Source: Ginglymostoma cirratum
Taxonomy: Eukaryota
Direction: 5' to 3'
Length of the DNA: 64,000 bases
Assembly: GCA_024137785.1 (NCBI GenBank)
Contig: JAHRHZ010000267.1
Span: 21,665,100 to 21,729,099, forward strand
Below the pieces are notes generated by a model. The model was given only the letters and a program-made list of their open reading frames with translations, was not told where the DNA came from and ran no database searches. Below are positions 1 through 64,000 of the stretch, piece after piece. The position numbers and the translations under genes are program-made. The number at the start of each line of letters is the position of its first letter. The stretch's first letter is position 1.

Positions 1-33
1 GACCTGCTGTGTTCATCCAGCCCCATGCTTGTT
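1..33 (+). mobile_element. Fragment of PLE-derived family A element (3' arm), cut by the window edge
   Basis: gacctgctgtgttcatccagccccatgcttgtt is the reverse complement of the family A arm at 32135-32167. Confidence 0.8.
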
Positions 34-877
34 AAAACAGATAACAATCTGCGGATCAGTTTGAATGCTGAAAAGTCAGTGCTAACATACTTACAGAACA
101 CATCATTTGAGGAATAAATCATCAATGTCTATGGAAGGCTCAGATTTTATAACAAAGTAATAATCCAATTATTTCATAACAACTAACTATTTGCAAAACA
201 GTTTGATTGACTTGTTATAATTAATTGATTTATTTACTCTGAATGCGAGATTCCCTTAATTTGGCATCTTTTCCTTTAGGATTACAGTACATGTAACGTG
301 GATCTGATCCCATGGTTGTTTAACTTGACCAGCCAGTTGTGGGTTAACATTCTGCCTACTACACAACTCAGCAATGCCACGTATCAACATCATTGCTGGT
401 GCAAAGTCAGTTTGTAGGCTAGGCGTCTGAATAATTGGACGATCAAATCAAAGCATATGTTTCTTTAATCATTCATAATAAACAGAATAGACCAGCCTGC
501 ACTTACAAAACATTTATTGTTACACATAATTCCTTGATTAGACAGCACATGCTGACTAATCCTGAGTGCAATACCAGCTTTATGAATAACTTAGTTTAGG
601 ATAATCAGCCGCACCCATAATGTGGCTGATTTACTCTTGTTAAAAGTGGCATCCGTTCATACTCAGGGACCCATTCTCTGCAAACAGAAGGAGAATGTTC
701 AAGCCTCGCCCCATTTTTGAATGATCTAGAAGCTTAAGGAGTCTGTAGTTGCCTGTTGCTTTCTCTGCGACAATGCCTCAACTAATCAAAAGATAACTTG
801 TCAACCGAATAGCACTCCTTTTGCCTACAGTATAAATTATTGTGATCATTTGAAATTGGCCGCTTTGGTGGTCAACG

Positions 878-896
878 TCACCACTAGGTGGAGCAT
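878..896 (+). promoter_or_regulatory. Candidate CTCF binding site
   Basis: tcaCCACTAGGTGGAGCat closely matches the CTCF core CCASYAGRKGGCRS; motif evidence only. Confidence 0.4.
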
Positions 897-1029
897 GGCA
901 CGTGCATATCAAACTGTTGCTTCTACAAACAATCCTTGTTTGAGTGATGCAAATTTACAACTAACTAATGCATTTGAAGAGGTTGAACCAATGAGAGAAC
1001 TACCATGTAAAACGTACATCAATAACATT

Positions 1030-1372
1030 AGGGGAGGTGATGGCGTAATGGCAGTGTCACTGGACTAGTAATCAGAGCCACAGGCCAATGTTATGGGGGT
1101 CATGGTGTTCAAATCCTATCATGCCAGATGGTAAAATTTAAATTCAATAAAATCTGGATTAAAGAGGTAACCTTTGATTGACCATGAAACCACTGTCCAC
1201 CGTCATAGAAACCCATGTTGTTCACGAACATCCTTTGGGGAAGGATATCTGCCACCCTTCCCTGGTCTGGTCTACATCTGACTCCAGACGCACAGGAATG
1301 TGGTTTACTGTAACTGCCCTCTAGGTAATAAATGCTGGCCTTGCTGGCAGTGCCTACATCCCCTGAATAAAT
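1030..1372 (+). mobile_element. Full-length shark-type tRNA-derived SINE
   Basis: Pol III A box (tggcgtaatgg), B box (gttcaaatcc), central body, and LINE-like tail aataaatgctggccttgctggcagtgcctacatcccctgaataaat. Confidence 0.75.
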
Positions 1373-1969
1373 TTGTTCAATACTGCATTTCACTAATGGC
1401 ATGACATGCCAATGCTCGTAACTGTGCATGCACAAAGATCGTGTGGTGCTCTGGCTCCTGCATTTGGAACAAACAAACAGTCTGTTTAAACTGTGGCATC
1501 CCTACATTTGTCCTAATTAGTGCAAGACAAAAGGCTGGAGCCACTGGTCTCTCTTTTTTGAAATATTCAAATTCTGCACAGGGTGAACCTGACACAGATT
1601 TAGTTACCGTAGGCTTAGCTGTCTTAACGTTTCCCTTCAGCAATTCCAATTTGCTACTGTTTGTGGGCTACACAAATGACACTGATTCATATTTCACCGC
1701 ATCTGTTCAAATTTATTCCAAAAATGGAACCGGATATAGAGCTACATGCAGTGATAATAAAGGGTAACTTGGTGACAGGATACCGGTCTTCGTGGAGTTA
1801 TTTCACTGCATGCTATCAAAAATGCGACTTGCTTTAGCTTCTGGTTTGATTGTACATTAAATATTCAAAATATTAGTGAATAATCCAGTTCTACAGTCTA
1901 CAAATCAAATGCCATTCGTTTAGATTGTGGCTAAATGAAAATGAGAAGTGGTCAGATTCGTTGTGATTT

Positions 1970-2046
1970 TATGAAATGGCTGAGCAGCCTTGAGGGGCCG
2001 AGTGGCCACGTCCTCCTCCAAGTTCATATGTCTGAATGTTCTTATG
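1970..2046 (+). mobile_element. CR1/HER1 LINE 3' terminus
   Basis: gcagccttgaggggccgagtggcc...ttcatatgtctgaatgttcttatg resembles the CR1 3' ends at 14400-14460 and 19860-19920. Confidence 0.6.
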
Positions 2047-5000
2047 ACAGATTTTCTTTCCTTGTCTCAACGAATCAATGTTAAATTGTAAAAGAGCTTT
2101 GTGATAATGGTCACTGCTGAAAAGCTCCTCAGGCCCAGTTGCTCCCCCACATACACAAAGATTTTTTGCCCATCTTAATGTCTGTTCCTCAGGTCCATGA
2201 TTTTGCTCACCAATCAAAGTTCTCTCAGATTTCGACACCAGGAAACTTGCTCTAACTTCATGTTTACTTCACCTGTCACAACAGTTTCAACACACAAACC
2301 GCAGGTCCAATTAATTGAAGCTCTCGCTTAATTGCTTTTCCACAGTTTATTTCCCAAGCTTAAACCCAATGTCTATTCATTACATGTCTTTTGTTCATAA
2401 AGTGCTTTCCTAACCCTTTCCAGCTCATAGTACCTTATTTAGTGGAGAAGTACTCAGAACAGTAAACATTCATATTGGAACATTAGAGAACTGGAAGTTT
2501 GTTGTGTTTTGTTTTGGCAAAGTTGTACTGTGGCAAGGTTAGCACAACAAAAGCTGCAATTTGTTCCTGTGTTTGTGCACGGGGTAAAAATACCATAGGA
2601 CTCTATCTAAACCTAAGACAGCATAATTTTTTCTGAAGTACTGACGGCATACAGAGGAGCAACTGAAATCTGGATTATCCCATTCCTCTTCCTGGCGATA
2701 TACATGATGTAAAGGGCAGAAAGTAAGACAAGACTAAAGTAACAAACAGCTTGCAAAAAAATCATGTGTTTGTGAGAAACTTGGACTGCCATTAGCACCG
2801 GAATGTTAACATCCAACGCTTATTAACTTGACTGCATTCCTCAGATTTAATTCTCCAACTCCATCAACAAATGCAGGAAATTGTGGACAATGTAAATGGA
2901 TTGTACATTTGGCAACAAAAATATTTTCACTTCGTTGGAGAAGTCAATCTGACAAGAAGTGCGATGCACAAAGCATTTTCTTTTATTTTGTCAGTCAAGA
3001 GCTTTCCAACTATTGCAGAGATACATGATAAAAACACAGAATTAAGCACTATGTCTCTTTCCCTTAATAAACTGACCAACCTGAAAGAAAGTGCGCTTCA
3101 TTTTCAAGGACAAATTTAGCTCCAGTTCTAATTGACAGCATTACTCTCCTTTATTACATCCAATATACTTTTCATTACTATTATTAGATAAATGTTGAGC
3201 TAAAAGAAATCATACAGGATGAAATCTCTCTATTTGTGAACTACAAGTTCTCCTTGCGGTTTCAGGCAGTCTCCCATATTAAGTGACAGCATTTCAACTG
3301 TTCAGTCTGTTTAATTTATCGTGTGAACCAGTAATGCTCCAATGACTGTTTATTTTACCACTCTGGCAAACTTAAAAAAAAACAAATTTAAATGTTCTTT
3401 CCTTGAAAGCTTTTCTATTAGGCAACAAATCTTAGAATGGGATTCAGTTGAAAGCTGATCAAAATTGTTGATCACATTTACTTATGCACATACAACAGAG
3501 AATTTTCCCAGTTTTCTGCAGCAGAAATTGCAGAAAGAGTGGAAATCAATAATTTCCTTTGCTTTCTGTTCTCCGCTTGCAATGTCCACTCAGCTCACTG
3601 ATTTACAATGCTATCTAAATTATATTGCAAGATTCAATTTGTGATGATGAATCAGGTGGCAAAAATTGTATGGACTGGCAAACTTTCCATGATTTCTTCA
3701 CTCCCTGCATGTAACAGAGGTAATGGAGAATTTTCATAGTTTCTACGTGGAAGTGTCTTTGTGAATGGTGATTTTGTAGAAACTAAAGCATGGATTCCAC
3801 CCACAACTTCCATGGAAACTAGCATCCTGGGCCAGTCATGCAATTTCCAGAGGAACAGGTCGCTTGCCTTTGCAGTGCTAGACATGTCTGCAAGGTAAAG
3901 GGACACACCAAAACCATAATTCTCAATGATGTTGATTGATCATGAATTCACCAAGGAAATAAAAGCAGGGGTGTGTTTCAATCATGACATTGTGGTTGCA
4001 AACACGTGAACGCAAAATGACTTGCAAAATGCAGCCATGTTGGATATGTAAGTTTCACAAAGAAAACTCATGCGTCCAATTACATCACTAAGTCAATTTA
4101 AGGTATGTTATGTGGCATGAGGTTAAAGTGCTGAAAGGGGTTTGCTGCCCCAACAGCTTCAAAGTCATTGCTGCTGTTCAGTTCTAGCCCCTGCCAAACT
4201 CAATGTAAATCAACACTGATATCTCTTTAATAGGACCACAGATGGATGAGGTTATGAAAGATTCAATTAATAATTTTATTCCAATTTTATACTTATGCAT
4301 TTGTAATTTCCACTGTTAAACATACAGTAAATCATTGTTTGAGACAAATAGACATGTTCTTGAGATGGATGGGACAATAATTTATATACGTGATAAAATG
4401 TTCAAATGACGAACATGTCCTAAGCCATTTTATTAATTTTTAACCTAAGATCATTAGGTTAACCGGCAGTTGTATGAGCAAAATCACCTTGAAATTCAGT
4501 TCTTCTAACAACAGGTGCTCTTACAGATTGCCAATGCTCATATTTTTGTAATTACTCATGGTCCCATATTTTATTCATTTAACATAATTACATACAAGGT
4601 TCTGGAATTACTTTTCATTGTACATCTGCTTTGAAGACAGAAAAAGTAGACGCCTTGGTGGGGATCATTTATTTTGTACCTCAATATTCAGATCTACATA
4701 CAATGGTTGCCAGCTGGGATTTTCTTTCTGAAGTAATTGTATACCTAGAGTGACTGAATATGACCATTAAATAAAGATGACGGACTTCCAGCAGTGATCT
4801 TTCTTTTTTTGTAGTCTACAGCCATTTAGACATCAATTCTAACTTTTCAGCATTTCTCTGTGCTGTGTTTACTGCCGTCTTGCTGAGTGATTAGCGACTC
4901 CTGGTTTTATTTATATGGTAATAACATGGAGCCATAGCTCACGCTGCATTCTGAGTGCCAAGGATGCCACGTTGCAAAAACAAAATTAGCAGCTAGGGAA

Positions 5001-5519
5001 AGAGTCAAAGTCCTTTCTGCCCTGTCTAATTAGCCAAAGCCTTGTGCTGTCCATTAATGATTATCTAATGACAAACCTTGACGTTGCACAAATGTTGTGG
5101 TAAATCAACCCTGCTTAAAATGATTCTGTGTGGGTATTTGAACAAACAAAAACAAACTTGCTAAAATGTTAAAGTGTCTCAAGTGAAACAACTGCTGGAC
5201 GTAGAAGCGTCAATTGAAAGCTTAACTAAACCTAGAAATGAACACGCATTAGCTGTGGTGGTGCGACAATAGACGTCCATCTCAAGGGGAATGCAGCTCA
5301 AATTCCAACTTCAAGTATTTTGTGTTGGGCCTGTTGGTGGCACACAGTTAGGCATCACCACTCAAAGAGTTGGGGGAGAAAAAGAATCTGAGGTAGCTTT
5401 GAGTTGTGCAGAAGGTGCACCTCCTGTCAGATGGTCATTGAACCACATTGACACTCATCAAAAGATAATTGCACGTCAGACAGTCATGTCCATTTGGCTG
5501 TAAGACCAATGACAAATGG

Positions 5520-5690
5520 CTTAGATTCTTTTGAAAGCAAAGTAAATGAACACATGAGAGAAAAGGGGAGAGAAAGATGTGCCAAAAGATTTAGATTAGG
5601 TAGATCGAAAGCAAGAAAAGTCTTGCTGAGTATAAACATCAACACACAATAGTTGGGCCAAATGGCCTGTTTCTGCGCTGTCTATTTGAT
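5520..5690 (+). mobile_element. Old CR1 3' end remnant
   Basis: Ends in gttgggccaaatggcctgtttctgcgctgt, the CR1/HER1 terminal stem-loop motif. Confidence 0.5.
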
Positions 5691-6569
5691 GGGACAGTAT
5701 TTAAGGAGAAGTAAATATAGATGATGAATCTTTCAAATGGATTGTCTGAGAAATGTTTTATTTCTGAATTCCCTGAAATTACGTCTCAGAAAAAAAACAA
5801 ATCACGCAAGGCATCAGACTGGGTCATGTGGTTTAAGGACCCTTAAGAATAATACATTTTTGAAAATAAACTTTCTGCTGGTCTTCTCAGAAGCAAAGAA
5901 ACTTTTAAGTCCCAGGGAACAGGGCTGCTTTTAATACATTTCATATCCTTTCAGTTTAGTTCTGGTTTGTTTTGTTTCATGTTTAATTGATTTGTAGGCA
6001 GCCTATGTTTGTCTTATTCATGCAGTGCATTTTGAAATGCATCGTGGGTGTACGGACAAAATGTCATGTTCAACCAAATCCTATGAATTATGGAATATAT
6101 TAGTTCTGTTGGAACTAGGTCTGAAAAGGACAATGCTGTCAAGACACATATCAGGCCTCTTAGGAAATATGATACAGTACAGACAGTGCAGTGTCCCCTG
6201 TTGAAATCAGCACAGCATATTTCAAAATACTGTACAAGTAATAATCAAATTCATTGCAATGCAACTGAAATCAGAAAAAAACAAACCATTTTAAACTAGT
6301 TTTAGTTCATCTAATTTGTTTTCAGTGCATTAGGAGGTATAGGATTCCACAAGGAATTTCAATCTGTTCCCTTTAAATAATCTTCAGGTGCTACAAAGAG
6401 TATTCCAACTCAAAGATTCAGGAACTGTCTTATACAATCCCTCTCCTGTTGCTCAAGGACCAGCTAAAGCCTCACACTATTCTTCCCTAAAGTGATAAAT
6501 TCCTATTGAGCTCAACCACCGAAATGAAATCCATCAGCTGAAGAAAATTCAAATCATAGGAAAGGAAAG

Positions 6570-6730
6570 CAGATTCAATCATAGTTTTCAAATGAGAGTT
6601 GGAAATGTACTTGAAAAGGAAGGATTTGCAGGGCTATGAGAAAAGAGAAGGTGAGTGGGACTAATTAGGTCACGTTTTCAAAGTGCCAGCATAGGAACAT
6701 TGAGTTAAATCACCACGTTCTGTCCTTATT
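6570..6730 (+). mobile_element. Old CR1 3' end remnant
   Basis: ttcaaatgagagttggaaatgtacttgaaaagg...gatttgcagggctatg matches the ORF2 end (F-K-x-E-L-D-x-Y-L) plus 3' UTR pattern. Confidence 0.5.
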
Positions 6731-8699
6731 ATGCCAAAATTTGAAATTGAATGGGTTTAGATGTTCTAGAAGAGATGCAAGCCTAGTGCAATACTGAAGA
6801 TGACAGAGCAATCAATGGAAATGAGGGATGGTATGCTATAGCAATAAATACTATTGATAGATTTACAGTAGTTCTGCTTTAAAGTCATATATTTCAAAAT
6901 ACAATTTCTCTGCCTTCTGAATAAATTGATACATACAGCTACTGTACTTTCAGACACTATAAATGGATTCCTCCAGTCAAGAGCATGATAACAGTTTTGT
7001 GTCCCGAGGGCCTATTCAATATATGACCTCTATTCACACCATCGCAGAGACATTCTAAAATCCTAACGAGAGTTACAGCTTTGTGAAAACTGAACTCATG
7101 ACAAGGCCCTACAGTCACAGAGGTGAAAGAATTTTGATTTTAATTGTTAATGAACATGTATCCAGGAAAGACATCAGAACCTACCTGAGTGTTGCATTCA
7201 CTTCTGCTGTAGTAATAATAAAAATTGTCGCATGGGAATTCCAAAGTTTCTTTCAATGAGAATTTATATCTTGTAAAGCATAACATTTGCCTAATGGTTT
7301 TGTTTCAAAGGTTCACACCATCCAATAGAAAGACTAAGCCCGGTATCTTTAAACAGAACTCGTGTGTACCTGTAAAGACTAAAGTTAACATTTATGGAAG
7401 TACTGTTCAGGCTATTGACGACCAGTTATACGTGGGCGTTTTACTCGCATTTAACCAAGATGCTGTAATGTTGGTCCTTCAGTTAAGGTGTTGCTCCAAA
7501 TACATGAACACTTGCAACTCAGCTCCCTTTTGGTATAGATCCACACACGAGGCAGTCCATAACTCAGCACTGCTAGGCAGATTGAATCAAGCAGGCTGCA
7601 AGGAAGACAGGTATGAGAAATTGAAATAGCTGAAAATGTTCTGCATTTGGGGTTAAGTCTAAACTTTGAGCAATATTGATGAAGCCTTATTCCTGCTTTG
7701 GTGCTCTGGATTGTTTTGGTGCGCTGTGCTATTGTTGGGTGAAACATTTTGAGGAGTGTTACACTCTCGAAGCACTGGTAAGTGCAAACAATTACCTACA
7801 ATTTCTGCCCCCCACCCCCCAAAAAAAAGACAAAATAGTAATAATAAAAGTTGAATTCGGCAAATAACAAATATGCACTCTATACAAAGAATTCTGAAAT
7901 TTGTGGGCAGGCGATCTGCATGTACCTTTTTTGTAATGATAAAGTGCAAAAGCATGAGATACTTTGCGCCAACTACCACTGGAATCAGAGATTCCCCAAA
8001 ATATTTCATGGTATTTGGTGGATGATTTTGCTCAGATTGAGCGAATGAACATAATGCTCAATTCTTTACAAAAACAGGCAATGACATCACACGCTCAGGC
8101 AGGTAGAAGCAGTTAGTCAAGCTAAAAAAAAAAGAGGGGAGTTTCAGTAACTATCCAAATGTCAATCAATTCAATAATGTCTTGTAGAATAGCAAGTACA
8201 ATATCGGAAACCAAACCAAAAAGTCAATAAAGAGTGGACAAAAAAAGTCACAACACGTTTTTTCTACAATTTAAGAGATTTCCTTAATATCCCTGTAATA
8301 ACGTGTGGCAACTATGAAGCATTTAGAATGTTTAGCTCTCGGACTAAGCTAACAACAATAAATATCAACGATGCACACATAATTAAAGTAAAGTTACCAA
8401 ATTAAAACTAATCTAACACCCACACCATCTTTATGCTCTAACGTCTTATATTAATGGGAATGGAATTGGGCAGGAAAGTTATGGTTGCAAGGCAGAACCT
8501 TCCTGTTTGACTAAAAAGCTTTTCTAGCCCAGCCATGCTGTAGCAGTGCTCTCTCATGGTGGGTTTCACTGTTGAAAGGATTCCCAACTGTAGAATTGCA
8601 CATGTTGCTTGTGCACATCACTGGCACTTCAAATTTTAAATTATAGTTGCATGGGAAATGAGAAAAAGGAAGAAAGCAAAAGTACTGCACTCTCGAATT

Positions 8700-9610
8700 G
8701 CACACGAAAAATAAAATTCTGTCCTTTGAGTATCGAAGGGTTTCCTGAATGTCAGTCCTGTAAGACATGCCTTTAATCTTTAGGCTATATTCCCCTGTTT
8801 GAGGCACACCAACCAGCAGAAAAAGCTTTACTCTATCTCCACATCAGTTCCTACTGATATCTTTAGGACTGATCAAATTTTATTCCTTAATCTTTTAACT
8901 TCCAGGACATACAACCCTAGTTTCTGAATTCACTCCTAACAATTTAACTTTTGAAATCTAGAAAATGTCCTTAAATTTACGTTGCAATACCCACAGGGTC
9001 AAATATATCCTGCTGAACTACGGTGACAGAACTGACCTTATTCTGGTACGGTCTAACTGGAGTTTTGTAGCTACAGCTGGATAGCTCTTAAATGATAGTC
9101 ATTTGGTTGTAACAAAGCCACATTATTTCAGCATTCTTGATTATCTCCGTCCCAGTTCATGTCATTTTAATAGTCCAACTACATGAGTTCCTAAATCTCT
9201 CTGGTTCACTCCTGCTTCTAACTTTTCAGCATTTAGAAAGTGCCCTGACCTTTCTCTTTTAGGCCAAAAGTTGACAATTTTACATTTACCCAGTTTTATC
9301 CAATGTATTCGATTTGAAATGCTATGCTTCTGCCTACTCTCCTTTTGCCTATTGCTGTATCGTTGAATTGGTAGCTCTCTGCTTGATCGCCTAAGCCAGT
9401 TAACAAAACAGTGAAGCACTGCACAGATCTCTGTGGCACACCACAAGTTAAATACTGACAATTAGAATATCTGCCAATTATACCTATCCCCTGTCTCCTG
9501 TTGCTCAGCCAATTCCCTAACCAGGTCAATAATTTGCTTTGAATTCCATGAGTTTCAACTTTAGCAGCAGCCTCTTATGAGAAAGCTTTATCACATGCCT
9601 TCTTGTCATT
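8700..9610 (-). mobile_element. Decayed CR1 LINE RT fragment
   Basis: Minus-strand translation WLGNWLSNRRQGIGI...TCGVPQRSV matches CR1 RT (WIxNWLxxRKQRV...SGVPQGSVLG). Confidence 0.75.
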
Positions 9611-10169
9611 ATCAAATTGCCAGACCAAGTTGTCTCAGCAAACCTGGTCTTCCAAGCTTACTGATCATAGTAATACTGGGCAATCTCATTACTGGAGTTC
9701 TTGTTAAGCCAGTCTTTGATGTTGTTTAGCTACTGCTTTCTGCTGTTTTTCCATTCATCCCTCGAGTGGTGAGCAGGTACTCCAACCCTTTTGCATGATT
9801 ACCATGTCTGAAGAACTTTATTCTTTTCATATTATTTCAGAAGGCTCTTGTTTTTCTGGCCTCATTCAGTATTTTGCTAACTCTGGGAGTAGAAGTTTCC
9901 TATTTAGAGACTGTTATGTGGAGGCTGACAGAGAGAAGCAACAGGGATTTCTGCTCAGGCGTGGCTTGAGTTTCCTTGCATGATTAGCTTCTCAGTTCAT
10001 GACGTGTGCACACACAGGTAAAATGCCAAAATTTGATGGATAGGATGTTCTGAAGCTGCCTGTAGCTTCTGGGTTCTACTGCCCGAGCACCATGTTTAAA
10101 AAGCAGCTGGACAGCACTTCACGCTCTGTAACCCAGGAGTATCACTCAACCTCTGCTCATTTGTTACAG

Positions 10170-10410
10170 ATCGGGCAAAAGCAGCACCATAGTTTTGTGA
10201 CGCTCCGTACAGGTTCCCTCCCTGGAGGCGTTCTAGGGAGATAAGGCAAGCTCTTCTCCTGTGGATATCAGCATGAGGCCTTCCTGATTGACAAAGGTGA
10301 CCTGGACAGAGGTAGCTGTGGAGGTCAGTGCCCATGGGTGGCTCAAAGGAACCTAGCTCCAGAGCTGCAAGAGGATGTAGGACCTACTGCACTTCACCCA
10401 GGTATGTACC
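10170..10410 (+). mobile_element. Decayed PIF/Harbinger Myb/SANT-like ORF remnant
   Basis: Frame from 10273 reads MRPS*LTKVTWTEVAVEVSAHGWLKGT*LQSCKRM*DLLHFTQ followed by gtatgt; upstream AAP*FCDA; fits the trihelix W-x-E-V-A...RTWxQCRKRxNDL pattern, with in-frame stops. Confidence 0.6.
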
Positions 10411-11259
10411 ACTGTCTCTTCAATGCTTCACACCAAGTGTCAGTCAGTGTTGTATGGATGCCACTGCAGTGGACTGGCACACTGGAAGTTGGATGCCAGG
10501 CATCTCCATCAGGTATCTCATATGCAATCAATTCTGTCACTTCATTGCAGCTACCATTATTAGCAATACTGACACCACAGAGGCACTGCCTATTGCATGT
10601 CTGCCCAAGGTTCCCACTTTAAACATTAAAGAAGATACTCTCAAGCAGCTCATACGCATCAGGCCACCGACTTTTCATCACGACCGGGAGAACATGCACA
10701 TCAGATAGTTTTCCACCGGAAGGATACATCCACAAAATCTGGGCTTTTGACGAGCTTCTTTTTGAGTTCAGCCCCACTTGCCTGCCCAGTCAGGTTAACT
10801 GGCATCAGTTAATGTGGCTGCCTGGCTAGACAGGCTTATCAACCCCATCAGGCTTCAATCCAGTGTCAGCACTTTTACACAATCACCTTGTTTATGAAGA
10901 AGAAGTTTGTACTCACTGGAGCTCGGAGAAAGGAGTCTAACCTTCCAGGTATACGTCCCACAGAGATAGTCAGGTCCATGAACACTCACACTTCCTCTTT
11001 ATGGCTAACAAAATTGAGCAAGTGAACGTAATTGCAGTGGGCAGGGCTGTTAATGACTACTCATGAGATGCTAAAGAATGGAAAAGGGACAGCTAATCCA
11101 GCTGAAAGGTTCTGAGAATTTAACAGCAAACTTTTAACCCACTGTCAGGAAGCAAATTTTAACCTCCTGCCATATTTCTAAAAGCTCTGAACAGGCCCAT
11201 AAAATTCCACCCTACATAAACAATATCCTCTCATTCTCTGCCCACTTACATTTTCCTGC

Positions 11260-12900
11260 ATACTATTTAGTCACCTTTTCAAAGGAAACTTATCTGGTAT
11301 TTCAGCAATCACATTCTCTTTATGAATCCATGCAGGTCAAAACTTTTCAAGCTGTTCAGGCATTCCATTCTCAATTATAGACAACTATTTCTGCAACAAC
11401 AGGTGTTGGGCTAACTGGTCTATAATTTTGATTCCCTCTTCCACCTTTCTTGAGTGGGAGTGACGTGCACTTTTCTCATCGAAGGGAATGGAACATTGAA
11501 TGGTCATAGTAAGTTCTCGGCTACTTCCTTTAAAACCATGGGATGAGATCATCTGGTCGCGGGGATTTGGCACTCTTCAGTTCTATCATTTTCTTCATGA
11601 TTTTTAATTTCCTTACATTAAATTTGGTCAGTGTATGTCTCCAAATCAATGGTTTGTCCAGCATGCCAACCTCTTCCTCAATTGTGAGCACAGACGCAAA
11701 GCCATCATGCAACTTGGACTTTCCTTGTTTTTATTGTCACCGTTATCACCACTGCTTCATGGATCACATATTGCTCCTGGTGACACCCTTTTTCCTAATA
11801 AAGATGTGTAAAATGTGTGATTTTGATATCCCTTTGATATTTTGATGTTGTAAGTTCTTTCCTGTTCTCTTTCTGTAGCTCTTACTTTCTGTTTTTGCCC
11901 TTTGCTCTTCTTTTATCTCTCATATAAAACTCCTATTTTGTATTTTTATATGCTTTTTCTTTTAATTACATTTCACCCCAATCTTTAGCCATCCACGTCT
12001 GTTTCAGTTTGTAACTTCAGTGTTTTGTATCTTCGGGGTATGGATTGGTTCTGCATCCATTGAGTTGTTCTTTGAACTCCTGCCAACAATTATCATTTTA
12101 CTTGGTCATTTTACTCATTAACCGATTTTCTCAGTTTACCCGACGGTCTGTTTGATTGCTGACATCAGCTTTACTCTAATTGAGAATCCAAACAGCTGTT
12201 TGTCTTATTTCCCTTTGAAAAAACAATTAACTCTTCTCAATTATCGTTGCTATTTGGTAAATATGCACACCATATTAATTTGTTAACTCAACTATCTTAT
12301 TATCCGAATCTAAAATGGCCAGACCCAGACTGTTCTAGGATATAATTTCTTGCAACAATATCACGAACACACTCAGAAATTCGACAGCTTTCAGATTTGA
12401 GTGAAATCCCTCATCCAAATATGTATGTAAAATAAAACTCCAATTAAGACCTGGTATGTTGAGTTTCCTGTCTTGACCATTTTCTGTGTAATTCTTAGTA
12501 CTGGCTACCATGTCATACCCACTAAGATGGATCTATGACTGCAGTTCATTTCTGTTTGTTCCTTGTACTCTGCATAAGGACTCTTCTTTGGATCATGCAC
12601 ACAGACCTTTCCGCTCTAATCATCTTTCTCTTATTCATTTCTTATTTCTAGTTGAATTACATTACATCTCCACAAGTTCATTTTTTCCTATCCCTATACT
12701 GGTGCCAGGATCCCATCAAATGGAATCACTCTTTTAGCCACCTGTTCACCACCTTGATCTATTTATCCTTATGTCAATTGGTAAGGGCATCAGGGAAAAC
12801 TCCAGTGATTATAATCATAGAAAGATTTTTGAAAAGTAGTTCTGAATTCTCGTATTTTCTAATTAGGACCTCTTTCCAACTCTTCCTTATGATGTTGGCT
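11260..12900 (-). mobile_element. Heavily decayed CR1 ORF2 (endonuclease-linker-early RT)
   Basis: Minus-strand FASVLTIEEE and ELKSAKSPRPDDLIP resemble CR1 FASVFTxE...LKxDKSPGPDGxHP. Confidence 0.6.
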
Positions 12901-13761
12901 CCAACACAGACCATTAAATCTCCTCCTCCCTTGCCTCTCCAACATCTTTTCAAGCAGTACAATGTGCCCTTCACCAGGTAGGGAACAGATATGTAAAATT
13001 GTCAACCCGACTTTAATGGATGCTACTCATCCCCTTTTAAATTGAATAAACTACAAACTTACAGGTAAATTCTCTCAAAACTGGTACCCTCAAAGCCAGT
13101 GGGTCAAATGAAGCACTTGAACCTTGGGAATATACCAGCACACGAGCAAGAGAACAGCTAACAAGTTCAGTGCTATATTACACTTAGCCAAATTGTCCAG
13201 GTAAGTTAACTGTAATTGAGAAATAAAGAAACAAAATGCCTGACATATTCTAAAAATATCTGGTTTTCAGACAATTCCAGTTTTGAGACAGCCAATGCAC
13301 TACCCACTACACATCCTCTCATTCTTCCTTTGGTCAGCTTCTTGCACTAAGGAGCCATGGTCAACATTCTGGCTGTCCATCCACCAGTCCTCATCCTAAC
13401 CCTCCAAGAAATTAAAGTTCCACCGGTTGGATAGGATCATTTTCAGCTGATCCTCATTCTATATCTCACCTGAGCTCTCCTTACTGGGTACTCTGCTGGC
13501 CATATTAAAATGGTTCCGATCCTGCATCTTTTGTACAAAGTCTGACCAAGATCCGAAGAAACTCTGTAGAGTTTGTCACCCCTCCCATAAATGACAGAAT
13601 GTATCCCACTCAAACTCCAGGTCAGTGAGTGAGAGTTTCAGAGGTTAAAACAGAGACATTTACTTCAGGCCTATGCCACTCAGGGTAATCGTGCTTTCCT
13701 CAAATTTCCATGCAGACTCTCGATTTCCGTGTCATAGGGAAAATCCAGCCCAGTGTGTCAG

Positions 13762-13860
13762 TTCTGAGGAAAGGTCACCGGATCCGAAAGATTAACTCTG
13801 TTTTTGCCTTCACAGATGTTGCCAGACCTACTGAGCTTTTCCAGCAATGTTGTTTTTGTT
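13762..13860 (+). mobile_element. Minimal PLE-derived family B element (HHR motif plus 3' arm) with TSD
   Basis: ctgagga-aaggtc-accg-gatcc-gaaagattaactc followed by the gatgttgccagacctactgagcttttccagca arm; flanked by ccagtgtgtcag (13750-13761) and ccaatgtgtcag (13861-13872). Confidence 0.75.
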
Positions 13861-13889
13861 CCAATGTGTCAGCCTTTGTTACAGAAGAG

Positions 13890-14460
13890 ATTACAGTATA
13901 AGAATATGGAAGCTTTTCTATGAATATAATAAGTGTTGGTGAAGCCATATTTGCAGTACTGCATGCAGTTTTGGTCTCCTGACCTAAATGAAGGGCGTGC
14001 TTGTCTAAGAGGAAGTACGACGCAATTTCACTCCACGAGCTCATAGGATGAAGCAGTTACACTATGAGGAGAGGTTTGACTTGGCCTATATTCCCTGGTA
14101 CATAGAAGATGAGAGTTGGCCTAATTGAAATGAGGGCCGCATGAGAGAGAGAGAGATATATGTTTTCCCACTTATAAAATTCTGAACCATAAACTCACTA
14201 CAAGTTTTTTTTCAGGACTGAGATGAGAAGAAATTTATTCGCTCAGAATTCTCTACTCCAAACAGCTGTGGCTACCTAATTGTGGAGTACATTCAAGACA
14301 AAGGTCACGAGATTTTTTTTGAGTACTAAGAGAACTAAACATATGATTATACTGCAGAATGGTAGATGGAGGTAGATGAAAGCTTATAATTTCGGTGAAA
14401 CGCAGAACAGGCTCAAAGGGCCAAATGGCCTGCTCCTTTGCATATTTTGTATGTTCTTTC
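13890..14460 (+). mobile_element. Decayed CR1 3' portion
   Basis: gcagtactgcatgcagttttggtctcct (YCxQFWSP) and terminal ggctcaaagggccaaatggcctgctcct. Confidence 0.75.
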
Positions 14461-14592
14461 AGGCTTTAAGAATATTTTAATTATATTTTGGTGAACACCA
14501 AATCGTAAATGACAACCACTAAATGAGAAGTACTAGCCATTAAACTCCCTAACCAACAAATTTAACATTCAATTGTAAGTATTCAGGATACT

Positions 14593-14593
<1 letters not shown>

Positions 14594-14641
<48 letters not shown>
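14594..14641. repeat. (CA)24 microsatellite
   Basis: Perfect CA run. Confidence 0.97.
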
Positions 14642-14643
<2 letters not shown>

Positions 14644-14709
14644 GAGTTGACTATGGCATCACTTCCAAGTTCTCACTCTGCTTGTCCGTCTTTCCGTCCC
14701 CCATTTAAA

Positions 14710-15178
14710 AACATAGAACAGTACAGCACAGGCCCTTCGGCCCACAATGTTGTGCTGACCTATTAGCCTACTAAAATCAAACTACCCTGCATACCCTACA
14801 TTATACGACCATCCATGTGCCTATCCGAGAGTCGCTTAAATGTCTCTAATGTATCTGACTCCACTACCACTGCCAGCAGCTCATTCCATGCGCCCAGCAC
14901 TCTGTGTAAAGAACCTACCTCTGATATCTCCCTATACCTTCCTCCAATCATCTTAAAATTATGCCCCCTCGTAATAGTCATTTCCGCCCTGGGAAAAAGT
15001 CTCTGGGTCTCCACTCTATCTATGCCTCTCATTATCTTGTACACCTCTATCAAGTCACGTCTCATCCTTCTTTGCTCCAATAAGAAAAGCCCTCGCTCCC
15101 TCAACCTTTCCTCATAAGACCTGCCCTCCATTCCAGGCAGCTTCCTGGTAAATCTCCTCTGCACCCTCTCTAAAGCTT
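14710..15178 (-). mobile_element. Relatively young 5'-truncated HER1/CR1 LINE 3' end
   Basis: Open ORF 14796-15164 (QRRFTRKLPGMEGRSYEERLRERGLFLLEQRRMRRDLIEVYKIMRGIDRV...) is the CR1 ORF2 C-terminus; tail catagaacagtacagcacaggcccttcggccc. Confidence 0.92.
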
Positions 15179-18042
15179 CATTTCTTCACTGAGCTCTGCT
15201 GCTGCCAGTGTGCGTAGTCTTTTAAAACCTGTCAGTCTAGTTCCTGTCTCAAGATTACACAAACCACAACAGAATGTTTTAGGCAAAAGAAATATCTCTG
15301 CTCCCCTGTGTGCACAATGCAATTCTCAATCAAATTTGGAATTTCCCACTATGGTCACAATGTAGCCGATTAGCTTTGTAATCGGTGATTAAGCTCCCTT
15401 ATTTCAGCACTATCTTTACATGCTTAAACAGCAGGAGCAAGACTGAGGAAATGCCAGGTATAGAAGTGTGAGTGTGTTACTTCTTCCTATGTTACCTTCT
15501 CCTAGGTTCCTGCCTATGCACTGTCTTTAACAGACACAGAAAAGCAGGTAAGGACGAGAAGCCAGTGAAGGATCAAAAATCTAATGACAGGTTTTAGTTT
15601 ACAACTGAGATTGGAATCTCACTGCAAGATCACAGAAACGTGAAGCAGTCTGTATCCCTTCCCTCTCCTGGCATCTTGTCACATGTAGCTGCGGCATTTA
15701 TCTCAGAAATTTAATACATATTAACACTGAATCTTCTATTCTGAGGATAGACCACACTGCCCAAAGCCAGTCCACAGCTTATCCTTTCAGAATTTTTTTT
15801 TCAATTTTTAAACCTTAAATCTCAAAGACAGGAGTATGATTAATTAAATGCAATATATCCATTTATTTCACAAGTATATTAGAATATCCAGAGCACAAGG
15901 TACTTAGATGACTAAGAAGCATCTGCAGGTTCAGATCCACCCAATACAGACAAGGTATCTTCTCATACAGCCTTTAGATTCAATAGGATTTATGCCATAG
16001 TACAGATCCTAAACATGACTTGCAGCATCATAAGTTTGTGGATTTTCAATCACATGGTTTCTACAGCCATTTTTCTACTCCAAGACAATCCAAATCTTTT
16101 GAGACTCAGCCCGTTTATTTTCTCTCACACATGTCCGCTCGAGAGTCATGATATCTTTTGGCACGAGTAGACTGCCATCAGATTTTTGTAGGAGTTATAT
16201 TCCTCATATAGAACCAAAGGAACAGTTTTGTTTAACTTGGGAAAAAATCTTTAGAATGAGCAAATAGCAAATTTTTTGTCAAGGAAGCTATGATGTCAAA
16301 ACAACAACTTTTGCTTTCAGTACATTAAAGGTTAAGGACAAATAACTTAAGAAATTGGGTAATAGTCTAACTGGTAAAACGATTTTTGAATATGACCAGC
16401 AATATTCTGCAAGTTTGAAGAGTTACTATGTCAGTTAAGCATACACCTTCAGAAAAGCAGGTTTTGCTTTTACATTCTTGTACAATCCATGTGCCATTTG
16501 CACAGTATTTAAATAAAAGCAAATGGATTAAGATACTAGAAGACTGTTCTGAAAGGTCTCAAACGCCCCAGAAGTCCGTAAAACTCTTTTATAAAGTAGC
16601 CAAAGAACACTGAGGTTTTGTTACCATAGTGACAGCTCATAAATCATTACTTATTGTCTGCCATTATAAATGTGACAGGTTCACACTGTCATAAAGCTCC
16701 ATGCACTTTCTGTTAATTTTGAGGTATTTCCATACATCATTTGTTTTCCAAAAGAAATGTCATGACAACCACTGAACACTTAAGCTTGTTACCAGGTACT
16801 GGGCTTTTCATTAGGCAATCTTTCCATCCCTACCCCCTTCCCCTGCCATTACGCACTTTTTTGCATTATTGAGTAGTTTACCAGTTCAATTTAGAAGTAC
16901 ATTTCTTAACTTGCAGAAAGCATAATATGCTCAGCTTAGCAGAAAATATAAGGGCATACCAGTTGCTATGGTGACTTAAACAGATCAATTTTCTGTCATA
17001 ATTCTAAAGGAAATACTCTCCTGTGGTTTAAAGTACTAATTACCAATGCAGAATGCTTGCTAACATGTTCAGCTCACAGTACAAAGTTGTGCATGGCTAA
17101 TTCATGAGCTGAAACAGTTTTGAATATTGGTACAGAATGAATAATGTCTTTGACATCTATGCAGTCCTTTAAAGGTTGTTTTCATATTCTTTCATGTTTC
17201 CTAGACTCTGTTATGTCCTACTCCGAATGGCCAAGAACTTTGTATTGTGCACCGTCAAAATCCAAATGTAGTCTTAAGATTTATCTTTATCTGAATTACT
17301 GGGACATATTTCATTTTCAATGTGAAACATGCTCACTTCAGCCTTTGGTGCTAACGTATGGTTCATCACTGTTCAGTTCTGATCATTTTGCTCCTTTTGT
17401 CCTGCAACACACTAGTCCTTTTCAGGGACTGATATTCAACTTTGTTCCCAGCGCTTTCTTTAAGTTATCCATGAACCTTTTCATAGTGCATTCGTCTTGA
17501 AGAAGCGCAGAGTAATGACTTGTTTGGAAACAATTCACAGTGGAAAGGAATGACACAAACTAGGTCCAATCAATTTATAAAATTGAAGTCTCTCTTTTAC
17601 TTTAATTGGTAAAAAATGTACTTTATCCAAAATATTTTATGTCGCAGACTTCTGATTTTTTTAAAAAAAAGGATAAAAGGTCAAATTGTTAACAACTAAC
17701 CATAATCGCAACTCACGTTTCTTAAGAGCAACCATCACAGCACAATTTTATCATTATTGTTTTGACTTTACAGTCCATCACTGTGCAATTTAAATTTTAA
17801 AAAACGCATGATGAAAATGTGCTCCTTGATATTATCAACTAGGTTAATAAAACATACTTGTCACAAATATAACTTCACATCTACTGTTTTTCTATTCATC
17901 TAATTTCTGAGCAAACTGTACATTTTTCATCACATCATGACTTCTGAGCCATTATTTAACAGAAGCTGACAAACTGTGCCACACAATTGCACAAGAAGTG
18001 ATTGCACACACTCTACAAAAGCTATGGATATATTGTCTCTAA

Positions 18043-18390
18043 ATCATAGAAAATCACAGAAACCCTACACTGTGGAAACAGGCCATTTGGCCCAATAAGT
18101 TCACATTGTCCCTCTGAAGAGCATTCCACCCAGACCAATTTGCCCACTCCTGCATTTCCCTTGTCTAACCCACCTAACCCAAACACCCCTAGGCACCATG
18201 GGCAATTTAGCATGGCCAATCCACCTACCCTGCACATCTTTGGAGCGTGGGAGGAAACCGGAGGAAACCCACGCAGACACGGGGAGAATGTGCAAACTCC
18301 ACACAGACAGTCACCCGAGGGTGGAATTGAAGCAGAGTCCCTGACGTTGTGAGGCAGCAGTGCTAACAACTGAGCCACTGTGCCACCCCA
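18043..18390 (-). mobile_element. HE1-type V-SINE, full length
   Basis: Minus strand: tRNA head gggtggcacagtggctcagttgttagcactgctgcctcac, V domain gtgtggagtttgcacattctccccgtgtctgcgtgggtttcctccgg, HER1-like tail gggccaaatggcctgtttccacagtgtaggg. Confidence 0.92.
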
Positions 18391-18401
18391 TTATTGCTGG
18401 G

Positions 18402-18450
18402 CTCAGAGACCCAGGTAATGCTCTGGGGACCCGGATTCAAATCCCACTGC
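18402..18450 (+). mobile_element. Partial tRNA-SINE head (same family as 1030-1372)
   Basis: cagagacccaggtaatgctctggggacccggattcaaatcccact with B box. Confidence 0.55.
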
Positions 18451-18824
18451 GATCAACCCTACCTTCCTTTGCCCTTTCACCAGCCAATTTTATTGCTCCA
18501 GGGATAATCGGTCTCTGAATGACATTTTGTCTTTGGACCTTACCTGTTTGCTACTTCCACAAGTTCTGCCGTCTTTTCTTTTCATTCCAAAAGTGGTGTT
18601 ACACACAACTGAACAGGTTAATTTTCCGATTGCCAAATCACCCCTGATATTCTTCATCTATTAGGTTCAGCTGTCTCTCTCTCGTAGTAACTGTGTTTCA
18701 ACTAACTCTCATGTCTTCATAAAGCAATAATTCACCTAAACTGGTAAAATTACTTTTTTTTCTCTTCTCGGTCATCTGGATCGTTTCTCTTCATGGGAAT
18801 CTGGTTCATTACATGAGCCATGAT

Positions 18825-19920
18825 TTTGCAGGTAGCGTATTGGCATGGATAGAGAGCTGGTTCATGGGCAGGAAACAGCTAGTGGGGTTATGTGTTCTTT
18901 TTCAGGTTGACAAACAATAACCAGTGGGATTCCACAGGGCTCTGTGCTGGGTCCGCAACTGTTTACAACATTTACTAAATGACTTGGAGGAAGGAAATAA
19001 ATGTACTGTCACCCAATTTGCGCATGACACGAAAATAGGTGGAAAGGCAGGTTATCAGAGAGATATAAACAGATTACAGAGAGATATTGATCAGTTCGGT
19101 AAATGCACAAAAAGTTGACAAATGGAGCATTATGTGGGAAAATGTTAAGTTGTTCATTTTGGAAGAAAGAATAAAGAAAAACAGAATATTATTTAGATGG
19201 AGGAAAAACTGCAGAAAGCTGCCACACAAGGGGACTTGGGGGTTACCTGTGCACGAAACACAGAAAGCTAGCACACAGGTGCAGCAGGTCATCAGGAGGT
19301 GAACAGAATGTTGGCCCTTATTTAAAGGGGGTTTGAGTTGAAGAGTAGGGCAGTCTTCCTGCAACTGTACAAGGTGCTGATAAGACCACATCTGGAGTAC
19401 TGTGAGCAGTTTTGGTCCCAACATTTAAGGAAAGATATTGTTTTATTTGCGGCAGTTCTGAGAAGGTTCACTTATTATGATTGTCTTATGAGCAATGAGT
19501 GAACAGGTTGGGACTCTATTCACTGGAAGAACGAGAGGTGATTTCATTGAAACATATAGGGTTCTTAATGGGCTTGATAGGGTAAATGCTGAGAGGACTT
19601 CTCCCCTCATGGGTGAGTCTAGGACCAGAAAGATTAAGTTTCACAACAAAGGGGAACCAATTTAAGACTGAGATGAGGAGGAATTGCTTCTCTGAGTGAT
19701 GAATGTCTTTGGAACTCCTTGCCACAGAGCATAGTGGGGGCAGAGTCCTTGCCTATATTTAAGGCTGCAATATACTTTGCATCATCAGGGAAACAAGGGT
19801 TATGGGAAAGGGCAGGAAAGTGGACATGAGGAATGTCAGATCTGCTATGATAATGTTTAATGACAGAGCAAGCTCGAGGGGCTGAACAGCCTACTCCTTA
19901 TCCTATTTCTTATGGCCTTA
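18825..19920 (+). mobile_element. CR1 LINE RT to 3' end, decayed
   Basis: LNDLEEGNKCTVTQFAHDTKIGG (FADDTK motif), LQRDID, and terminal gctcgaggggctgaacagcctactcc. Confidence 0.9.
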
Positions 19921-20069
19921 TTATAGCAATAAAAACAACTACATTTGGTCAAGTATACTTACTGTGTACATCGGGAGCAGGTACAGATACATCTGCTCCC
20001 TCTGGAAACTATAATCCTTGTCTCCATAAAGACTGTGTGGTTCTACCTATTCTACTGAAGACACAAAGT

Positions 20070-20305
20070 AACATGAACATACAAATCAGGAGCAGAAGTA
20101 GGCTATTCAGCCCCTCAATCCTGCTTCACCGTTCAAAAAGATCATGGCTAATTTGACCATAACCTCAAATCCGTATTCCCATCTGTCCCTGAGAACCTCT
20201 CAATTCTTTGCTTACAAAAATCCAACTATCTCTGTCCTAAAAATATTTAAGCACGCTGCTTCCAACATTTCTTTCGGGACAGAGTTCTAAAGACTCATGA
20301 CCTAT
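20070..20305 (-). mobile_element. CR1 3' end
   Basis: aacatgaacatacaaatcaggagcagaagtaggctattcagcccctc is the reverse complement of a CR1 terminus. Confidence 0.75.
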
Positions 20306-21089
20306 TAGCCCCTTCAGAACAATTACTTCATACAACAAAGGTTTTTTTTGTAACAAACTGAATTAAGCGATGGGTTTAATGAAAACAGAGGCTTTCACCA
20401 GTCCATGAAACCCCAGCAGATATGCCGACACCACACATCTGCAGTTTATCGACAAACTTTTAAACTGTTTGAAAATTGTATTAATTCTTCAGCTGTGGAT
20501 TGAATTTTGTACCCACTCATTTGCTAGTAAGCATGATATATATTATTCTCCACTAATGAAAGGAATAGCAGTGGGCAAAAACTTAGATAACCATTGTCTT
20601 CACAGTCCGTCATTCACAACTGAAAGATTCTACAATGAAAATACATTACTGGAAATAACATGTTATTCTGTTCAGAGGCTTTTTCATTTCTTAATTGATA
20701 GGTTACCTGGTATTAACTGCACTTCAGCAACAGGTTCAAGTTTGAAAATATATTAATGCCCAATATTTCCTCAACACTGAGATTTACCAAATCCAAGGAC
20801 AAGTGAAGGGGAAGCTATGCTGGGAGTCTTCAAAAACTACTCAGCTGTTTTTCCTGATCAGCCAAGCAATATGAAGGATGCCAGGGCAGAAATCTATGTC
20901 ATACACCTTGCAAGTCCTCTCAACAAAAGGAGACAGCACAGATACACAGGCTGATTTGTGGACCGTAAATGACATGACCCTGCAAAGTCATCTAAAAATC
21001 AAGGAGCGGACACTTTCTGATGAGTGTTTGGTTCAAAGGTTCAATGGGTTAAAATGTCATTGTCCAGAGGTGAGACAACAGTCCACTAT

Positions 21090-21700
21090 GAGCGTAAAAA
21101 TGAGGTCTTGCCATGATGCCACACTTATGTCATTTTTCATGGAGGCAGGATTACGATTGGGTTCACAGCTACCTGCCCACTAATTGATGCCAATTAGGCT
21201 CATTAAAGGCACATTTTTAAGCCCACACTGCACATATCACTGGGATTTTCCATTTAACATGTGAGCTACCCTCCACGAAACACAATAAAAGGATGGAGAT
21301 GTCCTCGAATCGGCAGACCAGGAGACCGGTGCGCCATCCTGCATGAAAGCACCCACCTCCCCTCTGCACCAGCATATAGAGCCACAGTTGTGGCCTCCAG
21401 CTGTACAGTAGTGGAATTTCCCTAAAAAAAAGGATGCCCCAGTCACTCTGGCCTCAAACATCAGAGACAGCCTTCAGTTTAAGACATGTTTTCCTTTCTT
21501 CCTTCCTACAACTCACAACCGTTGACACCTTTCATTTACTGAGCCTCCAACCTTCGGAGCCCACCCATCATTCTTAATTTGACAGGGGTCTCAGGAGGTA
21601 GGCACTTAATTTTCCACCTCCTCAAAAATCACTTGCAGGGTTCTGCTGTGGCATCTCCTCATAATGTATCCCGACTTCAGAATCTAGACCTTGGAACAAA
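21090..21700. mobile_element. Putative non-autonomous DNA transposon remnant (Harbinger-like)
   Basis: GC-richer island with cctgcccactaattgatgccaattaggctcattaaaggc, a motif I recall from shark non-autonomous DNA elements; termini not resolved. Confidence 0.3.
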
Positions 21701-23139
21701 AATCAAGCCAGTTGATGCAGTCTTATGAACATAATAGTCCTAATTGTATTGCAGGGAACTTGGAGGATTCATTCAATTGTACCATACTGAAGGAGGCTAT
21801 TTGGCCAATGATGCTCGTACCAGCTCATTGAAGGGCCTTTTCAATTAATTCCACTGTCATGCCCGTTCCCTCTGGCCTTGTAAATTCCTCCAAAAGTTTG
21901 ATAAAGATTGATGATACATTCCGCAGCATCTACAATGTCTGCAAAAAAAAATCAGTGTTTGCCAAGAGTGTTAATTTGTGTTGATTTAGTGTAATGATCA
22001 TTTGGAATGTGAGCATAGGTTAGATCTACCATAAAAATACAGATAAAATAGGCTTGAATCACAGCCCCTGTGCAGTGCGCGGATTCCTTTCATCAGGATT
22101 ATTTATGTTGAACTTGGTTCAAAATTATATTTATTCATTTCAGTTTTGCTTGTGAAAACTCAGTACCATCAAAACCTAGCTAAATGCAACAAATAAGATA
22201 ACAGTAATTTCTGCTTTCCTGACACAGTAATTAATACATAAATATAGTCAAGGAAACAAATTAACACTCTTCCTTTTTTAAGTTTGTCGCTGTCACTGCG
22301 TAAACCTCATGAGACAACAAGTTCTTGGCTTATGTTAAGTTATGCTACGCTGCACCTGGCAGTGTTACTATTTGTGGTGAAATGCCACATAAAGCAGAAT
22401 TTAATCACAATGTGGGCTTCTAATTGCCCCACAGTTTCAGCAAGCATACTTTGAAGCAGATTGGATTACTTATTAATATTGCTAGAAGTTCATTGTTTTA
22501 TTGTTTTATGACCCTTGATTTAGTGAATTTACATAACCCTCTGCAATCTGGAGGAAACACAGCTTGTTACAGGATGAGATCATGCATTTTTAGTTTCCTA
22601 TTTCTCTAGAATGTTTCTTTGGATAATGCAGCAATCTAAAGATTTCTGCCAGCCGTACTGACTCTCCCACAACAGTGCAAAATGCAACACTGTTTTTAAC
22701 CAATGTCATTTAGCAAACTCATCCAACAAAACAACTCCCATTGTTACTTCCAGGCAATAATGTCTTTATTGGGTTTTGGTAAAACAGTCTGATGACCCGA
22801 AATTTCAGTATACCATGAAATCATTAGAAAGGAAAGATCACAGGGTTTAGAACTGGCTGCCAATTTGCTACTACCCATCTTCTATGCCACCTAGTTGGAT
22901 TTCAGGGTACCTTAGATGCAAGACATATTGCACCTTACACTATAGATGTAAGGCTTGGCAATAAGAAGTCAGCTGATTTTGTATTTCAGTGAACATCACT
23001 GTTTGAGATGTACAAGTACATACGTTCACTATTGCAATCTATTACCCACTGGTCAACATTCAAAGTACACAAAGACAGTTGGCAAATTCGCCCACTGACA
23101 ATCCCCAAAATGCCCATAAAATTTCAACTGCAGAGCCAA

Positions 23140-24165
23140 CCACAGAAACATGGAAAATTGGAACAGGAGTAGGCCATTCAGACCTTTGAGAGTGTTCCAG
23201 CATTCAATGTGATCGTGGATGATCATTCAACTGAATGCCCTGTTCCCACTTCCTCCTCACACCCTTCCATTCCGTTCGCCCGAAGAACTATATCTAAGTC
23301 CATTTTGGAAAACATTCAATGTTTTGACCTCATTACTTTCTGTAATAGAGAATTCCACAGGCTCACCACTCTCTGCGTGAAGAAATTTCTTCTCATCTCA
23401 GTCTTCAATAACCTACCCCATACACTTTTTTTGTGACACTATGTTCTGGCTCCCCAGTCATCAGGAACATTCTCACGGTCCTGTTAGTTTCTATGAGATC
23501 CCCCTCATTCTTCTAACTCCAGTGAATATAATCCTCATCAATCTAGTCTCTCGTCATGTGTGAGTCCACTATCTGGAATCAGTCTGGTAAACCTTTGTTG
23601 TGATCCCTCCATAACTAGAACAATCTTCCTCATAAAAGGAGACAAAAACTGCACACAATATTCCTGGTATGGTCATATCAAGGCTCCGTATAACTGCAGA
23701 AGGACATCCCTGTTTCCTGTATTAGGATCTTCTTGCTATGAAGGCCAACACCCCACTTGCTTTCTTCACCACCTGCTGCACCTGCATACTTACTTTCAGC
23801 GACTGGTGTAGAACAGCCAGGTCTTGTTGCACACTCCCTTCTCCTAATCAATCGCCATTCAGATAATAACCTGCCTTCTTATCTCTGCTAACAAAGTGGA
23901 TAACTTCACATTTATCACCTTACACTGCATTTGCTCACTCATTCAACTTGTCCAAATTACACAGAATCAGCTCTGCAGCTTCCTCACGGCTCACCTTCCT
24001 ATCCAGCATTGTGTCATTTGCAAACTTGGAGCGATTACTTATATTTCCTTCATCTAAATAATCAATATATATTGTGAATAGCTGGGGCCCCAGCACTGAT
24101 CTTTATGATACCGCACTAGTATCTGGCATTTGGAAAATGATCTGTTATTTATTCCTATTCCATTG
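23140..24165 (-). mobile_element. CR1 LINE 3' portion
   Basis: Terminal gaaacatggaaaattggaacaggagtaggccattcagacc; gtgtcatttgcaaacttgg (reverse complement KFANDT); ggccccagcactgatc (reverse complement GSVLGP). Confidence 0.88.
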
Positions 24166-24851
24166 ATTCTGACCTACAAGGAAAAGTTACAATAAATATT
24201 GTTCAGGAGCTGCTCTTCCAATCACAGACTCACTATTTCTGGAAAGCAGCAACCTATCAGCAGACAGAAGCAGCCTCTGATTGGAGGAGCTGTGAGAAAG
24301 TTGAGTGGCAGCAGTGAACCAAGCTGTCCAGGTCGTGTATACAGGGTGGGAGAAAGTGTGGCGAGAGGAACAGAATGGCAAGTCTGACCTGGGATTCAGT
24401 CGGCCGACAGAATGTGGAGTGTAACTGTAAAGTATGGGAGAGGAGCTTCAAATGGAGTGAAGCCAGCAGCAAAAGCGGTGTGGGAAAGGGGCCACAAAAG
24501 GTCAGAAGAGGGCCTTCAAAGGGCAACAAGAGGCTGCATTGTGGGGAGAGGATTTGAAAAGAAAAGGGACAAGTTATAAAAAGGAGAAGTAAGAAGTAAG
24601 ACTTTCAAAAAAAAATAATGTGGATGCTGTTGTCATGAACTCTGTGTTAGTTATGTAATTTAATTCTGAACTGTTTATTTCATAAAGATTTGCTTTGGTG
24701 TTATCAGAGCTCAAAGCATCTCACCACACTGTGAATTACTTGAGGTGCAAGGAATGTGTTAAAAACAAAGTTGCAACCCGTGAACTAGAGATAACAAGGT
24801 GTGGAGCTGGATGAACACAGCAGGCCAAGCAGCATCATAGGAACAGGAGAG

Positions 24852-24885
24852 CTTGACGTTTCGGGCCTAGACCCTTCATCAGAAA
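24852..24885 (-). ncRNA. Minimal type I hammerhead ribozyme motif
   Basis: Minus-strand RNA uuu-CUGAUGA-A-GGGUC-UA-GGCCC-GAAAC-GUC^-aag: full core, stem II, palindromic ACGU stem III, short stem I. Confidence 0.78.
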
Positions 24886-24909
24886 TGTCTGTTATTTATT
24901 CCTATTCCA

Positions 24910-24943
24910 TTTCTGATGAAGGGTCTAGGCCCGAAACATCAAG
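24910..24943 (+). ncRNA. Minimal type I hammerhead ribozyme motif (stem III mutated)
   Basis: ttt-CTGATGA-A-GGGTCTAGGCCC-GAAAC-ATC-aag; GTC changed to ATC, consistent with CpG decay. Confidence 0.65.
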
Positions 24944-27900
24944 CTTTCTTGCTCCTATGATGCTGCTTGGCCTGCTGTGTTCATCCAGCTCCACACCTTG
25001 TTATCTCGGATTCTCCAGCATCTGCAGTACCTTTTATCTCTGCAACCTGTGAACTAACCAGTCCATAAAAAAAAGTGTGTTTATGGTGCTATCTTATGCC
25101 TGTTGTCTTGTGACAATTTATATGCTGTGCAGTCTAGGAAATTAATACCTTCCCTGTGTATTGTGGCTTTAGATTTAATGGCATGCCGATAGTTATTGAG
25201 GATACTGTTGCGTTCTTCTAATTCTGTTTCTGTTTAAGTCTCAATATCCTATGTGCAGCGCCTACACTGGAGATAATGTTACAATTTGAATGCATCACCT
25301 AATAATGGATTTAGCAAGAATGAAGTAGGAGCCCAGTAAACCAAAAGGCAACACCCAAAAATCAAAAAGTTGTCATCAATAAAATCTCAAGAGAAGCCCT
25401 CACCAATGTGCCAAAAAATAATCGGTGTCAGTAGTAAACAGGAATTGTATTCTTTTTCCACTCGCACTCATAAGTAGCAAAAACATGAAAGGCTAAAGAC
25501 TTTTAAGGTTTTTAACATAGTTCATCTAAAGCACTATGAGAGGTACAGATGGGACAACGAAACGAAAAACCAAACATATGGTGATATTTATTCTGAAACA
25601 CAGAACAAGTAAAAAGAAACACATTTTAAGAATCAGATTTGCTTTCGGTGACTGGGTTAGCATTTAGATATCGTGGCAATAATTCAGAGTAACAAGAATT
25701 AATTTAATTCATACTTGTCTATCTAACAAGATCTAATAATCCATGGTTTAGTTTAAAAAAGTATTTTTTTTTTTAAACTGCATTTCTTCTATCTGTAGAA
25801 TTTTCACCGTCCTGGACATTCAGCTTCTGCAATCTTTGGATACCACACATTTGGCTGGTGACCACTGGCTGAAGGATGTGCTCATTGGCATGTTCCTTAT
25901 AAGGTAAATGAAGTGTCATTCCATCTCCTGTGGTTAGTTTCCCTGAACCATCTCAATCAACAGCCTAGTTCTAGATGTACAAGGATCCTCGTGACTAATG
26001 CTAGCACTCCTCCAAAGTTGAAAGTGCACTCATCAGTGTTATTGCAATCTGTCTATATCTCTGCAGAGGAGACTAAACTATTCATTTTATACAAATCTAT
26101 GGCACGTCTGCCGTGGATCCTCCAGCAGAGACCATGTCTTATGAATTTCAATTCTCCCTAATATACAGGTATCATCACTGAGCTATACATCACCAGAATG
26201 ATAGAAAATCAATAACACAGCAATTCCATCTACAAGCTTGACACAAGAAAAAAATCCTCAGGAATATTGCTAAGTGATTGAGAGAATTTTGTAACCTGTT
26301 TGAAAATTAACCTGTATATAGAATTCTGGTAGGTATATTTGCAGTGTCACAAAGACAATCAGGCGATAGCAGATAGCATATATAAGAAAATGAAAAGTTG
26401 TGAAGTTTAAAGTTATCTCCTGCGTATCACTAACAGTTTTTGAGTTTATTGAGTTGTCTATTTTTAAAAAAAAGTACCATTAATTCTTGGATAAGAATCA
26501 GTTTTGGCATGTCAACATGATCTATTTTCTAGATTATAAACTGCTCTAGAGATAGTTCTTACCCTCCAGTCTTACCAGGGTCAGCTGTTCTTTTATCAGT
26601 GCATTTATTAAAAATAAAGGGCTAGAGTTAGCCATGTTGTGTTCAGCCACAGCCCCCAGAAAGCAACTGTATTACTCTGGAGCTATAACAGAGCATGGCC
26701 CGTTATTCCCTAGTTAATATTAGCAGTGGCTCAATTTCAAAGCATATCATTTGATAGCCCTTGCTCCAGGCTGTACCCCTGTCAAATTTTCTACAAAAGA
26801 GCCTGCTCTGGGACTCTTTACAGCACTACCGTTAATCAACAGAAATTATGCAGCAAAGAAAGTAGAAGGCTCTCCATGCGACCCTGGGGACACAGAAAGA
26901 GGGAACGACCAGTGCACATGGAAATGCTGCTGTAACTTCCAAATGAAGCTTGAGCACTCCGGGGACTCAAAATTGGGTCTGACAGTCTGTTACCACAGGT
27001 GCACCATTTTTACAAGTGATAGCTCTGTGACTACATGACTTCCAGCTGTTGTGATCAGCCATCAGTCTGCATTAACCCTACAGTACCTCATCTGTGGTAC
27101 GTCAAGTTACAGCATTCCTAAAATGCAAAAGCTAATTCCAAAAGAAAAATTCTTCCTTTCATCTCTGTCAGAAGAGATCAGTGACAGAAGGTTTTCCATT
27201 GTTCCTGAATTAACTTTCATATATTCCAGTTTCATTTACCTCCATTGATATAAACATTAATCGTGAAAATTGTGAATAGATTTTCTTCTGTTCTTTCTAC
27301 TCTTTTAGTACATATCAAGCAAAAAGATAAATACCTGTACTGTGCTGGTGAACATTTATGAATGTAATAGTTTAAGTACATAGAATTAAAATATAAAGAC
27401 TATTTTGTAGATATGCCATCCATTTCCCTAACGGAACGGCAACAGATCAATACAATCGCCTCATTTAGATTTTAGTTTGCTCAGTCGTATAGGATAAACA
27501 ATTTATATGCATGCCCATTATTCCCATTGATTGTTAACTCTTATATCATAAGTGATGAGGCAAAGAATTCTGTCCAAGTCATTCCTATTTACATCCGATT
27601 AAGATTTATACTAACTGTCGCCTAGAATCATGATGTTATGGTTGAGGATAAAATACCACTGTGTGATGATCTCGCTGCAAAAGCAATTTGATAAATTAAA
27701 TTTGCCAAACATTGGAGAGAAGGAACCTCCAGTTTTGACACGCTCACTCTTACCTACCATCGTAGCTTGCTGCTCCTTTCAATCTGGACTTTGAAAGCTT
27801 GACCCTCCAACTTCTAGAGCCCCCTTCCACCAATCTCTGCCATTCTTAATTGGAATGATGATCCCACCCCCTTCCCCTTAGTGGATCACCCATGGGCATA

Positions 27901-28374
27901 TGACAATGTGCAACCATTTCCCATGTTCATTTCAGACTGAAGGAAGAGCTCAGAAGTCCACAAGAGCATTCCTGCCCACAGAGAAACCATTGTCACTTTC
28001 TGTCAAGTAAATCAGTCAGTCCCATTCCCCTGGTCCTCATAGGAAGAGATACACATTTTCTTTTGTTGGGACAAAGAATTGACATGGAAGTTGAAGTGCC
28101 AGACTAAAATACAAGGAGAGTTTTGCAACTTTGAAAATAATTTACTGTTGAGCTGTGTGATACAATGTCGCTTCTTGAAGCTGTGAGGGGTAGAATTTGA
28201 GACTGAGTGGCACCAAGAACTTTTTGAGTTGAGTTAATTTTGCCTGACAACAGCCTGCTGATTGGTTGAGCTGCAATGTTAAAAAGTTACAATTTGCAGG
28301 GCAGCCGAGAAGAGAAATATCAGGAGTCTGCAGGCAGAATACATCCGTCTCTTCCCCCCGGCCCTCCCCCTACT

Positions 28375-28392
28375 CACTCTCTCTCTCTCTCT
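28375..28392. repeat. Short (CT)n microsatellite
   Basis: CT run directly visible. Confidence 0.8.
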
Positions 28393-28849
28393 GAAAAAGA
28401 CAGAAAAAACATTAAAGGTTGAAAGAACAAATTCTAAAACAAGACTAAGGTCCACCTGATCAACTCGTGATTCAAAGAATGACTGTCACCTTCCAACAAC
28501 AGTATGTCATCCTTGTATCTAGAAATTTGATTCTTGGAATTTTGTTTACTTCGTTTATACACCTCTTCTGCCATTCTATAAGTGTTGAACTGTTTGTCCT
28601 TTGTCTGTCTTATTCGTGATTTTTGCAGTTTAAAAGGTGTATAGTTTAAATGGCATATAGTAGATTAGATATCTTTTCTTTTACTCTGCTGTTTTCAAGA
28701 TAAGTATGTTAGAAGAAATGGTGTTATTTTCTATTAATTGCAAAACATGATTTAAACTGCTTTAGTCCTGAAATAGCAGTCAGGCAGACAAATTGATCTT
28801 TCTGGCAGTTTCATTCAAATGTTGCAGATGCAGGCACAATTACAATGTT

Positions 28850-28985
28850 TGAAAGTACATGAAAGGGAAAGGTTTGGAGGGATATGGGCCAGGACCAGGC
28901 AGGTGGGACTAGTTTAGTTTGGGATTATGTTTGGAATTGACTGGTTGGATCGAATGGTCTATTTCTGCACACTTTGACTCTATTC
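28850..28985 (+). mobile_element. HER1/CR1 3' tail fragment
   Basis: ggtttggagggatatgggcca...ggttggatcgaatggtctatttctgcacactttgactctat. Confidence 0.7.
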
Positions 28986-29049
28986 ATACATTGGGTGTCA
29001 GCTTGTGGAATAGAGGGGCGCGACTATGTTGGAATCTATTGATAAAGTA

Positions 29050-29990
29050 TGTTTCACTCAAATACCCATCCAAGTTACTTTTCAAGTTGGTTCTTGTTCC
29101 TAAACAACTTCTTTTGCATATTATTCCCTGTATCTTTTATTCAAAACTTTACATCTTCGTCCCTTTGAGCGTGTATCATCAGATAATGGAAACAGCTCTT
29201 CTTTGCCTACCTTATCTTAACCTGTCATTATCTTGTGCACTTCAATCAAATCTGCCCTAAATCTCCTATGCTCCAAGCATAATACTCTCAAACTAATTTG
29301 CAGCTAAAATTCCTCATTCTTTGAAACATTTTGGCAAAATTCCTCTGGACCCTCTCAAGGACCATCACTTTCTTTCTGAAGTCTGCTGACCAGAGCTACA
29401 TGCAATACCTTATTATCATCCTACCAGAGCTGTATAAGGTTCAACTTTGCTTTTCAACCTTTGTACTCAATACTAGAATCCATGAAGTGCAAGATCCCAT
29501 ATGTTTTTCTAATTCTTTCTCAATATATTCTGCTCCTTTAGATCAATCCACATAAAGTCCCAGATCTCTCTCTCGCTGTACAGTTTAGAATATTCCCATT
29601 AAGTCTGCACTCCCTCTTTCTATCCCTTCCACTAAAATGAAACATTTCACACCTCATTGTACCAAATTCTGTCACTGTTCATTCTCCTGACCTATCTCTA
29701 TCCTGCTGAAGTCAATTACTAGCACCCTTGCTGTTTGCCACTCGTCTAAGTTTGGTATCATCTACAAACAATGAAATTTTACTTTGCATTCCTATATTGA
29801 AATCATTTATTTACATTTAAAAAAGCACTGGTCCCAGCACTGACTGTTTGGGAATACCACTGCTTCCATCCTCTCATCTGAAGAACTATTTTCCATGACA
29901 CACCGTTTGCTGTCCTTAGACCATTTCTTTTATCCAAACTGACACAGATCATCCTTTTCGATTAGCATCGTTTTTGTTAACCAGCCTTTT
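29050..29990 (-). mobile_element. Decayed CR1 RT fragment
   Basis: tttggtatcatctacaaa (reverse complement FVDDTK); ggtcccagcactgactgtttgggaataccact (reverse complement SGIPxxSVLGP). Confidence 0.75.
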
Positions 29991-31249
29991 ATCCTCCCAA
30001 TTATTGTTTCTAAAACCTTACCTGCTACATGTATTAAACAGGCCTATTGTTATTAGGAATGCACTTACACAATCTCTTGAACAAGGTGTCGTACTTTCCA
30101 CTCTCCAATCCACCTAGGAAAATGGGGAGAGTAAGGTAAGCCCTTCTCCTCTCTTCACTCCCACTTTCTTTACCAAGCCAGATTGCAAGCCAACTGGACC
30201 AACAGATTTTTCCACTCTAACCATAGTCAACCACTCCAAAATAACCTGATCAATTTCATCCTACCGGTCACCTGTATGATCACCGTTTCTAACAATGTTT
30301 TATCAACATCTTCTTCCCTACTTAACATCAACACAAAATATTCATTAAGTATTCTAGCCTGGCTTTGTGTGTCGAAGTATCTGTCAGCACTTCAGTCCCC
30401 AGTGGGACCTTCTTGATACCTCTGTAGTATTTCCATGATTTGGATGATGGTTGCATTGCCTTTTATGTTATCAGTCATTCTATTTCCATGTAGTCCTTTT
30501 GCCAATCTTATGTTCCTCTTCATTTCTCTTCTTGACTAACTATATTCGGTGTGGTTCTCACCCGAGTTGCCTAAGTTTTTAGATACATGAATTTTCATTC
30601 TGATCTTCACAACAGTCACAATGTATTTCAACTGGGGCATTCTGTGATACTTTTGACTGTAAATGCCCATATATGAAGTGGTGATAGTTCTGGCAGCATG
30701 CACATTTGGGTAAACTGAAGAGATCTGACTCTGACTTAATCTGTATGCAGTTACTGCACCATATAATTACAAGAGAGATGTTTTATGATCAATAAATGTG
30801 TTGTGCATTTTATTGTTAGGTAATAATGTGCAGGCTATGTAATGCATTGCAAATACAGAGATGAGCAGGCTGCACATGCTGATTTGGGCAGTAAAGTGGA
30901 ACTTCCAGTTATGTAGATTGATGGATGCTTTGCATTGTTAAATATGCTACATTGGTTACTGCATTCTAGTATTCATGTTAAACAAAATCTAATATATTCA
31001 ACGCGCAGCATCTAAGTTCTCTCAGGCCAATGGTCCACTGACGCCATGTTGTTCCCCACTTTCTCCCACTATAATTTCACCACCTACTTAAAACCCACTC
31101 TTGATTCCTCAGAGTACTCCAATTTTAGTTTCATTTTCCTTCCTAAGGTTTCTTCTCTTATTTAGAATTTATAACGGTGAGGATTCATACTATTGTTACA
31201 TAACCCTTAAATTACACATAGCTTCCATGAAGTGCCTTATTCAAGTTTG

Positions 31250-31635
31250 ATGATGATGACGGTTTTTCATGATGAATAAATTGTCCTTGGATGGCCAGAA
31301 CAATATCAAGTCTGGATCAGTTAATTATGAGGGCAAGAGGCATACATTTGTTCGCATACTGTTAAGTTTGGAAGGCTGAGAAGAGATATAATCAAGATCT
31401 TTATAATAACAATATGATGCAACCAGAGAAACTATCCAGTTGGAGAATCTGGACCAAAGGTGCACAAACTTAAAATTAAAATAATGTCATTTCCACACAA
31501 AGGGAAATGAAAATCTGGAACTCTCTTTCCTGAAAGGCTATGTATTGTAGGTCAAATGAAGTTTGCAAAACCGAAACTGATTTTATGACAAGGTTATTAG
31601 GGTATATGGGGCAAAGATGAGAAATGAGGTTGGGG
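31250..31635 (+). mobile_element. Old CR1 3' remnant
   Basis: aattatgagggcaagag, ctgagaagagatataatcaag and atctggaactctctttcctgaaaggct match the ORF2 C-terminal pattern. Confidence 0.5.
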
Positions 31636-32192
31636 TAGTTGACTGAAAAATAAATATGATCTGATAACCACGATGGAGACATGGCTGCATGGTGACAAGG
31701 GTAGGTCCTGAATATTTATGGGCATATAACATTACAGAAGATTATTAAGCCAGGTAAAGGTGGAAGGGGAAAACTAACAATGCTGGCACTGGTGCAACAG
31801 TTAGGGATAACCTTAGTTCAGGAGATCAAGAGGTAGAATCAATTTGGATTGAGTTGAAGAATAGTAGAGGAAATAAGTCATGAGTAGGGACAGTTTATAG
31901 ACTCCCAAACAGAAACCATGATGCAGGATTAATTCTACAAAGAAATACTGAGTGCTCGTGGTAAAGGCAAGGCAATAATCATGGACAATTTTAATCCACG
32001 TATAAACTGCAATGGTAGTCTGGATGAAGAGTTCAAAGAATGTTTTTGAGATATTTTCTTAGAGCATCACATTCTAAAACACACCAGGTTATAATAGAGA
32101 TAAAAGGTACTGCAGATGCTGGAGAATCCGAGATAACAAGCATGGGGCTGGATGAACACAGCAGGTCAAGCAGCATCATAGGAGCAGGAAAA

Positions 32193-32226
32193 CTTGACGT
32201 TTCGGGCCTAGACCCTTCATCAGAAA
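32193..32226 (-). ncRNA. Minimal type I hammerhead ribozyme motif, intact
   Basis: Minus-strand RNA uuu-CUGAUGA-A-GGGUCUAGGCCC-GAAAC-GUC^-aag. Confidence 0.78.
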
Positions 32227-32232
32227 TGGGGG

Positions 32233-32332
32233 NNNNNNNNNNNNNNNNNNNNNNNNNNNNNNNNNNNNNNNNNNNNNNNNNNNNNNNNNNNNNNNNNNNN
32301 NNNNNNNNNNNNNNNNNNNNNNNNNNNNNNNN
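32233..32332. other. Assembly gap (100 N)
   Basis: Run of N; the same 32 nt (ttcgggcctagacccttcatcagaaatggggg) flanks both sides. Confidence 0.99.
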
Positions 32333-35300
32333 ATTCGGGCCTAGACCCTTCATCAGAAATGGGGGAGGGGAAGAGGGTTCTGAAATAAATAGGGAGAGAG
32401 TGGGAGGCGGATAGAGGATGGATAGAGGAGAGGATAGGTGGAGTGGAGGCAGACAAGTCGAAGAGGCAGGGATGGAGCCAGTAAAGGTGAGTGTAGATAG
32501 GGCAGTAGGGAGGAGATAGGTCAGTCCAGGGAGGACGGACAGGTCAAGGGGGCGGGATGATGTTAGTAGATAGGAGATGGGGGTGTGGCTTGAGGTGAGA
32601 GGAAAAACAAGTTAGGGAGGTGGAGATGAGCTAGAGATAAAAGGTACTGCAGATGCTGGAGAATCCGAGATAACAAGCATGGGGCTGGATGGACACAGCA
32701 GGTCAAGCAGCATCATAGGAGCAGGAAAACTTATAATAGACTCAGTTTTGTGCAATATTAGAGGATTAATGAACGACACCAGAGTTTAGGTTCCCCTAAA
32801 TAGCAGGGACGACAACATTTTACATCGAGTCTGAAGGGGAGAAGAGTGGGTCTAAGTCTTAAGCCTAAGTAAGGGCAATTATGTTGACGTGAAAGTTGAG
32901 CTAGCCAAGGTGGACTAGGATAAGCAGCTAGGGGATAAATGAATAAGAAAGCAGAGGCAGATATTTAAGGGATATTTCAGAACACTCAGAATGAACATAT
33001 TCCTATGAAAAAAAAATTAAAATGGAGAACCACCAGCTGTGGTTAAGTAAGAGGCTAAGGAAAACAGCAAACGTAAGGGAAAAGTATATTATTCCACAAA
33101 GGTGAGTGGCAAATCAGATAACTGGGCAAAATATAAAGAACAGCAGAGAATGTCCAAGTAGATTAATACAGAGAAAGAAATTAAAGAATGAGAGGAAACT
33201 AGCTGGAAATGTAATAATGGATCGCAAGAGCTTCTACAGATATTTAAAAAGGAAATGAGTAAATAAAGTGATTGTTGATTCTCCAACTGTGAGAATGGGG
33301 AGTATGAAACTCAGAATACGCTTAAATGGATCTTTTTCAGATCAGAAGAGAGTGACAAGGGGAGTCATGCAGGTGCCTATGCTGGGGCCTCTACTTTGTA
33401 CAATTTACATCGGTGACTTAGATGAGGGGAGCAAAGGCATGGTAGCGAAACTTTTACCTGACAAAAAGATAGGTAGAAAAGCATGTTGTGAAGAGGATAT
33501 GAGGAGGATGCAGATAGTCATAGAGTGGGCAAAAATTTGGCAAATGGAGCATACATTGGCAAATATGGGAAAAATGTGAGGTTGAGAACTTTGGCCGGAA
33601 AAGTAGTAATGTGTAGTATTACTTAAGTTCTGACTGCAGAGTTTTAAGGGCAGAGAGTTCTAGGTGTTCTAGTACATGAGTCACAACATGTTAGTATGTA
33701 GCAATTAATTAAAAAGGGTAATGGAATACTTGCCTTTATCACAAGAGGAAATGAAAACTAAATCAAGGAGTTACACTTCAGTTTTGCGGAGCATGAGCAT
33801 GATCCCAAGTAAGTGTGTTAGAGGTGGTTCGAAGTAGGTTTATTCTGGAGGACAGGTTGGACAAAATGGACTTACATTGGTGCTTAGAACAGTGATGGGT
33901 GACGACTGAATTTTGCGAGATTCTGAACAGTGTTGACAATGTGGATGTTACAAGAAAGGTTCCTCTTGTGGGTGAGTCCACAATTAGGAAGCAGTTTAAA
34001 AATTAATGGTCACAGCTTTAGAGAGACATTTTTCCTCTGACAGCTGCCAGAATTTTGCAACACTCTGTCTCCAAACATGTTGGGGTTGCCTTAGAATATT
34101 TTTAAGATGGAGGTAGACAGATACTCGTTCGGCAAAGGAGGCACTGGGATTAGATGGGAAATTGAAATTCAAAATGCATATAGATCAGGCATGATTTTAT
34201 TGCATGGCGAAGCAGGCTATAGGCAGCGAATGGCCTATTTCTGCCCCTAATCTGTATATTCATTTCTCAAACTCTCAAGCTGTGAACAACCACAACGGAT
34301 GTTACTGATTTAATACACCAGTGATTTTAGTAAAGAACTCTGAACTTGTGACATGATCACAGGGGTCAGACAGCAATGTTTTGCCATCTACTTTTAAAAC
34401 AGAGAAACAAAAAGACACAATCCTTCCAGCAAGGAGAGACCATCCGAAAATCATTGAACTGGTCGTATAGTTCCCTTGCAGCTAATGTACTGAACAGCTA
34501 TACTTCAAAGTGAGAGAAGGAGTCTCCCCACACTGTTCTAATTTCAGGTTCAACTGAGAGCTGACCAGCCACAATTCACTCAAGAAGCCTTGGAGTTCAT
34601 TTAGAGACCTCGGCTTTCCAAGACCTTCATTCCAGCCAAAGCATCAATACATCTAAGAAATTACAGGGCTGTTATGTAAGTGAGATGGACACAACAACAT
34701 ATTGTAATCATATCGTCCAAGACACAGGCAAGAAAACGAAGGTATTATCTGTGTAGTTGACCACTGGGTATATGGGCTCAAAAGGCACTGGCTTGATACT
34801 GACAAAACTCATTCACAGCTGACTTTTTCAGGCACCAGAGATTAGAAGTATTCATCCCATCAAAGCAGACGAGAATTAGGCAGTAAAGACAAATGGGCAG
34901 GATGTTAATCCACTGCTCCAAAACCACGAAAGAATTCTTCCAGAGAATTTGTTCATATGAGAGGCAGCCTAGAGCTGCAGTCTAACAACCCCAAAGATCT
35001 TTGGTGGACAAGCTGACCTAACCCAAGCTCACTTACACGAAAAAAAAGTACATTGCAGGCAATCCCCTGAAATGTGAAATGTGATGGTGCTGAAACAGGG
35101 AGGAAATATAAGATTATGCACTAAAAAAAATTAAATAATACAAGGCACTTCTGTGATATATTTCAGAATATCAAACATAATGATGTTGTCCCACACTCCA
35201 TGTTCATATATTAAGCTGCTTGGGATGAGTTCAAATGTAACAGATGTGAGTGCTGCAGCAGGATCTTTCCCCAAGAGGCCAACAATTTTGAGAACAGGCT

Positions 35301-36574
35301 GCTCACCGTCTTCTGTATTCGTCACCACTTGTGCTCACTGCAACACTCTGGCCTTGTGCTGCTTCTTCAGGCTAGAACTACTGCTTTATAGTGTAGCCTG
35401 GGACTTCCTGAGAAGTGTGTTTAAGGCTTCAGCAAAACTTACTAGGATTCTGCAGCTGCCAGATCTCACTGACAGTGTGGATAGTTACACAAAACAGAGA
35501 TTTAATCTGCTGTGAACAGACCAGACACACTGTTCCAATACAGATTGCTAGGCAGCTGGGACTCCCATCAACTGGGAGGTGGGAAGCTAAATGTCAGATG
35601 AGGGTTGACTCTCAAGCTCTTGGCACATTCTCCTTTTCTACGCAGGTCCCTCAAAAAATTATTGAAGCAACTGAGGGTTGGCAGCCACTAGATTTTCCAA
35701 CATGGCCACAGTTTCAAGGCCAACTGAGGATTCTCATTCAGATGATCAATCCCAATATCAGTTTTGCACTGCCACAGCATCCAGCAGCAACAGGTCACCA
35801 CACATATTCCTTCAGATCAGGAAGCATGTAATGACATTTGCTAACATCATTTCCAAGGGATGGTTTAATTCATGGTCGTGGAATAAGACATTTCATCAAC
35901 AAAAATTCACATTATTTGTTCTTAGTGGAAACTGTATTTGCTGGAAGGACTGTGGAATAGCTCATAACTGTTCAAAGAGAACTGAAATATGGCAGTAAAG
36001 CTTAAGTCAAGGTATTAGCTTGGCATAATTTTAATGGAAGTGAGTGATGGGGTTGTTCAAGTATACTTCAAGTTGGTTGTTGGCAGACTATTTCAATTGC
36101 TTGAATTAGTTCTAGATCAGAGTAATACATACAATTAATTCTCTAAACATCAGCTCCTTTCATAATGATATCCTTCTCTTGCCGCTGTTAAGTAGGCTCC
36201 TCAACTAATTCCCTCTAACTTTTTCCTACTGCATCTGTGCAGCTTACAGGGAACATGGTTCCTCATTATCTTGCTGCATGGTCCCTTCTGCATTTTCATT
36301 GCTCCACAACAGATACCTTGCCTTTAACTACCTAGGCTTGAAGGCGGAGTATTCCCTCACAAACCTCTTTGCCTACCTTTTAGGCTGCTCCTTAAAAATT
36401 GCCTTGCACCAAAGTGTTTGGGGAGGGGGACACACAGGGTTGCAATACAGGATAAAAATGTCCGTTCCTTCAAGAGCAAAGTATAAACAAACTTCACACT
36501 GCGCACGCATTTGAGTGTTAAACTCACTGGGATGCAACCAAATTCTTGTGATGCTAGCACCAGTTAAAGCCAAA

Positions 36575-36708
36575 ATAAAAGCAATACGATGGATGCTGTA
36601 ACCTTGGACAAAAACAGCAAATGCTCGAGAAACTCAGCAGGTCTCCATCACCTGCAGGCAGAGAAACAGAGTTATCATTTTGAGACTGATATGACTCTTC
36701 TTTGGAAA
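36575..36708 (-). mobile_element. Old PLE-derived family B-like arm with degenerate HHR
   Basis: gatgctgtaacc...aaaacagcaaatgctcgagaaactcagcaggtct...gagaaacagagtta. Confidence 0.65.
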
Positions 36709-37134
36709 TACTTAAAGCTACCCTGCAGTACTTTAAGCAAGACTGTACATCTGAGACTGTGACCTCCTGGTTCTAAACTTCTCAGGGGAAACATCTTTCC
36801 AACAAGACTGGAAAAGCAATGTCTTCTGTCTACAGAGGACCAGGAATCCATAGAGACAAAATCTCAGAAGACTACAGTCACAATCAGTGCCGGCACTGTG
36901 ACCCAAGGATCTGAAAGAAGCGCTACATGAACTTTAATGACAGCACACAAGTGATCAGGGTCAGTGAATTCACATTCAAGTGTCATATTTTTATGTTTGA
37001 AACCCAGGTCTGGGACATTACTTCATGCAGCACACCCATTTCACTCACTTCCCAACAATCTCTATCAATCACACCATGCAGTTTTGAATTAAATATACAA
37101 TTTCTAAATTCATGGATGACAGCGGATTGAGATC

Positions 37135-37700
37135 GAGATTGTCAATATTGAAGAAGACCACAGCAAATTACAGGAAGACGTTTATAAACTTGTAGAATAG
37201 GAAAATAATTGGAAAATTAAGTTGAATACAGATAAATATGAGGTATTACATTTTTTGTGAAACTTTAGGAAGGTAATTTAATGTCAGATGGTGCAAGTCA
37301 AAGTGGAGTAGAGGAACAAAGGAACCTCAAGGTCCAAATACATTAATCACTTAAAGTTGCGCCAGATGTTAGCAAAGCTTTAAAATTAAACTAAGTCAAG
37401 TGTTTGGCTTTATTTTTAAAATAATCAAATTGGGAAATAGGGAAGTTGTGCTGAACCTATGTTGAACCTTGTTTAGATCATACTTATACTGCACAACGCA
37501 GTCTGGTGAAAAGGAGAAAAAGGACATACAGGCACCATAACGGGTGCAGAGAAAATTTATAAGAGTGATATCAGAAACACTTGGATATACATCTCAGGAA
37601 ACCATGAACAAACTGGGTTTCTTTCTCTTAAAAATAAAGAAAAAAGACTTAGCGATGACCTAATAGACGTTTTTAAATTCTCAAAGTTTTGATAATGTTA
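37135..37700 (+). mobile_element. Decayed CR1 RT C-terminal fragment
   Basis: EEDHSKLQEDVYKLVE*, VQRKFIRVI and DDLIDVFK resemble CR1 ORF2. Confidence 0.7.
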
Positions 37701-38269
37701 AAAAATATTAGTTTTAAGTTTACCTACCCGTGGAAGTAATCCCGGGATTGAACATAACATTCGATCATTAAGATTAATGTAATTTATCTCACAACTGTAT
37801 TTTAACTTTAATGCAGAGTAGTCATTGCTGAGGCAATAACATATGGGACTAAACCAGATTTTTTTTAATGTAGGTATGATTAAATCAGCAAGAATGGGGA
37901 CAAATAACTACTTGTTTAACATCAGCATATCTTTAAAGATTGAAGGATCAGGCAAACTCTTTAATTATCTAATTTCTAATCCACATTAATTGCATTCAAC
38001 TGCTTATGAAGTAGCATGATAGCTTTTTAATCATGAGTTATGATCTTTCCATTCCATTAATTTTTTGCATTTTTTTTCTTTCATACCGAAATGTTTGGCT
38101 GTTTATATGGCACTCATCATGCCTGAATCTAATTAATCAACTAACTGAGGGTCAATTCAACGAGTTAGTATTCAGAAGCCAAAGAAAATGTGCCCAGAGA
38201 GATAATAACTTGAGTGGTAGATTTTCAATGAAAAATACTAGAAAGATTATCATTACTGAAAGTTGGTAA

Positions 38270-39192
38270 ATTGGTCCAGATGGGATGCATCTTTTATTAT
38301 TGAAAGGAGCAATGGTAACAGTACAGGCAGAAGTGTGGGAAGGCTGAAGCATTGGTAATGTTATATTCTTCAGGAAAGGGAGAATGATAAACCAGAGAAC
38401 CACACAGCAGATGGCCTAACATAGCTGTAGGGAAACTGCTGAAAACTAGCGGAACTGACGCAAAATAAACTTTCATCTGGAAAGACATGGGCTAATCATG
38501 GAGAGCCAGACACGATTTGTTAAAGGCACATTGGCTCTGACTAACTAAACTAAACTATTGTATTAAGTACCAAGGAATGTTTACCAAATAATACAGTAGA
38601 TGTTTATTTGGACTTTTCAAAAGGTATTCAGTGATAGGGAATAAACAGTGTGGTGGATGGGGATTATCTGACTGGAATATGGTTTGTAATAGTGATCCTT
38701 AACATTTAACATCAGGTCTATTACTCTTTTTAGACTCAGCTGTGGACAGCAGCATTTTCAAGTTTGCAGATGATGTAAACTTGGCAAACTCGTAGATGGG
38801 GATGCTATAGACAATATGTATAATGGGTAGAAATATGGTGCATGGAGTTCAAGTGTGGTGATGATTAGAGAACTAACATGAAAATAGTGTCTTATCATTG
38901 TCAGTATTTTGACAAATGGGGGAAAGGTAAAAGGGCCATGGTGTCCACATTTCTAAATTATTAAACATGGCAGGGTAAGTTGATACGGTGTTTGCTAAAC
39001 CATATGGCTATTTAAGTTTATAAATCTAGATACAAAATACTAAAACTGGATCATGCATGAACTTTAAAAAATCACTGTCAAGGCAATGAGACAGTCTGAT
39101 GGATTGGGTGGAGAGAAGTTACTCCCTCAATCAGGTGTGTCAGTAACCAGAGGTCATAAAATTAAAAACATTGGGAGAAGATTTGGCGTAGA
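38270..39192 (+). mobile_element. Decayed CR1 RT, split by an antisense CR1 and resuming near 40292-40500
   Basis: ggtccagatgggatgcatc (GPDGMH), gatgtttatttggacttttcaaaaggtattc (YLDFxKAF), aagtttgcagatgat (KFADD). Confidence 0.72.
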
Positions 39193-40291
39193 ATGTAAGA
39201 ACATAAGAAGTAGGAGCAGGAGTAAGCAATTCAGCCCCTCGAGCCTGCTCCACTATTTAATATCCACAGCTGATCTCATTTCACCCACAACTCCACTTTC
39301 CTGCTTGCTTTCCATAACCGCTTAACCCATCACTAACTAAAAATCTGTCTATCTCCTTCTTAAATTTACTAGATCTCCTGAATCTACCACATCCTGGGGT
39401 ACTGAATTCCACGGATGCATAAACATTTGAGAGAAGAAAATTCTCCTCAACTCTGTTTTAAATCTGCTACCCCTTATCCTAAGACTAACATCTTGTTTTA
39501 GATTGCCCCACATGAGAAAACATCCTCTCTACATCTACATTGTCAAATCCCTTTAGGATCTTATATCCCAATTAGATCTCCACTCACTCTGCTAAACTCC
39601 AGAGAGTACAGGCTTGAAATGCCCAATAGCTGTTCATGATACAAACCCCTTACCTCTGCAATCAATCTATTGAACCTCTTCTGAACCGCCTCTGATCCCT
39701 CCTCATGTAAGAGGTCCAAAATTGTACTTAATATTCCATTTAAGTCTCACTAATGCCTTATACATTTGCAGCAATTCTTTATTACTTTTATACTCTGTTC
39801 ATTTAGAAATAAATGCCAAAATTACATTTGCCATCTTTATTACATGCTGTACTTGCATATTAATTTTCTGCAATTCATGCACAAGGATACCCAGATACCC
39901 TGGCACCAAAGCACTCTGAAATTTCTCTCTAGTTCAATAACAAGTTGCCCTTGTTTTCCTCCAGCCAAAATGGAAAACCTCACAGTCACATTAAACTTCA
40001 TTTGCTATTTTGGACTTTCCAAATGTCTGTTATTACTTCCTTAATAATGGATTCTAACAACCTCTCAATACTACATGTTAAACTAGCTGGGCCACAGTTT
40101 CCTAATATCGGACTCCTTCCCTTTTTGAATAAGGGCATTATGTTAGGATATTTTCAATCCCCTGGAACCTTTCCTGCATAAAGGAAATTTTAGAATATAT
40201 AACCAATTGATTCACTATTTCTGCTGCCATTTTCTATAACTCCCTAGGATGTAGGCCATCAGGCCCTGGGGACTTGTCTGCCTTCAATCCC
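39193..40291 (-). mobile_element. CR1 LINE, internally deleted, nested in another CR1
   Basis: Terminal taagaacataagaagtaggagcaggagtaagcaattcagcccctcgagcctgct; ends at catcaggccctggggacttgtctgccttcaatcc (reverse complement LKADKSPGPDG). Confidence 0.85.
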
Positions 40292-41445
40292 AAGAGGAAA
40301 TTAGGAGAAAATGTTCCAGTCTATTATCGCAAGATGGAATGCTCCACTTGGAATGGTGACAGATGTTGATTCAAGGATGACTTTAGAATAAAGTTGTTGT
40401 ACATGTAGTTGAGGATAAGGAACTTACATAATTATGGCTATCAAGCAAGGTTATAGAATAAAGGGCAAATGCTTTGTCAAAGAGTGAACATAGATGCTAT
40501 ACTGTAAATTTCTATAGTTTTTTTTAGAAAGATGGCCATAAGCTGTGATGGTCCTGTTGCAAGTGCCTACTTTTGCACTCTAAGGAAGTGAGTTTAATCA
40601 GTCTTTCTTTTGTGATTTGACCTGTTGACAATGTGGGAAGGATGGTAGAATGCTCTGTCTCATGGGAAATAAAATGTTTCATTGTTGAGTAACTCTATTG
40701 CAGTTAAATTATGATATTAACAATAGTTGCTTATTACACAGTATCCTGACTGCTCGGACAATTGAGTGATTTCAAAGTGAAATAATCATAGATTTAAAAA
40801 GTTTGACATCTTTATTTTTGAAAAGGAATTTAACATTTTAATTATCATCAGAACAAATTGAGTAAGAACGATAATTTCAAATCCAAAAAAAAGTTCTGTG
40901 ACATGTCATTTAAATCTCGTGCCTATCACTTATCGAACAGTGGCTGTTTGAATATGAAACAATGCATGACAGTACAAATAACTGGATGTATTTTAGCAAG
41001 AGTCAGAAGATTAATCAGATGTAAACTGTGTTGTGTACACTTGGAATTTGCCAAAATGACTGCCATTTTCATAGTACAAATCTTTACAACTGTTATCTTC
41101 AGTTACATATCAATAGCTTGACAAGATTATATGTCCCTCCAATATGGTTTACCATCACTTGTTTATACCAACTATCAATTTCAGATGCACTAAGATCATG
41201 ATACCAAGCACTGTGCATTTTCTAGCCAGCTGAGAGCTGGGCTAATTAAAATTCCATATGCCCAAAGTAGATTTCAGTCAGAATAAATAAAATGTACCTT
41301 TTATTGCTAATTGCTAAGATAAGCAAAAATTACCTTCTACCGTTGATGATCAAGTAGTGTAACTCAACCATCAAACAAAGTGTAGCATTTACAACGAGTT
41401 GCTGAAGCCATGAACATTAGCAAGCTCACGCAAACTATTACAGCG

Positions 41446-41645
41446 AATAAAAACAGAAACGGCTGGAGAAACACCGCAAGTCTGACAGTTAACGTCAGAA
41501 GTTTTGGAGAAGGCTTGAAGAAAGTTTTGAAATGTTAACTCTGTTTTCTCTTCACAGATCCTGCCAGACCTGGTGGATTTCATCAATAATTTCTATTTTT
41601 GTTTGTTTCACATCTCCAGCATCTGTAGTTCTTTGTTGTGATTTA
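41446..41645. mobile_element. Old PLE-derived family B palindromic element
   Basis: aaaaacagaaacggctggagaaacacc...gttaacgtc opposite gaaatgttaactctg...ccagacctgg...ctccagcatctgtagttc. Confidence 0.65.
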
Positions 41646-42214
41646 CTGAACGGACGAGTACTGGGTTTCATATGAGATATGAAACAAAGGCACTAAGTGC
41701 CTGTTTTTCAAGAGGTTGTTAAAATATTCCTACTTTTATCTTCCAAACAAGATAGGATGGTTTCCTTGTGACTGATAAACACAGTCTACAAGCAAACAAA
41801 AATGTCAAACAGATTCACTGACTTTTCACTGCTTATGTGGGAATGCAGCTGCACTGAAATTGACGGTTACACTTGGTGTGTAGAATGCATGTCGATTCAT
41901 TTCAAGAGTAACCATGTAAGTGTTAATCTTTCAATAGATTTAAGTGATGAATTATATCCAACTATCAACTTCAGTGCTGGAAAAACTAAAAGAAAAATAG
42001 AAATCCTGAGTGCATTTTCTTGGGACAGCTCGAGCTTGTACATTTCTTCCTCCCAATTGCTCATCTTGCAGTTTATTATAGATTTGCATGAACATTCTAT
42101 ACCATGGTAAGACAGCAAAATAAACTTTTGTATTACTTGGTGGAGGTCGGTGCAGGAATCTTTGCTCCGGCCTGATGGAAAGTGACACACTTAGCAACTC
42201 AGCCGGAGGAAGGG

Positions 42215-42835
42215 TTTGTTGGCCTTTACTTCAAAGGGAAGGGAACATTAAAAAAAAATCAGAAGTCTTGCTAAAATTAGGCACTATTTAGACCACACCT
42301 AGAATAAAGTGAAAAATTCGGGGCCCCTTATCATTGGCATTTGGAGGCATTCTAGAGAAAGTTCACTAGGTTGATCCCATGCATGGAGGGATTTGCTTTT
42401 GAGGAGTGGTTGTATAGGTTGAGCCTGTACTCACTGGAGTTGAGAAGAATGAGAGGTGACCTGATTGGAACATATACAATTCTTAGGGGGCTTAACAGGG
42501 TTGATGTAGAGAGGTTGTTTCAACCTTATATGAGATTCGAGGACCAGAGGGCATATTTTCAGAGTTAGAAGTCACCACTTGAGACAGAGACAAAGAGGAT
42601 TTTATTTTCTCGGGGGGTGCTGAATCTGTGGAATTCTTTTACTGCAGGGGGCTGCAGAGATTGGGTGATTAAAAATCTGTCCATTTCAACCTTGAATATA
42701 CTTAATCACAAATGAATCATGAGTTATACAGAAAAGACGAGTAAGGGGAATTGAGGATGATCAGATCAACCATGTTCTCTTTGACAGAGGAGACTTGATG
42801 GGTTGAATGGCCTACTTGTGGTTTTACTTCATGAC
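42215..42835 (+). mobile_element. CR1 3' portion with an internal micro-inversion
   Basis: IPCMEGFAFEEWLYRLSLYSLELRRMRGDLIGTYTILRGLNRVD; terminal gatgggttgaatggcctact. Confidence 0.88.
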
Positions 42836-44449
42836 TGTTTACATACAGTTTTAGTGGAGGTTTAGTGGCATTGTTATTTATGATAGCTGCGGTCCAGTAA
42901 GCATGTATGATTGACAAACTTGTATCTAAGCTCTCAATTTGCCAGCTTTACAGTCTATTAATGTTTAGGAGGATGCGAAAGCTTGGCAAGGGTGAGGATT
43001 TTTGGTTGTATTGGGATGAGGTGGTTGAAATGCAGGCAAAAATGCCAGAGACGACAGCCTTTTCTGAAGAAATCTAGACCTTTCAACTAAGCCAAACTAG
43101 ACTCAGAAAGTGATGCTTTGAAAATACTCTCTGGCTGAAAAAGATTGTTTCCCCACATCAACGTGGACATTTCATGACTCTGCATTAACGGCTTACTTCC
43201 CAACATCCTATCTCTTCCTCTGCAGTACATTAGTAGCTGTTGGGAGGAAGGATACAGATTTGAAAAACAAGTCTTGGGCCATGTCCAGCATTTACTGTTC
43301 ATTACAGAATGAAGGCGACTGCATCTTCATATACTACTCCAGCACACTCATTCATTTTTAAGTTATCTGACCATGCCAAAGGGTTGTAAGGAAGTGTGGA
43401 TCTTGGGATTACAAGTACCATTTAGCGGAATGGTGCTGATAACCCTTTATCCTCCTTTTGGTTTAGTTCAGTGACTCCATTACTAGCTTAAAATTATCAA
43501 AACCATTTGAAGGGGTTAGAATTCCACTTTGATATCTCTGGTACATGGATGAATGTTTTTGCATGAAATTACTATTTTTGATTTTGACAATCACGACCTG
43601 GCTTATTATAAACAGATTCACATCTTAATCCTGGCGGCAACCAGAAACTTCATAGAAGTACACAAACACAATTGCATACAAATGTTGCATAGCCTTACCC
43701 TTAAAGAGGTTATTTATCTAAAAATCTTTCTGAATGTTAACACAGGAACATGCTGGCAACCAAAACAAGGTTGTGATAAGGACAGGTCTTAGTGATGCTC
43801 TCCAATGTACTCACTTGCAGGACATTCAGGATAACTGTGAGTTTAAGTTGGAAGTGCAAGATGAATGGGCAGAGACCAGTGGTATTTTAAGAAAAGTTTC
43901 AAAGAAAGGTCTCATCTTATGTGAACTAATAAGCTTTAAAGGAAAGTTAACTCTTTTCCAATAGAAATAGAAAACTTGAAATCCATATCTTAAAACAAAA
44001 GAGGGAAGAGAAAAGTTCTTTGTGGGTAATCAAGAGAACAGACATAGGATATGATGGCTGGAAAATAAAGTGACTGCTGACTATGGGTCAATAAAGTAGT
44101 AGGTACATTACACTTGTCACATTTGCTGGCTTGGACTATAAACTCAAAGATTAGCTTCTTTAACTCCAGTTTGATACAATATAAACAATTAGTATAATCC
44201 TAGCACCTATAGAATTAAATAGTGTACTTTCAAACATTAAAATAGTAGATTCTGCTTCAAAGGTCTCAATATAAAATAATAAGGAGTTTGTCAGAATAAA
44301 TCCTGCATTTGTGTCTAAAGACAGACGACAGATTGAACTGGATGCCTTTTCTGGATCATACTCTTAAGTTTCTGGATTTCCAATGCAACTTAGACTGATA
44401 TGTTTTTAGTGGTGTACTTTTGGACATATTTGAGATGATTTTTTATTTC

Positions 44450-44816
44450 TCATTCTTGCTTTCAAATCTAACTGTGTCCTCACTCCTCCCATCTTTGTAA
44501 TTACCTTCAGCACCACAAACTTTGCACTCACGTAATTATGGTCTTTTGGACAGCTCTGATTTTAAATGTTCCACCACAGGTGATCACAACTTCAGGTGCC
44601 TGGGCCCAAAGCACTGGAATTACCTTCCAAAATATCCCTTACCCTCTACTTCTATTTCATCCTTTAGGATAATAACTGAACCTTGTACCTTCACCTGGAA
44701 TCATCTGGCCACACATCTCCTTATGTGGCTAGGTATCCAGTTTATTTGATAACACTGCTGTGAAGTACATTTTACTGTTATAAAAGTACATTATAAAATA
44801 CAAGCTATTATTGTTG
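44450..44816 (+). mobile_element. L2-type LINE 3' end
   Basis: ttcaggtgcctgggcccaaagcactggaattaccttcc (F-x-x-x-G-P-K-x-W-N-x-L-P) and tail ctgtgaagtac...ataaatacaagctattattgttg. Confidence 0.65.
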
Positions 44817-44837
44817 CAAACTACAGAATACACTCAT

Positions 44838-46100
44838 TGGGCAGAATCTTCCCAGGCCCTGCATGGCTTGGGCTAATAGCAAGAAATTTCAGACCATCCC
44901 ATGAGATGTCAAGTGAGGAATTTCCCAATGTCAAGGACAACGTGCATTTTCCAACCAAGTCCTAGATTCTTGCTAATGAGTATGAGACCCTTTTTCATGG
45001 GGATTACTGTTCACTATCATCCCCATTACTACCTAATCACGCACCGTCTATATGCAGGATTAGGTTCTCCTACCCACCAGATAGAAACTAGACACAAACA
45101 GATCTCAACATGAAAGTCTGAGGGGGTGCCCTGCAACTCCCTCACACCTTCATTTTGGCTAATATCTCAGGGTATGCTCCACAGCAGCAACCAGATGCAG
45201 CCCATGTCCACGGACGTTGACATCTGACAGATGCCAGTGTCACTTCCTCATCACGGCACATCTCTGATCCACTTACAGTCTGCTTTGGCACTGCCCAGCA
45301 GCATTTTGCAGCATATTGGCACCTCTCTCCAACACACAGACAGGACCAGGCTAAACCTCAGGGCTGCTGACACTGTCTCTTAACATGCAATCACTTTGCA
45401 CCTACCTGAATGCTCACACTGTCCCTGCCTCGCTTTGCCTTTTCAGCATTTTGAACTCCTCATTGAGACCTTAAAGGCTCGCAGTCCATCTGAAAGTTGA
45501 TGAGCTGGGACAGTGGCTGAAGTTTTCTGAGGACGACAAGGGGGTCATGACCAGGAGGGGCACGACCTTCTGCACAGGACGCATTCCAGCCTCAGGCACT
45601 AGAAACCACACGGGTTTTAATCGGCACTGAGTTCCAGGAGATGAGAGCTGAATGCAATAATCACTGACTGTAAAATTGCTGGCGCTCAACATGCAGTTCA
45701 TTTCTGTTCAGAGAGGCAAGGCAGCTTCTGCTTGTTTGATTTCGGTTTGTGAATAACGGTGAAGGTTTTGAATTGTTTAATGTATTCCCTGTATATGGTG
45801 GTCCCACATTGAACAATGTTACAAGTCTGGGCTATGATCTGCATTGCGGAAAGAGTAGCAGGGAGTTAATTTACACAGTGTGGCCTAATGCTTGCCATAA
45901 GAGGCATTGATTGTGGTTGCTGTGCATAGCTGGGGGGCAAAGATGGCAATAATGCCAGGAAACCCCAGCAGAGGGCAGGTTCTTCAGGCTATGGCATATG
46001 GGAGGATCAGGCTACCATTGGATGAGAGGGGTGCCATGGGGGTAGTTAGCTGACAGGATGAATTTGGGCGAGAGACTGAGAACACTTGGTAGCCCTCATG
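44838..46100. mobile_element. Putative decayed Harbinger-like DNA transposon
   Basis: Starts gggcagaatcttccc (GGGC-type terminus); GC-richer composition; only weak protein similarity. Confidence 0.3.
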
Positions 46101-47540
46101 GAAAGAAACTTTCATGAAGCTCAGTGATTCGTAGCCAAACTGTGCAAAGGTTCAGTCTTTTGTCCAGAGCAACTTAACCTGTTTAATTACGTCAGCTGAA
46201 TTCAATAACACATTTATTTGTCAGGTTCATGATCCAGACAGAATGTCCAAAACCCTATTTACTAGAGTTAATAGTCAGTGAATCAATAACATGTTAGCAA
46301 TTGTCTTGAATTCAGGGATTCAATGAAACTTAGCTCTTTGTTATTTTAGATTTAAACTGCGTAAAGATCTTCACTTAAGTAAAAATCCCTTAGGAAAAAC
46401 AAGCCAACAGTAAATGCTTCCTATTTGTTAAGCAGTCAATAGTAACAGATTACTTACTTTTAGGTATAGTGTCTGTCATCTGTCAAATTTGGCTCTACTT
46501 CTAAATTGTGACAACTTGCCTCATCTTTAGGAGTAGAATTTTTCACTTTCCAAAACGTCAAGACAATTTGTTTGGAGAATGATTGGGAGTGCTGGTCCCT
46601 CCCATGGAATTTTTAACCCCGTGCTATGCGAATTTTATTTCCCTTTCTTGGAAGAGTGCCCCCATGTGGTCTGTATCAGTTACTTCCAACCATGAACAGC
46701 AGGCAGCTGATGTTGCGACCGGAAATTCAACATCAGAAACTAGCAATGTATTAAATCCTTTACAAGGGTTGAATAAATTCCCCATAATTACACAATAAAT
46801 ATACAGTCACTGATTACACATAAACATATAAACAACAGATTAGACAATAGGTAGAATATATACTATTTAATATGTTTGCCATTCTTCAGTTCATACTCAT
46901 GCGCGACAGAAAATCTTCTTTGCAGCTGACAGCAATGGAGTATGCATTCTACCAATGGTCCAGCAATACTTTGTTTGGTAACAAGATACTAACACTTGGG
47001 CTTCCACTGGAAACAGAACTATTTAATCTACCAGGATCAAAGAATGGCACAGCAGGATGGAAAGGGCTATATTGCCTATGCTTTTCCTTTGTGTCAAATG
47101 CTGGCAGTTTTCCTTCTGTTTACATGCCAGAGGAACGCTTGTACTTTTTCGTATATTTAGACAATTATAAAATGAGAGGAAAAAATATAATGATAAATCC
47201 TGAGACTGTTGAAATTCAGACATTATCTTTGAAAAAGAAGTAAAGTTGAGGTTGATTTTTGAGTACAACAGCATTCTTGTACCAAGAGATGGAGGTATGT
47301 TGTGTGTGTAACCCTGGTCACCCATTTACCTTGCTGGCACATGGCAGTTTTCAATGTCCCACTAAGCAAAAGGACAAGGCAATAGCTTGCATAAAACAAT
47401 TGTAAAGGAGGTCTAATTCTTAACAAAATAGATACTAGGTTATATTGCATGCATCAAACACTCCTTTTGGAAAGACTGAAAGAGCCGTCTCTGTACCATA
47501 ATGTATAAGGATTGTAAATACCAGGGTTCAAAATATGTTT

Positions 47541-47737
47541 AATAAAAACCAAAAGAACTGTGGATGCTGTAAATCAGGATCAAAAACAAAGTTGCTGGAA
47601 ATTAACGTTTCGGGTCCGGTGACCCTCAGAAGAGTTCTGAGTTCTGAGGAAGGGTCGTCGGAGCGGAAATGTTAACTCTGTTTTCTCCTCCACAGATGCT
47701 GCCAGACCTGCTGAGCTTTTCCAGCAACTTTATTTTT
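47541..47737. mobile_element. PLE-derived family B palindromic element with two degenerate HHRs and 15-bp TSD
   Basis: ttaacgtttcgggtccggtgaccctcag (minus HHR) and gagttctgaggaagggtcgtcggagcggaaatgttaactc (plus HHR); TSD gttcaaaatatgttt (47526-47540) and gttcaaaataagttt (47738-47752). Confidence 0.82.
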
Positions 47738-47837
47738 GTTCAAAATAAGTTTCTCTTTTGAGAATTTCTCCAGAGGTATTTTTAGTTCTCACCAAGTCTT
47801 TTATTGGGTGATGCAGTTATATACGAACAACACTTCT

Positions 47838-48101
47838 CGTATTTTTGCTGACATAGAGGGTACTTGGATTCACAAAGAAATGGAATTAGAAGAATTCATC
47901 AATATCTTCAATAATTATCACTATCCCATTAAAAATAATGCCACAATGCATAAGGAAAGTATTAATTTCCTCATCACTACAGTATTTAATTTGCCACAAG
48001 ACATCGGACTAAGATCACAACAAAATTATATTGTCAAAAAAAGACGCAACCTTCTCCACACAAAAAGCCATCACCCTAAAAATGCTTTCCACGGCTGCTA
48101 A
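47838..48101 (+). pseudogene. Decayed Penelope-like reverse transcriptase fragment (catalytic motif to thumb)
   Basis: RIFADIEGTWIHKEMELEEFINIFNNYHYPIK...ESINFLITTVF...LLHTKSHHPK fits the PLE pattern RYxDDIFxIW...LxxFxxxxNxxHPxIKF...INFLDxxV...LHxxSxHP; catalytic DD lost. Confidence 0.7.
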
Positions 48102-48934
48102 CACCACAGCTAAATAGGTGCATGTTTGTCTTTAAGACACCTTAAATAATACAACAAATGTGAGATGCTTTTAGATGTGAGAACAGATTAATGCAAATCT
48201 TTGTGAAATAAAACTGTTCGGCATTAAATTATCCGATTAGTACAATTGCAGCCATTATTCCTTTGTAAAAATGGATATGATATTATTCCTCCCTTTGCAT
48301 TCCCTCTACTCCTTGGAGTGCTTCCTTCCCACTTCTTCCTTCTAGCTCCTCTTTACACCTTCTCTCTACCTTTGTTGTTTCTCCCCAACTCTTTGCAGCT
48401 TGTCTCCCTTCCTTTGCTGTTTTTCTCATCCTTTGGCAGCTCCTCTTCCCCTTTTTCAATTCCTTAGCAGCTCTTCTACACCTCGTCAGTCCCTTTTTCT
48501 CTTCGACCGTCCTAGCCCCCAGCTTCCTTCCCATCAGTCCAATGGCACAGCAGCTTGTGCCTCTTTTCCTTGTTGCCACACCCTCAGGCCCTGTGACCTC
48601 CAACCCTGCTACTTGTACCTCTGCTGTCATCAGTCTGGCCTCTCCTGTGTTTGTCACCGAAACGCTCCTGTATATTTTGAGCGTTGGTATACAGCTTTTC
48701 AGCTCTTTCTGTAAGAAACATACGTTGAGGTCCTCCCAAACACTGGACACATGACTTTTTCCAGACCTGCTGAGTTTCTCCAGCAATTTCTGTTTAAGTA
48801 GGCATGTGCATTGTGAGGAAGATGTAAAGTGGCTTCAGAAGGATTTGGAAGGCTTAGTGAGTGGGCTGGAACATGGCATCATGACATAACTTTATGATGT
48901 GTCTTCAAAGTAGCTTCCCAAAAGATTGTTATCA

Positions 48935-50070
48935 TGACATCAGGAGTGCCACAATATGAGCAATTAACCAATCACAGGATAGGAAGGAATGTGCTGGCAT
49001 GGATGACTGACTGTCTGTTAAGCAGCGAGTAAGAATAAACAGGTCATTCTCACATTGCCAGGTGATGACTAGTGGGATACCACAAAGACCAGTACTTAGG
49101 GCCTCGCTGTCCAAAACATACATCAATGATTTGGAATTGGGGACGAAGTGTAATATTTCCAAAATATACAGATGATACAACGCTAGGTAGGAACTGCAAA
49201 ATACTAAAACAAAGAACTGCAGATGATGGAAATCTCAAACAAAAACAGGTATTGTTAGAGAAACTCAGCAGGTCTGGAAGAATCTGTGGAGAGACTGCAG
49301 AGTTAATATTTCGAATCCAGACTTCATGTTCTGACGAAGGGTCACTGGACTCGAACATTAACTCCGTTTCTCTCTCTCCACAGATGCTGGCAGACCTGCT
49401 GAGTTTCTCCAGCAATTTCTGGTCATGTTTAAGTAGGAATGTCTGCTGTGAGGAAGATGTAAAGTGGCTACAGAAGGATTTGGATAGGTTTAATGAATGG
49501 GCAGGAACATGGCAGTGGAAGATAATGTGGAAAATGTGAGGTTATCCATTTTGGCTGGAGAAAACATTGGTGCAAAGTGTTTCTTAAAAGGAAAGTGGTT
49601 GGAAACTTTAGATGTACAAAAGGGACTTAGGTGTCCTTGTTGCTAATTCACCAAAGGCTGGTGCAGCAACCTAATGGGTAAGCTTATAGAATGTTAGCCT
49701 TTAATACAAGAGGATTTGAGTACAGGAGCAGTGGAGTCTTGTTTCAATTGGAAAATAGCTTGGGTGGAGCACACACAGTACTATATGCATTTATCATCTT
49801 TTTATCTCAGGAAAAGATATTATTGCCACGGACAGCGTGCAATGAAGGTTCACCAGACTTGTTCCCACTATGATAGAACTATCCTTTAACGAGACATTGG
49901 GCAAACTTGGTCTAAATTCGATAATGTTAAGAACAGCAGGTAATCTCATTGAAACTTACAAAATACGTAAACAGATAGATGCCGGAAAGATGTTTCTCCT
50001 GGTTGGGGACTAGAGAAACTGGGAGCACAATTTAACAGTAAGGGAACTATCACTTTAGTTTGTGATGAGG
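48935..50070 (+). mobile_element. CR1 RT to near 3' end, interrupted by a PLE-derived element
   Basis: agtgggataccacaaagaccagtactt (SGIPQ), KYTDDTTLG, EEDVKWLQKDLDRFNEWA. Confidence 0.85.
49200..49423. mobile_element. PLE-derived family B palindromic element
   Basis: Inverted arms gagaaactcagcaggtctg and cagacctgctgagtttctc; HHR motif ctgacga-agggtc-actg-gactc-gaacattaactc. Confidence 0.8.
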
Positions 50071-50800
50071 AACTCCACAGACTCACTACTCTCTGAAAGA
50101 AGAAACTCTTCCTCATCTCTGTTTTGAATGTGTGACCTCTTATTCTGAGATCGTACCCTCTGATCTTAAGACACTCACCAGAATGGTGAGCCCTCTAAGA
50201 ATCTTTCACGTTTCAACAAGGTCTCCTATCATTCTCCTAAATCCCAATGAGTACAAGCCCAACCTTCTCAACTTCTCCTCATAAGAAAGAACTCCATACC
50301 CTTTGAAATAAGGGCCAACAGCCTTCCCGATTAACCACCGAACTTGAACTTATTGTGCTTCATGCACTAGAACCCCCAAGTCTGTCTAGTTTGTAACTCT
50401 GGAGAATGTCTTCAGTTAAATAACATTCAGCTCTTCCTGCCAAAGTGAACTGCCTCACCTTTTCCAAGATTAGATTCCATTTGCCAAGGTTTTGCCCATT
50501 CACTGAAGCTGACTATATCCGTCTGTAGATTCCTTGTATCATACTCATTACTTGCTACCCACCTATTTTTCTCTCATCTGCAAAATTTGCAACAGTACAA
50601 AATTTGCTTGCTCCATGAAAGTCATGAACACATATTGGAAATAATTGCAAAGACAGATGCAAAATGTGTTCTGCCATTTCCTGGCTTCCCATTATTAAAT
50701 CCCAGCCTCATTTTCTGAGGGCTGATGATCAGCGTTGCCTCTCCCTTTTTACAATATTTAAAGAAGCTCTGACTGTCCATTTTTATGTTACCTTCTAGTT
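50071..50800 (-). mobile_element. Decayed CR1 fragments
   Basis: tcatctgcaaaatttgc (reverse complement KFADE); cttctcctcataaga (reverse complement SYEE); HFASVF. Confidence 0.7.
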
Positions 50801-51423
50801 CAGTTAAGATCATTCATTCATTAACATACAGAAGAGGTTTAAATTTCCCAAAACTTTTCACTGCGCTAGCGAATAGCTGTAGGCGAGGTAAATGGGTAAG
50901 GTGGCATGTGGTGAGGTTAGGTCAGGTTGAGTCAGTTAGAGAGTTTGGAAGATTCAAGTTGTGGCAGGGAGAGGGATTTGCACAGTTGGTGGAATCAGAG
51001 GGTCCGCGCAGTGTGCCAGAGGGCAGCGGTGGGGCTGGCGGTGGCAGTGTTAAGCAGAAATTGGAGGAATGTTCAGTCAAATAGACAGGAATAAGAAATG
51101 TTTTTTTATTTGTATAACAACTTGTGAATAACTTTCAGACTCAATAATAAACGAGTGGAGTGCTTTAATTACCGTCCCTATCTTCTAATGACGATGAGGA
51201 CACAATAATTAAAATTAATGTTGGAGGGCCTGTTATTAAAGACAGGTCTGCAATCTCTGGTTTTGAAGCCAATATTACTCAATTGACTGTTCCCTCTTAG
51301 AGGAACAAAAAAATCAAAATAATGCAGATCTTGGAAATCCGAAACAAAACTGGAAAATACTGAAAACATTCAATAGATCTGGCAGTTTCTCTGGAGAGAA
51401 AAACAGAATTAACATTTCGAGCA

Positions 51424-51542
51424 ACCGAGATAACAAGCGTGGGGCTGGATGAACACAGCAGGTCAAGCAGCATCATAGGAGCATGAAAACTTGACGTTTC
51501 GGGCCTAGATCCTTCATCAGAAACAGTACCTTTTATCTCTGA
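51424..51542. mobile_element. Young PLE-derived family A element: inverted arm plus 17-nt terminal stub, 14-bp TSD
   Basis: Arm gagataacaag...catcagaaa followed by cagtaccttttatctct (51524-51540) in the opposite orientation; TSD taacatttcgagca at 51410-51423 and 51543-51556. Confidence 0.87.
51490..51523 (-). ncRNA. Minimal type I hammerhead ribozyme motif
   Basis: Minus-strand RNA uuu-CUGAUGA-A-GGAUCUAGGCCC-GAAAC-GUC^-aag; one stem II mismatch. Confidence 0.68.
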
Positions 51543-52914
51543 TAACATTTCGAGCAGATGCCTTTTTGTCAGTACTGTCAAAAATTGGGACAGCAGTTAA
51601 AGAAATTCAAAGCAGGGAAGAGGATAAGATAAAACACAAGGGTGATGGCTGTGATGGGGTGCAAGGCAGGATTGACAAAATGGGTTGTCAATGGGACAAA
51701 CATACAGAAAGCCAGAGAAATTGTCAATGACAGTGGTGATGGCAGTAGTTATGTTCCAGAATTGTTGAACTCCAAGTTGAGTATGGAGGGATGTAGAGTT
51801 CTGGCGAAATGTTATCAATCTACAAAGTTGAGAGTTTTCTGGAGATGCTGCCTGACCTGCTGAGTATTTTCAGCATTTTCTATTTTTATTTCCATCATCT
51901 GGAATGGTTACGTCAGTTTCAAATAACCGGTAAAGCAATTATTTACTGGCACAGAACTATTCACTGCCATGTAATACTGAGAAACCAAGTCCAGATCAAT
52001 TAACTTCAAAACGCTGATTTTCATCAGTGCATGGTTTAAACAGTTATTCTGTGATTGATCTTCCTGGCCAGAGCAAAGATCTTGGTTTTATATTAAAACA
52101 AGTTCTCTTCTCAAAACATCTGAATTGCAGCAAATGCTTATATAGTGTTGTCTTTGATCCTGCAGTAGATTAGAGATTTGTATTCTGATAAATAAGCGTT
52201 TCTGCCACTGTTCTATACTGGCATATCTGCTGCAAAGCTGCTGCACTCTTGCAAGAGGTAGTGCAAAAAGAGGACTTGCAGAATGACAATGCGTTGTTGC
52301 ATTGAGCTCGTACAAAGTAGTGTGACATTTGTAGTCTGAATTTTACCAGTCCTCCAAGTTGTTGGAGTTTTGAATTACTTATGCAAGCCATGCCAATATA
52401 ACAGATGACAACAGCAGATAAAAAGAAATACAGACTGGTCATGTTGGATGCTACTTAGAACATGACAAGATTTTCCTCAAAAGACCAAATATCCCTACAG
52501 AATTTTCACCAATGATTTACCTAAAGTATGTGGCTGCTAATGATAAAGTAAAGCCGAACGTATTGCACTGGACAAACACAAATCTAAATCAAAGTAAACC
52601 TAAGATGTCAAATGGCAAATTTAAGATTGAGCACTAAAATAGTGAGGCATGATGACCTGCTTGAGCAAAAAACGTTGCTGTTGCTTTGGGACATTGATCA
52701 TTGGTATCGAAATATCAACCTGCAATTTGATTTCGAGGTCACTAAGATCAGCTTCAAAGCACATTTTTAATAGCGTTACTCTTAGAGGCATGTTCCACAT
52801 GGGGATTTGGCTTTAAGTAAACATAATTTCAGAATAACAAACGTGCCAAGTTCCTCATAGGTATAGATTTTATTTTGCCTCTGAAAACAATAGTTATATA
52901 ACATCAAACACCAT

Positions 52915-53135
52915 CTTAGGTCCTACGGCCTTCCAAGATATCTGGGTTATTTAAATTCTGGCCTCTTGAGATTCCCAGAATTTAACTGCTCCACCACCAG
53001 CACCCTGTGCCTTCAGATACAGAGGCCTTACATTCTGGAATTGGGATTAAAATCATGGATGCTCAAGAGGCCAAAATCCAAGGAACAAAAATCTATCTGC
53101 CTTAATATCTCCTTATGTGCCTCAGTGTCAAATGT
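52915..53135 (+). mobile_element. L2-type LINE 3' fragment
   Basis: Similar to 44450-44816 (aattctggcctcttgag...tttaactgctccaccac...ctggaatt...atctccttatgtg). Confidence 0.55.
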
Positions 53136-53369
53136 TATAAAGGAAACTGATTTGGATAGGAATAAAAAAAATCCTTCTTACCTTCCAATTGTAAAGACCT
53201 AGCAAGTGTTATGATCTGAGACAAGACCACCAAATTATTTTACGATCTCGGATCAGACCACTAAGAACTTAATGTGTAAAGCAGACAAAAGACAAGATTC
53301 AGAGGACTAACTACGAGAACAAAACAACAAAATTTACATGGCTTCTAATAAACAATAAGATTATTATTC

Positions 53370-53600
53370 AAGGGAGTTGGTTAGTTCAGTTCACTGCAAG
53401 GCTGGTTTGCGATGCAGAGTAACGTCAAAAGAATGGGTTCAATTCCTGCACTCGCTGAGATTACCGTGAAGAACTCTCCTTCTCAGACTCTCCCCTAACC
53501 TGGAGATGTGGTGATCCTCACATTAAACCACGACAAGCTGCCTTTCTCTAATGAGAAGGCAGTCTTATAGTCCAATAGGGCTATGGTGACTACACCTTTT
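53370..53600 (+). mobile_element. Shark-type tRNA-derived SINE (second family)
   Basis: A box ttagttcagtt, B box gggttcaattcc; homologous along its length to 59955-60183. Confidence 0.78.
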
Positions 53601-53629
53601 ATGAAATTCTCAACCTCCATCCTTAATAT

Positions 53630-53830
53630 TTTATAATCAAGCAAGTGAGACTTAAACCCAGGTCTTCTGCGTTAGAGGTAGTGTTACTATCACTGCACCA
53701 CAAAAGCCCCATCAACCCTCTCTTATTTTTGTTTTGAATCAGCCTGTTTGGACATGTTATATCACATCTCCAGGGTACATGCAATTTGAATCCAAGCCTT
53801 CAGGCCACTACCACTTTGCCACAAGAGACA
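53630..53830 (-). mobile_element. Two tandem short tRNA-SINE heads
   Basis: Minus strand ttgtggtgcagtgatagt...cctgggtttaagtctcac and cttgtggcaaagtggtagt...cttggattcaaattgc, each with A and B boxes. Confidence 0.55.
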
Positions 53831-54177
53831 TCAACCCACGTTCTTTTTCTACACTGACCTATTAGTGGTACCTGGTTTCTTGTGAACCACAGAACTTTCA
53901 GGACTTTTTCTAAGCCCTGACTACAACATCTAGATGCTTACTTTAGAATTTGGCTTGAGTTCTAACAGCACATAGATATCCATTGATCTTAACTTCTGCT
54001 GAGTCCATAAATTCATTCTAGTTCGGTTGCCTTTACAGCAATACAGTTCAGCAACATTTTTCTGCACAGAGCTTGCTTCTTTAGCTTTCCTGCGTTAGGG
54101 TTATTTAACTGCTCTCGGACTTCAATGAGCATTCCAACAGCAGAGAACTGTCTTCCCTGCAATACAACTAAAAGAGT

Positions 54178-54268
54178 GGGTTTGCGTGGGTGCTCTTCGG
54201 AGCACTGGTGTGGACTCGATGGGCCGAATGGCCTCCTGCCACACTGTATGGATTGTACGATCTATGAA
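54178..54268 (+). mobile_element. HE1 SINE 3' portion (HER1-type tail)
   Basis: gggtgctcttcggagcactggtgtggactcgatgggccgaatggcctcctgccacactgtatggatt resembles the tail of the 18043-18390 copy. Confidence 0.75.
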
Positions 54269-57200
54269 TGGACTCTTATGAAGTCTATCCTCCCTCTCTC
54301 TGCCCAATATATTTGCCGACTTTCAGTCCCTGTCTGCCTGCTTTGAATTTCTATTCAGTGAACTTTGAACCATCCGTGGGACGTATTGAAAGCCCTGTCA
54401 CTAAAAGAACTGAGCAGCACCAACTAGCGACTTTTGGAACTGCTTATTCCATAAATGTTACCAGTCGCAGTGGTTGGCTCACCCAATCCAACAAAAATGA
54501 ATATAATTAGAGCATGTCATCACAGAACTAACTCATGAGGAAGTACCATACTGAAATCTGTGACAGGGGCTTGGCTGTCATCATTTCAACCAAGTAACAG
54601 CAGGGTTCTAAGACAATGTTAATAAAACCCACAACACATGGCATTATCTTTAAAACGTCAATGAAAAAGACTGTATACACCATACACACTGTTAGCCCAC
54701 ATAAGTTATCCATCATCCTTTCTTCCAAAACCTGGATGTTTTTTAGAACATCAGCCCCAAAGGTGAACTTTAAACAGGACACACAATCAGAACGAGATTG
54801 CCTTTGAATGGTGTCAACCACATTTTTTCACCATCCACTGAAATTACCATTTTTTGGTGCTACTGAGCAATGAAGACTGACAGTAGCTGGCCAATTAGAG
54901 ACAAACAGAGGGCAGGACGTCCACTCTCATGGTCCTTGATCCCAGGAAAGTCCTGCTTTGCTGCCTGGATAAATGCCCAATTTGCACAACATTTGGTGGT
55001 CCTTTCTGAAAAGAGGCATTGTGAGATTCTTGCCTGTTTCTCAGCTAATGGGTGAGAGCTCCTCAGCTTCATTAAATATGCCCACTAACTATTGATCGGC
55101 AATGCTGTCTGGTGATTGTTAATTGCAACTGAAGTAATTTGATGAAATCAGTTTTAAATAACATTCCATTTTCTGATCAAAACATTGGAATGAATGTACT
55201 GTTGGAATATGGCAATTTAAAAAAATGTTAGCAATTAAACAAAGATGCCTTTTAAAATCTCCAAAGGACATTGCAACGCAACGTACTATACATTTGGACA
55301 TTTTAGGAAAGTTTGTTGTGACTGTGTAAAGATCTTTGATTGGTAAAGAAATTCTGAGGAGCAATATACATCTTAAATTGGATCTCTGCATTAAACTACT
55401 AAGTATAGCTAACACAGCAGTATCATTGTAATCATCATACTGTTAAATTTCAAACAGAATGAGGAAATCATACATTATCTCAGCAACGGCACTGCATCTT
55501 AAAATGGCAATTACCTGTGTTGCAGAGGGACTATAATCATGCTAATTTTACAGAGATCAATATAAACAACATGGTTTGTGAAATGTCGGTACATTTAATT
55601 GGACCTATTATAATATATTAACAAAAATTACACAATTATTTGTGGATAGAATTTTGCATTGTATTAAAAACAAAATCATGGTATATTTGGGCAAACATCG
55701 ATTTCTTTATCAAATACCGTTTTGAAATGTCCATTAGATGACAAAGGACATTTGTAAGTCAGCTGAGAGTGGTAGGTCAATGATGAGAGGATAGGATTAT
55801 TCTTTTCTTGACATTCTTCGATAAGATGTTTGAGTATTATCTGCATGTCTGCACTCCAGCAGTTATGTCAATTCAACTTTTTTGATAAACTCCCCGTTTC
55901 ACATCTTAGTTGCATGTCATTCATATCAATACCATTGTCAGACAGTGAATGTTACTCTCCCTGACCCCCATCCAGAAAAGAAACTACTTGATGATAACTT
56001 GAAGGCAAGATTCAGAGGGAACAATTTCAATTTTTTTTCAATTAATCACAATACATTCCCCTTTGAACTTGGTTTGCTATTCATCTCTGATCAGCAGCCC
56101 TGACATTAAGAATATCTTCATTATTTAATATAATAGGAATATGTTGCTGCTAGCCTTCTTTCTGTGCTCTACTTTCTTATTAGATATATGGCGCCTTTCA
56201 TAGGCCATTGCAACTAATATAGACAAATACAATTCTTAATTTGATCAGTGCAAACAGGAAAGTTGCAAATGCATGTCACCCATTGGGTGCAGAAATACAA
56301 AACGACACATCAATGCCAAGTATTGTTAATAATCCCTGCCTTCTAAAAGCTTACTTTGTAACGTCACTTAAAACTAAAAGAAGCACTATTTATAAGTTTG
56401 TTACGAATGTTCCAACAGTGATAATCTTGCAACACTCAGCAACATTCTTTTGGTAGATCTCTCAGACCTTATAAAGCAATTTTAGTGCAAAATGATCTTA
56501 CTTCTTTCTTGTCATTTCTTCATGATACAGAATTATTGTGAATTTGGGTAACGTAGTTTGTTTTTCTGCCAGACAGCAATGAGTTCCTGGAATTTCTCTT
56601 ACACTGAATGCTGACTCTCTGTACACCTTCGAGAGGAAGCTCGACCAGAAGGGAGATCATATCATGTCGATATCCTTGCCTGTCTAGATAATGTGACTTT
56701 CCAGGTTGAGTTGCCTGGCTGAGCAGACTAAAGGGCAAGTTTCCAGGTACGGTATTTTTTGCCTTTTTGAGCCTGGGTTCTTTCTCTTGTTTTATTTCGC
56801 CACTTCCAAATTAGTACGTGGCTGAAGGACTGTAGAGAAAGGAGGAAGTGTTTTTCATCTTGATACTTCAGCCACAGAGTGTGGGCCTAGCTGAGTTTAT
56901 CATACCCATCAATTTCAGTTTTACAAACATCAATTTATTTTATCATCTGTCTTTTTTAAAAATCTGGCATAGTGGTCATCTCAAAGGCAAAGGTTTTCTT
57001 TCTCACAGACATCGCAGATAGCTCGTGAGAAAGCAGCACGATTAACGTGTAGCTGCAGCAATACTGGGGCACATTGTAGATTCTTTTCAATCAGGAGTTC
57101 ACTTGTCATCAGGTACTTTCTTTAACATGCATCTGTGTCAGTAATGTAATCTACATATGCAAGTCCACTTTGGCACAATGCATGCCTAAATCATTTAAAG

Positions 57201-58525
57201 CTGCTTGTTCATATATCTCACATACAGGCCAACACCATTTGCATGTCCCATTTAAGCAGCAAAATTTAAGTTACTTTGCTTTATGTTCTGACTGTACCCA
57301 TTTCTAAATAAAAACATATAGCAATAAGTGTGAATCACTCTGGAAAAAAAACAGAGCCATGTGCAGAAATATTAACACAGTCGCATTGTAGATGTTAAAA
57401 TATCATTTATATATCAGAGAGTTAACTTTCTAGTTCTCTAGTAGAAAACATACCAGAAGCTGCTAGATCCATAAATTATTCAAGACCAGAAAGGAAATTA
57501 ATTGTAAATCTTCGTGGTCAACAAAGTAGGATCAATGCTTTATGCTTCACTTAGGATCAAACCACAGTCACATGTTTATGAATGACAATAACACTCAATA
57601 TAGAGAGAAACACACAACTTAGCAGAACGGAAAGCTATAGTGGACTATTTTCAAAGAGCCACCTGAAGTCAAAAATCAATACAAAGCTTTGATTGCAAGA
57701 AAGAACAGACACTGGGCATAGCAATTACCATTTGGCTTGCATTAATCTTACAGCTTGACCTTTGGAATTGTACAATGTGTCTGTAGCCTATGAAAATATC
57801 AATACATGTATTGTTTTTGATATTTGTCTGCACTCTTTCAATCCTCCTTTATTTGTTTGATTTTCTGATATACCACACAAATTACATTAATATGACACAG
57901 GGTTTTCAATCTGCTCTGTAAGCAAGTTTAGTGTCTTGAAATATCTTTGCATTTGACGTAGCTTGATGTTTGCATTATTAATAGATTATTGATTTCCATG
58001 TGAAAGATAACAACATTTTGGATCATTATCAGTGCTAAGTATTTAGAAACATCAATTCATTTTCTTAAGATAAATAAGTTCAATCTGGTTTAAAAACATA
58101 TAAAATGATGTTTCTGATGGCTTCACTTTAATTGAGAAAACAAACTCAATCACAAATTAATTACAAAATTTTTTGTAAAAATAGAAATGATTCATTTTTT
58201 CTTAATAATTTCCCAAGAAACTTTATTCTTCCAGAACTACATGTACTGTTTGGCTTATGAAAAAAACTGTGTGTTTTGAAACATAATCTATCATTACAAT
58301 GATAGTTTCACCAATCTAAGCCCTTCTTGATGTTACCTGTTCTTGATTCTGTCTATTACTAAAACAATGTCAAGACCCTTATCAAATAAAAGACAGCTTC
58401 CTCCTTCGACTTAATCAATAGCTATTTCCATGTTGCCTAACTCTCCCAGGCCAAATCTGCCTTCAAGACTATGTCCTGTAACATTCTGCTCTCCCAATAT
58501 GTTAAGTTAGGACTTTTTATTTTCT

Positions 58526-58737
58526 CAAAAAAAAACCTAAAGAACTGCGGATGCCGTAAATCAGAAACCAAAACAGAAGTTGCTGGAAAAGCTCAGCAGG
58601 TCTAGCAGCATCTGCAGAGAGAAATCTGAGTTAATGTTTCGGGTTCTGTGGAAGGGTCACCGGTCCTGGAACGTTAACTCATTTCTCTTCACAGATGCTG
58701 CCAGACCTGCTGAGCTTTTCCAGCAACTTTTGTTTTG
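58526..58737. mobile_element. PLE-derived family B palindromic element with 13-bp TSD
   Basis: Inverted arms aagttgctggaaaagctcagcaggtct and agacctgctgagcttttccagcaactt; HHR-like ctgtgga-agggtc-accg-gtcct-ggaacgttaactc; exact TSD ctttttattttct at 58513-58525 and 58738-58750. Confidence 0.85.
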
Positions 58738-59954
58738 CTTTTTATTTTCTTACATTGAGGAATTATATCCAAAAAAAATTTTGCTTTGTGGAAAGAGGTT
58801 CCAGGCTACAGCTATACTGGAAGGTATTTGTATTGTCCAATGTTCAGCAAGCACAGATGAGTTACAGTGCCAAGTACAGCTCATATTAAACTAAACAATA
58901 CTGAAGGTCTGCTCACGTGCGCTCCAAACCACAAATGCAGGACTCTACGCTCTAGGTAGTCATTTTTGACATGAAAAAGCAGGCAAAGTTTGTAGAACTC
59001 AAGTAGTGTGAGGATACCTAAGTTAAGGTTGGGGTTGACACCTGCTTCACAAGACCCAGGTGTTGACAGCAAAAGAGCATCATAACAAGAACTAATGTTG
59101 AAGTTATTAGGGCAGGGATAAATACATTTTAAAAGTAAAATCTTCTGTGTTCTTGCATTAATTCACATGAGTAATATCACTGGTAATATCAAAGAGATGT
59201 TATGATGACTGATGACATCACTATGAACTGTTTGTGCATTTGTCCAAGGGTTTCTCAAAGATTTGTGGAAGCAGAGATGGGAACATTTGTTTCAAGATAT
59301 AATGGCAAACAACTGGTGAAGCTGCCAAACTCAAAAAAACACATTTGCGCTTGAGGGTTCTTGAGATTGTTGACTCAGATTGTGATGCACCCAGTGTGAT
59401 TTAATGACAGGCAGGTTTTCCCATTTTTGAAGTTAGTGCTCACCAAGGACAGATTTTGCCCTGTATCAGAAGGAAACAAAGAAATATAAGGACCAGATTG
59501 TCAGGCTGACACATTCCTCTCTCTGGGTGATATTCCTGGAGGAAGGTCATCGCTGACACAGTCAAAATAATTAGATATAAATTTGCAGGCTGATTAGGAA
59601 TTTCACTGGGATCCTCCAAACGTGGAAGGGACCTTGACTGAGAGCTAAGTGCAGCAGATTCCTGGGGGTGGCAGGCCAACATAGGACCACCAAGCCTCTT
59701 GTTACAACTCCCCACATTCCACCCATAATCCTTAAAAGGTGGGCCTAAAAGTGGCCTATTAGTTGGGGATGCCTCGGAGGAGATCTCTCAGGGAGGCACA
59801 CTGATAAACAGTACTGGGAAATGGGGGAGTGGAAATGATACTACCCTTTCATCACGACTTTTAAAGGTCACAGGATTCCACTCATAGTTTTCCACACTGA
59901 AAATGAGGAGGATGGCAGATTCCACTCCTGTCTGGGACTGAAATAACTGCTGTT

Positions 59955-60183
59955 CTCGCTCAGTTACTTCAGTTGGCTAAACGGCTGGTTTGTGATACAG
60001 AGTGATGCCAAATGTGCTGGTTCGATTCCTGCACCAACTGAGGTTACCACGAATGTTCCTACTTCTCAACTTTGGCCCATGACTGAGGTGTGGTGACCAT
60101 GAGGGTAAACTCACCACCAATCGTCTCTTTCTAATGAGAGTGAAGTCCTGTGGTCCTCTGGGACTATGGTGACCGTACCTTAT
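59955..60183 (+). mobile_element. Shark-type tRNA-derived SINE (second family)
   Basis: B box ggttcgattcc; homologous to 53370-53600, ending gggactatggtgac. Confidence 0.78.
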
Positions 60184-63014
60184 GACTAGATATGGAGGGA
60201 AAGAGAGAATCAGGCTCACCTGCAATGCTTTAACGGTCTCCTGATACTCATAGTTTGAGCATTCCTGTTAGAATGGCTCTCGGACAAGGTGCTGGATAGT
60301 TATCGGTGGTAGGCATTGTTATAATATTTTCTGCCCACACAAAACAGAACCCCATTTGAACTGGAAAACACCAGTCAAAGAGATTACTGAGATGAAATTC
60401 CTCCTTTCTATATTGCCCTGAAAAACAGTATCAGTCACATTTTTGGGAAATAAGGAGTTTAACCCATTCCTACAATCAGTTCAGGGGACAGTGGGGCATT
60501 AAAATTCTGATTTGCAAAACAGATAATGTGTACGCAAAGAGATGGATTGTGCCTGAATGCTGTAAGAGTTCGGAATAATCAAACATTCCGCTGGCACCAT
60601 GAAAATGTCACAGCAAGAGAAGTATCATCAGGGTAAAAGATCTGATAGGATTTAAGGAATTTCCTTCAGTGAATTTTGAAATACACCTGAAGAGTTTAAA
60701 TAGCCTTGTTAGAATCTGTTAAGGGCTCATGTTGGTAGGTCAAGTCATCTTTTCCCCTTTAATGCTTTCTTAAATTACATTCTTATGAAGACCAGTCTGA
60801 GTTGTTGTGAGATATTAAGTATTCAGGTCTATTGCCATGCAGCTGACTAGTCAGGAATACCCAGATCTGAATGAACATAACAGGGGAGCTGCAACAGGAC
60901 TTTTATAGTTGGCTTTTAATGAACCTTTGCAAATAAAACCACCTGTGCCATAATAACATTCTGAGGATATAAGAGTATTTTTATTTATGAGGTTCCACTT
61001 GACAACAAAGCTTTTGTATAATATTGCCAGATTAGAAAGAATGCTTATATTGTCATCGCTCATGCAGAAATATATCACTGACTTTCTCACCAGCTCTTCT
61101 CCACTTTAAAGTAAATCCTTACAGGTAAGGGTACCAGCTGTATGACAGCCAACCCTTTCTTTCAGTCGTACATACTATCTTGCTTATATCAGATCTGCCC
61201 CAAAAGAAACTGAATTAATTTATTGTAGCCATACACAATTATATGTAACAGCTGGTCACAAATGTTTCTCTGACACCCTGAGGTTTAAATGGACAATGAA
61301 TACACCAGACAGCTGGTGCATGAAATCAATAATGAGAAAATGAGTTCTACTGTATGTATGTTTTCTTTGTCTGTTTCAAGTGGAAGGCCAATCATCTTGT
61401 GAACTTAAGGGCTGAAAGGATATATTACAGGTATCCAATTAGCAAAGGAGAACATCTGGAGGAACAATGTAACAGGAGAAGTAGAGAAGCTATGTATTGC
61501 ATTAGGTATATGGGGAGATCCATTAATAGTTCAATTCCCGCGCCCCACCCCCCCTCCCCCAAACTACAAGTCTCTCAAAGCCTAGTGATTCATTGCTTAT
61601 TTCACAAGCCTGGGAAAATCTAAATTGCATTTGTTCAGAACAAAACATTCAGCATGACTGACTAAGCAGACATACATAAACAACAATCAATGTTCTAGCT
61701 ATTTTCTTTTCCTTTAAATTTCAGATTACTCTCCAAGATACTTGGTGACGTTTACACTGAGGCTAAGCACCTTGCCACTGGGCTGATAATTACTGATGTT
61801 AATTTATTGTGTCATTAAATTTTACTGCCTTTTTATTTATTCTCATGATGAAAAGTACAATAAAAGAGAAAAAAGAGACCAGACTGAATAGTTTAGCATC
61901 TGTCATTTATCAAATTAAAAATACATTTATTTTTTCAGATTTTTACAAAATTACTTTTAAAAGAAAAACTGATCTAATAGACATAAGATTGTAGCGTTCA
62001 TTTAAAAAAAACCCTTCCTTATTAATAGTAAAGCTGTTGAATAAAAAGTGCCAGAAGTGTGAACACTCATTCCGGAACTGCAAGTAATATAAACACGATG
62101 TTAAAGATTTCATACTTTTCTAAGACCACTTTAGATGTAGTGTCAATGCGGCTCAGAACAAAGCCATTCGGCCCAACCAGTCCATACCACTCCAGTGAGT
62201 TCAAAATGAAGTCTGTGAAATTGAAGAAACAAATTGTTGTACTATTTAGATGACCACCTGATCTTAGCGCGATCTATTATTAGCTATAATATAGTCAATC
62301 ATTCGCTGTTCTAAATCTTCTGTGCAATTTTTTTTTGGTGATGCAGAACTTTATTTAATTTTTAACAATTACAAAGTGTTACTTTCTCTGAAAATAACCA
62401 TCATTTTCCACATAAGAAGCTCATTCAATTTGTTTCTTCCTTCACCATGTTTTAAAGTAGGCAAGATTATTGCAGATAACGCTTTCAGTTATTGATGCAC
62501 AGAGTCTGATAGAGACACTTCAAGTGAGTCAGAACTTGCACGAACAACCGAGTCAAGTCTCAGTCACAGTTGACGGTAATCAATTATTTTGGCTTTAAAA
62601 TTTATTCTATTATACTGTGTTGATATAGTATTTTGTGCTATATTTTAGGTGACCACCAGTTGCATGGACAGTAAGAGTGTCAGTTAAAATGTGCATCAGA
62701 GTTATGGATGGTATTTACCATGGGTCACATTCACCACAATTAGGCCAGCCTAGCTTCCCTTTCCATTCTATAGGCATGCAATGATTCAATACATCAAAAC
62801 TATTCCTGGCATGGGCTTTTACTTGTTCATCAAATCTCCTAATGGAAATAAGATCTGAAATTCTAGTTGCAGCACATGCTTTTGTTGTGTTTGGATCATG
62901 TACCTGCCAGACCTCAGTGCAGCCAAAGTTTGGTATCTGACATGCTTGTCGCACACTAAGAAATTGTTAAGGCTTTCGGAGAAGATGAGTTGCATTCTAG
63001 GACAGTATGGAAAA

Positions 63015-63200
63015 TGATAGTGAAAATACCAGCCCTAATTTTTCAGTCTTCCTTATACTCAGTTGTAATGCAGGAGGACTAGATAATTGCAAACATTACA
63101 CTCTTGCTCAAAAAAAGAGTGCAAAGATAAGCCAAGCAATGACAGAACAGTCAGTTTAACTCTGGTGGTGGGGAAACTTCCAGAAACAATATGGTGTACC
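63015..63200 (+). mobile_element. CR1 RT N-terminal fragment
   Basis: KKECKDKPSNDRTVSLTLVVGK resembles CR1 KKGxRxxPGNYRPVSLTSVVGK. Confidence 0.75.
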
Positions 63201-63519
63201 TGGACTTTGGAAAGGCATTTCTCGGCTGCTACACAACAGCCCTGTGTGATGAAGACTCATGATGTTTTAGTATTATGATTTGGAAACTTGGGTTCTAAAC
63301 TGGATAGATATCTGTATAACTTAATTTTGATTTGTATTTTACATTGTGTGTGTTAATAAGGGAAGGACATCGCACTAGTATCTGTGTAGACTTAGTTTAG
63401 GAATGGTGATAGGGCGTGTGATACTCGTTCATACATGCATTTTTAATAAGGGTTTACAGCCTTGAAGCAGAGCTTGAGGTGAACGGTTCAGGCGTGAGAA
63501 ACAAGGAAAAAATTATTTT

Positions 63520-63810
63520 TATTCCCTTTCCATGTACTTCCTACCAAAACAAATCACCTCCCATTTCTCTGCACTGAACTTCATCTACTACCTGTCCACT
63601 ATTCCATTAAGTTGTCAATGTCCTTCTGAAATTCCACCCTATTCTCTTCACAGTTCACAATACTTCCAATTGTGCCATATACAACAAGGCCTCTCTCATC
63701 AATACAGTATTGGGGAAAGCAAAGGTCCCAAAACTGACTCTGGGGAGCTCCAATATCAACCTTCTTCCAGCTCAAAGAACCTCAGTGAACCACTACTCTC
63801 TATTTTCTCT
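63520..63810 (-). mobile_element. CR1 RT fragment
   Basis: ggtcccaaaactgactctggggagctcc (reverse complement GAPQSQFWD, like GVPQGSVLGP); cccatttctctgcactgaacttcatct. Confidence 0.65.
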
Positions 63811-63814
63811 CTGA

Positions 63815-64000
63815 AAATAAAGGGACAATTTTAAAGGCGAAGCAGGGACACTAGAACCTGGGTGTATACATATATAAATCATTAAAGGTGGCACGACAAG
63901 TGGAGAGAGTAATTAAGAAAGCTTACAGTATCCCAGGCTTTGTTAATATGGAGCATTTCAAGGGCAAATAGCTTATGTTAAACTTGTCTAAGATGCTAGT
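63815..64000 (+). mobile_element. CR1 RT C-terminal fragment
   Basis: aacctgggtgtatac...attaaaggtggcacgacaagtggagagagtaattaagaaagc (LKVAxQVxRVIKKA). Confidence 0.65.

What the first reader, a model, noticed from the sequence alone, without database searches (positions are those of the whole stretch)
13750..58750. Dispersed hammerhead-ribozyme-bearing miniature Penelope-like retroelements in two families
Seen: about ten non-coding elements of 100-640 bp. Family A: 1-33, 24788-25040, 32096-32732, 51424-51542. Family B: 13762-13860, 36575-36708, 41446-41645, 47541-47737, 49200-49423, 51305-51900, 58526-58737. The better-preserved copies share CTGAnGA-A-GGGTC-loop-GRCCC-GAAAC-GTY. Position 7 varies (T, G, C), the stem II loop differs (TA, ACCG, ACTG) and stem I differs between families (ttt/aag versus gagtt/aactc) while pairing is kept. 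Six copies have 10-16-bp TSDs. Established: PLE pseudo-LTRs carry minimal type I hammerheads with a palindromic stem III thought to cleave as dimers, and PLE insertions often form inverted or partial-tandem repeats with a short tail. Inference: these are abundant SINE-like or retrozyme-like ribozyme elements mobilised in trans by a PLE RT/GIY-YIG enzyme. HHRs in PLEs are known; these particular miniature families may be undescribed.
Basis: partly seen in the sequence, partly recalled or inferred. Interest (0 to 1): 0.85.

Follow-up and report, generated by a model that had tools for sequence, protein, structure and literature searches.

The report
Penelope retroelement ends carrying hammerhead ribozymes
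These short repeats are leftover end pieces of a known kind of jumping gene that carries a tiny self-cutting RNA; most are broken, but their ends fall at one spot so regularly that they may show how such elements copy themselves.

Summary
The 11 elements are real. They are terminal repeats (pLTRs) of Penelope-like elements (PLEs) with the published minimal type I hammerhead (HHR). Seven are head-to-head inverted pairs, two are solo copies, one is a partial tandem and one is cut by the window edge. Six of 10 have target-site duplications. A 34-38 nt tail sits on only one arm in 6 of 7 pairs. All of this is described for PLEs.

Corrections: only 2 HHRs pass a strict descriptor, both in family A. 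A and B are homologous. Covariation does not beat controls. Inverted copies bury the HHR in a long hairpin. Two copies run 227-276 nt further upstream, one into a probable endonuclease C-terminus. So a self-propagating SINE or retrozyme is not shown.

I did not find one pattern in print: 12 of 18 arms begin 0-6 nt before the HHR core, including 8 of 8 tailless arms but only 4 of 10 tailed arms. The likely cause is that the RT starts inside the pLTR and runs off a fixed RNA 5' end. This is a new member of a known kind, with a testable mechanistic lead.

The parts
1..34 (+). Family A pLTR, 3' part only (5' part outside the window); ends about 4 nt short of the tailless end
13750..13872 (+). B13762: solo tailless family B pLTR (13762-13860), HHR C3 at 13764, core damaged, starts 2-5 nt before C3; TSD 13750-13761 / 13861-13872
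24772..24787 (.). Left TSD of A24788 (16 bp, 1 mismatch; right copy 25041-25056)
24788..24887 (-). A24788 tailless arm; intact minimal HHR, C3 at 24882
24883..24911 (+). Junction spacer matching flank DNA 24135-24164 at 29 of 30 positions, with 5-nt microhomology to each arm (probable templated insertion)
24907..25041 (+). A24788 tailed arm; HHR C3 at 24913 with G16.2 changed to A; 34-nt tail 25008-25041
32096..32232 (-). A32096 downstream pLTR with tail; intact minimal HHR, C3 at 32223; TSD 5-10 bp (32089-32098 / 32731-32740)
32233..32365 (.). 100-N gap plus a second reading of the 32 nt that precede it (32201-32232 = 32334-32365); probable assembly overlap
32362..32632 (-). Pyrimidine-rich (78%) segment upstream of the family A HHR, inferred PLE 3' UTR
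32633..32732 (-). A32096 upstream repeat, 100 nt with tail, beginning at the predicted HHR cut site (within 2 nt)
36575..36708 (-). B36575: solo tailed family B pLTR, degenerate HHR, starts 2-3 nt before C3; TSD uncertain
41446..41645 (.). B41446 inverted pair: deleted tailless minus arm (41446-41500) and tailed plus arm (41500-41645); no TSD found
47526..47752 (.). B47541 inverted pair: tailed minus arm 47541-47631 with two internal deletions; tailless plus arm 47632-47740 (C3 47644); TSD 47526-47540 / 47738-47752
49200..49423 (.). B49200 inverted pair: tailed minus arm 49200-49322 starting in stem II; tailless plus arm with C3 at 49331
51305..51799 (-). B51305 long tailed arm: tail, pLTR, degenerate HHR (C3 51572, interrupted by A51424), about 177-nt pyrimidine-rich UTR and probable ORF end
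51749..51799 (-). Probable last 16 codons and stop of a PLE GIY-YIG domain (suggestive only)
51410..51556 (.). A51424 inverted pair nested in the HHR of B51305: tailless minus arm 51424-51523 (C3 51520, one stem II mismatch) and 17-nt tail-only plus arm 51524-51540; 14-bp TSD 51410-51423 / 51543-51556
51797..51900 (+). B51305 second arm, degenerate, C3 at 51801; 3' end tailless or with a 9-nt tail remnant
58513..58750 (.). B58526 inverted pair: tailed minus arm from 58526 to stem II; tailless plus arm 58643-58737 (C3 58646, core damaged); 13-bp TSD 58513-58525 / 58738-58750

Best explanation
These are solo, inverted and partial-tandem pLTR insertions made by an autonomous endonuclease-plus PLE lineage with two related subfamilies (A younger, B older), copied mostly from that PLE's own transcripts. 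Step 1 (inferred from the TSDs; two-strand cleavage is shown for the anole PLE): GIY-YIG cuts both target strands 10-16 nt apart. Step 2 (shown in the anole PLE, matched here by two fixed 3' ends): the RT starts inside the RNA at either of two sites about 66 and 100 nt past the HHR cut site, giving tailless or tailed cDNA. Step 3 (inferred): when both target ends are primed, the two cDNAs are joined at their far ends by microhomology or a templated patch, giving a head-to-head pair with one tail. Step 4 (inferred): most arms, and every tailless arm, stop at the first strand of HHR stem I because the template RNA begins there, at an initiator-like site 4 nt before C3. Priming on the transcript's upstream pLTR therefore yields fixed 100-135 nt copies. 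The HHR is copied uncleaved in most cases. The inserted copies are largely dead.
For: There are two fixed 3' ends 34-38 nt apart, and the tail is on one arm only in 6 of 7 pairs, with 1 ambiguous. This matches the tail explained by two RT start sites (PMC11167929) and the PLE layouts in PMC8557442 and PMC3846280. TSDs are present in 6 of 10 insertions. The HHR has the PLE-type traits not forced by a descriptor: an extra base after A9, G10.1-C11.1, and palindromic 15.2-16.2 (PMC4209133). That paper also reports mostly single motifs and opposite-strand pairs tied to truncated PLEs. Two of 18 arms run 227 and 276 nt upstream into pyrimidine-rich sequence. One ends in a stretch ranking 4th of about 128,000 window positions against the last 9 columns of 26 PLE GIY-YIG C-termini. 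The 5' boundary is shared by 12 of 18 arms and 9 of 10 insertions; with the two least certain arms removed, P is about 1e-7 after a 128-fold correction, assuming uniform breaks. Tailless arms are at the boundary in 8 of 8 cases and tailed arms in 4 of 10 (Fisher p 0.013; 0.044 with three uncertain arms dropped). The anole PLE needs ORF sequence downstream of the start sites, which these short copies lack.
Against: No parent RT/GIY-YIG element was linked to A or B. Two protein searches with window-derived queries found nothing. The RT remnants in the window belong to an older family with no shown link. The ORF-end match ranks only 342nd with all 14 columns, and the 9-column test was chosen afterwards; the second arm starting there explains the drop. 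The initiator-like pattern is weak (1.3% of positions) and no transcript data exist. The true upstream sequence of family B is known from one degenerate copy. A short master element with this boundary would give the same clustering. The sample is 10 insertions in one window and arms within a pair are not independent. In the anole PLE the pLTR extends well upstream of the HHR, so the boundary is not universal.
Confidence: 0.68

Rival explanations
1. Non-autonomous miniature masters (SINE-like or retrozyme-like; about 135-nt pLTR units, or a 404-nt unit as in A32096) are transcribed themselves, possibly processed by HHR dimers, and mobilised in trans by a PLE protein.
For: The 5' boundary is fixed. 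A32096 reads as one 404-nt cut-to-cut unit plus 100 nt, and its 5' end lies at the predicted cut site. Retrozymes are reported in one chondrichthyan genome with a mean consensus of 363 bp and are proposed to derive from pLTRs (bioRxiv 10.64898/2026.07.22.740005). pLTRs sufficed for trans mobilisation in Adineta (PMC3846280). Non-autonomous PLEs are known in Chlamydomonas (PMC8557442).
Against: No array of complete HHR units is established; the second HHR half in A32096 borders a gap and looks like an assembly overlap. The 270-nt segment occurs once in the window. Seven of 10 insertions are inverted and bury the HHR. At least one of 16 ends landing at the cut site by chance has a probability of about 0.3. 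Masters alone do not explain why tailed arms vary while tailless arms do not. In that preprint 8 of 9 tested retrozyme dimers did not cleave.
Confidence: 0.22
2. Ordinary random 5' truncation of PLE cDNA. The shared boundary comes from RT stalling at the C-rich tract above the HHR, or from later deletion of unstable palindrome centres.
For: PLE insertions are usually 5'-truncated (PMC8557442). Arms of old pairs carry internal deletions (B47541, B41446). The sequence upstream of the family A HHR is C-rich.
Against: Uniform breakage is rejected. The solo copies B13762 and B36575 share the boundary with no palindrome to collapse. Stalling should affect tailed and tailless arms alike.
Confidence: 0.08
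3. The inverted copies are MITE-like DNA transposons or microRNA-like hairpins, and the HHR match is incidental.
For: Long terminal inverted arms with TSDs. Rfam gave only miRNA-hairpin matches below the gathering score at A24788 and no HHR family.
Against: The arms are asymmetric (one tail). TSD length varies from 5-10 to 16 bp. The same sequence occurs as solo and direct-repeat copies. The HHR descriptor is met twice against 0 in 100 simulated windows.
Confidence: 0.02

Closest known systems
pLTRs of EN+ Penelope-like elements (Penelope/Poseidon, Neptune, Xena) with minimal type I HHR (PMC4209133)
   Same: Core without loop III, palindromic 15.2-16.2, extra base after A9, G10.1-C11.1, 4-bp stem I; mostly single or opposite-strand motifs scattered through the genome
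   Different: Stem II is short here (4-5 bp; 7-8 bp in Schistosoma). A search of that paper's readable supplement for shark, skate, Callorhinchus and Leucoraja gave no hits. No parent ORF is linked here.
Anolis Poseidon PAc (PMC11167929)
   Same: Two 3' ends 30-40 nt apart downstream of the HHR; uncleaved RNA as the dominant template; TSDs mostly AT-rich (4 of 6 at 64% AT or more)
   Different: The PAc pLTR extends upstream of the HHR. Here most arms start at HHR stem I. No biochemistry is available here.
Adineta vaga Penelope inverted and solo pLTRs (PMC3846280)
   Same: Head-to-head pLTRs of defined length, an optional tail on one arm, TSDs, microhomology junctions
   Different: Those pLTRs are about 190-220 bp and mostly flank ORFs or captured DNA. 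Here the arms abut, TSDs are longer (10-16 against 8-10 bp), and the authors favoured self-priming.
Metazoan non-LTR retrozymes (PMC7229834; bioRxiv 10.64898/2026.07.22.740005)
   Same: Non-coding, type I HHR, related to pLTRs; the A32096 unit of 404 nt is in the size range
   Different: Retrozymes are tandem arrays with complete HHRs in consecutive units and circular RNAs. Here the copies are dispersed, mostly inverted and mostly broken.

Membership tests
Minimal type I hammerhead of PLEs | CUGAnGA and GAAA core, UH cut triplet, stems I and II, palindromic stem III without loop | tested here: met
   2 of 17 candidates pass (24882-, 32223-); 0 in 100 simulated windows. Family B fits only when copies are compared; no single B copy passes.
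Minimal type I hammerhead of PLEs | Extra nucleotide after A9 and G10.1-C11.1 | tested here: met
   Extra A in 8 of 8 aligned copies; G-C in 5 of 8, G-U in 1, unpaired in 2
Minimal type I hammerhead of PLEs | Covariation in stems | tested here: inconclusive
   One two-sided change (U-G to G-C); 84% of cells paired against 51% or less for slid controls, but 52-482 of 500 shuffles reach the observed values
Minimal type I hammerhead of PLEs | Self-cleavage as a dimer or with protein help | not testable with these tools
   Nearest-neighbour energy disfavours the active dimer (-5.1 against -33.8 kcal/mol for an alternative duplex). Tertiary contacts and protein are not modelled.
EN+ Penelope-like element insertion | Solo, inverted or partial-tandem pLTR layout | tested here: met
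   7 inverted, 2 solo and 1 partial tandem among 10 complete insertions
EN+ Penelope-like element insertion | Optional 30-40 nt tail, usually at one end | tested here: met
   34 nt in A and about 38 nt in B; on one arm in 6 of 7 pairs, 1 ambiguous
EN+ Penelope-like element insertion | Variable-length TSD | tested here: met
   6 of 10 insertions; 2 of 1000 random pairs score as high
EN+ Penelope-like element insertion | Continuity with an RT plus GIY-YIG ORF | tested here: inconclusive
   16-codon candidate C-terminus at 51752-51799: rank 4 of about 128,000 (9 columns), rank 342 (14 columns). Searches were empty.
Non-LTR retrozyme | Tandem units with complete HHRs in at least two consecutive units | tested here: not met
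   Only A32096 is a direct repeat; its upstream repeat lacks the HHR 5' half and the extra half-HHR borders a gap
Non-LTR retrozyme | Abundant circular monomer RNA | not testable with these tools
   No transcript data
SINE | tRNA- or 5S-derived Pol III head | tested here: not met
   No tRNA gene in the window and no tRNA or 5S Rfam match; the elements begin at the HHR
Annotated Dfam or Repbase family | Match to an existing consensus | not testable with these tools
   No eukaryotic repeat library or genome collection was available

The most novel reading that the evidence does not exclude
The copies record how PLEs build their inverted pLTRs. One protein dimer primes both nicked target strands on a single uncleaved transcript whose 5' end is the first strand of hammerhead stem I. 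One RT starts at the tail site of the downstream pLTR and is truncated anywhere, up to the ORF. The other starts at the tailless site of the upstream pLTR and always runs off that 5' end. The ribozyme would then double as the transcription start and promoter region, and the many single PLE hammerheads in animal genomes would be run-off products, not random truncations.
Probability: 0.3. Interest if true: 0.65.

Novelty: new member of a known kind. Interest (0 to 1): 0.38.

Why it matters
The ribozyme and the insertion layouts are known, so the finding as first framed is ordinary. These repeats fill about 4% of this window, so the genome should hold many thousands of junctions. How PLEs form inverted and tandem pLTRs is still described as undefined (PMC8557442). 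The fixed 5' boundary and the tailed/tailless asymmetry give a specific rule that can be tested by counting junctions and mapping RNA 5' ends. It also matters for annotation, since such pairs can be mistaken for MITEs or miRNA hairpins.

Tried and rejected
Rfam scan: 6 matches, all below the gathering score, none an HHR family.

Word-index protein searches with the RT remnant and with the open frame over the family A upstream segment: no hits. Atlas look-alike for the family A pLTR frame: best score 0.89 with low recognition, uninformative. Atlas for a LINE-like frame: eukaryotic hypothetical clusters, no lineage information. Pfam on 8 window frames: one weak match below cut-off.

I considered that the old PLE RT remnants at 25117-25206 and 47742-48095 are the parent of A or B. 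There is no link beyond proximity, A24788 is inserted beside one of them, and they are far more decayed.

I considered a splice acceptor at the 5' boundary, as in D. virilis where the intron ends at helix I. Family B has an AG there but family A does not, and no shared upstream exon appears at the junctions, so I rejected it as a general cause.

I considered an ORF start inside the pLTR. Both families have an ATG about 47 nt after C3 and some arms read through the tail, but a 1-nt indel between A subfamilies shifts the frame. This is unresolved.

Covariation as proof of structure is not significant. Monomer HHR stretches fold no better than shuffles. The Lunse 2017 paper on dimeric PLE hammerheads was not held. 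Source names for most retrieved PLE proteins stayed unknown, so the clade of the old remnants was not fixed.
Full report
Setting. The window is 39% GC with one 100-N gap. No tRNA genes were found and no open frame longer than 192 codons. From recall, not from any call, its LINE, SINE and PLE repeats look like those of a cartilaginous fish. The tools did not confirm the lineage. No eukaryotic genome or repeat library was available, so everything below rests on this window, retrieved proteins and papers.

Observation. All 11 listed elements are present. Self-alignment and profile searches added only a fragment at 48756-48795, which lies in a local duplication of the B49200 end and its flank (48762-48878 against 49391-49514). 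I left it and the edge-cut copy at 1-34 out of all counts, leaving 10 insertions and 18 arms. The elements cover about 2.6 kb, 4% of the window. Family A arms are 88-98% identical to one another and family B arms 72-94%, so A is younger. A51424 is nested inside B51305, which agrees. The two families are homologous. Six of 10 insertions have TSDs; 2 of 1000 random position pairs score as well.

The ribozyme. A strict minimal-HHR descriptor accepted 2 of 17 core candidates, both family A, and none in 100 simulated windows. Two further A arms miss by one base. Every B copy has core or stem damage, although together they fit the same fold. The motif has the traits reported for PLE hammerheads in PMC4209133 (main text parts 1-3 of 4 read; supplement searched). 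Covariation between A and B amounts to one two-sided change and does not exceed shuffled controls. The 2-nt loop proposed for family A is better read as a 4-bp stem with a 4-nt loop. Monomers cannot close stem III. In the inverted copies the two HHRs are on opposite strands and a transcript forms a long hairpin, so cleavage as a dimer in cis is not expected. Activity was not tested.

Anatomy. Read in the HHR sense, each arm ends at one of two 3' points about 66 and 100 nt after the cut site. Seven insertions are head-to-head pairs, two are solo and one is a partial tandem. In 6 of 7 pairs exactly one arm has the tail; the second arm of B51305 may keep 9 nt of it. PMC8557442 and PMC3846280 (passages) and PMC2377424 (passages) describe these layouts and the optional tail. 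PMC11167929 (parts 1-2 of 4; supplement 2 held only figure labels) shows that the tail lies between two internal RT start sites, that both target strands are cut and extended, that uncleaved RNA is the main template, and that ORF sequence downstream of the start sites is needed.

Link to a coding PLE. Two arms continue upstream into pyrimidine-rich sequence, for 276 nt (A32096) and 227 nt (B51305). The B51305 arm ends in 16 codons and a stop about 177 nt above the HHR. This stretch ranks 4th of about 128,000 positions against the last 9 columns of 26 GIY-YIG C-termini, chosen by motif from 63 retrieved proteins, but 342nd with all 14 columns. The opposite arm begins at that point (4 of 3000 random segments score as well), which would remove the first five columns. 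The 9-column test was chosen after the fact, so I treat it as suggestive. Separate RT remnants at 47742-48095 and 25117-25206 match proteins with RT and GIY-YIG domains. They show that an older PLE family was active here, not that it is the parent.

The unexpected regularity. Taking HHR C3 as zero, 12 of 18 arms begin between -6 and 0. Each is bounded by the opposite arm or the flank. Two are less certain: B41446 minus was read by eye through deletions, and B47541 plus carries a short duplication and could begin as far out as -12. The other six begin at about +10, +17, +28 (the cut site), +111, -227 and -276. Under uniform breakage over the 134-nt unit, even 10 of the 16 short arms in a 7-nt window has P near 1e-7 after correcting for window choice; 9 of 10 insertions has P near 2e-6. 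All 8 tailless arms sit at the boundary, against 4 of 10 tailed arms (Fisher p 0.013; 0.044 without three uncertain arms). This split was noticed after the fact in a small sample. Both families read as an initiator-like YYANWYY with the A at -4, but that pattern (recalled consensus) occurs at 1.3% of positions.

Mechanism. The simplest account joins the published internal initiation with an RNA that begins at stem I. Priming on a transcript's upstream pLTR can copy only 100-135 nt before running off the end. Priming on the downstream pLTR continues into UTR and ORF and is truncated at variable points. Priming both target strands gives the one-tailed inverted pair, closed by microhomology (B51305, B58526) or a patch copied from nearby DNA (A24788). 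The two start sites and two-strand priming are shown only in the anole element. The RNA 5' end and the division of labour between pLTRs are my inference. The upstream repeat of A32096 starts at the cut site, which hints at occasional use of cleaved RNA, but chance gives this about 0.3 of the time.

Rival. Short masters mobilised in trans remain possible, above all for A32096, whose unit would be 404 nt once the probable gap overlap is removed. bioRxiv 10.64898/2026.07.22.740005 (parts 1-3 of 5 read) already derives vertebrate retrozymes from pLTRs and reports them in one chondrichthyan genome. Its supplements were closed and might list related families. The retrozyme criterion of consecutive complete HHR units is not met here (PMC7229834, passages).

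Novelty. Eight literature searches returned no description of these two families or of the boundary rule. The library lacks most subscription papers, including Lunse 2017 (seen only as cited in PMC6765202, passages), and Dfam and Repbase were not searchable. Other papers seen as passages only: PMC6155905, PMC8455134 (Penelope listed for the whale shark), PMC8969392 and PMC6431247. One search was seen as a listing only.

Verdict. Real, PLE-derived, a new member of a known kind, interest 0.38. The boundary rule is the part worth following.

Noticed in passing
window 47742-48095 (+) and 25117-25206 (-); related flanks 24656-24724 / 48160-48231: Two decayed copies of an older PLE family. The RT thumb region matches RT plus GIY-YIG proteins. 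A24788 sits between the 24656 and 25117 pieces, and B47541 lies immediately before the other copy.
   Followed up: partly
window 24883-24911 and 24135-24164: The spacer of inverted element A24788 matches DNA about 620 nt upstream of the insertion at 29 of 30 positions, with microhomology at both ends. It looks like a locally templated repair patch.
   Followed up: partly
window 51410-51556: A family A copy inserted exactly into the stem III region of a family B hammerhead. One case only.
   Followed up: no
window 48762-48878 and 49391-49514: Local duplication (86% identical) carrying the 3' end of the B49200 plus arm and about 80 nt of LINE-like flank.
   Followed up: partly
window 32201-32365: The 100-N gap is flanked by the same 32 nt, probably overlapping contig ends, so the element may be about 130 nt shorter than assembled.
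   Followed up: partly
window 32204-32215 (-) and the other family A HHRs: Family A stem II and its loop form a near-palindrome, so two RNAs are predicted to pair through a 12-bp intermolecular duplex (-33.8 kcal/mol dimer). This could aid or block the active dimer.
   Followed up: no
family B pLTR, e.g. window 47680-47700: A strong splice-acceptor-like stretch directly followed by ATG lies about 20 nt after the cut site. Family A keeps the ATG but not the AG. It could supply cryptic exons or the PLE ORF start.
   Followed up: partly
window 32083-32088 and 47520-47525: Two TSDs, one per family, are preceded by the same six bases. May be chance.
   Followed up: no
window 18050-18390 (-); 14590-15185; 18940-19920; 33259-33600; 39196-39614; 49040-49570: A tRNA-headed V-SINE-like repeat and many CR1/L2-like LINE fragments (labels recalled, not from a call), plus a CA microsatellite near 14600.
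   Followed up: no

What the first reader, a model, noticed from the sequence alone, without database searches (positions are those of the whole stretch)
24133..24911. Palindrome loop is an exact 24-nt copy of genomic DNA ~750 bp upstream
Seen: tctgttatttattcctattccatt occurs at 24141-24164 (end of an old CR1 fragment) and again at 24888-24911, where it forms the spacer between the inverted arms. The donor is flanked by aaatg and catt, which match the inner ends of both arms (gaaatg and catttc). Inference: during integration the polymerase or repair machinery switched template onto nearby chromosomal DNA or nascent RNA through microhomology, then returned. This bears on how inverted PLE structures are joined.
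Basis: partly seen in the sequence, partly recalled or inferred. Interest (0 to 1): 0.72.

Follow-up and report, generated by a model that had tools for sequence, protein, structure and literature searches.

The report
Retrotransposon halves patched with local DNA
A small Penelope-type retrotransposon inserted as two head-to-head copies that were joined by a 19-base patch copied from chromosome DNA about 600 bases away; this is a real repair scar of a kind already known from other retrotransposons, and it hints that such inverted structures are finished at the insertion site.

Summary
An exact 24-mer lies at 24141-24164 and 24888-24911, with no other hit in the window. It sits in the centre of a 253-bp Penelope-like (PLE) insertion, 24788-25040: an inverted arm, a direct arm with a 33-nt tail, hammerhead cores and a 16-bp target-site duplication. 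Contigs of two related species cross the site without the insertion and already carry the donor region, which lies inside a decayed CR1-like LINE. So the spacer was copied locally, from 607 nt before the target site. One correction: only the right junction has true microhomology (5 nt). On the left the donor has an extra, ancestral A. Best model: both target strands primed reverse transcription, giving two same-sense cDNA ends that cannot anneal, and end-joining bridged them with a templated insert. A later break at the palindrome centre, or a nascent-RNA template, cannot be excluded. It is not the rule: 0 of 7 other junction zones in the window, and no convincing case among 16 PLE junctions from other animals. 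Templated inserts are known for L1 and for Pol-theta repair; my searches found none reported at a PLE inversion junction. A single fossil event of modest interest.

The parts
24135..24139 (+). 5-nt match (AAATG) to the inner end of the inverted arm, separated from the copied segment by one uncopied A at 24140
   Evidence: (blastn 29/30 with one gap)
24141..24164 (+). Donor 24-mer, inside the 5' part of a decayed CR1-like LINE fragment on the minus strand (LINE label from motif resemblance, recalled)
   Evidence: region covered in relatives B and C and identical in organism A run X1
23146..24173 (-). Decayed CR1-like LINE 3' fragment hosting the donor (bounds approximate); its translation shows a SVLGPQLF...FANDT stretch
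   Evidence: no Pfam or meaningful PDB hit for the short stop-free pieces
24772..24787 (+). Left copy of the 16-bp target-site duplication
   Evidence: single copy at the empty site in relatives
24788..24887 (-). Inverted pLTR arm, 100 nt, starting at the first preferred 3' end of the family; intact minimal hammerhead core at 24858-24882
   Evidence: loose ends pile up at 24787-24789 in 4 of 4 runs
24888..24906 (+). 19-nt templated insert (non-element core of the spacer), same orientation as the donor
24907..24911 (+). 5-nt microhomology (CCATT) shared by donor and element
   Evidence: the element has a C-run then ATTT here in the copy at 32096-32233
24908..25007 (+). Direct pLTR arm; hammerhead core 24913-24937 with a CpG-type G>A change at 24938
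25008..25040 (+). 33-nt PLE tail, present on this arm only; ends at the second preferred 3' end, with 1-2 nt overlap into the duplication
   Evidence: loose ends at 25041-25042 listed for 2 of 4 runs
25041..25056 (+). Right copy of the 16-bp target-site duplication (one mismatch, at a CpG)

Best explanation
A double target-primed insertion whose two cDNA ends were joined by a locally templated bridge. SHOWN: an empty ancestral site; a 16-bp duplication; two head-to-head arms from one subfamily, starting at the family's two preferred 3' ends 33 nt apart; both arms stopping at the same template position just 5' of the hammerhead core; a 19-nt direct copy of upstream chromosome between them; donor left intact. 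INFERRED: (1) the element's endonuclease nicked both strands 16 bp apart. (2) The bottom strand was extended from the tail end of the RNA, the top strand from the pLTR end. (3) Both cDNAs stopped at the start of a G-rich tract and, having the same sequence, could not anneal to each other. (4) After about 0.6 kb of resection or strand opening on the left, the bottom-strand cDNA end paired by 5 nt with the exposed top strand at 24160-24164 and copied about 19-25 nt. (5) It let go and was joined to the other cDNA end using the offset 5-nt match, losing one base. The polymerase is unknown: host Pol theta is the usual author of such inserts, and the PLE reverse transcriptase is the alternative. The product is a neutral fossil with no function implied.
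For: Empty site: B contig covers 24072-24787 then 25068-26200 with 10 letters between (11 expected); C contig covers 23900-24774 then 25068-25222 with 23 letters between (24 expected). The arms share 4 subfamily-diagnostic differences absent from 3 other window copies. Arm starts coincide with family-wide loose-end peaks. This matches the Poseidon protein in vitro, which cleaves and extends both strands from two internal start sites bounding the tail (PMC11167929). A second inverted copy, 51425-51542, has an arm stopping 2 nt from the same point although it has no central palindrome, so the stop looks intrinsic (n=1). A bridge between same-sense ends needs a segment flanked by a short inverted repeat: with 5-nt ends there are 0 such loci within 100 nt and 4 within 700 nt, and the donor is one of them. 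Direct orientation, size under 25 nt and microhomology priming fit Pol-theta-type templated insertions (PMC12426944).
Against: The left junction has no exact microhomology, and the lost A needs an extra slip or a later deletion. The donor is not the nearest possible bridge: 25177 is nearer, though with a longer loop. L1 templated inserts usually come from within 15 bp of the site (10.1101/2024.08.27.596794), while this one needs about 600 nt of exposed DNA. The same final sequence would follow from a later centre break. An old 115-nt direct duplication 630 bp apart at 48762-48875 / 49391-49512, not at a PLE centre, suggests such local copies also arise without PLE integration. The 4 arm mismatches cluster in 15 nt (p about 0.008), which the model does not explain. 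No listed read piece spans the spacer.
Confidence: 0.6

Rival explanations
1. Post-integration centre-break revision: the element first inserted as a perfect or near-perfect palindrome, which later extruded, was cut at its tip, and was repaired by host end-joining with a templated insert from the resected left flank.
For: Predicts symmetric arm ends and the same direct-orientation insert. Unspaced palindromes are nuclease targets and spaced ones are not (PMC3300023 passages; the centre-break paper was seen only as a reference title there). Another local duplication at a similar distance exists away from any PLE centre.
Against: Needs two events. The copy at 51427 stops at nearly the same position without a palindrome, so symmetry needs no centre break. 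The element offers no self-complementary motif at this stop that could have made a perfect join (one search shows a G-rich tract).
Confidence: 0.2
2. The PLE reverse transcriptase jumped from its own RNA onto a nascent host transcript covering the donor, then the ends were joined.
For: A precedent exists for L1: nearby pre-mRNA co-inserted (10.1101/2022.05.18.492429, one passage). No long resection is needed. Either transcription direction could serve, depending on which cDNA copied.
Against: No host gene was identified: 76 candidate exons and ORFs gave no Pfam hit above cutoff. The sequence cannot tell an RNA from a DNA template.
Confidence: 0.1
3. Snap-back: one cDNA jumped to the donor, folded back on itself through the short inverted repeat and copied itself to make the second arm.
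For: Explains the mirror-symmetric ends directly.
Against: The inverted arm begins exactly at a family-wide preferred 3' end, as independent priming predicts; fold-back copying has no reason to stop there. It also leaves the missing A unexplained.
Confidence: 0.05
4. Not local: chance, capture from another LINE copy elsewhere, or a local assembly error.
For: Genome-wide uniqueness is untested, and a 19-nt core is expected about 0.4 times by chance in a 4-Gb genome. The spacer is not seen in the listed read pieces.
Against: The 24-mer is expected 3e-10 times within +-1 kb. Other LINE copies in the window are far from identical there. The donor and the right outer junction are seen in an organism A run, and the site is cleanly empty in relatives.
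Confidence: 0.05

Closest known systems
Penelope/Poseidon-type PLE insertions with inverted 5'-truncated pLTR and tail (PMC8557442, PMC3846280, PMC11167929)
   Same: Head-to-head inverted copy next to the direct pLTR, 33-nt tail on one end only, target-site duplication, minimal hammerhead in the pLTR, partial tandem copy elsewhere in the window.
   Different: The passages read describe palindromes or overlaps at the inverted junction, and 0.9-1.5-kb captured host spacers between direct repeats in Adineta Pen1; they do not describe a short copy of target-adjacent DNA between the inverted arms. No ORF here.
L1 templated insertions and twin priming (10.1101/2024.08.27.596794; PMC11702581; 10.1101/2022.05.18.492429)
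   Same: Both target ends primed, duplication preserved, nearby genomic sequence copied into the insert (22 cases in a set of 3,598 in one study; three in another).
   Different: L1 templates are typically within 15 bp of the site, against 607 nt here. L1 inverted and direct parts overlap little (median duplication 22 bp), whereas here the same 100 nt are copied twice.
Pol-theta-mediated end-joining templated insertions (review PMC12426944)
   Same: Under 25 nt, primed by a few base pairs, copied from flanking DNA, donor intact.
   Different: Joins two cDNA flaps rather than two chromosome ends; enzyme dependence untestable; donor relatively distant.
5' extra nucleotides of zebrafish ZfL2-2 LINE inserts (PMC4245944)
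   Same: Extra junction bases derived from flanking sequence and proposed to stabilise end synapsis.
   Different: Those lie at the cDNA-chromosome junction, not between two inverted cDNAs.

Membership tests
Penelope-like element (Penelope/Poseidon type) | pLTR containing a minimal hammerhead motif (core, extra base before helix II, G-C closing pair, palindromic helix III position) | tested here: met
   Cores at 24913-24937(+) and 24858-24882(-); 4-bp helix II folds; features as in PMC4209133 passages. Rfam gave no hammerhead hit at E<=1, and activity was not tested.
Penelope-like element (Penelope/Poseidon type) | Inverted 5'-truncated copy adjacent to the direct copy; partial tandems | tested here: met
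   partial tandem at 32096-32732
Penelope-like element (Penelope/Poseidon type) | 30-40-nt tail at one end, between two preferred 3' ends | tested here: met
   33-nt tail 25008-25040; loose-end peaks at both sites
Penelope-like element (Penelope/Poseidon type) | Target-site duplication | tested here: met
   16 bp here; 14 bp at 51411/51543
Penelope-like element (Penelope/Poseidon type) | Single ORF with telomerase-like RT and GIY-YIG endonuclease | not testable with these tools
   No genome held; no such domain among 76 window ORF pieces. The family could be non-autonomous; the clade name rests on structure only.
Pol-theta-type templated insertion | Insert is an exact short copy of flanking DNA, donor intact | tested here: met
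Pol-theta-type templated insertion | Microhomology at the priming junction | tested here: met
   5 nt at the right junction
Pol-theta-type templated insertion | Microhomology at the resolving junction | tested here: inconclusive
   5-nt match offset by one ancestral base
Pol-theta-type templated insertion | Dependence on POLQ | not testable with these tools
   Fossil event
L1-type twin priming | Inverted and direct segments come from adjacent, largely non-overlapping parts of one RNA | tested here: not met
   The inverted arm duplicates the same 100 nt as the direct arm; it works like twin priming but is not filed as such.

The most novel reading that the evidence does not exclude
Head-to-head PLE structures are generally built at the chromosome by double target-primed reverse transcription, and because the two cDNA ends have the same sequence a sizeable share must be bridged by DNA copied from up to a kilobase away. 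The very many copies in these genomes would then be a fossil record of germline resection length and end-joining, and would argue against pre-formed self-primed hairpins.
Probability: 0.12. Interest if true: 0.6.

Novelty: new variant of a known kind. Interest (0 to 1): 0.33.

Why it matters
How PLEs form their tandem and inverted structures is described as undefined (PMC8557442). One proposal is self-priming on an antisense template (PMC3846280); in vitro work shows both target strands being extended (PMC11167929). A target-derived patch exactly between the arms shows that this junction was made or remodelled on the chromosome, which fits double priming followed by end-joining. One event cannot settle the mechanism, and a later repair gives the same scar. 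It does suggest a cheap genome-wide test.

Tried and rejected
Whole-genome search: no genome held. Rfam: only sub-threshold miRNA-hairpin hits caused by the palindrome, no hammerhead model; not a miRNA claim. Host gene: 76 candidate exons and ORFs against Pfam gave 0 above cutoff, with best DUF1181 at E 4e-5, below cutoff and treated as chance. The candidate exon 25799-25903 is crossed unspliced by an organism A contig and differs in relatives. No RNA holder listed, which is no evidence either way. LINE identity of the donor by Pfam or PDB: no meaningful hit. The 24-mer in viral contigs: 0 hits, uninformative. Other window junction zones: 0 of 7 with a local match above 10 nt within 1.5 kb, against a background mode of 8-9 nt; 396 of 399 random zones gave 13 or less, and the three higher ones (17, 34, 35) were not inspected. 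Metagenome scan: 43 loci, 28 PLE-like, 23 independent, 7 dropped for loops of 5 nt or less, 16 tested; best p 0.11 in the strict test. In a looser test 2 of 16 beat 60 shuffles: L017 matches its own reiterated element fragment, and L007 has an 11-nt A-rich match 209 nt away that 29 of 1000 real 23-mers also reach, not significant over 16 tests. These are other families and animals, with 1.7-4.8 kb of often one-sided flank. The bridge count used a wrong offset and was discarded; one search replaces it. The donor hairpin folds no better than shuffles (z -0.2). Head-to-head joints table 5 were not used as evidence for a stop site, because subfamily differences and the palindromic reference confound them. 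Earlier scan notes: none found. Supplements of PMC11702581 (its Fig. S10, templated cases) could not be read and may hold donors at comparable distance.

Full report
OBSERVATION. The 24-mer is identical at 24141-24164 and 24888-24911. It has no other match in the window at up to 3 mismatches, and 0 of 100 shuffles reached 2 matches. The arms are 24788-24887 and 24908-25007, with 4 transitions at 24938, 24946, 24949 and 24952. Under a Markov model of the window the 24-mer is expected 3e-10 times within +-1 kb, and the 19-nt core 2e-7 times. The foreign core is 19 nt, because the last 5 nt are shared with the element. The upstream aaatg is separated from the copied segment by one A, and that column is invariant in 4 of 4 LINE copies aligned. 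The pre-insertion distance is 607 nt to the target site.

ANATOMY. The insert is 24788-25040 (253 bp), between two copies of a 16-bp duplication that differ at one CpG. Both arms carry a minimal hammerhead core with the traits listed for PLE ribozymes in PMC4209133 (passages); Rfam does not detect it. Only the direct arm has a 33-nt tail. Tail, inverted truncated copy and partial tandems are the standard PLE features (PMC8557442 passages; PMC3846280 passages and section 6). A partial tandem of the same family lies at 32096-32732, and a second inverted insertion at 51425-51542. No RT or GIY-YIG ORF was found among 76 pieces tested, so the clade label rests on structure. The two arms share four differences that the three other aligned copies lack, so they come from one subfamily.

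DIRECTION AND TIMING. The donor is in register with a decayed CR1-like LINE on the minus strand, and other copies in the window align to that segment at about 60-66% (the CR1 label is from recalled motifs, with no database hit). I laid 4 of the 24 listed runs. In relative B one contig covers 24072-24787 and then 25068-26200 with 10 letters between. In relative C one covers 23900-24774 and then 25068-25222 with 23 letters between. An empty site predicts 11 and 24. Both relatives therefore lack the insertion and have the donor region; whether their 24-mer is identical was not among the rows shown. In run X1 (organism A) the donor region is identical. One low-depth contig bridges the right outer junction (38 element letters, 4 differences), and another enters the left arm by 23 letters. 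No listed piece spans the spacer. X10 gave no piece across either junction. Flank divergence is 3.5% to B and 7.0% to C. Two derived changes per 100 nt in each arm are compatible with insertion soon after the split from B, within wide error.

MECHANISM. Loose ends of family contigs pile up at 24787-24789, 25006-25007 and 25041-25042, which are two preferred 3' ends 33 nt apart. The inverted arm starts at the first and the direct arm at the second. The Anolis Poseidon protein cleaves and extends both target strands and starts at two internal sites that bound the tail (PMC11167929, parts 1-2 of 4 read). So double target-primed synthesis is the natural reading. Both cDNAs stop just before a G-rich tract, and the inverted arm at 51427 stops 2 nt away although it forms no central palindrome. 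Two cDNA ends of the same sequence cannot pair, and a bridge must carry a short inverted repeat at its ends. With 5-nt ends there are 0 such loci within 100 nt of the site and 4 within 700 nt, and the donor is one of them, though not the nearest. A direct copy from the left flank is what results if the bottom-strand cDNA end primes on the exposed top strand of the opposite end, extends, lets go and rejoins. That is the scheme for templated insertions in PMC12426944 (passages). Steps after priming, the roughly 0.6-kb exposure, the lost base and the polymerase are all inferred. I give this 0.6; a later centre break of the palindrome 0.2; a nascent-RNA jump 0.1; snap-back 0.05; non-local or artefact 0.05.

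GENERALITY. In the window 0 of 7 other junction zones have a local match above background. A pattern scan of metagenome contigs gave 43 loci, of which 28 were PLE-like, 23 independent and 16 had loops long enough to test. None passed the strict test (best p 0.11). One weak candidate (L007, p about 0.03 uncorrected) and one case of reiterated element sequence (L017) came out of a looser test. These sets are small, old or from other animals, so they show only that local bridging is not the rule. An older 115-nt direct duplication 630 bp apart at 48.8/49.4 kb is not at a PLE centre, which suggests such copies also arise in ordinary repair.

COMPARISON. Templated local inserts are known for L1: 22 cases in a set of 3,598, typically within 15 bp of the site (10.1101/2024.08.27.596794, section 4 read). 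PMC11702581 reports three cases near the site (section 7 and passages; supplements unavailable), and 10.1101/2022.05.18.492429 a nearby pre-mRNA capture (one passage). Zebrafish LINE 5' extra bases come from flanks (PMC4245944 passages). Host DNA capture between direct pLTRs is described in Adineta. Seven full-text searches of an open-access library returned no report of a target-derived patch at a PLE inversion junction; subscription papers are not covered. PMC9977147 (passages) and 10.64898/2026.07.22.740005 (abstract and passages) added nothing on this point.

VERDICT. Real, local and correctly oriented by outgroups. It works like a Pol-theta-type templated insertion at a double-primed PLE junction. 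It is a new variant of a known kind, seen once. The 4 clustered arm mismatches (p about 0.008) remain unexplained. Interest 0.33.

Noticed in passing
window 51411-51556: Second family-A inverted insertion, inside an older family-B element: 14-bp duplication, inverted arm of about 99 nt joined directly to only about 18 nt of tail, no spacer; its arm stops 2 nt from the same point as the arms at 24788-25007.
   Followed up: yes
window 32088-32740: Family-A partial tandem on the minus strand whose 5' end lies within 2 nt of the predicted hammerhead cleavage site, with a duplication of about 8-10 bp; a 100-N assembly gap at 32234-32333 repeats about 30 nt on both sides.
   Followed up: partly
window 48762-48875 and 49391-49512: Old direct duplication of about 115 nt, 630 bp apart, spanning a family-B PLE end and its LINE target; probably another locally templated copy, at a distance similar to the main finding.
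   Followed up: partly
window 24938-24952: All 4 mismatches between the two arms fall within 15 nt around the hammerhead cleavage site (p about 0.008), two derived in each arm; unexplained.
   Followed up: partly
window 41447-41640, 47552-47740, 49205-49430, 51300-51890, 58540-58750, 13760-13864: Older family-B hammerhead-bearing PLE copies, several head-to-head; the centre at about 47630-47650 shows a short reiterated motif, suggesting iterative synthesis at the junction.
   Followed up: partly
L017 1122-1437: Inverted PLE insertion from another animal with an 18-bp duplication and three reiterations of a 12-nt hammerhead fragment at its centre.
   Followed up: partly
L007 2415-2732: Inverted PLE insertion with a 16-bp duplication and a 23-nt loop, 11 nt of which match DNA about 40 nt beyond the right duplication; weak candidate for a second local template.
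   Followed up: yes
window 1643-1762: Sub-cutoff Pfam match to DUF1181 (E 4e-5) in a candidate exon; probably chance.
   Followed up: no
window 24810-24971 (reads, table 5): Contigs of relatives show many head-to-head joints of this family, some at high depth, suggesting amplified short palindromic subfamilies.
   Followed up: no

Follow-up and report, generated by a model that had tools for sequence, protein, structure and literature searches.

Results and discussion

A repeat copy that begins at a predicted ribozyme cut

The window analysed here, a 64,000-nt stretch of Ginglymostoma cirratum contig JAHRHZ010000267.1, contains a short repeat copy that carries a predicted hammerhead ribozyme and whose own 5' end begins with the letters that follow the predicted cut. 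Does this match record self-cleavage of the element's RNA in vivo, or did the copy end there for another reason? On the minus strand the hammerhead reads ...GAAACGTC^AAGTTTT..., with the cut predicted between 32196 and 32195. Position 0 is used below for the first base after GTC, which is 32195 in the 3' arm and 32732, the start of the 5' arm, on the same strand.

Sequence reading places a 10-nt TSD at 32740-32731 and 32098-32089; the last 2 nt of its 5' copy are the first 2 of the element, and the first 3 nt of its 3' copy overlap the end of the 3' arm. Between the two copies, on the minus strand, lie a 5' arm (32633..32732, 0 to +99), which arm comparison and arm-to-ORF continuity identify as the mRNA leader between ribozyme and ORF; a pyrimidine-rich body (32361..32632, about -303 to -33), identified by comparison with other copies as the pseudo-LTR (pLTR) starting at the junction of ORF end and pLTR; a hammerhead fragment (32333..32360); a 100-N assembly gap (32233..32332); a minimal type-I hammerhead (32192..32227, -32 to +3) with the architecture described in PMC4209133; and a 3' arm or tail (32096..32195, 0 to +99) that ends in one of the family's two internal RT start zones. 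Capped transcription would start at 32227. The body start is also a site of self-insertion in other copies. The gap is bordered on both sides by overlapping hammerhead sequence, and the fragment to its left is likely an assembly duplicate of sequence to its right. Family reads connect 32200 to 32334, omitting 133 nt, and collapsing the gap drops 133 nt and leaves a repeat period of 404 nt. No contig of X15, X16 or X18 spans the gap or its flanks, and there is a small chance that the gap hides further repeat units at this locus.

The first-pass annotation had described this cut, a 5' end with post-cut letters and 2 nt of TSD ambiguity, and an arm-body-hammerhead-arm layout with a period of about 400 nt on gap collapse, all of which is present in the sequence. 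The locus is a short, rearranged, 5'-truncated two-piece (partial tandem) copy of an autonomous Penelope-like element (PLE). Its single TSD and its arms, which differ at 1 of 100 positions (99% alike), lead us to infer two RT rounds in one insertion. The start at the cut is only a modest coincidence when this copy is taken alone, because about 1–2% of family copies start within 0..+2 (a hand estimate) and the window holds three copies.

Family identity

A pattern search of the 4.36-Gb genome with a 29-mer from the arm gave 55,847 exact matches. Among the first 30 loci there are 5 in which the body extends upstream into common sequence that encodes RT and GIY-YIG, with the ORF directly upstream of the body. 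The ORFs of loci L324 and L327 match RVT_1 (E 1.4e-5 and 1.5e-6) and GIY-YIG (E 1.9e-4 and 0.059), all just under the Pfam curated cut-offs, and a Pfam search of two shorter ORF pieces gave no family. Protein homologues at E ≤ 1e-30 number 971, many with RVT_1 and GIY-YIG domains; the top matches are from carpet sharks (91%, 86% and 77% identity), and a sequence search of the PDB gave two weak, unrelated matches. The translation has a DKG motif (ADKGG) before the RT core, cysteines between the GIY and YIG halves (VVYC..C..C.FLYIG, the CCHH type described in PMC8557442) and a C-X4-C-X2-C linker before the endonuclease. The linker fits the CX2-5CxxC form that PMC8557442 ties to Neptune and that Naiads may carry too. 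Judged by its sequence, the family is an autonomous EN+ PLE with one predicted ORF encoding RT and then GIY-YIG, and the DKG motif, the GIY-YIG cysteines and the linker together make a Neptune-type element likely.

The copies show the partial tandems (pLTR), inverted 5' pieces, optional 30–40-nt tail and variable TSD typical of PLEs. Inverted junctions account for 77 of 200, and a TSD of 9–17 nt could be called in 34 of 226 events. The 3' ends fall in two zones, +62..+69 (111/226) and +99..+106 (83/226); such a two-site tail is explained by internal RT initiation in the anole element PAc (PMC11167929). The native order is pLTR body, hammerhead, 100-nt arm and ORF start. In locus L339 the arm runs into sequence that matches the N-termini of related ORFs (E 4e-13), and 111–115 nt of this continuation are common to three more loci; the arm is therefore the mRNA leader, and the arm|body junction in the window is non-native. 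An ATG inside stem II meets a stop after 14 codons, and ORF homology begins about 137 nt past the cut. No complete pLTR-ORF-pLTR copy was present in nine 7-kb stretches. As an element it is unremarkable within a class already known, and what matters is the readout of its 5' ends.

The predicted ribozyme

The hammerhead consists of a stem I of 3–4 bp, a core with one extra A, a stem II of 4–5 bp and a loopless palindromic stem III. Its core pattern occurs three times in the window against 0.03 expected, and an Rfam search gave no match at the gathering score. With the numbering that we take to apply to the core, in which the extra base follows A9, the sequence fits the minimal PLE type-I hammerhead in its conserved core, extra base, short stem I and stem III.

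The predicted minimum fold is not that of the ribozyme. To impose stems I and II costs 10 kcal/mol, and an alternative hairpin across the cut is favoured, the 3' arm of which covers +2..+10. The only stem changes among 154 near-identical copies are those of the CpG type and, at -16/-13, a U-G/C-G switch on one side, with no two-sided covariation in stem II. Minimal PLE hammerheads have low activity in vitro (PMC4209133), and the function of hammerheads in PLEs has been termed unclear (PMC8557442). For PAc, PMC11167929 describes hammerhead mutants that still insert, RNA-seq in which no read ends at the cut, and a substrate that is mainly uncut RNA.

The main 5' end lies at the first base of the ribozyme

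In a family of more than 55,000 copies, genomic 5' junctions can serve as a proxy for RNA 5' ends. Truncated copies were enriched by requiring three non-C letters where whole copies have CCC. For a wide sample, 71 of 100 listed matches were fetched and one containing N was dropped. Of the remaining 70 copies, 36 start at -34..-29, 32 nt upstream of the cut, and 13 at -28..-21. A pattern that captures starts at -38..-32 found 4,119 copies, and by a hand estimate this peak is about 6–8 times denser per nt than the ends near the cut. The start is spread over at least -33 and -32, with a shoulder to -21.

Many of these copies carry an additional G. Among 100 matches listed, the base before the A at -32 is the templated C in 49, G in 38, A in 10 and T in 3, so that G precedes 38 of the 51 non-templated starts (counted by eye; 8 of 11 by script in 30 loci). 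Of 29 copies that begin with the C at -33, 16 have a G directly before it (by eye). No such excess exists at the cut, where G precedes 13 of 48 copies starting with AA (by eye) against a background of 0.30; the difference between the two positions is significant with p = 3e-6 by Fisher's exact test. The extra G could be located outside a TSD in only three loci (a TSD was called in 7 of 30), and some extra Gs may be templated by inverted pieces. A non-templated extra G is a signature of RT copying the m7G cap, and the sequence context at -32 fits what we take to be the initiator consensus. The peak at -32 is thus likely a capped transcription start. In the Penelope of D. virilis, transcription starts inside the pLTR from an internal promoter (PMC2377424).

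Copy ends step up at the cut site

The starts near the cut form a minor class in the wide sample, with one of 70 at 0..+2 and four of 70 at 0..+8. A focused sample of 200 matches, 195 after removal of duplicates, was reduced to 118 by keeping AAG-frame subfamilies only, typed by a downstream letter, and by removing internal-deletion and gap classes. Its ends number 16 at -8..-1, 69 at 0..+8, 20 at +9..+14 and 13 at +15/+16. Junctions to genomic flanks alone repeat this distribution, with 8, 42 and 10 ends in the first three intervals (60 of 66; p between 3e-4 and 2e-6).

Whole-genome counts in five windows gave 577 copies at -8..-4, 105 at -3..-1, 451 at 0..+2, 374 at +6..+8 and 222 at +12..+14. 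These counts were normalised with a microhomology-aware null because real junctions carry microhomology, with a mean of 2.4 nt in 22 TSD-resolved events; 12 more have short inserts, often inverted pieces of the tail. Uniform nulls were enumerated under eight settings, combining four microhomology weights with 0 or 40% inverted flanks, and they model junction microhomology only roughly. The normalised junctions per nt are 176–209 at -8..-4, 142–197 at -3..-1, 438–566 at 0..+2, 543–983 at +6..+8 and 261–407 at +12..+14. The rate at 0..+2 is thus 2.6–3.8 times that at -3..-1, the lowest of the five windows, and 2.2–3.0 times that at -8..-4. The excess over +12..+14 is only 1.2–2.1-fold.

The step has a sharp upstream edge and continues as a 9-nt plateau from 0 to +8, highest near +6 (at +6..+8 of the counted windows), with no spike at 0. 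An AAA run 5–7 nt upstream offers similar microhomology, yet its junction rate is low. Among 100 listed copies in the 0..+2 class, 48 start with AA against about 42 expected by a hand estimate; about 5–7 of the 100 are leaks from a one-base-shorter subfamily and about 7 repeat one recurrent fold-back junction, and the step survives their removal. An older subfamily did not reproduce the step, with 15 ends in -9..-1 and 20 in 0..+8 (41 of 57 events, a small and noisy sample). Several of the upstream ends in this subfamily are diverged or deleted whole ribozymes.

The first-pass annotation had proposed tallying truncation points across the genome for a peak at the GUC^ site, with a uniform distribution speaking against its reading. 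Uniform truncation is rejected because a real excess begins at the cut site. The excess is nevertheless spread over a 9-nt plateau that is highest downstream of the cut, and it is absent from the small sample of the older subfamily.

Origin of the step

On balance we think it somewhat more likely than not that most templates are uncut capped RNA and that a few percent have self-cleaved, the latter being recorded as the genome-wide step of copy ends. The leading reading of the step is that RT ran off a cleaved 3' RNA fragment. As a rough estimate, the plateau excess corresponds to a cleaved-RNA share of about 3–10% of short copies. Such a reading has a precedent in R2, the junctions of which record ribozyme cleavage (PMC3774820), and an internal RT start about 110 nt behind the ribozyme has been shown for an anole PLE (PMC11167929).

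The sequence of events would then be as follows. Transcription from a promoter in the pLTR would begin at -32, where the ribozyme has its first base, and yield a capped mRNA; RT would initiate at internal sites, 65 or 100 nt behind the cut, and copy to the 5' end of the RNA, giving the mass of 100–135-nt copies. In a minority of RNAs the ribozyme, probably dimeric or protein-assisted, would remove the 32-nt capped leader. RT would run off the cleaved RNA at 0, and joining by microhomology would trim 0–8 nt, leaving G-less ends at 0..+8. At the locus in the window, a first round would have copied tail, ribozyme and body to -303, and a second round, re-primed near -303, would have ended at 0 to +2 and been joined to the target through AA. 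That this particular copy derives from cleaved RNA is a tentative proposition, somewhat short of an even chance, because about half to two thirds of the ends at 0..+2 belong to the excess.

The small share of the wide sample that starts at 0..+2 or 0..+8 counts against the cleavage reading, as does the fact that in none of the 30 arm|body copies fetched does the upstream piece start in 0..+8. The energy cost of the ribozyme fold, the stem II without two-sided covariation, the low activity in vitro and the PAc results weigh against it as well. The step could also be real and not made by the ribozyme, arising instead from RT pausing or fall-off at RNA structure, from a junction bias of the A/T-rich AAGTTTT or from a cellular nuclease, with the match in the window incidental. 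The main argument for such an origin, which we regard as unlikely although a serious competitor, is that the 3' arm of the alternative hairpin at +2..+10 nearly coincides with the plateau and, together with AA microhomology, would place the edge near 0. The plateau maximum at +6..+8 instead of 0, the strong microhomology at junctions, the older subfamily without replication, and an excess over +12..+14 that shrinks to 1.2–1.3 at the strongest microhomology setting point in the same direction. Against it, the excess persists in a variant with C at +3, the local fold of which is free of the hairpin across the cut; this variant supplies 45 of 100 listed copies at 0..+2 and 34 of 100 listed upstream (p = 0.15), and the step is no weaker. 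Moreover, the rate is low at -8..-4, so the stronger hairpin of stem II brings no excess where it is based, only 10 of the 118 events in the focused sample lie at +9..+11, where the alternative hairpin has its base, and the upstream edge is sharp, with the lowest rate measured directly before the cut.

Secondary capped transcription starts downstream of the main one could likewise place ends at 0..+8 in RNA that was never cut. Dispersed starts are common at TATA-less promoters, and initiation near -32 is itself spread out, as described above. Such starts should bring the cap-like G with them, however, and the G is in excess at -32 and not at 0; this test covers position 0 alone. We consider this explanation quite improbable.

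The statement of the first-pass annotation that the locus is a genomic record of self-cleavage in vivo is thus borne out in part. The population of copies does step up at the cut, but as a plateau and not a spike, as a minor class beside the peak at -32, and without replication in the older subfamily.

A circular template

The first-pass annotation had also offered that RT copied a retrozyme-like unit of about 400 nt more than once, that is, a 404-nt circle of arm, body and ribozyme copied for more than one round. Animal retrozymes measure 170–400 nt (PMC7229834), which puts the collapsed period of 404 nt at the top of their range, retrozymes derived from PLEs are found in vertebrates, one cartilaginous fish among them (bioRxiv 10.64898/2026.07.22.740005), and direct body-HHR-arm|body-HHR-arm tandems exist in the genome, for example at L031. 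The arm|body junction does recur elsewhere, as the annotation had suggested looking for. Its pattern has 32 matches, however, against 55,847 for the arm, the junction letters take at least seven forms, the form in the window is found in only 4 of the 32, and none of the 30 fetched begins at the cut. These 30 loci contain no array of more than two units, and 14 of them have ORF-side sequence ending at -307..-292 just upstream and look like insertions into an older copy; in 11 of the 14 the overlap with the downstream piece is about 9–15 nt and TSD-like (by eye). Chance alone would give less than one self-insertion of this kind (calculated by hand), and the ORF-pLTR junction is therefore probably favoured as a target, a preference seen at that one body position, as the arm|body pattern fixed the downstream side.

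The retrozymes of bioRxiv 10.64898/2026.07.22.740005 and PMC7229834 are tandem units, two or more in succession having complete HHRs, with a uniform junction and no ORF, a combination that this family does not show. In a raw polyA run (X23) the family has equal depth in both orientations, 82% of aligned reads continue into unlike sequence, and neither starts nor ends pile up near the cut; a near-empty run (X24) gave 35 reads. These runs weigh on neither side. A read joint from 32732 to 32334 was considered as a circle junction and rejected, being the family's normal ribozyme-arm continuity, and joints at L321:474/475 were set aside, as they may stem from the one-base-shorter subfamily. Copying of a circle, furthermore, offers no reason to stop at the ligated site. 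Because the family is autonomous, its arm natively continues into the ORF start, and the arm|body junction is rare and heterogeneous, the repeated copying of a 400-nt unit is not supported, and a circular template is the least probable of the explanations considered, with a very small chance of being correct.

Implications

The readout bears on two questions, whether the minimal hammerheads found in animal PLEs cleave in vivo and for what reason they have been kept. We speculate, at slightly less than an even chance, that a hammerhead at the 5' end of a capped mRNA acts as a self-decapping switch, and that the genome is a fossil 5'-RACE with tens of thousands of cap-G ends and a few thousand G-less cut ends. 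If true, this would be evidence from the germline, in vivo, that animal PLE hammerheads of the minimal type are able to cleave and that RNA can retrotranspose even after cleavage, and it could be read for any PLE family of high copy number with no more than an assembly. A peak with a cap-like G where the ribozyme begins, paired with a step lacking that G at the cut, can be tested cheaply across species, and the two signatures point to a role in leader removal and not in making circles.

Our literature search, mostly of open-access papers and covering main texts, found no account in which the 5' junctions of PLEs step up at the cut of the hammerhead and none of a cap G in PLE copies, nor a paper supporting the cap-G idea, which enters here as general background. 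Fig. S2 of PMC11167929 plots genomic copy ends and may bear on novelty.

Comparison with known systems

The family resembles the EN+ PLEs with minimal hammerheads described by Cervera and de la Pena (2014, PMC4209133) and Craig et al. (2021, PMC8557442) in its single ORF with RT plus GIY-YIG at the C-terminus, its DKG motif and its GIY/YIG cysteines. The likeness extends to the minimal type-I HHR with an extra nucleotide after A9 and a loopless palindromic stem III, and to the partial tandems, inverted 5' pieces, optional tail of about 35 nt and variable TSD. We saw no mapping of genomic 5' ends against the cut in those accounts, whereas in the shark family the ribozyme begins at the inferred capped start and copy ends step up at the cut.

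Closest in mechanism is PAc, the Poseidon of Anolis carolinensis (Frangieh et al. 2024, PMC11167929), in which the tail is likewise defined by two sites, about 110 nt behind the ribozyme, where RT starts internally, both strands are extended, uncut RNA is the dominant template and nicking occurs at the ORF-pLTR junction. The PAc ORF starts inside stem II, whereas ORF homology in the shark family starts about 137 nt past the cut, and the shark family, unlike PAc, has the Neptune-type cysteine linker. The RNA-seq described for PAc in the main text has no ends at the cut, in contrast to the step in the shark genome.

Animal non-LTR retrozymes (PMC7229834; bioRxiv 10.64898/2026.07.22.740005) share the type-I HHR in a repeat unit of about 400 nt derived from a PLE pLTR. 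Unlike them, the shark family has an autonomous ORF and heterogeneous junctions, forms no arrays of uniform units and, at this locus, has one complete HHR if the gap collapses.

In R2, with its HDV-like 5' ribozymes (Eickbush et al. 2013, PMC3774820), the cleavage position is reflected in genomic 5' junctions, and where cleavage falls at the end of the element the junctions are variable and primed by microhomology, as they are here. R2 needs cleavage to free its RNA from the rRNA co-transcript, and all full copies reflect the cut. The hammerhead of the shark family, in contrast, belongs to another ribozyme class and lies behind a presumed promoter of the element itself, and its cut is reflected in only a few percent of the copies.

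Family copies and related repeats in the window

Besides the main copy of the Penelope-like element (PLE), the window contains two further copies of the family. The second (24781-25056) consists of an inverted and a direct piece separated by 20 nt, both terminating at the -31..-34 peak of 5' ends (position 0 being the first base after the predicted hammerhead cut), and is enclosed by a target site duplication (TSD) of about 15 nt with one mismatch; the two pieces look like the products of priming from both target strands. The third (51419-51545) extends from -31 to the short tail end, has a TSD of about 14 nt, and is preceded by a 17-nt piece from the end of the long tail, in inverted orientation.

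A second, older repeat family (D2, D4, D5, I5 and I7; 13760-13864, 41545-41600, 47640-47744, 48742-48797, 49211-49433, 51832-51887 and 58539-58748) has a core similar to the PLE arm, likewise occurs as close inverted pairs, and is probably another PLE-derived family. Further dispersed repeats are D3 (20075-20136, 23146-23207, 39199-39260) and D7 (15017-15080, 29213-29276).

Insertion sites and copy ends in the genome

Older copies of the PLE family were hit by apparent self-insertions at -307..-292, immediately 5' of the ORF stop codon, in 14 fetched loci (L032, L035, L036, L039, L040, L041, L043, L045, L046, L047, L051, L052, L053 and L060; junction near position 1520 of each). These insertions, most of them with duplications of 9-15 nt, suggest that the family endonuclease favours its own ORF-pLTR junction as a target.

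Assembly gaps are very often located directly at the ribozyme or at an inverted junction, some with duplicated ends (L019, L022, L023, L024, L027, L339 and others), and our counts of complex copies are therefore only lower bounds, and some paired copies may be assembly duplicates.

Among the listed and fetched 5'-truncated copies sampled, many ending at the -32 peak have at least one additional T in the TTT run that follows the initial A (for example L062, L079, L085 and L330), as if the reverse transcriptase slipped just short of the RNA 5' end.

Upstream reading frames in the leader

Two short upstream ORFs (also L339:430-600) precede the main ORF, whose homology begins near +137. The second (32178-32096, minus strand) opens with an ATG pair at +16/+19 and spans about 39 codons in L339. 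The first (32220-32176, minus strand) has 14 codons and its ATG lies within the ribozyme core, the same place as the start codon of PAc, the Poseidon PLE of the anole Anolis carolinensis (PMC11167929).
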